Below, piece by piece: positions 1-29,012 of a DNA stretch of 29,012 bases (position 1 is its first letter; every line of letters begins with the position of its first letter). Under the pieces are notes generated by a model. That model was not told where the DNA came from. It was given only the letters and a program-made list of their open reading frames with translations, and made no database searches. The stretch covers positions 1 to 29,012 of the forward strand of contig JBMOPW010000005.1 in the NCBI GenBank assembly GCA_049322915.1. The letters are read 5' to 3'. The translations under genes were made by a program, and so were the position numbers. The stretch is from Candidatus Zhuqueibacterota bacterium (GTDB lineage: Bacteria; Zhuqueibacterota; Zhuqueibacteria; Thermofontimicrobiales; Thermofontimicrobiaceae).

Positions 1-183
1 TTACTGAAAAACACCGTTCGACTTACTGAAAAACGAATGTCTGGCGGCGCCGATCAGTTTTTTTGATAAAATGACCTGAATTTATGCCCTTGTTTTGTCT
101 CTAAATTTTCATTTTAGAAATGTAGGTGGTAATAAAATAAAAATGGCCCATGCCCGTTAAACTGACGAATCCCGGGAAAGGCG

Positions 184-1431
184 CTATTTCACCAGTATCG
201 CTCCGTACTTGCACCAGCGCACGCACTGGGGATCGCCGGCGCACAGGTCGCAGATGACCGGGAATCCCTGATCATCAAAATGGATCACCTGGAACGGGCA
301 CACCTCCGCGCACACGCGGCACCGGGTACAGCGCTCCGGATCCAGCGCGATGTAGCCTTTTTCGTGGATGAACAGCGCGCCGGGCTGGCACGACTTGATG
401 CATTTTTCGCACAGGGTGCACACATTCACTTTATTCAAAGGCGGCGGCTGATCCACAGGTTTGGAATCGATTCGCAGCCGCGCGCCGTTAATGCCAAATG
501 TTGATTGATGCGTCTGCACACAGACCGTCTCGCAGACGAGGCAGCCGACGCAATTTTTGGAATTGGCCCGCAGCCGAATGGCGGCCTGGCGCGGTGGCTC
601 AAAAATCTCCGCGATGGTTTTGCGGCCATGCACCAGATCGCACAGATCTTCCACCATTTTTTTGGGGTCTTTGGCTTTGGTGACATTGCGGCCGAACACG
701 GTGCCGCTGGCCCCGGCGCGGAGGGCTTCATCCACCAGTTCCAGCGCATCGCGGGGCACATCCGATTTGGCGCCGCCCAGCACCAGCACCGGCACCCGCG
801 ATTCATCCACCAATTGCTTGAATGTCATCACATCCCCGGTGTAGGGAATTTTCAGCGCGTCGGCGCCGATCTCCACAGCAATCCGCGCGGAGGCAATGAG
901 TATCTCGGCGATGTTCACGCCGGTGACCATGCCGCCCACAGCCATGGGCTCGATGATGAGCGGCAGTCCGACTTTGCGGCATTCCTGAGCGAATACGGCG
1001 GACTGCTCCAGATTGATCGCTTCGAATTCATCGCTGTAGCCGATGAAATAGTAAATGGTGATCGCCGAAGCGCCCAACTGCAGCGCATCTCTGGCGCGGG
1101 ATGTGGCCATTTTTCTGAATTTCAGCACCGGCAGCACATTGCTGACATTGGATCCGCCCAGACGCGGCAGGTTCATCCAGTCCGCGCGCACGATCACCGC
1201 CGGTTTGTCTGCGCCCATGAACATTTTGCCCATGCGAAGGACAGTCCCGAACGACATCAGCACGCCGTCCGCGCCGCCGGCAACCACCTTTTCCAGTATG
1301 TTTCGTAAATTGATCACATTGGCAGTGGGATCCGACATCCAGCCGTGATCCGCAGCGACGCAAACCGCTTTTCCATCGGAAGGGTTGAACAGTCGGTTCA
1401 TTCTGGCCGTTTTTCCCGGGTTAGCAGACAT
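184..1431 (-). CDS. Class I (DhnA/FbaB/LsrF-type) aldolase fused to a C-terminal 4x[4Fe-4S] ferredoxin domain
   Basis: N-terminal ~275 aa has the DeoC/FbaB motifs AADHG, GADGVL, PLIIE, GADALKIPY (Schiff-base Lys), VLVLGG and FGRNV. The C-terminus has 16 Cys in four groups (CVGCLVCETVC, CTLCEKCIKSC, CTRCRVCAEVCP, CDLCAGDPQCVRWC), as in DmsB/CooF/HydN-type ferredoxins. Confidence 0.9.
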   Translation of the reverse strand: MSANPGKTARMNRLFNPSDGKAVCVAADHGWMSDPTANVINLRNILEKVVAGGADGVLMSFGTVLRMGKMFMGADKPAVIVRADWMNLPRLGGSNVSNVLPVLKFRKMATSRARDALQLGASAITIYYFIGYSDEFEAINLEQSAVFAQECRKVGLPLIIEPMAVGGMVTGVNIAEILIASARIAVEIGADALKIPYTGDVMTFKQLVDESRVPVLVLGGAKSDVPRDALELVDEALRAGASGTVFGRNVTKAKDPKKMVEDLCDLVHGRKTIAEIFEPPRQAAIRLRANSKNCVGCLVCETVCVQTHQSTFGINGARLRIDSKPVDQPPPLNKVNVCTLCEKCIKSCQPGALFIHEKGYIALDPERCTRCRVCAEVCPFQVIHFDDQGFPVICDLCAGDPQCVRWCKYGAILVK

Positions 1432-1434
1432 GAT

Positions 1435-2199
1435 TTATCCTCTTCCCTTCTTCAATTGGTGTATCGATTTCAAATAATCCGGTTCCTGCAAGATCTTCTC
1501 CGAAAACATGACCCCTTTCAGTCCCAAATCGCAGAGGGCTTTGAACTCGTCCAGGGTCAGGAGCGAATCCGCCCGCGCAATGACAGGCACGGTGGACCAG
1601 CCGGCAATGAGCGAAAGGACGTCGCGACGGCACACCGGCACAATCATCGCATCAGCGCCGGCCTCCATCATGAACGACACGCCCAGTTTGATGGTATCTT
1701 CAAAATTCACCTCGCTCACCTTGGGGCCGATGGGCCGAATATCCACAAAAACTGGCAGCGCTAACTTGTAACTCTGCCGCAGCAGATGGGAAATCGAGCG
1801 AATATTGGTGGCTTCGAATTCATCACTGTAGCCCATCAACAGCGTGGCCACAGCCGCCGAAGCGCCCAACGCCATGGCATCGCCGGCGCTGGAGATTTCA
1901 ATCCGCCAGACATCGGTGACCGGCAGGCAGAAATCAGCGTCGCGGTAAGCGTTGGTCCAATCCACGCGCACCATGCCGGCCGCGCGATTTTTGCCGCACA
2001 GTTCTTCCGAGAGATGCTCCATTTGGCCGGGATTCACAATGACGCCGTCAAAATCGGCGCAGCATGAATGAAGCACCGCTCGCAAATCCTCCGCCTGCGG
2101 CGGAGCGCCAATGCTGGAGGCAATCGTCGTATCCAGCAGCAGGGAGCGCTGCTGGAGAATATCGTTGATTCGAATCGCTTTGCCAATGTGTGTCTGCAT
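1435..2199 (-). CDS. Class I aldolase-like protein, probably catalytically inactive paralog of the downstream aldolase
   Basis: Shares VRxDWxN, LGASA and GYSDEFEAxN with the 415 aa neighbour. Has GADAMIVPV in place of GADALKIPY and lacks DHG and GRN. RBS-like AGAGG upstream; ends 3 bp before the next start. Confidence 0.8.
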   Translation of the reverse strand: MQTHIGKAIRINDILQQRSLLLDTTIASSIGAPPQAEDLRAVLHSCCADFDGVIVNPGQMEHLSEELCGKNRAAGMVRVDWTNAYRDADFCLPVTDVWRIEISSAGDAMALGASAAVATLLMGYSDEFEATNIRSISHLLRQSYKLALPVFVDIRPIGPKVSEVNFEDTIKLGVSFMMEAGADAMIVPVCRRDVLSLIAGWSTVPVIARADSLLTLDEFKALCDLGLKGVMFSEKILQEPDYLKSIHQLKKGRG

Positions 2200-2302
2200 A
2201 GTTTCCTCTTTTTTTTATCCGCCGATGGAGACTGAACCGCATCGCGGCCGGGGCGGATTTGTGTTTTTGTGCTGAATCAACTTGCTATGATGGGATTGTG
2301 AT

Positions 2303-5300
2303 TCACTTTTCCAGTCGCAGATTCAACCAGCTTCCGCTCTGCGAAAGATTTGGCAGCCAGTCCTGAGTTCGGAGCACCAGCCGCAATTCCTTCACACCGG
2401 ACACCGGCGCAGAAAAGCTCTGGGGTTCCGACCGCGCATTCAACGGCCGGCTGACGAAAATTTCTTTATCATCGCCGTACACGGCGAATTGCATTTTGCT
2501 GCCATTGCCGGAGCGAACCGCAGCAGCCAGCATGGGATTCATATCAATGGTCAGCGCGCCGGACAGGGTGCGCCACGAACCGTCCAGCGTGTAAATCAAC
2601 TCCGAATTGGGGATCACGCCGATGCCTTTGTCCGCGCCCGCTTTCAGCGAGCGTCCCCAGTAATTGCGATCCTTTTCTGCCAGGCCGGTCCACTGATCGA
2701 CCTGATTCGGTCTGAAATCGCTCAGGTAGACAGGCGATCCGGCAGCGTCGGTCAGGGATTTCTCCACCACCCGACGCGGCACAATGGAGCCGCGAACCGC
2801 GTCATCGGCGCTCCACTGACTGGCTGAATCCAACTGCCAGTTGCGGTCGAAAAAACCGCACAGGAGCGGAGTCCCATCCACGGTCAGATTGCCCTGGTGA
2901 AAATTAATGCCAACCGTCCGTTCATCAAAAATGACATAATCGAATTCTGCGCCGATGCGTTTGACAATGCCGTCCAGCGCTTGCCAGGAATTACCGGCAT
3001 AGACGAGGACGTACCGGTCGCGATGGGCCGGATTGGGGTAGACAAACGCCGCACCGGTCTGTGCGCCGCTGAATGTCCGGCTGCCGGCTCGAATTGTTTT
3101 CCGGCTGAACTGAATCGGCAGTTCCGCGGCGATCTTTCGGGTCACGCTGTTGCTGTTCGGACCGCCGAATAAAATCAGGTTGTACCGGGACTGATCTTCA
3201 TCCGTCAACTCGGAATCATTTTTCAATCGGCACGGCGCGTGCTGCCAATCCGCCCACTGATCCGAGAAAGATTCCGCTTCCTGCTGGTTGATTCCGGTCT
3301 CTGTTTTCGAACCCTGCGTGCCCACCACGAGCATGAATCCGGAATTGAACACGTCCTGCATGGGGCCGCACACGGCGCTGGTCTTGACGAGTCCCGATGC
3401 TGCGCCCTCCGTCACCAGGGCCCAGTCCGTCGCGCTGCCGTCCGCCTGCACAGTCGCCCGGAATCGGATCGTCCCGGCATCGGAGAGCGCGATATTCAGA
3501 TTTGTCCGATCATCGATGGTGACTGCGATCGGCTGCGCTGGGTCCACCAGTCGGTCATTGAGCCTCACGCTGAATTGAGCCACATTGCCGGTGCGAATGC
3601 GCACTGCCCGGCGGTCGATTATTTCCGCGTCAATGGAGGCAAACGCCCCCTCCAGGCTGAACGAATTGATCTCAATCCACCAGGCGCGGTTGTGCTGCAG
3701 AGAGGCGGTTTTGTAGACCACGCGCGAAGGAAATGCGTCGCGCTTCTTATCCTCGAACCAGTCGTAAATGTCGTTGTCCATCTGCGGATCAAAGCCGCCG
3801 TGCTGTGCCGTCGGATGCTCGATGTAGGTGATGTCGTAGCCCAGCGCTTTCAGCCGGGCGACTATCTTGCGACTCTGCCCGACCGGCACGATGTCATCCA
3901 GCACGCCGTGATTGCACAGCATGGGAAGATTCACGGCATTGTCAGCAAACGACAGAGCGCTTCGCGCCGCAAAGATGTACTGGCGCAGCGGCGAGAACTC
4001 CGTTGTATCGAGCCCGGTCCAGAACGCATATTCCGTTGGTCCCATGATTGGGGCCAGCGCCGCGAATTTGTCAGGGAAGGCCAATCCGACATTCCATGTG
4101 CCGGCGCCTCCCATGGAACCGCCGGTCAGGTAAATCCTTTCCTCGTCGATGGAATACAGGCGCTGCACTTCCTGCAGCACCGTCATCACATCGTTTTCAC
4201 CGATATTCTGATACATGGTATTGCCGCGGCCAAACGGATTGACAAGAATATAACGGCCTTTGTTGGTGGCGTGAGGCATGAATGACGGCAGGAACTGGTT
4301 ATCGTGCCAGGCCGTGAACCCGGGATCGTAGCCGTGCAAATTGATCACCAGCGGGTAGGGCGCGCCCGGCGCATAGGCCTCCGGGACCCAGACTGCGTAC
4401 CCTTGCAGACTGCCCTCGATTTCGGAGTAATAGCCGCGAAGGAAATTGCCTTTTTGCTGCCGGAACGGATTCTCGCCCTGGCTGATTTTTTTGAAGAGCG
4501 AATCAACATCGGCCAGACCGTTTTTCAGAAAATCCGCAAACAGCGCCAGATGGCCTGGCCGCTCCGTCTCCTCAAGGAGCTTCTTCAACGGCACCAGCTT
4601 CACATCCAGACTCGCCAGGTCATTGGGATGAATTCCGGCCGGGCATGCGTTTCGCATGGCCGCAATGTCCTCTTCCAGATTCCGGATATGCACCTGAAGC
4701 GAATCGAACCGATGTTGAATGACCTCCACCTGAGCCGTGGCCTTGAACGATTGGCCATCGGCGCCGGTCACTGCGGCGACGAGTTCGAATTCGCCATCCG
4801 GCCAGCCGGATATATCGATCTTTTTCTCGCACGAAGCATGTTTTTCGGAGATTGACTCGCTGCATTGAAATGCCAGTTTGCAGGACGAGTCGTAGGCCGC
4901 CATGCTCATTGGCAGTGTTGCTCCCGGCGCACCAAAATCCAAACCGTACGCCCCGGCCGACAGCCTCAAATGTCCGGCGTCGCGATAGACCTTTCGATCC
5001 GGCCTGACGAAAACCGTGGGAAAATCATCCGCGTCCTGCGGAGCGATGAGGCCCTGCCTGACCATGCTGTACCAGATCCACCGCGCGTTGTGCTGTAATG
5101 TCTCGCTGGCCGGGCTCGCACGGAGACCGGACGCGATGTGCTGTTGCGCCGCTTCGAATTGGTTATTTTCAGCCTGAATGATGGCGAGATTGTTGTGGAC
5201 GCCAGCCAGATCATCCGGCCCGGCGAGAAACGCCCGCATCTCTGATTCAGCAAGGATCAGATCGCCCTGCAAAAAATGCATCTTCGCCGCAGCCATGTCG

Positions 5301-6046
5301 CTGGATTTTTTTTCGCCCTCAGCCCAGCGCCACAATTTCGACGGTCGGATATTGGTGTAGACATTGAAGTCATCCACGTAGGCGTGCGCGCCCCGGTCCT
5401 GAATCATGCTGATGGAACAGGCCGTATTGGTCGGTTGCAGCGGCTGATAATCCAGCGCAAGGGCATTGTAAAAATGAGGCTCATCCGTTTGCTTGCCCTG
5501 CCAGATTTTCATTTTGAACGAGGCCGGTTTCTCGCCCCGGACGTCGAGCCGCACCCATTGCCACGCACCAAAGACAATTTGCCCCGGTCGCGAGACGAAC
5601 AGCGCCTCCGGCAACGCGCCTACTCTGGCCTTTTTGATGGTGATAACGCCATCGCCGGAGATTTCAAATTTATAATCGCTCCAGCCCTGTTGGCGCACGC
5701 CAACGGTGAACAGAAACTGGCCTCCCTCAACCGGTTTCAGGCGAAACACGGTCGAAAAATCGCGTTTCAGAATCGCCTGGTCCAACTTCGGGATGGCGGC
5801 GAAAATTTGCTGGGTGAGATTGCTGCTATCCAGGGAGACAAACTCGCCATCCCGCACCTGCCAGGCGCCAAAGCCCCACACCTTCATGTCCTGCCATTTT
5901 TCAGCCGAACCGCCGTCGAAATTGTCCGAAAATAGATCCCCTTTTTGAATGAACTGAGTTCTGGCGCTGGACCATGCCAGGCACAGCAGAAGCACTGCTG
6001 TCGTCACAATGAGCGTAAATTTTTCCACAGGCGACGTCCTCTTCAT
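2303..6046 (-). CDS. Secreted multidomain serine hydrolase (beta-sandwich + TPR-like + alpha/beta-hydrolase of S9/esterase type + C-terminal NPCBM/NEW2-like domain)
   Basis: Hydrophobic signal peptide. Hydrolase motifs PLVINLHG, IYLTGGSMGGAG (nucleophile), HGVLDDIVP (Asp) and QHGG (His). C-terminal VYLSD...GIGVIPNS...FAVYGDDKE...VSGVKELRL resembles NPCBM. Start overlaps the ROK stop (ATGA). Confidence 0.8.
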   Translation of the reverse strand: MKRTSPVEKFTLIVTTAVLLLCLAWSSARTQFIQKGDLFSDNFDGGSAEKWQDMKVWGFGAWQVRDGEFVSLDSSNLTQQIFAAIPKLDQAILKRDFSTVFRLKPVEGGQFLFTVGVRQQGWSDYKFEISGDGVITIKKARVGALPEALFVSRPGQIVFGAWQWVRLDVRGEKPASFKMKIWQGKQTDEPHFYNALALDYQPLQPTNTACSISMIQDRGAHAYVDDFNVYTNIRPSKLWRWAEGEKKSSDMAAAKMHFLQGDLILAESEMRAFLAGPDDLAGVHNNLAIIQAENNQFEAAQQHIASGLRASPASETLQHNARWIWYSMVRQGLIAPQDADDFPTVFVRPDRKVYRDAGHLRLSAGAYGLDFGAPGATLPMSMAAYDSSCKLAFQCSESISEKHASCEKKIDISGWPDGEFELVAAVTGADGQSFKATAQVEVIQHRFDSLQVHIRNLEEDIAAMRNACPAGIHPNDLASLDVKLVPLKKLLEETERPGHLALFADFLKNGLADVDSLFKKISQGENPFRQQKGNFLRGYYSEIEGSLQGYAVWVPEAYAPGAPYPLVINLHGYDPGFTAWHDNQFLPSFMPHATNKGRYILVNPFGRGNTMYQNIGENDVMTVLQEVQRLYSIDEERIYLTGGSMGGAGTWNVGLAFPDKFAALAPIMGPTEYAFWTGLDTTEFSPLRQYIFAARSALSFADNAVNLPMLCNHGVLDDIVPVGQSRKIVARLKALGYDITYIEHPTAQHGGFDPQMDNDIYDWFEDKKRDAFPSRVVYKTASLQHNRAWWIEINSFSLEGAFASIDAEIIDRRAVRIRTGNVAQFSVRLNDRLVDPAQPIAVTIDDRTNLNIALSDAGTIRFRATVQADGSATDWALVTEGAASGLVKTSAVCGPMQDVFNSGFMLVVGTQGSKTETGINQQEAESFSDQWADWQHAPCRLKNDSELTDEDQSRYNLILFGGPNSNSVTRKIAAELPIQFSRKTIRAGSRTFSGAQTGAAFVYPNPAHRDRYVLVYAGNSWQALDGIVKRIGAEFDYVIFDERTVGINFHQGNLTVDGTPLLCGFFDRNWQLDSASQWSADDAVRGSIVPRRVVEKSLTDAAGSPVYLSDFRPNQVDQWTGLAEKDRNYWGRSLKAGADKGIGVIPNSELIYTLDGSWRTLSGALTIDMNPMLAAAVRSGNGSKMQFAVYGDDKEIFVSRPLNARSEPQSFSAPVSGVKELRLVLRTQDWLPNLSQSGSWLNLRLEK

Positions 6047-6963
6047 TGAGAAATTCGTTTGAATAGTAATCGGCTGGCGCCCAGCATGGCGCTGGTTTCG
6101 ATGTGCACAGCCGGTTTGATCACAGTGGGCAATTTTTCATTGGCAAAAACCTGTTGCAACGCCGGCCCAAACAGATGAAATGATTGGGCGATCTGTCCGC
6201 CAATCACGAGACACTCGGCCTGAAAATTCCGAACATGCCAGACCAGCATGTGACCCATGATCTGACCGGTCTCCTCGAAGGCAGTCAGCGCCGGGACGTC
6301 CCCGGCGTCGGCGCGCTCGGCGATGAGTTTCACCGTGACATTCTTTTCCTCGCTGCGGAGCAATTTCAGGTATGTGCCGATGATGCCCCGGCTGGAGATT
6401 CGGTCATCCAGGATGCCGTCCTTGTACTTCCGCCCGCCAATCCAGGCCAGCGCCGGAATGCCCGGCCCGGACGCGACAATGTCACCATTGGCGATGAACC
6501 CGGAGCCCATGCCTGTCCCCAACGTCAGACCAATGATGCGGTTGAAGTCCCGGCCTGCGCCGATCCAGGCTTCCCCCAGCACAAAGGCCCAGGCGTCGTT
6601 TTCGAACATGATGGGAAATTCAGGCGTCAGGTTCAGTCCGGCCCGGAATATCTCCGTCAAATTGACGCCGTAAATGGCTTCGTATTTATCCACGCCTTTG
6701 ATCAGACTGACGCCGTTGGCGTAATCGAACGGGCCGGGCATGCCGATGGCAATGCCGGCAATGGCCACCTGCCGCTCGGTTGCTAGATGAAAGGCATTGT
6801 CCAGGACGTGGATGAAGGAATCGATGATGTGCTGAAATTCACCCTTGGAATGGATGGTCGTTCGGTTGACCGAGCCGTGCAGGATGTCACCGGACTCAGC
6901 CACAATGGCCGATTTGACTGAACTGCCCCCGACATCCAGGGCAATGGCGAAACGGTCGTTCAT
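6043..6963 (-). CDS. ROK family sugar kinase
   Basis: Motifs IALDVGGS, GIAIGMPGP, FENDA and LTLGTGMGSG. No N-terminal HTH and no CxCG zinc motif. The ATG at 6963 (MNDRFAIALD) is preferred over the TTG at 7023 because it sits just before the phosphate-1 motif. Confidence 0.88.
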   Translation of the reverse strand: MNDRFAIALDVGGSSVKSAIVAESGDILHGSVNRTTIHSKGEFQHIIDSFIHVLDNAFHLATERQVAIAGIAIGMPGPFDYANGVSLIKGVDKYEAIYGVNLTEIFRAGLNLTPEFPIMFENDAWAFVLGEAWIGAGRDFNRIIGLTLGTGMGSGFIANGDIVASGPGIPALAWIGGRKYKDGILDDRISSRGIIGTYLKLLRSEEKNVTVKLIAERADAGDVPALTAFEETGQIMGHMLVWHVRNFQAECLVIGGQIAQSFHLFGPALQQVFANEKLPTVIKPAVHIETSAMLGASRLLFKRISQ

Positions 6964-7045
6964 TGTTTCATTTTCTCTTATTGACAGATGGGACGAATTT
7001 AGTACCTGACAAATATTTTTCAAACTTTTTTTGGCATAATATTTT

Positions 7046-7123
7046 ATGGAACACGGATGACGCTGATCTTCACGGATTCTTAATCAGTGTAAATCTGTGT
7101 AATCTGCGTAATCAGCGTTCTAT
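7046..7123. repeat. Imperfect inverted-repeat (MITE/REP-like) element built of ~9-10 bp units
   Basis: Left arm ATGGAACACGGATGACGCTGATCTTCACGGATT and right arm AATCAGTGTAAATCTGTGTAATCTGCGTAATCAGCGTTCTAT are approximate reverse complements. Its first 22 nt match 28563-28584 at 20/22. Confidence 0.7.
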
Positions 7124-7238
7124 TTCTTTTTGGTACTGGCTTGACCAGGTTATGGCGAGTGAAATTTAATGTTCTGCAATTCATTGATACAGTTGCTGTC
7201 ATCGGCCGGACCAGGCAGGCTCACGGCCGGCAGCGATT

Positions 7239-7955
7239 TCATTCCTTCGGTGAAAATAGAAATTTCGCATACCCATAGGCGATGGCTTCGCTGATGATGG
7301 TGCGAACGCCATCGCCGTAGCGCCACCAGCGCCTGGCGTTGTAATCCAGATCCGATGCTGCGATGATGCCCACTTTGATCTGTTCGCCCAGCGCCCGTTC
7401 GAACAGCAATCGGCTCCGTCGCGCGTGGGTTCCCAGTGACATAAGATTGATCGCTGCGACCGATTGGCCGGATTGCTGCAACCACACTTTCAGCGCCAGC
7501 CCGGTCTCATAGGTTCTGTCCCGGACAACGTACGGCGCAGGCACCGGCGCCACCTGTTCCGGTTTCAATCCAAGTCTGATCAACGTCGCCGCACCGATGA
7601 CGGCAAAGTTATCGTACTCGGTCAAATACGAACCCTTTTCCACCGGCTCCCCGGTCACGACCAGCAGCCGGTAGTTATTGGCCAGAAATTCAGCCTTTGC
7701 GATCTCGAAGACATAGTCCGGCACCCAGCCTTCCACGACCAGTATTTCGCTTTTCACCGGCTGGTCGGGCGCCAGAAAGGGATGAATGGTGAACAGGAAA
7801 AAAACGGTCAGGCCGAATAAGGTGATCAGTAAAAACAGCCAGCCGTAAATGGTCAGACCCCAGCGCTGCTTGCGCGCCAGCATTCCGAATAAAGCCATGA
7901 TGCTGTCACTTTCCGATTTTAGTAGGCGATTACCAGACCCCGGCGCTCGCGGCAT
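7239..7955 (-). CDS. YdcF/ElyC/SanA (DUF218) family protein
   Basis: One N-terminal TM helix followed by LVVEGW, LVVTG, DRTYETG, THARRSRLLF and a final ISEAIAYGY, typical of DUF218. The true start may be ~19 codons downstream (MALFG). Confidence 0.8.
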   Translation of the reverse strand: MPRAPGSGNRLLKSESDSIMALFGMLARKQRWGLTIYGWLFLLITLFGLTVFFLFTIHPFLAPDQPVKSEILVVEGWVPDYVFEIAKAEFLANNYRLLVVTGEPVEKGSYLTEYDNFAVIGAATLIRLGLKPEQVAPVPAPYVVRDRTYETGLALKVWLQQSGQSVAAINLMSLGTHARRSRLLFERALGEQIKVGIIAASDLDYNARRWWRYGDGVRTIISEAIAYGYAKFLFSPKE

Positions 7956-8696
7956 TTACGGATTTGGAAATATCCGAAGGCCGCCATTGAACCGGGCAAT
8001 CAGCTCGAATTCATTGCTGAAAAAATCAGTGTTGGTGAAATGGGCGGGGGCAGTCGCTTCAACGTCCGTGCCCTTGTATTCGGTCACGGCCAGGGCTGAC
8101 CACCGGTCCGGATTCAACTGATGGAACAGCCATTTGCCGGGACGGGAATCGACGGCGCGGATCGAATGCTGATAGAGATATTCGAAGACCGCGCGCACAC
8201 CCACGCTACAGACTTTTTTCCTGCGGCCCATATCAAAGAATTTGAGTCGCCGCTGATGGTCGTAACCCAACAGCGTGTTGATGGCAATGTCCAGAATCTG
8301 GCCGAGATCGTATCCCTCGCCCACCAGATCCATCACCGCGCTGCGCATGGTCTCCACGTGCGACGCCGTCAAATCAATCACCCGCAACCGATAAATGGAC
8401 AGATCAGCCAGACAGTATTCCCGCACATGTTTTGTCGTTGCCCGCGGAAGTTCCACGGAAAACGTGTTCGATTCATCCAGAAACAGCATGGCGTGAGTGT
8501 CCTGCCAGTTGGACTTTTTCCCGAACAGGTTCCGTTGCTGCCATTGAATTCCGGCATGAACCAGCGCCGACCAGAATTGCCACCAGGCGTGTTTCCCGAT
8601 CCACGTGACGACATCCCCCGGTTGGATGACTTCGAGTATCGCCTGGCACGCGCGATTCACGAGGTCGCGGTCTTTATTATTTCCTGACATGCTCAT
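7956..8696 (-). CDS. Permuted papain-like NlpC/P60 amidase/peptidase (YaeF/YiiX-like)
   Basis: Motif order QPGDVV...THAMLF...GYD...VCS puts His before the catalytic Cys (circular permutation). Strong RBS AGGAGGTG upstream. Confidence 0.72.
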   Translation of the reverse strand: MSMSGNNKDRDLVNRACQAILEVIQPGDVVTWIGKHAWWQFWSALVHAGIQWQQRNLFGKKSNWQDTHAMLFLDESNTFSVELPRATTKHVREYCLADLSIYRLRVIDLTASHVETMRSAVMDLVGEGYDLGQILDIAINTLLGYDHQRRLKFFDMGRRKKVCSVGVRAVFEYLYQHSIRAVDSRPGKWLFHQLNPDRWSALAVTEYKGTDVEATAPAHFTNTDFFSNEFELIARFNGGLRIFPNP

Positions 8697-8988
8697 ATTT
8701 CACCTCCTGTTTCGGTGAAAGAAAATGTCGCAAGACGTTAGTCTGCATTATTCATCGTATTTTTAAAGGAGGCTGGCTAACCTGAATGGTGCTCTTTTTA
8801 GAATAAACGTATAAAAACTGAGTTTCAAAATAACTTAGCCTTTAGCTGATTGAAAATCTGAATGTTGACTCAAATTCTGAGCAAGTTCATGAATAATTCA
8901 GGTTAGAAAATAATTTTACTTTAATTTCCGGTGTGCTGGATACCTGGCCAACGCATCCGGGCCCCCACTATAAACTCATCAACACCAT

Positions 8989-9243
8989 TCATTTCACATG
9001 CAGCAATTCGCTGATCCGATGCTGCCAGTCATCAACGACTTCAATGAGCAACTTGCAGCGCGGCGTCTCGCGGTAGCCGATCTGACGGAGCATATTGTCC
9101 ATGTCAGTAATTTCATGTGCGTTTGTCTGATGTTTTTTCAGCAGCTCGTTCAACTGCTGTTTGAACTCTGTCTCCCACAACACTTTCATCGTTGTAATAC
9201 CCGTTTCATTTTCTTCTTGTTTCCCAGACGCCGAGCCGGACAT
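8989..9243 (-). CDS. Small hypothetical protein (84 aa; possibly 66 aa from MKVLWETE)
   Basis: Co-oriented ORF with amphipathic helical composition that fills the gap. No family recognised. Confidence 0.4.
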   Translation of the reverse strand: MSGSASGKQEENETGITTMKVLWETEFKQQLNELLKKHQTNAHEITDMDNMLRQIGYRETPRCKLLIEVVDDWQHRISELLHVK

Positions 9244-9339
9244 ACTCGCCAGTCACGGCCGTTTCATCATTTTCACCAATCAAAATAACAATAAACACAC
9301 GTTAAAATCAAGTAAATTTTATGACATGCCTGGCGCCGG

Positions 9340-11130
9340 TCATCTCAGCCGAGCCTTGACCAATTTACAGGGCGTCTCTCCCAGGTTGGCGATGCGGTAT
9401 TTTCCCATGCTGGCAGGCACGATGATGGTCTCCGAATAATGACAGAGAAAAAAGACATCCGGCGTGTCCGGCGCATAGATTTTCACGGATTGGCCTTCGA
9501 CCAGGGTGAGCACATGAAACTGGCCCCGGGTGTCGTCGTCGATGTCCCGCTCGAATTCCAATCGAAATACAACGTGGAAAAACTCCCGGCGATCGCCGAT
9601 GATGTACTCAGCCCAACCCTTGCCGGAGCGGACCAATCGCGGCTGGGGCACGAGGTTCTGAGCGACCCAGTTGCTGCGCCGGAACCATTTAATCACGTTG
9701 AACGCATGGGCGACGTGAATGGGCCGCATGACGCCATTGAGGTCAGGCCGCAAGTGGTCGTAAATTTTGAAAGTATAGCGATAGGTCGTCGCGCTGATTT
9801 CCAGCACCACCTGTCCCACGCCGGAGCCGTGCACCGTCCCCGGCGGAATCAACAGCAGATCATGTTTTTTGCTGGGCACGCTGTTCACATAGTCGCAATA
9901 ATTGAACGCGACGCCGGCTTCATCCGCCAGCTTCGCCGCGCGATGGAAATCCTCTTTGCGGATTGCTTCATTCACCCCGAGATTGACGCGCGTGCCCTCG
10001 ACGGCATCGACGATATAGTACATCTCTCCCTGGTGATAGGGCTCGTTGAAATGCTTCTGAATATAGGATGTGTTCGGATGAACCTGAATCGACAAATCGC
10101 CGCCGTCCCAGGTGTCCAGATAATCGAAGCGGATGGGAAATTCACCGCGGAATCGGCGCCGGGACACGCGACCCATGACGCGGTCGTATTCCGCGTGGAA
10201 GAAGGTCGTCCACGGCAGCTCCAGGATTTCATTTTGAACCGAGACCAGCAGGCTCATCTCCTGGGCGATCAATTCAAAGCTCCACGCGCAATTGACCCAG
10301 GCATCCGGCAATTGCCGGATTTTCTTCAGCCACTGTCCGCCCCAGGGGCCGGGTTCGTAAATGGGCTTCAGGCGGAACGGGGCGCTGGCCACAGCGCGGG
10401 TGACCGCCCGAAACGTCGGCAGCGAGACCATGCGCGGCGACGCCTGAATATTGCCATCGATGTAAAAATCAGTGCGCTCCAGCAGCTCGTTCCGGTGCCG
10501 GTCATTCACCTGAAAATCGACATAGTACAGCTTCTTCGGACTGATGCTCTGCGTTTTCCCTGCCAATTGCGTCCATTGCCTGGAGCGCTTCAGCACTTCC
10601 TGACGCGTCAGGTCCACGTACACAATCATATCGAATGCCCGCCGCAACCCGGGCATGGCAGCACCGGCGCCGTAGCAGATCACAAAATTCACCGGCGGAT
10701 CCGTTTTCTTCCTGAGCGACGCGAGTTCGCTCTTCACCTCTTTCAATTTCCGGCGATCAAAAAAGGTCGCCAGGGGCGCCCGGTAAACTTTGCCGAAGAC
10801 GGAATCATCGGTCAAAATCGGGGCAAGGCGCTTTTCGATTTCGGCCGCATCTTTTTTCGCGCGTTCAACATTCACCAGCGCAACTGTCATTCCCTGCGCG
10901 CGAATGGCCTGGCTGAGCTGCCCCGCAATCCATTCCCAGTCATTTCCCACGTAGCCATCCAGCGCGATCCGCATGGGCGCAGTCTGGCCGGAAGGGCGAT
11001 TCTGGTAATGCCGGATGAACGTGCGGCCGATTGATTCCCAGCCTGTGACCACGCTCTGATTCGCCGACGCTTCAAGGGCCGGTTGGTTCAATGCTTCAAT
11101 TCTGCTTTCAAATTCTGCCTGAGTTGTCAT
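9340..11130 (-). CDS. Long-form class I mannose-6-phosphate isomerase (cupin) with N-terminal P-loop-kinase-like domain
   Basis: PGPWGGQWLK, LSIQVHP, QGEMYYI, PGTVHGSG and EIS are type I PMI metal/substrate motifs. The ~240 aa N-terminal extension contains IALDGYVG. Confidence 0.85.
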   Translation of the reverse strand: MTTQAEFESRIEALNQPALEASANQSVVTGWESIGRTFIRHYQNRPSGQTAPMRIALDGYVGNDWEWIAGQLSQAIRAQGMTVALVNVERAKKDAAEIEKRLAPILTDDSVFGKVYRAPLATFFDRRKLKEVKSELASLRKKTDPPVNFVICYGAGAAMPGLRRAFDMIVYVDLTRQEVLKRSRQWTQLAGKTQSISPKKLYYVDFQVNDRHRNELLERTDFYIDGNIQASPRMVSLPTFRAVTRAVASAPFRLKPIYEPGPWGGQWLKKIRQLPDAWVNCAWSFELIAQEMSLLVSVQNEILELPWTTFFHAEYDRVMGRVSRRRFRGEFPIRFDYLDTWDGGDLSIQVHPNTSYIQKHFNEPYHQGEMYYIVDAVEGTRVNLGVNEAIRKEDFHRAAKLADEAGVAFNYCDYVNSVPSKKHDLLLIPPGTVHGSGVGQVVLEISATTYRYTFKIYDHLRPDLNGVMRPIHVAHAFNVIKWFRRSNWVAQNLVPQPRLVRSGKGWAEYIIGDRREFFHVVFRLEFERDIDDDTRGQFHVLTLVEGQSVKIYAPDTPDVFFLCHYSETIIVPASMGKYRIANLGETPCKLVKARLR

Positions 11131-11197
11131 GTCAATTTCCGGTTTGTGTCCAATGATATCTATTACTCTGCTATGAATTATTTCAATGCCTGAAGTG

Positions 11198-11260
11198 AGC
11201 GATCAGCGAACAGCTTTCAGCGATCAGCTTTCAGCGATCAGCCTTCAGCTATCAGCTTTT
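11198..11260. repeat. Heptamer tandem repeat, 9 x AGCnnnC
   Basis: AGCGATC AGCGAAC AGCTTTC AGCGATC AGCTTTC AGCGATC AGCCTTC AGCTATC AGCTTTT read directly. Confidence 0.9.
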
Positions 11261-11410
11261 TAAACAAACATTCTTGTGAAGCATCCATTTTTTTCCGCTC
11301 AGGGGATCGAATGAATTACGTTGTCTCCCGAACGAAATCTGTTTCATGCGTCTGTGCAAACCGAGGCGCTACGAACGCCGCTTTTCCCGGCGCAGCGCCC
11401 AATTTGTACG

Positions 11411-13282
11411 CTACAACTGTCCCCGGCGTTTCATCAACTGCGCGAATCGCACCACTTCGTGAGGTTTGGCCAAAAACAGCCGCCGGCTCTCTCCGCCGGT
11501 TTTGGCGTAGGTCATGGCTTTTTGCAAATCCGTAAGGCTCAATCCTTTAGACGCCAGACCAAAATAGCACGGCACAAATCCCCAGAAAGGCGAATCCAGG
11601 CCAATCATGATCCAGCCGTTTCGGCCGGAATCGACCATGGCGCGCTCCCATTTCATCAGGTCCGCCAGCGGATTGAAACTCCAGTGCTCTGACTGCTCAT
11701 TCAGCACGATGAACTCGTTCTTCTCAAACACGATCTCCGGGAATTGATTCTCGTGCTTGTAAGTGATGGCGTATTTGAACCCGGCGTCCGCCAGCACCTC
11801 GAATTGCGGCTCGCCGGTGTTGTGATCGTAGCGGGGACACGCATCCTGAAATGAATAATGGCCGATGGGGACATGGTTCCGGCCAGCGTATTGCGCGATG
11901 ACGTCGAAGGCCTTTTTGAGGTTCCCGAGATAGGCTGCCGGCGACAGATACCCCTGAGCCTCGGTCGCCACGCCGACGCCGGCGCTCACCAGCAGCGGCT
12001 CAATGGAAGGATAGACGCCGCCCATCTCCGCGCTGAGATACAGTTGCTCCAATCCCTCTTCCGCATATTCCCACCATGAACTGGGAAAGGCCAACCCGGC
12101 GCGCATGCCTCTGATGGAGTGCAAATCCAGAATTCGCGGCAGGGCCGGCAAATGGCCGAGGTCCGAGGCGTAATGCAGAAAGCAGACCGGGATTTTATTG
12201 CTCTCCAACTGTTCGGCCAGAAACGCATCGCTGAATTCCTGCTGCCACACCGGCCGGACATCGTTCAGCCAGTCGTTGGGCAGTCGAATTTTATTTTTGA
12301 GGGTGATGCCCAGTTCCACGTCGTGAACCAACGACAGGATGATATCGTGTTTCGACGCATCGGCGATGATTTTATCGTTGAATACCTGACTGCCCCACAC
12401 CAGTTTATTTCCGATTGTGTCAGTCAATTCGCCGAGCAGTTCCACCGCCCGGGGCAGGGTTTGCACTGCGGCAATGGCCAGAATTCGTTCGCGCAGATAC
12501 TTCGGCGTCCAGCGCAGGGTGATGGGATCGTTGCCCAGCGCCAGCCCTCTCGCTTCGGAAATCCACCTCCGCGCCATGCGCTCGGTGATGGCGACGTAGC
12601 TGTCCCCCGGCTGCACCGAATCGATGACGCTCACAGCCACACCGAGTTTCTCGAAACGGGCGGCTGCCTCCTGCGGGCAGAAAATGAGATGGACTTTCTT
12701 CAGACCCAGAGCGACCAGCCGCTGCCACTGGGAATCATCCAGTTCGTAGTGACAGGCAAGGGATTGCCGGTGGAAAATTTCAGGAAAGCAAAAGGTATCC
12801 AGCCGCGATTCGCCGGGAATTATGAAATCGCCCAGTTCAATTCTTTCATTGGGAAAACTGAATTTCTCAGCAGAAAAAACAACAGCTTCTTCCGGCAGCG
12901 GCTCACGGAACTGGTCGAACACGTCGACAAAAAAATCCACCAGTCCGGCGGATGATTTTTTCACCAGCGACCCGCGATTTCTCGCCCGCAGAAACCGCTC
13001 AAATTGAATGGGCGCCTCTTCGGTCAGCGCGAAGAAATGAACCTGATCATAAAAATTGCACAGGTAATAAAACTGCTCATCGTGCTTATTGCCGGTGTAA
13101 GGCAGCGCATCGCCAATATCCGCCACACTGGGCGCCACTGCAAAATAGCCATCGTAATCCAGCCCATGTTTTTCCGCGAGCCAGGCCAGCACCGGCAAAC
13201 CGGCTGCGCGCGCCGGACACTGTTCATGGCTGTAAAAGAAAATGAGATCGCTGGATTTCGCTTGCATCGCTGGATTGGCCAT
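11411..13282 (-). CDS. Hypothetical cytoplasmic protein; C-terminal half possibly a NodB/GH57/GxGYxYP-like barrel
   Basis: 623 aa ORF with RBS AAAGGGA and no signal peptide. C-terminal pattern KIPVCFLHYASDLGH...LADAGFKY...IMIGLDS...FLAKPHEV loosely recalls 7-stranded deacetylase-type barrels. Confidence 0.7.
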   Translation of the reverse strand: MANPAMQAKSSDLIFFYSHEQCPARAAGLPVLAWLAEKHGLDYDGYFAVAPSVADIGDALPYTGNKHDEQFYYLCNFYDQVHFFALTEEAPIQFERFLRARNRGSLVKKSSAGLVDFFVDVFDQFREPLPEEAVVFSAEKFSFPNERIELGDFIIPGESRLDTFCFPEIFHRQSLACHYELDDSQWQRLVALGLKKVHLIFCPQEAAARFEKLGVAVSVIDSVQPGDSYVAITERMARRWISEARGLALGNDPITLRWTPKYLRERILAIAAVQTLPRAVELLGELTDTIGNKLVWGSQVFNDKIIADASKHDIILSLVHDVELGITLKNKIRLPNDWLNDVRPVWQQEFSDAFLAEQLESNKIPVCFLHYASDLGHLPALPRILDLHSIRGMRAGLAFPSSWWEYAEEGLEQLYLSAEMGGVYPSIEPLLVSAGVGVATEAQGYLSPAAYLGNLKKAFDVIAQYAGRNHVPIGHYSFQDACPRYDHNTGEPQFEVLADAGFKYAITYKHENQFPEIVFEKNEFIVLNEQSEHWSFNPLADLMKWERAMVDSGRNGWIMIGLDSPFWGFVPCYFGLASKGLSLTDLQKAMTYAKTGGESRRLFLAKPHEVVRFAQLMKRRGQL

Positions 13283-13395
13283 ACTATCCCTTTCGTTTTA
13301 TTTTAGAAGTACAACAGCGGTCACGCATCGCCGCCCTCAATGTGCAGGCAGGGACGAGTCGACTGCCTCACTGGCTCAAATCCCTGAGCCGGTTT

Positions 13396-14292
13396 TCACT
13401 GCACCAGTTCAAAGAAACGCTGCTCGACCCTGTCCTCGTCCAGGCCCTGGCCGATGATCACGCAACGGATTTCCTCGCTGTGCGTCTTTGCCACCGGTTT
13501 CAGCGACCATGTCTCAGACGTGGCATCGACAAAATAAACCTGATGCTCGATTGACACAAAGCCTTTCATGCGCATTATCTGATCCTGGAATTCGGCGCGG
13601 AATTTTTCCCAGTTCGCGCGCCGGAACGAGCCGCGTTTCTCCAGCGTCACGGAGACGAAGGGATCCGGTCGCCCTTCTCCAGGCGCGTCGGTCGCAGCCG
13701 GGATCGGCCGCATCAGGTGGGACACGCTCTCTAACGGGAACGCCGCGTATTGCGTGGTCAAAATTTCGACGGAGGGATGAATCGCTTTCACCGCGGCGAC
13801 AACCTGCTCAACCTGATTCGGTGGAACCAGGTCGGTCTTATTGACCAGCACCAGATCGGCGCTGCGCACCTGGGACGCCGGCGCTCTGAGGTTGTCCTTG
13901 ATTTTCAGGAAATTCTGGCAGTCCACCAGACAAAGGCAGGCCTGCAATTGAATGTGGTCTTTCAGATTGGGCAGAGCCAGCATGGCCTCCATTTCCGACG
14001 TATCCGCCAGCCCGGTCGCTTCGATGATCAGTAAATCCGGCTGCAACTGGACCGCGATTCGCTCCACTTCGTAGATGAAATCGGTCCGGACGCAGATGCA
14101 GAACAGACTGCCTTTGTTGAGCTCCACTTTTTCGTAATTGCCCTGAACCAGCATTTCGCCGTCGATGCCCACTTTCCCGAATTCATTGATCAGCAGGACA
14201 GTCCGCTGACTGCGGTAATAGCCGATCAGTCGGTTCAGCAGCGTGGTTTTGCCTGCGCCCAAAAAGCCGGTGAGCAAAATTGCGGGAATCAT
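13396..14292 (-). CDS. CobW/COG0523 family G3E metallochaperone GTPase
   Basis: Motifs LTGFLGAGKTT, INEFG, GSLFCICV, LIIEATG, NKTD and C-terminal RMKGF...VIIG. The start at 14292 overlaps the upstream stop (ATGA). Confidence 0.9.
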   Translation of the reverse strand: MIPAILLTGFLGAGKTTLLNRLIGYYRSQRTVLLINEFGKVGIDGEMLVQGNYEKVELNKGSLFCICVRTDFIYEVERIAVQLQPDLLIIEATGLADTSEMEAMLALPNLKDHIQLQACLCLVDCQNFLKIKDNLRAPASQVRSADLVLVNKTDLVPPNQVEQVVAAVKAIHPSVEILTTQYAAFPLESVSHLMRPIPAATDAPGEGRPDPFVSVTLEKRGSFRRANWEKFRAEFQDQIMRMKGFVSIEHQVYFVDATSETWSLKPVAKTHSEEIRCVIIGQGLDEDRVEQRFFELVQ

Positions 14293-15911
14293 TCCAGATT
14301 TTTCAGCCATTCCTTAATCACCTCCACCGAAGGCACGCGACCCACAGATTTCACGGTCTGCTCCACAGCAATGATGGCCGGAGTGGATGCAACACCGTAT
14401 TTGTAAATTTCTTTTTCATCTTTGATATGAATAATTTCGACCAGGCTGCCCAATTCTTTGGCCGCCTGCTGGACGTTCTCCCAGGCCTGAGCGCAGGTCT
14501 CGCAGCCATCGCCCAGCACCAGCAATCTGCCATGATGCGACCGCAGTTTCATGAAGAATTTTTCATTGATGCGATCCTGAATCGCTTTCACCAGTTCATC
14601 CCGCGAGGGGATGGTGCTGACAAATTTGATCTGGCCATCGATGCAAATAGTGGGGATGTTTTTCACCATCAGGCCCATCATGAATTCGACAGATTCCCGC
14701 TCCTTGATTTTATGCTCCCGCCAGATGACGAGATTGCTGAAGAGCGGAGCCACGGATTTCACCGCTTCGACCATGTACTGGCACGGCGCGCAACCTTCGG
14801 AATCCAGCGTGATCACATCGATGATCACCTTTTCCGCTTGACCGTAATCCGCCATGTTGATCCGCGTCTCCACAATCGAGGATTTATCCAGCAACTCCCG
14901 CGCGACATCCAACTTGTACGGATCGTGCACCAGTTCAGAGATAGCTTTCAAATTCGCCGGAGGCACGGCATAGGGCAAATCGCAGCCGGGGGCCAGAATG
15001 TAGCCGGTGTCACCGCCCACATCGATGCACTCGATGGCATTGCGTTTCGCATCGTCCTCGGTTCCCATCAGCAGCACAATGGTCAGTTGCAGATTCCCGC
15101 CGAACGAAATGCCGAATTTCTGGCAGATAGTTTTCACATAATCCAGCGGGATATTTTCATCGATGGAGACATTGTCCGGCCTGGTCTCGCACATGGCCTC
15201 AATATTTTTCTGAGCGTGGCCGCAAACGAAGAAGGATGAAAAGGCCTGCAACCGTCGCACTTCCTGAAAGAAATTGGTCGCTGCCGGCGTGACGAATTCC
15301 CGAAACGCATCCGGCGAGATCTGGCTGGTCATGGGATCGACCAGGGCAATGATGTCGCAGCCGGCATCGATGTACATCTGCGCCATTTTTTTAGCGATTT
15401 CATTGGCGTACAACACCAGTTCTTTCACCCGGTCCGGATAATCGAACATGTCCATGAAAATATCAGTGCCTTTCAGGTGCAGCGCCAATGTGAACGGGCC
15501 GGTCACCAGCCCGTAAAGCGCCACATCCCTGGTCTCCTTTTTGAGCGTCCGGATCGCCTGCAAAATCGCCGGGATTCGCCCTGAATTTTCATCCGGAATG
15601 GCCAGATCGCTGAGCTGTCTGCCATTGCTCAGCACGTGGTTGATCACAGCCGGAGGATTGTCCTTCGCCCATTGCAAATCGCAGCCCATGGCCTCGGCCT
15701 CGATTTGCAAATCGAACATCACCGGAATTCCATCCGGACGGTACAACCGAATCGCTTCTTTCGTCCCCTGTACCATCAAATCAGCGGAGCGCAAATATTC
15801 TTCCGCGTTTTTTCCGATCAACGCGCCGCCGTGGCACCCCACAAATGGCACCCACGGTGTCCGCTCCGTCTTCTTCCCCATCAATGCGTCAAATAATAGT
15901 TGTTTGCCCAT
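14289..15911 (-). CDS. MtaA/CmuA-like (URO-D fold) methylcobamide methyltransferase fused to two thioredoxin-like domains
   Basis: N-terminal ~345 aa has DLQIEAEAMGC, GPFTLA, ISPDAFREF, FFVCG, GGNL and ILAPGCD. Then Trx-like LDSEGCAPC...NIPTICIDG and LGDGCETC...YGVASTPA...GRVPS. Confidence 0.85.
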   Translation of the reverse strand: MGKQLLFDALMGKKTERTPWVPFVGCHGGALIGKNAEEYLRSADLMVQGTKEAIRLYRPDGIPVMFDLQIEAEAMGCDLQWAKDNPPAVINHVLSNGRQLSDLAIPDENSGRIPAILQAIRTLKKETRDVALYGLVTGPFTLALHLKGTDIFMDMFDYPDRVKELVLYANEIAKKMAQMYIDAGCDIIALVDPMTSQISPDAFREFVTPAATNFFQEVRRLQAFSSFFVCGHAQKNIEAMCETRPDNVSIDENIPLDYVKTICQKFGISFGGNLQLTIVLLMGTEDDAKRNAIECIDVGGDTGYILAPGCDLPYAVPPANLKAISELVHDPYKLDVARELLDKSSIVETRINMADYGQAEKVIIDVITLDSEGCAPCQYMVEAVKSVAPLFSNLVIWREHKIKERESVEFMMGLMVKNIPTICIDGQIKFVSTIPSRDELVKAIQDRINEKFFMKLRSHHGRLLVLGDGCETCAQAWENVQQAAKELGSLVEIIHIKDEKEIYKYGVASTPAIIAVEQTVKSVGRVPSVEVIKEWLKNLE

Positions 15912-15950
15912 ATCAATTTCCTTTTTTCATTCAAAAAAAATCGTAGCTGT

Positions 15951-15966
15951 TTCGTCAATTGTCGAA
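15951..15966. promoter_or_regulatory. Candidate operator palindrome upstream of the methyltransferase operon
   Basis: TTCGTCAATTGTCGAA, a 16 bp palindrome with one mismatched pair, ~40 bp upstream of the ATG at 15911. Confidence 0.3.
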
Positions 15967-16032
15967 CACATTGACTGCCAATATGAATGACCAGTAAAAA
16001 TTTTGGCGCCTATATTATTATTGGACATACGC

Positions 16033-16060
16033 GTAGTGGACGGTCGCGACCGTCCACTAC
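16033..16060. repeat. GTAG-type REP-like perfect palindrome
   Basis: GTAGTGGACGGTCGCGACCGTCCACTAC is its own reverse complement (28 bp) with GTAG/CTAC ends. Confidence 0.8.
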
Positions 16061-16218
16061 ACATACAAAAAAGTATCGAATTTATTGCACATGATTTCAA
16101 CTGGTCATTCATCTTACCAACTGACCGTTCGCCTATTCCGGGATATTTGTCCCAACCATTACCGGCGCCGGATGAATATCCAGCGCGATCCTGTGGCTGA
16201 TCCGTCACAAAAAATCAT

Positions 16219-16246
16219 GGCTACCGTCCGCTGCATGTTGTTAGCC
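16219..16246 (-). mobile_element. Truncated attC-like site (R'' and L'' half) downstream of the GyrI-like gene
   Basis: The minus strand reads GGCTAAC-AA-CATGCAGCGGACGG 16 bp after the stop. The complementary TTAGCC lies just upstream of the gene at 16745-16740. No 3' half was found. Confidence 0.5.
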
Positions 16247-16262
16247 CGCGTTTCCGCCCCCT

Positions 16263-16721
16263 TCATGTTTCCTGCCAGACCGGGATATGGATGCGAATCA
16301 GTTTATCAGAAGACTTTTCGGGATACTCCTCAAACACCGCCACGGCCGGATCAAACGGGACTGGTGCGTCAGGCAGCCACACTGTGAAGATGTGCCGATA
16401 GGTCTCGCCTATCGCATCCACAGGGCATTCGAAGACGGCGAACTGACCGCCTGACACAGTGCGCTTCTCCAACCCATCGGGCACGTGCGTTTCGTCGGGT
16501 ACCATCATGCCTGCCAAGTAGTCTGTCACGTCTTCTTTGTCGGTTGGGAAATTGACCCCGAAGTAGTGCTTTCCGATTGAAATCAACTCAATCTCCTGCG
16601 CACGCGACTCGAACTGCTTCCAGATACCGACAAACAAATCTGGAGTTTCTGAACCGCGCTTGATTTGGGCTTGAACACCCAAAACGGTGAAGGGTCCACG
16701 CTTTGTCATTTCTGGATGCAT
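16263..16721 (-). CDS. GyrI-like / Cass2 small-molecule binding protein
   Basis: FTVLG...IWKQF...DYLAG...VPDGL...GGQFAVF...YRHIFTVWLP...FEEY...IHIPV pattern; RBS GAGGA. Confidence 0.85.
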   Translation of the reverse strand: MHPEMTKRGPFTVLGVQAQIKRGSETPDLFVGIWKQFESRAQEIELISIGKHYFGVNFPTDKEDVTDYLAGMMVPDETHVPDGLEKRTVSGGQFAVFECPVDAIGETYRHIFTVWLPDAPVPFDPAVAVFEEYPEKSSDKLIRIHIPVWQET

Positions 16722-16836
16722 AGCTCGTCCTCATCGTCCGGCTAATATTCAGATATGTATTCTTGCCTCATAGTCACCAGGTAACGAATCGACATGAAGA
16801 TGCCAATTTCATGTTCATTCCCGGGTCGACTCTGAA

Positions 16837-16959
16837 AAAACCTTAAAGGCTTTGATACATTGGTTATGCTATTTTTTCCACGTCATAAATGACGTGGCAA
16901 TTCAATTGAAAAAATTAAAACTTAGACACCTTGAACAGTCCCGACTTTTAAGCGAGACT
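16837..16959. repeat. Cluster of short palindromes (degenerate REP/MITE-like element)
   Basis: AAAACCTTAAAGGCTTT (16837-16853), CCACGTCAT-AA-ATGACGTGG (16878-16897) and AGTCCCG..CGAGACT (16937-16959) in an AT-rich spacer. Confidence 0.5.
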
Positions 16960-17089
16960 ACGTGGCTGAATAGGAACTAATCATGTTGCTCTATTCGCTG
17001 CAATCCCTCCCAAAATTGCCGCCTTGCCAATTCAGACGCTGCTTCCGCCGGGTAACACTGCCGGCTTCCCTGGTCTCGAAGCGACGCGG

Positions 17090-20000
17090 CTATCGCAGCA
17101 CGAGCAATTTCCTCTGCTTCACAAAATCGCCGGCGCGCAGGCGATAGAAATACACGCCGCTTGTGACGGACTGACCGGAAGAATTTTTGCCATCCCATTC
17201 AACGCGATGCTGCCCGCCCTTTTTGATCTCATCGACGAGTACGCAGACCAACTGTCCGTTCACATTGTAGACAGTGATGGTGACGCGCTCATCCCGGGGT
17301 AATTCATAGCCAATCGTCGTGTTCGGATTGAATGGATTGGGATAGTTCTGGAGCAACCGATACGACCTGGCCGGGGCTTCCGCGAGGTTGTTCACTCCGG
17401 TCACTGAAAAATTCGCCCGCAGCGTTTTCAGTTCATGGGAATTCACCGCGACCTGAACGCCATTGGCGTTGACCGAAGCCGCGCCGATGGTATTTTCCAC
17501 GCCATCCGTCACCTGGGCGGAATGCCATTGGAACACGTCCGATGCGACCTGGGCGAAGGCGGCAGTCCCGCTCAATTCCAACAACCGGAAGATGGCGCCG
17601 TTTTCGTCCTCGGCCTGTTTCACATTCACGAGCATGACATTGGCCGGATCGACGCTGAAAAAGCTGGCTGCTGAAGCGGAGAGCGAGCCGGTTTCGTTGC
17701 TGTCCGTGAGTTTTGCCAGCAGCGGATTGCTGAACGCCCAATTGAATTGGGCTGCTGCGATGTCGTCGAATGATCCCGGCGTAGCGGCAAACGAGTAGTG
17801 CGTCACGATCATCGGACTCGCCCCAGGTTCGCCGATGATGGGACCGACGCTCCCGTTCGCAAACATGCCCTCATCCTCTTTTTTTATGAAGCGGGAGATC
17901 AGCGTCGCCGTGGCCGGATCGAACTCCGTGTTGAGGCCATGAAATGTGTCGAATTCCACAACAAAGGATTCCCGATTCGCCCAGTGAATGGAGTAGCCGC
18001 CATCGCTCAGACAACCGCCGTGCTGAACGGCGAAGTAGCCGCGCGGCGCGCCGGGCAGATGGTCTGTCGCCGGATTCCAGAAACCGTGCGCGCCCTCCAG
18101 CCTGACGTCGAAATTTGACAGGTCAAACGGGAAGGTGTAGGCGTAATATTCGAAATTGATATCCTGAGTCACCCAATCCATCTGATTCCGATCCATGGTG
18201 TTCACAATATCCACGCGGGGAATCGCCTGATAGAGCCATATTTCCGTGCGCACGAACGGCGAGCCGCTGCGGGTGATCACCAGCGCCTTTGCCACATCCC
18301 CTCGGATCGAACTGTCGATCTGAGCCGCTCCCGGCGGAATGGCGACATAATCGCCGGCAGCGGCTTCAAGACTATTGGCCTTGATGCAGCCGTTAAATTG
18401 GTACTGACTCGCGCCATCGATGAGTTCGCGCTGTTCCTGTTTATCGAACAGGCTGATAATGCTGCCATCGACCGGGCTGATAGTCACCCGGTAAAAGTCA
18501 TTGGCAATGGCGGCTTCGACCTGGCTCTGTTCTGAGTTGATAGTGTGACTTCGCCCCTGACTTTTCTCAGCCGGCGACGGGACCAGATGAAACACCTTAT
18601 AGCCCACAGAGGGCACCTGCGAGGCGGTGAACTTGATGTCGCCGGTCGATTCCAGAATTTGAAACGGCACTGCGCTCCCGGTCGCAGCATCGACCAGCGA
18701 GAAACTCCGGCCCAGCCAGTCCTGGCTCAATGGCAATGTGACGACATCGCTCCGCTCCCAGGACAGCGGATTGAACACCAGAATCCCCGGCGATTCTGTA
18801 CTCACCTGAGCCGCCAGTTCCGCCAGATTCATGTCAACCAGCCCGTAGGCGGAATCATAAGCATCTTTGGCGTAGTGGAACGCAATTTCGCTCTGATGCT
18901 GAGCCTCATCGTAGGTCATCAGTCCGGGCCAGGGCGTGCCGCCGCCGCTGTGCTCGTCGAACTGGAGCATATTTTCATAAATCCGGTTCACCACCTGCGC
19001 GGGATAGCTCGCCCCGGCGACCGCCGATTGGATCACTGCCAGTTTTTCAGCGGTGGTCGTCAGCTCGTGCGCTGCGCGGTTCATCGCCATGCTCTGCGGC
19101 GTGTTCAGCGAGATATGATCCCAGCCGCCGCTCCAATCGCCGCGATAGGTCTCAAATTGGGCGCCATATTTTTCTTCCAGATGCACGAAAAAATCCTCAG
19201 GCCGGGCCACGATCATCCTGGGATTGGCATAGGTTTTATTCCACAGACTGGCCATGCCAGTGTGCAGCGTTGTGGGCTCGGTATTTTCAATCTTCCCGAC
19301 CATGATCATGATCGCATCATAGGGATATCCGGCCGCTTTGTAGTCTGCCAGTTCCGCTGACAGCGACTGATAAAAGGTGCTCAACTGCGACATGTTGAAC
19401 GTCGTGTACCATTCAATGTAACTGCCGTAGCTGATCCAGGTGAGCACCGAGTTGCCATCCGGTCCCTGCCAGTAAAAGGGATTGTGCTGCCTGGGCAGTT
19501 TCGGCCCCCCGCCGAACGCATCGTTGATGCCGGTGGCCAGATATTTCACCCCGGCATTGGCCAGCACCGATGGCAACGCCCAGGCATAGCCGGGCACATC
19601 ATTTTGATAAATCGTATTCAATTCAAAACCGAAGTCCTGGCGGTACCTGGCTGCCGGGTAGAGGAACCGGCTCATTTCCTCGACGCCCAACGTGGCCGAA
19701 TGCATGGTGGCATAGCCGGCGCACATATCCATCCGACCCGATTGCACCTGCTCCCTGAAATGCGCGATCTCCTGCGGCGTGCTTCGCTTCAACCATTGGT
19801 CCAATTGCCAGATGCTTTCGATGGTCCATTTGTACGTCGGTATGTCATCGATGTACTGAATGGCCTTATCGATGATGGTTTTGTACTGATCCGCCACCAC
19901 ATCCTGGGGATCGGTGAAACCAATATCCAGATGCGTGAAATGCACCAGATAGACATAACGAATCGGCGAAGCAATGCCCGGCTGGGCGAAATAGAATGCG

Positions 20001-21391
20001 CCCATATCCGCAACAGTCCCGTCTGGATCAACCCCGCTGTTGGGATCGCCGGCATCGATGCAGGGGGAATTCGCGCTGAGTCCGTACTGCGACGTGTCAG
20101 CCCCGGAGAACAGCGGGTCAGCCGAGATCGCGCCCTGTCCGCCCGCGCAACTCACGTAATTTCCGCCGGCATTGTTCCAGACATCGTTGTAGGAGATGGC
20201 CGCGTGATCCCGGGCTTTGACGCCAAAACCGGTTCCATTGACAAAAATATTATTGAAGATGGACACCGTCGAGCCGAAACTTTCCAGTCCGTCCTGATAG
20301 TCGCTCAGCGTATTATTGTGAAATGAACTGCCCGGACAGAGATTGAACACCGCGGCGATGTTGCCGGAGCCGACAAGGAGATTGCGGGAGATATCGACGG
20401 CGCTGCTGTGCACGTCGATCCCAATGGCGCATGAGCGAATGGTATTCGCCCGAAAGACCAACTCGCTGTTCAAGACCTGAATTCCCCCGTCCTGGTAGTT
20501 TGATCCGACGAACTCATTCTCCGTCACTGACACGCCATTGGAGAATTCGATAGAAATTCCTCCCTCGCCGGACGCGATTGAGAATCGATTATCAGCAATC
20601 ACCACGCTATCGACCGAATGAACCTGGACGAGATGGAATCCCTGGCCGGCGCGCTGAATCGTCAGATCGTGTAGCTGCGACCCGGCAGCGCAGTGAACCA
20701 CCGGGCCCTGGCCATTGCCCTCGACAATAGTAGCAGCCGAAGGATCGCCGAACAGGCTGATGCCTGGCGCGAGGATGACATTTTCAGAATAGGTTCCCGG
20801 TGAAATAGAAATGATCATGCCGGAATCGGCCGCATCGATGGCCTGCTGAATGGTGGGGAAATCGCGCGGCACCTGCAACTGGCCGATCACGCTGACCGGA
20901 TTGTTGAAGGAATAATCGTACACATTGCCCCAGCTTGTATCATAACCCAGAGCGTCTTCTCCCAGCGTGTAGCCAATCTGGTAGTCGCCGAGGGTTGCGC
21001 CGGCGCGGAGCGTGCACGTCAGCGTGGCCGGAATGGAGGCTTCATCCGCCAAAAAAGATTCTGCAGAGAGAAAACCCAGCCAGACATAATCCGGCCCGCT
21101 CGGATAAACAGCTTCGCAGGAATCCGCCCAGAAGGGACTGGGGAGAAATTCGCCGCTCCCAAATTTTTCGCTCTGATAGGCCACACCAGTGACGGTCCAA
21201 TCTTTGGGCGCCAGCACGGTGAAAAATACGGCATGGGGATTGGGATCCGTGCCCTCGCTGCGGATGGTCACCGTCACCGACATGGTATCCCCCGGCGCTA
21301 CTGTCTGCGGCTGCAAGACGCCATCAATTTCAAGACAACTGGAAAACAGTATCGCGACAGCCAGCGCTAACAACAGAGCATAGCGAACCAT
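17090..21391 (-). CDS. Secreted GH38-like glycoside hydrolase (alpha-mannosidase-like) with parallel beta-helix domain and C-terminal FlgD-Ig/T9SS-type sorting domain
   Basis: Signal peptide ending FSSC. VPRDFPTIQQAID...SPCIDAGDP...DMGA marks a beta-helix module. GH38 motifs HFTHLDIGF, NDVPG, FDEH, VFNPLSWER, VPSVGY and NVKQAED. C-terminal LLQNYPNPFNP...SGVYFYRL. Confidence 0.88.
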   Translation of the reverse strand: MVRYALLLALAVAILFSSCLEIDGVLQPQTVAPGDTMSVTVTIRSEGTDPNPHAVFFTVLAPKDWTVTGVAYQSEKFGSGEFLPSPFWADSCEAVYPSGPDYVWLGFLSAESFLADEASIPATLTCTLRAGATLGDYQIGYTLGEDALGYDTSWGNVYDYSFNNPVSVIGQLQVPRDFPTIQQAIDAADSGMIISISPGTYSENVILAPGISLFGDPSAATIVEGNGQGPVVHCAAGSQLHDLTIQRAGQGFHLVQVHSVDSVVIADNRFSIASGEGGISIEFSNGVSVTENEFVGSNYQDGGIQVLNSELVFRANTIRSCAIGIDVHSSAVDISRNLLVGSGNIAAVFNLCPGSSFHNNTLSDYQDGLESFGSTVSIFNNIFVNGTGFGVKARDHAAISYNDVWNNAGGNYVSCAGGQGAISADPLFSGADTSQYGLSANSPCIDAGDPNSGVDPDGTVADMGAFYFAQPGIASPIRYVYLVHFTHLDIGFTDPQDVVADQYKTIIDKAIQYIDDIPTYKWTIESIWQLDQWLKRSTPQEIAHFREQVQSGRMDMCAGYATMHSATLGVEEMSRFLYPAARYRQDFGFELNTIYQNDVPGYAWALPSVLANAGVKYLATGINDAFGGGPKLPRQHNPFYWQGPDGNSVLTWISYGSYIEWYTTFNMSQLSTFYQSLSAELADYKAAGYPYDAIMIMVGKIENTEPTTLHTGMASLWNKTYANPRMIVARPEDFFVHLEEKYGAQFETYRGDWSGGWDHISLNTPQSMAMNRAAHELTTTAEKLAVIQSAVAGASYPAQVVNRIYENMLQFDEHSGGGTPWPGLMTYDEAQHQSEIAFHYAKDAYDSAYGLVDMNLAELAAQVSTESPGILVFNPLSWERSDVVTLPLSQDWLGRSFSLVDAATGSAVPFQILESTGDIKFTASQVPSVGYKVFHLVPSPAEKSQGRSHTINSEQSQVEAAIANDFYRVTISPVDGSIISLFDKQEQRELIDGASQYQFNGCIKANSLEAAAGDYVAIPPGAAQIDSSIRGDVAKALVITRSGSPFVRTEIWLYQAIPRVDIVNTMDRNQMDWVTQDINFEYYAYTFPFDLSNFDVRLEGAHGFWNPATDHLPGAPRGYFAVQHGGCLSDGGYSIHWANRESFVVEFDTFHGLNTEFDPATATLISRFIKKEDEGMFANGSVGPIIGEPGASPMIVTHYSFAATPGSFDDIAAAQFNWAFSNPLLAKLTDSNETGSLSASAASFFSVDPANVMLVNVKQAEDENGAIFRLLELSGTAAFAQVASDVFQWHSAQVTDGVENTIGAASVNANGVQVAVNSHELKTLRANFSVTGVNNLAEAPARSYRLLQNYPNPFNPNTTIGYELPRDERVTITVYNVNGQLVCVLVDEIKKGGQHRVEWDGKNSSGQSVTSGVYFYRLRAGDFVKQRKLLVLR

Positions 21392-21610
21392 GATCTCTCC
21401 AACCTTTCATGTTTATTGTCCCAATGCGCGCCTTCGATTCCATGTCTGAACTTCAATTTTTTGATCACTGAGAGACGCATTTCGCTTCCAACGGAGCCTT
21501 CATTTCCCAGGCATCGATTTCATTTCTGACTGATGCAACGCTGGGAATATACAAAATAAAATTGAAAATATCTTGTTTAATTATGTTTTATTTTTGTTAT
21601 ATCTTGTTGA

Positions 21611-21661
21611 GGCCTCTGAGGCGGATCGGAAGGGCCGTTCAAATCAGCCCTCCCCTGCTAC
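21611..21661 (+). other. tRNA T-arm-like fragment
   Basis: GGGCCG-TTCAAAT-CAGCCC hairpin followed by TCCCCTGCTAC, resembling a tRNA 3' half. No D-arm or anticodon arm. Confidence 0.3.
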
Positions 21662-21892
21662 ATAATTTCAGGCGTGTCTTTCATTTTCGCGGAGAGTCAT
21701 GTGGGAAGAGCGATGCAGCCGCACCGGGAACCGGTTCGGGATAGCCAGATTTTTTGGAATATATTGCCACGGATTTTTACCACAACGAACACCCTTTCCC
21801 TCTCCACACGGATAATTTTCGTCAGGGAACCCCAACCCGGGATTGTCCCTGCTGGCAACGCGACAGGAACGGATTCCCAGCATGCCGGCGCT

Positions 21893-22867
21893 TCATTTCA
21901 CCACGGTCGCGGATGCCGTTTTCACAACATCCAGCAGATCGAACACGCGGGCGTAATAATGATCCCTGATCTCGAATTTGGTCTTGCCGCTGCCTTTGAA
22001 CTCATTGCCCAGCGCGTCGATGAATTTGTGCAGCCGCTTCTGGTGAAGCCCGAACGCTGCCTGCACCGGATCGGTGATGATGCCGGCGAAGGACGTGACG
22101 ATCGCCATCACGGCCATGATCGAGCCGGTGGCCGCAGCAATGAGTCCCAGCGACGCCGACGCCGGAAAAATGCTGTACCACACCGAGCCGAGCGTGGAAC
22201 CCAGGAGGAAATTGGAGATAGCCGTTTTCTGGGCGATGGCCGTCGCAGCAGCGCTGCCGGTTGCCATGGCGCCCGGCGTCATCTGCCTGAACAGCGCCGC
22301 CCCAACGGCGATGGTGATGATGCTCCCGGCGAGGTCAGCGGCGGCCGTGCGGCTGGTCGCATACTCGCGCAGATTATTCTCCAGCGCCGACCGGAATTTG
22401 GGGTCGGATGATTTCTGTCTGATCGTGGAAAAGTGCGTCACAAACAGACTCTCGACGTCCGGTTGATTGAGAATCTCGTCCAGCAGCGCATCTTTGTCCG
22501 AGCGCCGACTTCCCTGCTCGAAGGGTATTTCCAGAAGCTCAGTATAAATCAGCCAATTCACCTCCTTCTGAACATTGGTCTCAAAACCGCGCGGGAGCTT
22601 TTTAACGCCTCTGGACATTCCTCCCAGGCCGGCAAGTTTGAACATCCCTCCGATGACATGAAATCCGGTTCGCACGACCGACCACGTGATGTTGATCGGT
22701 CCTTTGACAATGTCCATGCCGAGCGCTTTTCGGTGCAGCTTTATCGCCCCGCTGACAGAGAAGTAATTTTTCACAAATGCGGGCACTTTTTTATGGCGGG
22801 ATTTCACATAGGTTTCAATTGCCTGTTGAACACCCGCAGCGACGCGTCGTTCGTCTGCTTCAGCCAT
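21893..22867 (-). CDS. DUF6635-like membrane-associated protein
   Basis: Recognised pattern YxxSRxxxVPAFVxxxFS...LHRKALGxD...LIYTELL...YATSRTAAAD...DPVQAAFGLHQKRL; RBS GGAGGAAGG. Confidence 0.65.
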   Translation of the reverse strand: MAEADERRVAAGVQQAIETYVKSRHKKVPAFVKNYFSVSGAIKLHRKALGMDIVKGPINITWSVVRTGFHVIGGMFKLAGLGGMSRGVKKLPRGFETNVQKEVNWLIYTELLEIPFEQGSRRSDKDALLDEILNQPDVESLFVTHFSTIRQKSSDPKFRSALENNLREYATSRTAAADLAGSIITIAVGAALFRQMTPGAMATGSAAATAIAQKTAISNFLLGSTLGSVWYSIFPASASLGLIAAATGSIMAVMAIVTSFAGIITDPVQAAFGLHQKRLHKFIDALGNEFKGSGKTKFEIRDHYYARVFDLLDVVKTASATVVK

Positions 22868-22889
22868 GTTTTTCCTTCCTCCGATTGAT

Positions 22890-23642
22890 TCATTTCTTTG
22901 AGATATCCCATTTTGTTCGCAGTCGGGTCAATTCCTTTTCATCCCTGTCGCGGACGATCTGGTGAACGAATACGAGCTGTTCACTGCTCCCGACCTGCGC
23001 GGTTCGCGAAAGCACGCGGTCTCCATAGAAAGCTTCGCCGCGAAAAGCCGCTTCAATTTCGGACAGGCGATATTTTTTCAGAACATCGTGCGGAACCGCC
23101 TCGATCCCCCACTCGATGGACGTCACGTGATTCACATGATTGTTCAAATCCAGGTCATGCATCCTCGCGCGGAACGGGAGTTCGGCGTCGGCGTGGCTGA
23201 TTTCGGGCAACGGCTCAAAGGGATCCGGAATCATCCGCGTGGGATTGCGGGGGTATTCCGGCAGATGCAGGTCCGGCAGCACTGGTTTTTTCGTCTTCAG
23301 GTCGAGTAAAATCCAGGAGCTTGTTCCCAGCACCATGGTGGTTTCCCTGTCGTCCACAATTTGAAATTCGCGAAGAGAGAAAAATTTCTCCTGTGTGGAA
23401 GGCCACGTATGGATCGTGATCTGCTGGCCCCAGGACGGATAGTGAAAAATCCTGATGTGGTAGCGCGACAAAACCCAGGTTAAATTGCGAGCGAACAGGT
23501 CGACTACCGACGCGCCCAACCGACCGGCATGGTCGCTGGCCACCTCCTGCAGAAAATTGAATAGGGTCGACAATTTTATTCTTGCATGGGAGTCGACTTC
23601 ATACGTGCGAACGGTAAATTTTCTCGTGTAAATGTTATCCAA
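22890..23642 (-). CDS. Acyl-ACP thioesterase (FatA/FatB-like double hotdog)
   Basis: Motifs VRTYEVD, LQEVASDH, WVLSR, TWP, REF, SSWILLD and DLDLNNHVNH. TTG start preceded by GGAGG. Confidence 0.92.
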   Translation of the reverse strand: MDNIYTRKFTVRTYEVDSHARIKLSTLFNFLQEVASDHAGRLGASVVDLFARNLTWVLSRYHIRIFHYPSWGQQITIHTWPSTQEKFFSLREFQIVDDRETTMVLGTSSWILLDLKTKKPVLPDLHLPEYPRNPTRMIPDPFEPLPEISHADAELPFRARMHDLDLNNHVNHVTSIEWGIEAVPHDVLKKYRLSEIEAAFRGEAFYGDRVLSRTAQVGSSEQLVFVHQIVRDRDEKELTRLRTKWDISKK

Positions 23643-23876
23643 ATAATTCCTCCGAAGTTATCAATCGTTGAGCTCATTCCGAAACAGGCTGAGATCCTTC
23701 AGGTTCGCCGGATCGCGCCGGAGATGTACCCGGCGCGGGAATGGCCTGGAACATTGGTTCCCGAACAGGCGCATCGCTGCGGAGGAATACCCCCGAACGA
23801 TCAAGAGACCGGTTCGCCCCACCGGCATTTCGCGTCCATTCGAGTCAACCGCGCAGTCAGTGCGCCCCTTTCTGCC

Positions 23877-25139
23877 TCAGGCCGACTCCATCCGAACGCC
23901 GTCCACAACTTCCATGGCCATGCGCGTCCAGTCCCACAATCGCTGCGGCTGATACTGCACCGTGCTGATGTCTTTCAGAATGATCTCCACCGCGCAGCCT
24001 TCCAGGATTTTCAAATCCGCGATCAACGCCTTCCGCGCCGCATCCGGATTCCATGCGTCGCTGGCGAGGATCGCCGGATTGGGCTTGTACGAGATGACAT
24101 AATCGTCCCCGATGTTTTCCACCGCTCTGGCCAGATTTGCCCAGGGGCTGATGGATATCTTCCGCAGATTAGGCACGGATTTGAGCATGTCAATTTTATG
24201 ATGAAGCGGCTCGCAGCAGCCGTAGTAATTCAGGCCGAACCGCTCCAGCCAGCGCAACTCATAACGCAGGGCAAATTCTTCGTGCATGGCCGGGGACACA
24301 TCGCAAAAAATCTGCGCTGTGGCACACCCCCACTGATCCACGGTTCTCACAGTGTCGGGCGTGAAATTGTGACCAGGCAACTCGTCGGTGTAGGCCAGTC
24401 CGCCGGATCCAACCCGGTAATTGCCCCGGGCACAGGATAACAGATTCAGCGCGACGTATTGATCCAGCCGCGACAGGTACGCCGCGACCAGCCGATCCAT
24501 GGCCAGATGCACCAGAGCCGGGCGAGTGATCATGTCCATCAGCGCGGACTGCACATCCCACCAGCGAATCAATTCATCCCACGGTGCGAACCATTGATGA
24601 AACACACCGCGTTTTTCAATTTTCAGAATATCGCCGAAGCACTCGGCCAGCACCTGATAATTTTCCTCGCTGGCAGCCTCATCGTGATGGATGACCGGCA
24701 TCTTTATCTTGTCAACGTCCGATTCGTCCCGAATCTGTTGATGAAATCCCCGCGAATAAATGTTATTCATTTCATCCACTTTGAGTATATCGACATCTTC
24801 GCTGATTCCAAAACCGGAGTCGCGGATCACCAGCGGCGAGTAAAACACATCCTCCATCACCAAATCGAACGGCATGCGCCGCCAGAGATAAATTGTGCGG
24901 CGAAGTTCCTGTTCCGCCCAGCGGCAATGGGGATGCTCACACAGCAGCGTCAGTTCGCCGTTCACATCCATTTCATGCCAGGGAAACTCGTTTATCCAGA
25001 CCAGCGGCCGCGTTTTCTCACGCCCATTGAGTCGGCGCCATAGATCTGCTGTCTGCTTCTGCGCCGGCAGCGCCGCGAATTCGGCCACCTGCTCTGCCAG
25101 TGGCCGCAAAATCGATTTGTCGTTTTCAAACATGGTCAT
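23877..25139 (-). CDS. URO-D/MtaA-fold (methyltransferase-like) protein, YGCCEP subtype
   Basis: ALMDMITRPALVH, VSPAMHEEF, YYGCCEPL, KISISPW and SYKPNP follow the URO-D/methylcobamide:CoM methyltransferase barrel pattern. Start overlaps the upstream stop (ATGA). Confidence 0.7.
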   Translation of the reverse strand: MTMFENDKSILRPLAEQVAEFAALPAQKQTADLWRRLNGREKTRPLVWINEFPWHEMDVNGELTLLCEHPHCRWAEQELRRTIYLWRRMPFDLVMEDVFYSPLVIRDSGFGISEDVDILKVDEMNNIYSRGFHQQIRDESDVDKIKMPVIHHDEAASEENYQVLAECFGDILKIEKRGVFHQWFAPWDELIRWWDVQSALMDMITRPALVHLAMDRLVAAYLSRLDQYVALNLLSCARGNYRVGSGGLAYTDELPGHNFTPDTVRTVDQWGCATAQIFCDVSPAMHEEFALRYELRWLERFGLNYYGCCEPLHHKIDMLKSVPNLRKISISPWANLARAVENIGDDYVISYKPNPAILASDAWNPDAARKALIADLKILEGCAVEIILKDISTVQYQPQRLWDWTRMAMEVVDGVRMESA

Positions 25140-25771
25140 TGAGCATTCTTTCCTTGCTTCGTCCGGAAAACCAGGGCCAAGTCGGTCACTTCTCGGAGAA
25201 TTTTTAACTCGATGGAACGGAATCTGGTTTCATTCTGAAAAGACGCTAACAGTTCCTGAATCGCGGCGATTCTGGCATCGTCCATGCCGCATTCTTTCAG
25301 GGAGCGACCGCAGGCCTCTTTCTCACAAATCCGCGGTTTCTCTGTCCGGGGCGGCGACTGTTTTTCCACGGCCGTTGCGACCGCAAGCAACGCGGCTGGC
25401 TTGATCACCGTCGGATCCACGCCGAATTGTCCGATCAACCGATCGACTATTTCTTCAACCTGAGATAAAAATGGGTCTGCCAGTTCCCCATCAAAATGCC
25501 GTTCAATGATGACCTTCAGTCGCTCGATCTGCGGAGCGAGCAGGCGCCGGTCATTCGCCGGCTGGCCCAGGCACTCAGCAGCAGAGCGACACCAGGCTGC
25601 GCAGGCCAGGTTCAATCCGGGATTGCGGCTTTCTCTCCCGCACCCGGGGCAGAGTCGCGTCGGCTCGTCCTTCCAGAACTCGATCTCGGTCCCGCAATGA
25701 GCGCATTGCACGAAGGAGATATCCTCCGGCGTCCAGAATTGCTGATTTTGTCCGGGACAGCGAATTGGCAT
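25136..25771 (-). CDS. Cys-rich (Zn-ribbon/Fe-S) protein with degenerate HD-like helical domain
   Basis: CPGQ...CAHC...EFWKD...CPGC...CAAWC...C gives 8 Cys in the first ~70 aa. C-terminal VIKPAALLAVA sits where HD proteins have AAxLHD. Confidence 0.7.
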   Translation of the reverse strand: MPIRCPGQNQQFWTPEDISFVQCAHCGTEIEFWKDEPTRLCPGCGRESRNPGLNLACAAWCRSAAECLGQPANDRRLLAPQIERLKVIIERHFDGELADPFLSQVEEIVDRLIGQFGVDPTVIKPAALLAVATAVEKQSPPRTEKPRICEKEACGRSLKECGMDDARIAAIQELLASFQNETRFRSIELKILREVTDLALVFRTKQGKNAQ

Positions 25772-25807
25772 ACAGGCACCGTCTGGGTTGAAAAAACATT
25801 CATCGAA

Positions 25808-26413
25808 TCACTGGATCAAACGCGCGCACACCCGCGCAGCAAGAGTCGCGACATCTTCGGCGTGAAAAACCCGCCTGAGACCGGCATCGAAAAGGATGTC
25901 CGCCGTCGCCGGGAATTCTTCATCGCCACGCCGGTAAACGAGGGTGACGGCGATATTCCCGAAGCAGCGTATCCGCGCTCCGAAATCGCCGACCGGGTAC
26001 GGCTCCCAATCGAATCGATCCATGTTTCGTCTCAGCCCGTCCATGTCGTTCCCGAATTTTCCAATGAGCGGCCGAATGGCGCGCGCGACAAAGGGTTCCC
26101 AATAAAACTGACCGCCGCTGATATTACGAAACGATATCAACTCTGTCGAACCGGACAGGGGCGCATCGCACAAAAGGCTGTGCAGAATCAGGATTCTATC
26201 GACGTTCGGCGCCGGCAGGCCGGTTTGAGCCAATGTCAATTCGAATCGGACCGTATCCAGTTGCACCGTCTCTCCGAAGGCGCGGAACGTGATGACGCCG
26301 GATGCGTCCGGCCGGGGCAGGCCAGCATTTTGGCAGCGACGATTCACGTCAATCCCGGCCAGCCCGGCGACTGCGAGCCGAATGGCCTCCTGTTGCGCTG
26401 TTTGATGCGACAT
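25808..26413 (-). CDS. DUF3786 domain protein
   Basis: Motifs ILILHSL, LISFRNISGG.FY..F, GD and GDEEFPA.A.ILFD...EDV; the family is commonly found beside corrinoid activators. Confidence 0.85.
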   Translation of the reverse strand: MSHQTAQQEAIRLAVAGLAGIDVNRRCQNAGLPRPDASGVITFRAFGETVQLDTVRFELTLAQTGLPAPNVDRILILHSLLCDAPLSGSTELISFRNISGGQFYWEPFVARAIRPLIGKFGNDMDGLRRNMDRFDWEPYPVGDFGARIRCFGNIAVTLVYRRGDEEFPATADILFDAGLRRVFHAEDVATLAARVCARLIQ

Positions 26414-26510
26414 AGCAATTTACCAGTGATATTTCAACGTGTAACGTGTAAAAAAAAGCGCATGGCATCGATGGAGCCGGATTCTTTGTCCCGCAGCCGG
26501 GACGCCGCCT

Positions 26511-28451
26511 TCATTGCGCTGCCCCGGGCGTTGACCGCCCGCTGCTGTTCTTCAATAATCGCCCAACTGATGGAAACCGACTTCCATCCGTGTGCGGCAG
26601 AAACAGTGCGCCGGTGTATTGATTCATGTATTCCGGATCTGCATTCAAATCCAGATAGGTGATTCGCCGCGCCAGCTCGGCCTGTTTGCGCCGGTGTTCC
26701 TCGGAAATCAGAACCATGTACGCGCCAACCAGCGACGCATTGCCGATGAAAACATACTTTTCCTGAGACACGTCCGGAATCAGCCCGATGACAATTGCTT
26801 TTTCGAGATCGATGTTTCGACCGAATCCGCCGGCGATGTAGATTTTGTTGATGTCGGTGAAATGCAGTCCCACCTGGTCCAGCATCAGCGAACAGGCGCA
26901 GTAGATGGCTGCTTTGGCGCGGAGAATATTTTCAATGTCCATCTCTGAAATGACAATCGCCTGGCCGTGTTCGGTGTGCTGAGCCGGCGCCAGCACGTAA
27001 TGCGCCCGCCGGCCATGAATCCGGATGAACTCCGAAGGCTTGGTTCGGTTGAATTTTCCGGCGGCGTCGAGCCAGCCTGTGAGGAATAAATTTGCAATCA
27101 GGGAAATCATGCCGGAACCGCAAATGCCCCGGGCTCTGGTATCGCCGATGACCGAGCACGCAGCTGCGCCGGTGACGGGATCGATGTCCACGCGCTCGAT
27201 GGCGCCGGTTGCCGCGCGCATGCCGCAATCGATGCCACCGCCTTCAAAGGCCGGGCCGGCCGAGCAGGCGCAGCCCATCAAAAAATCGTGATTGCCCAGA
27301 ACCACCTCGCCGTTTGTCCCCACATCGATGAACAGGTTCACCTCCTCGGATCCGGCCGCCAGGTCCGTGCACAGCAGCCCGGCCGTGATATCGCCGCCCA
27401 CGTAACTGCCCACGCACGGCGACAGATACACCGGCGCGAACGCATTCATACGCAATTCCAATTCGCCGGCGACGAAGTCCGGAGCGTGGAGCAATGTCGG
27501 CGTGTAGGGCGCCAATCGGATGTATTCGGGATTCAGTCCCAGCAGCAAGTGCATCATCGTGGTATTGCCGGCGATCACGGCCGCGCAGATTTCCTCCAAG
27601 TCCACTTTGCCATAGCGCGCGGCCGCTTCGATCAGATCATTCACGGTTGACACGACCCGCGAGCGCAACTCCTCCAGCCGCTCGGCTGTCCTGGCGTAAT
27701 CGATGCGGCTGATCACGTCCAGCCCGCAGTTGATCTGACCGTTGTAGTCGGTGTGGGTCGCTAAAATTTTGCCGGTCGCGAGATGGGCGAGTTGCACGGC
27801 GATGGTCGTCGTCCCGATGTCCACGGCGACGCCGAAATGGCGCTGGGTCTCGTCGCCAACCTCGATCCGGATGATGCGCGCCGCGCCGCTGCTTTTGGCG
27901 AGCGTCACGGTGATGCGCCCGGCGTCGGCCCGCACTGTTTGCGCGACAGCTCGACAGACAGAGGCCGGAATGGATAGCGCGGCCTCGCCAATGTGCGGTT
28001 TCAGGCAACGGCTGATCCGATCCATATCCGATAGTCCATCGCCCGACTGCGGCGCCGGCGCCTGAATCGCCAGCTTCATTGCCGCGGGCTGCAATTGCCA
28101 TTGTTGCGGCAGCAACTCGGGTTGTACCAGATGGATGGAAAGGCCATCATCACTGAATTTGCCGTTGCTTCTGGATAGCTGTTCCGGAATTTCGCACACC
28201 AGTGGCTCATCGCCCGCGCGGGTCCGGCAGGCCAGAACATATCCCAGGAAGATGGCCGTCGCCGACAGCAGTCCCAGACTTTCGGTGGACACTTTGCCGC
28301 TGAGAATCCGCACAACGCAGCGTCCGCAGGTGCCTTTTCCGCCGCACGGAGTGTCGAAGTCGATCCGGGCGGAGCGGAACGCGTCTATCAGCTCAGCGCC
28401 AGGGGCCACGTCGATTTCTTTTTCAGTCGGGAGGATTTTGATGATGGGCAT
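26511..28451 (-). CDS. Reductive activator of corrinoid proteins (RACo/RamA-type ASKHA ATPase, DUF4445) with N-terminal [2Fe-2S] domain
   Basis: CGGKGTCGRC...LAC ([2Fe-2S]) followed by AVDIGTTT, GLDVISRI, GNTTM, YVGGDI, IDVGTNGE, CSAGPAFEG, GICGSG, AGGFG and GNASL. Confidence 0.95.
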   Translation of the reverse strand: MPIIKILPTEKEIDVAPGAELIDAFRSARIDFDTPCGGKGTCGRCVVRILSGKVSTESLGLLSATAIFLGYVLACRTRAGDEPLVCEIPEQLSRSNGKFSDDGLSIHLVQPELLPQQWQLQPAAMKLAIQAPAPQSGDGLSDMDRISRCLKPHIGEAALSIPASVCRAVAQTVRADAGRITVTLAKSSGAARIIRIEVGDETQRHFGVAVDIGTTTIAVQLAHLATGKILATHTDYNGQINCGLDVISRIDYARTAERLEELRSRVVSTVNDLIEAAARYGKVDLEEICAAVIAGNTTMMHLLLGLNPEYIRLAPYTPTLLHAPDFVAGELELRMNAFAPVYLSPCVGSYVGGDITAGLLCTDLAAGSEEVNLFIDVGTNGEVVLGNHDFLMGCACSAGPAFEGGGIDCGMRAATGAIERVDIDPVTGAAACSVIGDTRARGICGSGMISLIANLFLTGWLDAAGKFNRTKPSEFIRIHGRRAHYVLAPAQHTEHGQAIVISEMDIENILRAKAAIYCACSLMLDQVGLHFTDINKIYIAGGFGRNIDLEKAIVIGLIPDVSQEKYVFIGNASLVGAYMVLISEEHRRKQAELARRITYLDLNADPEYMNQYTGALFLPHTDGSRFPSVGRLLKNSSGRSTPGAAQ

Positions 28452-28562
28452 GGATGAACCTGGTCATTGGGATTTTGTTTTATAAAATTTTGATGTAGAA
28501 ATGAAGCGCTAAAACTTCATGCGCCAACTAATTTTCTAGCGACGTAAACTTCCAGGCAAAAC

Positions 28563-28584
28563 ATGGAACGCGGATGACGTTGAT
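28563..28584. repeat. Second copy of the left arm of the 7046-7123 element
   Basis: ATGGAACGCGGATGACGTTGAT versus ATGGAACACGGATGACGCTGAT (20/22 identical). Confidence 0.65.
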
Positions 28585-28726
28585 AACGCTTCAAATGAGT
28601 CGCGCAAAGCTGCGGGAGTCATATTTTAAATTACCTGCAATACGTTCTGCGGAGCACTGCTGCTGGATTTCAGAAATCCGCTTTGCGTCAACTTGATTTG
28701 ATTGTTATACCATGCTTTATTATTTA

Positions 28727-28751
28727 ACGCAGAGACGCAGAGGACGCAGAG
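28727..28751. repeat. Tandem repeat 3 x ACGCAGAG downstream of the GxxExxY gene
   Basis: ACGCAGAG ACGCAGAG G ACGCAGAG (minus strand CTCTGCGTCCTCTGCGTCTCTGCGT), 22 bp after the nuclease stop codon. Confidence 0.85.
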
Positions 28752-28773
28752 CTTCGCCGGGTTTTTCTATAGT

Positions 28774-29012
28774 TTATTCCGGTAACTTGTTAACCACTCG
28801 CTCAATACCATCACGCAGCAATTCTACATGAAAGTTTATTAGTAAGCCTAAATGTTTTTCACTCAATCGTAAATAGATTAAAAGTTTTAGCTTATCTATA
28901 GCTGATAATGTTTCTTTTGCTTTCAAATCAACGATGACTTTATCTTCAACTAATAAATCTAACCGTAAGCCTGTACTTAGCTTTATACCTTTGTATGGAA
29001 TCGGTACACTTT
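28774..29012 (-). CDS. GxxExxY family PD-(D/E)XK nuclease, 3' part (5' end outside window)
   Basis: Manual translation from 29010: SVPIPYKGIKLSTGLRLDLLVEDKVIVDLKAKETLSAIDKLKLLIYLRLSEKHLGLLINFHVELLRDGIERVVNKLPE*. RLDLLVEDKVIVxLK and LGLLINF are hallmark motifs. Not in the ORF track; visibly AT-rich. Confidence 0.88.
   Translation of the reverse strand, partial: SVPIPYKGIKLSTGLRLDLLVEDKVIVDLKAKETLSAIDKLKLLIYLRLSEKHLGLLINFHVELLRDGIERVVNKLPE

Follow-up and report, generated by a model that had tools for sequence, protein, structure and literature searches.

A DhnA-type class I aldolase fused to a WorS/AorA-type ferredoxin domain and encoded with a lysine-less paralog and, in related loci, an aldehyde oxidoreductase

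Why would a Schiff-base aldolase carry a ferredoxin domain for four iron-sulfur clusters in the same polypeptide, and which enzyme would that domain serve? The question is raised by a gene at positions 184 to 1431 (reverse strand) of a 29,012-nucleotide stretch of DNA from a Candidatus Zhuqueibacterota bacterium (contig JBMOPW010000005.1 of GenBank assembly GCA_049322915.1). This stretch, referred to below as the window, is one entire contig (C5). The gene is one open reading frame of 415 codons with an ATG start, in which a DhnA-type class I aldolase is followed by a WorS/AorA-type ferredoxin domain with a predicted complement of four [4Fe-4S] clusters. In Pfam searches, DeoC matched residues 23 to 251 (E value, 3.2e-25; 89.5 bits against a cutoff of 23.8) and several 4Fe-4S dicluster families matched residues 335 to 384. 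In NCBIfam, residues 4 to 277 resembled the ADH-synthase subfamily model, and residues 287 to 412 resembled the four-cluster N terminus of PadI. The AF2 model of the fusion, made from 38 family members, was confident (mean pLDDT, 87.8; pTM, 0.72) and was laid out as a barrel, a short linker at about residues 268 to 290, and a compact C-terminal domain.

A sequence-only reading of this DNA had described the aldolase as running without a stop into the ferredoxin, and it had proposed that the homologs and the junction be checked. Both checks bore the description out. When the whole protein was used as the query, the 120 best database clusters included 117 with both the DeoC and the Fer4 families (50 to 100% identity; about 411 to 455 amino acids); the other three clusters were 274 to 369 amino acids long, and two of them were marked partial. 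The same fusion is encoded at 29 loci of named MAGs, indicating that the relatives are fused rather than encoded by two separate genes. A Logan contig from run X1 spanned positions 99 to 2300 of the window with 0 differences and had neither a stop nor a frameshift at the junction, at about positions 560 to 620. Because X1 is probably the source sample, this contig, though separately assembled, is not independent DNA. The fusion is genuine and is not an assembly artifact. Clustered at 50% identity, the fused family comes down to a compact set of five full-length representatives (P0124, P0126, P0128, P0129, and P0131) and some fragments, and beyond these lies a continuum of unfused DhnA-type aldolases. 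A close relative of the ferredoxin domain standing alone was matched only once among eight candidates, by a 130-amino-acid sequence marked partial, so that a natural split gene is unsupported. No aldolase-ferredoxin-AOR (aldehyde oxidoreductase) triple fusion or other longer form was found among 8000 candidates, which is weak evidence. Runs X2 and X3 contained only short, diverged pieces of the region, and no RNA dataset was found to contain positions 1 to 2300 of the window.

The ferredoxin domain (residues 283 to 415; positions 187 to 585, reverse strand) has four groups of cysteines, which start at residues 294, 338, 368, and 394, the last reading CDLCxGDPxCVxxC. The 16 cysteines and the tetra-cluster character noted from the sequence alone were recovered; across 38 family members, 15 of the cysteines are invariant and the remaining one is conserved in at least 90%. 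Compared with all solved chains, residues 280 to 415 matched WOR5-S of P. furiosus (6x6u_B; E value, 1.8e-13), AorA of Aromatoleum aromaticum (8c0z_C; 4.4e-12), the small subunit 9mqx_E (4.9e-11), and BamC (4z3w_E; 8.6e-8), in each case over all four cysteine groups. All of these chains are partners of AOR-family tungsten enzymes and have the CDLCxGDPxCVxxC ending in common. The polyferredoxin MvhB scored higher against the domain, but only repeated two-cluster stretches matched. Since the 16 cysteines in four groups can be aligned end to end with the solved small subunits, and since a large-subunit gene adjoins the fusion in every assessable related locus (the ortholog in the window's own genome lying on a separate 3-kb contig), the domain has the features of a WorS/AorA-type small electron transfer subunit, with four predicted [4Fe-4S] clusters.

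The neighborhood of the fusion was compared between related loci, in which open reading frames were called and clustered, identities were assigned with Pfam, and presence was determined by tblastn. In 26 of 29 loci, the fusion is followed by a gene for a protein of about 600 to 615 amino acids with AFOR_N and AFOR_C domains. These are all of the assessable ones (26/26), as the contig ends right after the fusion in the remaining three (L017, L025, and L027). A second barrel gene, a paralog of the aldolase, lies directly upstream in 29/29 fusion loci by tblastn. The three genes are tightly packed, with a median spacing of 9 bp between the paralog and the fusion and of about -1.5 bp between the fusion and the AOR gene (start codons estimated). 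In three of the 26 loci (L018, L028, and L031) the match to the AOR is divided over different frames, which may reflect MAG error or decay. A ThiS-like gene of 77 amino acids follows the AOR gene in three loci and resembles WorX of tungsten-enzyme operons as presented in the available text of PMC13328260. No FAD/NAD subunit, bifurcating module, or conserved dedicated low-potential donor was found in the cassette at the related loci.

Two further loci (L023 and L024) encode an unfused aldolase of 281 amino acids that is 66% identical to the fusion. The paralog is kept there, the ferredoxin domain is absent, and no AOR gene adjoins; a URO-D-like gene follows instead. A maximum-likelihood tree was made from 42 barrel sequences, namely the complete set of 32 catalytic-type sequences and 10 of 32 paralogs, with the other 22 paralogs left out. 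In it, these two sequences nest deep in the fused clade as sister to L012 and L014 (support, 100/98), indicating a joint loss of the ferredoxin domain and the AOR. The persistence of the aldolase-paralog pair at these loci further indicates that the reaction of the pair does not require the AOR. With the synteny and the WorS/AorA homology, the joint loss makes docking of the fusion on an aldehyde oxidizer well supported. One of the roles that the sequence-only reading had offered for the ferredoxin domain, the docking of an aldehyde-oxidizing enzyme so that the aldehyde could be channeled, thus gains its support from context, from which we infer the docking and the channeling themselves.

In the window's own genome, the fusion gene ends 183 bp from the start of the window. 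The genome carries three AOR genes. One of them, on a 3068-bp contig (C8), shares 88% identity with the AOR from the cassette at locus L001, a value matched by the 87% identity of the fusion to the fusion of the same locus. Placing the end of C8 before the start of the window would put all three genes on one strand. Between them lies a repeat at the contig end (positions 1 to 128), which in X1 occurs on a different contig and has a depth of 177, compared with 76 for the rest, i.e., 2.3-fold higher. The upstream kilobase of C8 is AT rich, has no open reading frames of at least 80 amino acids, and contains short repeats, and similar short repeats occur at the AT-rich end of the window. The raised depth and the repeats on C8 indicate that a repeat probably broke the assembly. 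No sequence bridging C8 to C5 was found, and the putative join is compatible in orientation. Another AOR gene of the same genome is preceded by an ordinary stand-alone ferredoxin of 127 amino acids, which is the usual, unfused arrangement.

The C8 AOR scored highest against PfAOR (445 bits), 9mqx_D (440 bits), 9g7j (419 bits), and AorB (380 bits) and lower against FOR (283 bits) and WOR5-L (228 bits). The residues T244, E315, Y429, and H450 and the cluster cysteines C289, C292, C296, and C491 do not vary among the 21 cassette AORs compared. The available text of PMC12096430 gives the second-shell residues as Thr243, Glu313, Tyr427, and His448 in PfAOR numbering. With both AFOR domains, the cluster cysteines, and the second-shell residues present, the cassette enzyme is predicted to be an AOR sensu stricto.

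The aldolase domain (residues 1 to 280; positions 592 to 1431, reverse strand) was assigned from PDB sequence matches, Foldseek comparisons, and column counts. Its best sequence matches in the PDB were the ADH synthase MJ0400 of M. jannaschii (E value, 1e-35; 126 bits), the fructose 1,6-bisphosphate (FBP) aldolase of T. tenax, and E. coli LsrF (75 bits). The same three proteins were found by structure, with TM scores of 0.86 for MJ0400 (2qji), 0.85 for the T. tenax enzyme, and 0.79 for LsrF. All of them (represented also by 2qjg, 1ojx, and 3gkf) have the TIM barrel in common with the fusion and share its Asp-His-Gly, Schiff-base Lys, GG, and GRN motifs. The motifs DHG, GADALKIPY, and GRN reported from the sequence alone were located at residues 28, 189, and 247, the second containing Lys194 (codon at positions 850 to 852). 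Asp28-His29-Gly30, Lys194, Gly219-Gly220, and Gly247-Arg248 are all retained, and each of these residues is invariant in 38 aligned members of the fusion family. In MJ0400 and the T. tenax enzyme, the aligned counterpart of Lys194 is the Lys of the GADxxK motif. By its fold, its score, the Schiff-base Lys, and the Asp of DHG, the domain belongs to the DhnA-type class I aldolases (Pfam DeoC, PF01791).

The description of this domain as an intact Schiff-base aldolase holds for these motifs, but not for the strand that reads Tyr-Pro-Arg-Gly in FBP aldolase and ADH synthase. Tyr146 and Arg148 of T. tenax lie in that strand and are the catalytic Tyr and the Arg that holds the distal phosphate, respectively. 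In HMMER alignments, Met163 of the fusion (codon at positions 943 to 945) occupies the position of Tyr146 and of the corresponding Tyr of MJ0400, and the column contains Met in 27, Leu in 4, and Ile in 1 of 32 family sequences, never Tyr. Val165 stands at the position of Arg148, where MJ0400 likewise has Arg. The Tyr and Arg that mark the FBP aldolase and ADH synthase equivalogs are thus both missing from the fusion, and the NCBIfam equivalog models NF040816 (archaeal FBP aldolase; 125.4 against 430), TIGR01949 (154.8 against 299), and NF005556 (ADH synthase; 180.2 against 241) all scored below their cutoffs. Glu161-Pro162 and an insertion with Arg82-x-Asp84-Trp85 (RxDWxN) also set the fusion apart from the known DhnA-type aldolases. 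Both are invariant in the family and common to the nearest unfused relatives (35 to 43% identity), indicating that the fusion arose inside a wider, uncharacterized DhnA subfamily. Glu161 may have an acid-base role in this Tyr-less subfamily. The domain looks active, yet it departs from the standard FBP aldolases. With the GG and GRN phosphate motifs kept and the distal-phosphate Arg gone, the residues suggest that the substrate is a singly phosphorylated ketose yielding DHAP and a neutral aldehyde, and a neutral aldehyde would fit a broad-spectrum AOR.

The gene immediately upstream (positions 1435 to 2199, reverse strand; 3 bp from the fusion) encodes a pseudoaldolase paralog of 254 amino acids that is 29% identical to the fusion's barrel. 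In 32 of 32 paralog sequences, the Lys194 column contains Ile, Leu, Val, Met, Ala, or Ser, so the Schiff-base Lys is absent. Glu replaces Arg248 in 26 of the 32, the GG motif is absent, and the phosphate motifs are thus lost; the RxDWxN motif is kept. The AF2 model confidently shows the same barrel (pLDDT, 93.6), with a Foldseek TMq of 0.84 to MJ0400 at 16% identity. The paralog lies upstream of the aldolase gene in 31 of 31 related loci, 29 of them fused and 2 unfused. Judged by its residues, the paralog is a pseudoenzyme. Since the DhnA-type enzymes of known structure assemble as homo-oligomeric rings, a mixed oligomer is the simplest role for the paralog, which by this analogy would be a structural partner of the active barrel.

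We propose, with a probability of roughly 60%, that the fusion, the lysine-less paralog, and the AOR large subunit form one complex, in which a WorS/AorA-type subunit is joined to a Tyr-less DhnA Schiff-base aldolase. Lys194 and the GG/GRN phosphate site of the aldolase domain would bind a phosphorylated ketose, which would be split into a DHAP-type fragment and an aldehyde, probably unphosphorylated. Oxidation of the released aldehyde to the acid would fall to the AOR, docked on the fused ferredoxin domain, and the electrons would pass from tungsten to the AOR's own cluster, through the four fused clusters, and on to soluble ferredoxin. For this complex we infer, separately, the physical binding, the direction of the reaction, the channeling, the role of the dead paralog, and the substrate.

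Other readings of the cassette were weighed against this complex. One is a glycolytic bypass in which the aldolase would cleave FBP and the AOR would act as a GOR or GAPOR, converting glyceraldehyde 3-phosphate to 3-phosphoglycerate with ferredoxin. True FBP aldolases exist among the DhnA-type relatives, and the GOR of C. bescii, a WorL-plus-WorS enzyme, oxidizes glyceraldehyde 3-phosphate according to the available text of PMC13328260 and PMC12096430. The bypass is nevertheless unlikely, given that Met163 and Val165 replace the catalytic Tyr and the distal-phosphate Arg, that the AOR is nearest to the broad-spectrum AORs and reached only 58.7 bits against the NCBIfam model GAPOR_Arch (cutoff, 1300), and that the genome already has a class II FBP aldolase beside GAPDH. 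The latter pair indicates that the cassette is an accessory route and not the main glycolytic one.

It is equally doubtful that the barrel performs an LsrF-like acyl transfer or another Schiff-base reaction instead of a simple retro-aldol cleavage, with the AOR acting on a different product. An aldehyde product best fits an AOR partner, and the barrel as a whole matched MJ0400 (126 bits) better than LsrF (75 bits), even though its Met-Ala-Val-Gly-Gly strand resembles the Met-Ala-Val-Thr-Gly of LsrF, a thiolase, more than Tyr-Pro-Arg-Gly, and the invariant Glu161 is specific to the subfamily.

A third reading, to which we likewise give little weight, keeps the parts of the proposed complex and reverses the flow. 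The AOR would reduce a carboxylic acid with electrons supplied through the four fused clusters, and the aldolase would trap the aldehyde with DHAP, pulling the unfavorable reduction forward. Condensation of an aldehyde with a DHAP-type donor is known from DhnA-type enzymes, ADH synthase among them, and an intermediate that is both reactive and scarce would be well served by a fixed tether. The AORs are also reversible acid reductases, as stated in the available text of PMC9295118. A dedicated low-potential donor is not conserved in the cassette, however, and the neighbors are catabolic (kinases, glycoside hydrolases, and KDPG aldolase). As a wider speculation, and an improbable one, active and dead barrels could form a mixed DhnA ring or double ring with AORs hung on the ferredoxin domains and a common electron path that runs in either direction; run reductively, it would be a new route for assimilating carboxylic acids (or even formate, via formaldehyde) into sugar phosphates, with DHAP trapping the aldehyde made by the AOR.

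That the ferredoxin domain is a redox sensor, or that it feeds a corrinoid reductive activator elsewhere in the window independently of the AOR, both of which the sequence-only reading had entertained and the latter of which is prompted by the RACo gene in the window (positions 26511 to 28451), is highly improbable: the RACo, MtaA-like, CobW, and DUF3786 genes of the window lie more than 12 kb from the fusion and have counterparts in 0 of 39 related loci, the AOR adjoins the fusion wherever this can be assessed, the domain has the complete WorS/AorA pattern, and nothing favors a redox switch once the AOR partner is seen.

The proposed complex has close counterparts for its parts. P. furiosus WOR5/ASOR (6x6u and 6x1o), A. 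aromaticum AorAB (8c0z), and BamBC (4z3w) likewise combine a large subunit with AFOR_N and AFOR_C domains and a 16-cysteine small subunit, and WorS, AorA, and BamC end in CDLCxGxPxCVxxC, as the ferredoxin domain does in an end-to-end alignment. The cassette differs from these WorL-plus-WorS systems in that its small subunit forms the C-terminal part of an aldolase polypeptide, in that a dead paralog is part of the unit, and in having neither an FAD/NAD subunit nor a bifurcating module. From the side of the DhnA-type aldolases, the differences are the C-terminal Fe-S domain and the pairing with a Lys-less paralog. A functional likeness exists to DmpFG, an aldolase-dehydrogenase channeling pair consisting of a class II pyruvate aldolase and an NAD/CoA-dependent dehydrogenase. 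There too the aldolase hands a reactive aldehyde straight to the oxidizing enzyme, but DmpFG has neither tungsten nor an Fe-S wire. What appears to be new is the proposed union of a WorS-WorL tungsten enzyme with an aldolase and the aldolase's inactive twin; the WorS-WorL and DhnA parts themselves are known.

By the scheme in the available text of PMC13328260, the unit is, on the strength of its predicted subunits, a Class II WOR (WorL plus WorS) with the WorS fused to an aldolase. The word "aldolase" has 0 occurrences in the available text of that WOR classification (2026) and of the review PMC12096430 (2025). No description of an aldolase-ferredoxin fusion was found in the literature, in agreement with the earlier remark that no characterized protein has this architecture; the gene-context tables of PMC13328260, a source available in part, could list such genes without comment. 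The same available text assigns a defined physiological role to tungsten oxidoreductases in only five of 92 clades and places most of these enzymes under a loosely defined "aldehyde detoxification." In the cassette, a covalent link ties the small subunit to the very enzyme that would make the aldehyde, so that the upstream reaction is named and finding the AOR's cellular substrate becomes a short screen. If the proposed complex is correct, it would provide the first example of an aldolase with a direct connection to a low-potential Fe-S chain, and the paralog would be a clear case of a conserved pseudoenzyme partner in the DhnA family.

The surroundings of the cassette differ from locus to locus. 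Subsets of the related loci contain PfkB, FGGY, and ROK kinases, DUF4432, a 207-amino-acid protein, alpha-galactosidase, GH families, G6PD/6PGL, and KDPG aldolase. Because these flanking genes, though carbohydrate related, vary, the substrate cannot be read from the neighbors, and no single pathway emerges. The fusion occurs in 18 of the 167 species genomes of the window's phylum (13 of 105 that are of high quality), in six of 26 families, including the window's own. It also occurs in MAGs labeled Ignavibacteriota, Bacteroidota, Aminicenantes, Chloroflexota, Thermotogota, and Planctomycetota, a patchy spread across phyla that gives the cassette a possible part in the fermentation of carbohydrates in anoxic sediments and biofilms.

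In this genome, the cassette-type aldehyde:ferredoxin oxidoreductase (AOR) is an orphan on the 3,068-bp contig C8. In contigs from sequencing run X1, which is probably the source sample, window positions 1 to 128 lie on a separate contig with a 2.3-fold higher depth. On C8, the stretch upstream of the orphan AOR (positions 2087 to 3068) is AT-rich, contains short direct and inverted repeats, and has no open reading frame of at least 80 amino acids. A repeated element therefore probably lies between the aldolase-ferredoxin fusion and its AOR, at window positions 1 to 128 and C8 positions 2087 to 3068. In the related locus L001, an AAA_14/DUF4143 gene occupies the corresponding place between the fusion and the AOR. 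The genome encodes a second AOR on contig C16 (4355 to 6268), with a ferredoxin gene in front of it (3760 to 4143). This gene encodes a stand-alone four-cluster ferredoxin of the ordinary type (127 amino acids), which shares 34% identity with the fused ferredoxin domain.

Downstream of the AOR, six related loci encode a conserved protein of about 207 amino acids (in L005, 11171 to 11794), followed by a DUF4432 protein. The former had no match in Pfam or NCBIfam. A protein of 411 to 418 amino acids, in which the URO-D domain is represented by its C-terminal half alone, is a recurrent neighbor of aldolase-paralog pairs (L019, 2468 to 3724; L023, 1681 to 2916; L024, 9612 to 10847), including both pairs without the ferredoxin domain and AOR (L023 and L024).

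Pfam and NCBIfam domain matches also identified a corrinoid methyltransferase set of four genes in the window, all on the minus strand. These encode a 540-amino-acid protein (14289 to 15911) in which two thioredoxin-like domains are joined to a URO-D domain of the MtaA/CmuA-like type, a CobW-type GTPase (13396 to 14310), a DUF3786 protein (25808 to 26413), and a RACo reductive activator (26511 to 28451). Among the related loci compared, this set was not linked to the aldolase cassette.

Two large minus-strand proteins were likewise assigned by domain matches. In one (1,433 amino acids; 17090 to 21391), a GH38 alpha-mannosidase-like domain is found alongside pectate-lyase-like repeats and a sorting domain for type IX secretion. 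The other (1,247 amino acids; 2303 to 6046) contains a prolyl-oligopeptidase/esterase domain and has an NPCBM domain at its C terminus. In L001 and L003, the two closest relatives, it is likewise encoded immediately upstream of the cassette.

Follow-up and report, generated by a model that had tools for sequence, protein, structure and literature searches.

The genes between positions 184 and 28451 of the window, by which we mean the whole stretch of 29,012 nucleotides that was analysed, form a composite of two parts, the tail of an acs cluster (23877–28451) and an alpha-mannoside-type glycan region (184–21391). Taking our whole explanation jointly, there is about an even chance that the second part is a glycan utilisation region that carries half of a pathway for corrinoid methyl transfer. 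A partial B12-dependent methyl-transfer system among mannoside-degradation genes suggests an undescribed, oxygen-free route of sugar demethylation, and literature searches found no description of such a system. The first-pass annotation had read the 28 kb as a single corrinoid-linked sugar catabolic system. The genes that it listed are all present and co-oriented, with 20 of 20 long open reading frames (ORFs) on the minus strand, and its linkage of corrinoid and sugar genes held. The single system was not borne out, as the span is a composite of the acs tail, the glycan region and unconnected genes, RACo, DUF3786 and the thioesterase/DUF6635 pair drop out as members, and two genes of 246 and 238 residues have no detected link to it.

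The acs tail comprises the following genes:
26511–28451, minus strand: RACo-type corrinoid reductive activase, AcsV-like (Pfam RACo_C_ter 338 bits, Raco_middle, linker and Fer2)
25808–26413, minus strand: DUF3786 protein (Pfam 120 bits)
25136–25771, minus strand: zinc-ribbon protein of 211 residues (weak zinc-ribbon Pfam matches only)
23877–25139, minus strand: divergent URO-D/MtaA-fold protein of 420 residues (predicted structure)

The top NCBIfam match of RACo was AcsV (643 bits, under the model cut-off of 800), and AcsC directly preceded its orthologue in all three relatives with upstream DNA (G016, G017 and G006). Contig C33 stops 150 bases past AcsC; it ends in the acs (CODH/ACS) cluster, of which the RACo of the window probably forms the final section. 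An AcsV-type RACo would re-reduce the corrinoid iron-sulfur protein. DUF3786 accompanies the AcsV-like RACo. It was present in only 4 of 41 genomes (the genome of the window, G000, and G007, G017 and G024), all of which had the window-type RACo, and it adjoined RACo in G007 and G024. Both genes belong to the tail end of the acs (Wood–Ljungdahl) cluster. The N-terminal third of the zinc-ribbon protein is kept beside RACo in G016 and G007, and the order RACo, DUF3786, zinc ribbon, 420-residue protein is conserved in G007. The URO-D-fold gene is attached to this unit, its start overlapping the end of the zinc-ribbon gene by 4 bases. Its product had no Pfam match and no PDB sequence match. Structure prediction confirmed it as the second URO-D/MtaA-fold protein of the first-pass annotation: the AF2 model (pLDDT 90) matched UROD and MtaA 4ay7 in Foldseek with probability 1.00 and TM 0.5–0.6. 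It belongs to a large unnamed family (4580 homologues at E<=0.001, 60–65% identity across phyla), found near MtaA-Trx (below) in 4 Firmicutes loci, and from its model is a candidate methyltransferase.

The core of the system in the glycan region is a pair of genes that is kept across phyla:
14289–15911, minus strand: MtaA-like URO-D-fold methyltransferase with two CxxC thioredoxin-fold domains, here MtaA-Trx (Pfam URO-D 216 bits, Thioredoxin_3)
13396–14310, minus strand: CobW/COG0523-type GTPase (Pfam cobW and CobW_C)

MtaA-Trx matched the NCBIfam MtaA/CmuA model at 168 bits, under its cut-off of 235, and PDB 4ay7 at E 1.8e-24. All of the 74 family members share Phe228, Cys230, Cys310 and the first CxxC. 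Unlike MtaA, all 74 have Phe in place of the canonical His ligand, and position 232 was variable (25 His, 25 Asp and 24 Asn). Because of this replacement and this variability, zinc binding by MtaA-Trx is not established. We propose from these residues that MtaA-Trx is a methylcorrinoid:thiol-type methyltransferase. Its cysteine-type metal site fits a thiol-directed step better than O-demethylation, and the earlier O-demethylation reading probably does not carry over to MtaA-Trx itself. The CobW gene overlaps the MtaA-Trx gene by 22 bases and adjoins it in 13 of the 14 relatives fetched and at 57 of 80 loci; we infer that the GTPase is a dedicated partner that delivers metal to MtaA-Trx. Corrinoid proteins are linked to this methyltransferase module. 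A corrinoid protein adjoined MtaA-Trx at 22 of 80 loci, and beside the pair at 52 Firmicutes and Chloroflexi loci we found a B12-binding protein (22), a PocR-AraC regulator (22) and RACo (20). Within the KSB1 class, a corrinoid protein directly adjoins the pair in G039, G029 and G005 and lies 3.5 kb off in G012.

As first noted, the window has no B12-binding domain; the genome's 12 PF02310 matches all fall on other contigs. The only two stand-alone corrinoid proteins (209 and 220 residues, both with DxHxxG) are encoded in a GH38/TonB-receptor locus on contig C34, in the order PocR-AraC, corrinoid protein, HAD-like, TonB receptor, 609-residue unknown, PorV-like, corrinoid protein, GH38 and DUF4185. 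Both have the full B12-binding_2 and B12-binding architecture of methyltransferase carrier proteins. G001 and G018 have a collinear locus and G010 a partly collinear one; the G026 locus is also collinear but lacks the inner corrinoid gene. Some 10 kb away from the locus in the genome of the window are a URO-D gene and a PfkB kinase; MtaA-Trx thus shares its contig with neither the corrinoid protein nor the likely O-type methyltransferase.

The genome encodes 24 Pfam URO-D genes, and for 11 of them a glycoside hydrolase or a sugar transporter is encoded no more than about 5 kb away, including GH38 (three loci), GH89, GH2, GH32, GH1 and GxGYxYP. There are only 10 GH38N matches in its 6.25 Mb, and for a random point the chance of lying 5 kb or less from one is about 2%. 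Metal motifs split the family into two types: among 21 aligned proteins, the second-motif cysteine was kept by MtaA-Trx only, and 13 of the 20 others had HxCG without it. Kountz and Balskus (PMC10418091) assign His-Cys-Cys to S/Se-methyltransferases and loss of the cysteine to O-methyltransferases. The paralogues encoded outside the window are likelier O-demethylases than MtaA-Trx, judging by these motifs. We know of no methylated sugar that is a substrate of any URO-D-fold enzyme. The paralogues in glycan loci might instead not be corrinoid enzymes at all, but TIM-barrel enzymes that act on sugar acids, such as cofactor-free decarboxylases, with the corrinoid proteins serving, for example, in B12 sensing with PocR. 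UROD itself is a decarboxylase, most URO-D paralogues in the genome have no corrinoid gene nearby, and two carriers only face 24 paralogues. However, URO-D genes directly adjoin corrinoid proteins in G014, G005 and G028, HxCG, which 13 of the 20 other aligned paralogues keep, is the metal motif of the methyltransferase branch, and both carriers are complete in architecture; of the readings weighed here, we consider this one the least probable.

The sugar-related genes flank the pair on both sides:
17090–21391, minus strand: secreted GH38 alpha-mannosidase-family enzyme of 1433 residues (Pfam Glyco_hydro_38N 105 bits, NosD/beta-helix, Por_Secre_tail)
11411–13282, minus strand: cytoplasmic protein of 623 residues, GxGYxYP-like fold and NodB/GH57-like barrel (predicted structure)
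9340–11130, minus strand: PMI-like protein of 596 residues, with a type-I phosphomannose-isomerase-like cupin at residues 246–481 (sequence matches)
6043–7023, minus strand: ROK-family sugar kinase (Pfam ROK 86 bits)
2303–6046, minus strand: secreted serine esterase of 1247 residues, S9/PHB-depolymerase-like, with a C-terminal NPCBM carbohydrate-binding module (Pfam, NCBIfam)
1435–2199, minus strand: degenerate aldolase-like paralogue, before the aldolase fusion (weak NCBIfam match, E 6.6e-10)
184–1431, minus strand: class-I (DhnA/MJ0400-type) aldolase with a 2x[4Fe-4S] domain (Pfam DeoC 89 bits, Fer4 families, 4Fe-4S dicluster)

Besides a signal-peptide-like N terminus, the GH38 protein has a beta-helix region in its N-terminal part and a tail domain for T9SS sorting, and its orthologues adjoin MtaA-Trx in G001, G010 and G026. 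The order reported earlier, from the methyltransferase–CobW genes to the 623-residue gene and the isomerase, was confirmed: 113 bases separate CobW from the 623-residue gene, and 280 bases separate the latter from the PMI-like gene. In G001, G010 and G018, the 623-residue gene follows the pair and the PMI-like gene is conserved behind it. Neither the 623-residue protein nor 34 relatives of it had a Pfam match, and the family is small (119 representatives among 1.84 billion proteins). Its AF2 model (pLDDT 92) best matched the fold of BT_2193 (3sgg; E 8.8e-10, TM 0.51/0.60), followed by polysaccharide deacetylases, suggesting a putative carbohydrate-active enzyme. The PMI-like protein matched TIGR00218 manA weakly (E 4.7e-6, below cut-off), and its residues 246–481 matched mannose-6-phosphate isomerase of B. 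subtilis (1qwr; E 8.7e-10). Every specific NCBIfam kinase model scored the ROK kinase below its cut-off. The ROK gene overlaps the esterase gene by 4 bases; the esterase N terminus is signal-peptide-like, an orthologue in G026 (44% identical) has a URO-D gene on one side and a split MtaA/Trx paralogue on the other, and a copy at locus L050 (45% identical) adjoins a URO-D gene. The aldolase fusion matched MJ0400 (2qjg) at E 1.6e-35 and is 29% identical to its neighbouring paralogue; both are kept in G001. Promoter and terminator scans were at chance level, so operon boundaries rest on gene spacing.

To determine how far the sugar link is kept, we compared the loci of relatives. The link is real in this lineage. 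In G026 a single cluster of 39 kb, all on the minus strand, unites the C34-type locus with GH38(T9SS), MtaA-Trx, CobW, URO-D and the esterase. G005 has, on one strand, GH38, MocA oxidoreductase, MtaA-Trx, CobW, two URO-D genes, a corrinoid protein, a beta-helix protein and URO-D; G039 has LacI, MtaA-Trx, CobW, a corrinoid protein and GH92 in place of GH38. Corrinoid and sugar genes are thereby linked in these three genomes, and in G034 MtaA-Trx, CobW and URO-D stand with a sugar transporter and GH2. Two unrelated alpha-mannosidase families, GH38 and GH92, thus neighbour the same module. Since corrinoid proteins are encoded in the genome and corrinoid and sugar genes are linked in relatives, the idea behind the first-pass annotation is not refuted. 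A mannosidase was found in the fetched MtaA-Trx flank of only 5 of 14 relatives (G001, G010, G026, G005 and G039), which are kin and not independent, and some adjacency is expected by chance because KSB1 genomes are rich in glycoside hydrolases. The link around the pair was absent in 7 of the 14 (G002, on a 5.8-kb contig, G008, G009, G013, G017, G024 and G029) and at the loci examined in Victivallales, Spirochaetes, Sumerlaeota and Anaerolineae, where the pair sits among unrelated housekeeping genes.

One alternative is that MtaA-Trx/CobW serves methyl transfer in general, whether linked to methyl-sulfur, methyl-selenium or methionine, and is not specifically bound to sugars. It might take methyl groups from methylated thiols, for example, or feed a split methionine synthase, and adjacency to GH38 would then be incidental in CAZyme-dense genomes. 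Consistent with this, the metal site is of the cysteine type with its first CxxC invariant, the nearest studied relatives methylate thiols or selenide (PMC10418091), 9 of the 14 relatives lack a mannosidase in the flank, and 7 of 9 annotated non-KSB1 loci have no sugar context around the pair. The two non-KSB1 exceptions are L085, with a sugar-type ABC transporter and a URO-D gene, and L108, with an FGGY sugar kinase. In G029, MtaA-Trx, CobW and a corrinoid protein are followed by a homocysteine S-methyltransferase and a MetH-activation-like gene, and the second RACo of G000 is also paired with a homocysteine S-methyltransferase, so the step after the carrier may not be that of MtaA-Trx. By contrast, chance hardly accounts for the merged G026 and G005 clusters or for the operon of G034, with its sugar transporters and GH2. 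Also against the general module are the two mannosidase families, the placement of both stand-alone corrinoid proteins of G000 within a GH38 locus, and a Blautia-like locus in which MtaA-Trx/CobW is joined by a URO-D gene and an ABC importer of the sugar type. We regard the general module as doubtful, and it can hold in part alongside a sugar route, with MtaA-Trx as a shared downstream step.

Another possibility is that the methyl groups come from methyl-esterified glycans and not from sugar methyl ethers: the esterase would free methanol, a methanol:corrinoid methyltransferase would load the carrier and MtaA-Trx would act as MtaA. An MtaB gene (Pfam 531 bits) does lie between the two halves of the merged G026 cluster, the large esterase with its carbohydrate-binding module is conserved beside methyltransferases in G000, G001 and G026, and the beta-helix of the secreted GH38 is pectate-lyase-like (Pfam). 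However, no MtaB was found in G000 (96% complete), the esterase matches S9/PHB-depolymerase types and not pectin methylesterases, and the 24 URO-D paralogues are left unexplained; we consider this source of methyl groups very unlikely.

The explanation that we favour, a composite span with sugar demethylation through URO-D, corrinoid carrier and MtaA-Trx/CobW, is in our estimate evenly balanced between right and wrong. What we observed directly are the identities of the genes, their folds, the pattern of metal motifs and the conservation of gene neighbourhoods; from these we infer every chemical step, the substrate, the acceptor and the pairing of RACo with carrier. The secreted GH38/beta-helix enzyme and NPCBM-esterase would attack a glycan outside the cell, and fragments would be taken up and trimmed through the GH38/DUF4185/TonB-receptor locus on C34. 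A URO-D-fold methyltransferase with the His-Cys-only metal motif would move the methyl group of a methylated sugar to Co(I) of a C34 corrinoid protein, and MtaA-Trx, metallated by the CobW-type GTPase, would pass it to a thiol-type acceptor; oxidised carrier would be re-reduced by a RACo. The ROK kinase may phosphorylate the freed hexose before the PMI-like enzyme isomerises it and the aldolases cleave the product. We name methyl-mannose as the substrate only as a guess, based on the neighbouring mannosidase and PMI-like genes.

The remaining elements of the window are as follows:
21893–23642, minus strand: acyl-ACP thioesterase and DUF6635 gene pair (Pfam)
16263–16721, minus strand: Cass2/GyrI-like small-molecule-binding protein (Pfam)
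15980–16116, no strand assigned: dispersed repeat, about 137 bp long and containing a 28-bp palindrome, in the intergenic gap on the upstream side of MtaA-Trx (blastn)
7239–8696, minus strand: two genes of 246 and 238 residues (no family match)

Unrelated genes do interrupt the cluster, as first noted. The thioesterase/DUF6635 pair, which had no detected link to the acs or the methyl-transfer and sugar genes, was rejected as a member; among fetched loci it was kept only in the same-genus genome G001. The 246- and 238-residue genes, with no family match in Pfam or NCBIfam and no detected link to the system, were likewise kept only in G001, and the Cass2/GyrI-like gene was absent from the loci of relatives. 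A 93-residue ORF (15927–16208) was rejected as a gene because it is the dispersed repeat, with 42 tblastn matches to the ORF. The repeat itself had 77 blastn matches in the genome, with 87–97% identity among the 25 matches listed.

Family scans of the window, which is one entire 29-kb contig (C5) of a 6.25-Mb, 96% complete genome (G000), bore out every gene listed in the first-pass annotation. All 20 long open reading frames (ORFs) lie on the minus strand.

Genes of the window identified by family scans
184–1431, minus strand: class-I aldolase fused to a 2x[4Fe-4S] domain
1435–2199, minus strand: degenerate aldolase paralogue
2303–6046, minus strand: secreted S9-type esterase with an NPCBM module
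6043–7023, minus strand: ROK kinase
13396–14310, minus strand: CobW-type GTPase, overlapping MtaA-Trx by 22 bases
14289–15911, minus strand: MtaA-Trx, a URO-D/MtaA barrel with two CxxC thioredoxin-fold domains
17090–21391, minus strand: secreted GH38 enzyme with a beta-helix region and a T9SS tail
25808–26413, minus strand: DUF3786 protein
26511–28451, minus strand: RACo

The window comprises three things: the end of a Wood–Ljungdahl CODH/ACS (acs) cluster, an unrelated pair of lipid genes (a thioesterase and DUF6635), and a mannoside-type utilisation region, which carries the MtaA-Trx/CobW half of a putative corrinoid methyl-transfer pathway. The secreted GH38 protein has the N-terminal catalytic domain of the GH38 alpha-mannosidase family (PF01074, 104.7 bits) and a GH38C2 match (31 bits), and the 596-amino-acid 'isomerase' matched the mannose-6-phosphate isomerase (PMI) of B. 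subtilis with an E value of 8.7e-10. The aldolase at 184–1431 is of the DhnA/MJ0400 type with a ferredoxin-like 2x[4Fe-4S] fusion, and both it and its degenerate paralogue are kept in G001, a relative of the same genus. Promoter and terminator scans of the window gave counts at the level of shuffled sequence (12 versus 12.1 and 16 versus 20.8, respectively) and were therefore of no help in setting operon limits.

The first-pass annotation had proposed a candidate corrinoid-linked sugar catabolic system, with possible O-demethylation, for the window and had counted RACo and DUF3786 among its parts. We found that both belong to the acetyl-CoA pathway. The top NCBIfam match of the window RACo was AcsV (NF040756; span 5–627), at 642.8 bits and thus below the cut-off of 800. 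Orthologues of this RACo (43–64% identical) occurred in only six of 40 relatives of the same class (G006, G007, G011, G016, G017 and G024). Acetyl-CoA synthase was present in five of the 41 genomes (G006, G016, G017, G024 and G000) and DUF3786 in four (G000, G007, G017 and G024). In all three relatives with assembled upstream DNA (G016, G017 and G006), RACo lies directly after AcsC; the three other copies end at contig breaks. AcsC is preceded by CooC, CooC, CODH and ACS/AcsD both in G016 and on contig C33 of G000. The acs cluster of G000 lies at the end of C33, stopping 150 bases past AcsC, and C5 starts, just ahead of RACo, with a repeat present in two copies; C5 is therefore very probably the continuation of C33, with the acs cluster split between them at the repeat. 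AcsV is encoded in the acs cluster beside the genes for the corrinoid iron-sulfur protein, which is where we found this RACo in the relatives; in G000 we infer the link across the contig break. RACo, DUF3786, a zinc-ribbon gene and a gene for a 420-amino-acid protein occur in the same order again in G007. This RACo, DUF3786 and ACS were not found in G001, though the rest of the window gene order is kept there. Given the acs synteny and the co-occurrence of RACo and DUF3786, neither is evidence for a sugar pathway, and the annotation of the locus is corrected on this point.

In the relatives, the gene order (CooC, CooC, CODH, ACS/AcsD, AcsC, RACo) is that of known acs clusters with AcsV, and AcsV is the best NCBIfam match. 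The window differs from such systems in the score of its RACo (643 versus 800) and in the DUF3786, zinc-ribbon and URO-D-fold genes that come after RACo. The acs cluster on C33 (C33:54600-62369, locus L125) encodes acetyl-CoA synthase and an AcsD-like CdhD domain as one 1178-amino-acid fusion, shared with G016, and has a SAM-dependent methyltransferase gene inserted ahead of AcsC. In G017 (C59:284-6854, locus L127), a GH92 alpha-mannosidase gene lies directly after the acs-linked RACo, and a 33%-identical member of the 420-amino-acid family lies 1.5 kb past GH92 on the opposite strand. G000 encodes two RACo/Ram-type activases, of which the window copy is acs-linked by synteny. The second (C26:92757-95537, L120:6758-9537) directly follows a gene that encodes a homocysteine S-methyltransferase domain on its own, apparently one piece of a split methionine synthase; RACo of this C26 type is present in most of the 40 relatives.

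The GC content of C5 is 0.55, compared with about 0.48–0.49 for the large contigs of G000. Mis-binning was set aside because the syntenic region is present on a 122-kb contig of G001, which also bears an orthologue of the C26-type RACo. Both ends of C5 (28452–29012 and 1–127) consist of repeated sequence. The final 428 bases have a 95%-identical copy at the end of contig C19 and contain a partial small ORF, presumably resembling a PD-(D/E)XK_3/GxxExxY-type gene. The first 127 bases are the reverse complement of the end of contig C28; an end-to-end join of C5 and C28 was rejected, the common 127-mer being an assembly-graph branch.

MtaA-Trx and CobW are a conserved, corrinoid-linked pair. Full-length MtaA-Trx orthologues were found in 23 of the 41 genomes of the class (E <= 1e-150), with one more copy cut by a contig end, and CobW follows MtaA-Trx in 13 of 14 fetched relatives. 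When a single genome of each species was scanned, 80 MtaA-Trx loci were recovered, in KSB1, Victivallales, Planctomycetota, Spirochaetes, Sumerlaeota, Anaerolineae and many Oscillospiraceae, and CobW adjoins MtaA-Trx in 57 of them. Among the 52 loci from Firmicutes and Chloroflexi, neighbours of MtaA-Trx included a B12-binding carrier, that is, a small stand-alone corrinoid protein (22/52), a PocR-AraC regulator (22/52), RACo (20/52), DUF2284 (10/52) and the 420-amino-acid family (4/52). Within KSB1, a carrier lies directly beside MtaA-Trx/CobW in G039, G029 and G005, and 3.5 kb off in G012. Fusion and adjacency show that the parts of this module go together.

MtaA-Trx scored 216 bits against Pfam URO-D (cut-off 23.9). 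It remained below the cut-offs of the narrower models TIGR01463 for MtaA/CmuA (167.9 bits; cut-off 235.4) and MtaA_Meth (146 bits; cut-off 400). The closest sequence and structure relatives of its barrel are the methylcobamide:coenzyme M methyltransferases MtaA, MtbA and MtsA of Methanosarcina. Alignment to MtaA (4ay7, E 1.8e-24) showed that both zinc-motif cysteines are kept and the histidine is replaced by phenylalanine. Phe228, Cys230, Cys310 and the first CxxC were invariant in all 74 family members compared, so that the His-x-Cys ... Cys zinc motif is represented by its cysteines, with Phe at the His position, in 74/74; position 232 varied (25 His, 25 Asp and 24 Asn). Besides this substitution and the score below TIGR01463, the family differs from the Methanosarcina enzymes in having one or two fused CxxC thioredoxin-fold domains, and we know of no coenzyme M pathway in this lineage. 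The metal motif suggests that the methyl acceptor of MtaA-Trx would be a thiol. In G029, a homocysteine S-methyltransferase gene adjoins the carrier, together with MtaA-Trx and CobW. We found no Pterin_bind gene for a tetrahydrofolate-type second methyltransferase in the window or in the carrier locus on contig C34; the only two Pterin_bind matches in G000 are MetH and a gene at C34:584537. A paralogue of MtaA-Trx in G026 consists of naturally separate MtaA and Trx genes. A selenoprotein reading of it was rejected: its in-frame TGA lies in the linker, ahead of a new Met start, and the copy is simply split.

A domain search agreed with the first-pass annotation that the window has no B12-binding domain, and the search for a corrinoid protein gene elsewhere in the genome, which that annotation had proposed, turned up two, both on C34. 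These are the only stand-alone carriers in G000 (209 and 220 amino acids), each with B12-binding_2 and B12-binding domains and with DxHxxG as DLHDIG and DLHNIG. The C34 locus reads PocR-AraC, carrier, HAD-like protein, TonB-dependent receptor, 609-amino-acid unknown, PorV-like protein, carrier, GH38, DUF4185 and two ABC exporters; just past it lie a PfkB kinase, a URO-D-fold gene and another DUF4185 gene. A second GH38 gene lies 5 kb past the opposite end, beyond the PocR-AraC regulator. The locus is collinear in G001 and G018, partly so in G010, and collinear without the inner carrier gene in G026. The carriers of the pathway, and its probable sugar-facing methyltransferases, lie in a GH38 locus outside the window.

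The proposed linkage of corrinoid and sugar genes stood up in part when relatives were compared. In G026, the C34-type locus runs straight into MtaB, a secreted GH38 enzyme, MtaA-Trx, CobW, URO-D, an NPCBM-esterase and the split MtaA/Trx paralogue, and the window genes and the C34 locus thus form a single 39-kb cluster in that genome. Related clusters were found in G005 (on one strand: a xylose-isomerase-like gene, a 672-amino-acid unknown, GH38, a MocA oxidoreductase, MtaA-Trx, CobW, URO-D, URO-D, carrier, a beta-helix protein and URO-D), G039 (LacI, MtaA-Trx, CobW, carrier and GH92) and G034 (MtaA-Trx, CobW, URO-D, a sugar transporter, GH2 and a second sugar transporter), and a Blautia-like locus has a URO-D gene and a sugar-type ABC importer with MtaA-Trx/CobW. 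However, a mannosidase was present in the fetched flank of MtaA-Trx in only 5 of 14 relatives (G001, G010, G026, G005 and G039), which are kin and not independent samples. No such sugar link was seen at MtaA-Trx in G009, G013, G017, G008 and G024, nor in the Victivallales, Spirochaetes, Sumerlaeota and Anaerolineae loci examined. The main rival explanation takes MtaA-Trx/CobW for a general module, linked to thiols or methionine, that is found in sugar loci only on occasion; the homocysteine S-methyltransferase of G029 and the loci free of sugar genes would suit such a module, and the clusters of G026, G005, G039 and G034 speak for a link to sugars. The MtaB gene in the middle of the merged G026 cluster (C23:225141-226625, L121:241-1725) matched methanol:corrinoid methyltransferase with 531 bits; MtaB was not found in G000.

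G000 encodes 24 Pfam URO-D genes plus the Pfam-negative 420-amino-acid family, versus two small carriers and one MtaA-like gene. Of the 24, 11 have a gene for a glycoside hydrolase or a sugar transporter no more than ~5 kb away, and on contig C14 one GH38 gene sits between two URO-D genes; with 10 GH38N matches in 6.25 Mb, the chance that a random point falls within 5 kb of such a match is about 2%. Among 21 aligned URO-D proteins of G000, only MtaA-Trx kept the second-motif cysteine, and 13 of the 20 others had HxCG without it, a pattern that marks oxygen-directed and not sulfur-directed enzymes according to Kountz and Balskus (PMC10418091). The candidates for ether-facing methyltransferases are the 24 URO-D genes of the genome and one divergent URO-D-fold gene in the window. 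The latter, the second URO-D-fold protein of the window, is the 420-amino-acid ORF at 23877–25139. It had no Pfam match and no PDB sequence match; its family comprises >4500 proteins, 60–65% identical across phyla, and its predicted fold (pLDDT 90) matches UROD and MtaA structures.

The best-supported function for the mannoside-type region and the C34 locus is oxygen-free demethylation of methylated mannose-type sugars, a reading to which we give roughly an even chance. It is gene context (GH38, GH92, the PMI-like protein and ROK) that points to a sugar as the substrate. Anaerobic O-demethylases of acetogens and Desulfitobacterium consist of methyltransferase I, a corrinoid protein, methyltransferase II and an activating enzyme. 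The genes described here resemble them in their candidate methyltransferases of the URO-D superfamily, ~210-amino-acid B12-binding DxHxxG carrier and RACo-type activase, and in having few carriers for many, presumably substrate-specific, methyltransferases. They differ in context (glycoside hydrolases, a TonB receptor and sugar kinases, where the known systems act on aryl methyl ethers), in the spread of components over at least three loci, in the thioredoxin-fold domains and private CobW-type GTPase of the MtaA-like member, and in the lack of a tetrahydrofolate-binding methyltransferase in these loci. Type 1 mlp clusters are defined by Kountz and Balskus (PMC10418091) by Mlp2 and Mlp3 side by side, with a proposed role in the use of methyl-selenide or methyl-sulfur compounds. 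The window, by contrast, has one MtaA-like gene with a GTPase and no carrier within 29 kb, and therefore falls outside that definition, and the role proposed here is in glycan breakdown. Corrinoid O-demethylases, MtaABC and mlp clusters are already known; in the literature searched, we found no description of glycan loci that contain a corrinoid system.

Glycans of algae, plants, fungi and bacteria are commonly decorated with methylated sugars. In porphyran loci of marine Bacteroidota, cytochrome P450 oxidatively demethylates 6-O-methyl-galactose in a reaction that needs O2 and yields formaldehyde, and to our knowledge the sole demethylation route for methylated sugars in glycan breakdown requires oxygen. 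The route proposed here would likewise place a sugar demethylase inside a polysaccharide utilisation locus and feed a methylated monosaccharide to central metabolism, but by oxygen-free methyl transfer via cobalt. If correct, it would account for a missing part of anaerobic carbon turnover in anoxic sediments and guts, assign a function to many URO-D-fold genes that lack annotation and to the MtaA-thioredoxin/CobW pair, which is widespread, and add one of the few concrete clients of a COG0523 metal-chaperone GTPase. More tentatively, and with the balance somewhat against it, KSB1-like anaerobic glycan degraders may run a distributed cobalt-based network for sugar demethylation. Its URO-D-fold methyltransferases would number in the dozens, each encoded within a separate glycoside-hydrolase locus; they would remove O-methyl groups from different methylated sugars and load them onto one or two shared corrinoid proteins. 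These would be unloaded by one MtaA-thioredoxin enzyme with its private GTPase or by a homocysteine methyltransferase, and the Wood–Ljungdahl pathway could take the methyl groups further in genomes that have it. Such a network would do without oxygen what the P450 sugar demethylases do with it. As polysaccharides decay in anoxic sediments, it would also yield methylated thiols or methionine, a source not counted so far.

The 623-amino-acid protein of the window belongs to a small family without a Pfam model, as judged from a representative search. Its predicted fold (pLDDT 92) includes a NodB/GH57-like barrel and is most like BT_2193 (3sgg; TM 0.51/0.60), which we take to represent the GxGYxYP family. 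The predicted likeness to this putative glycoside hydrolase family is by fold only: none of 35 scanned members had a Pfam match, and a PDB sequence search with the protein returned a single chance-level match. Between the Cass2 gene and MtaA-Trx, at 15980–16116, lies a dispersed element of ~137 bp with a perfect 28-bp palindrome. A 93-amino-acid ORF at 15927–16208 was rejected as a gene because its sequence is this repeat, which has 77 blastn matches across G000, with 87–97% identity among the 25 matches listed.
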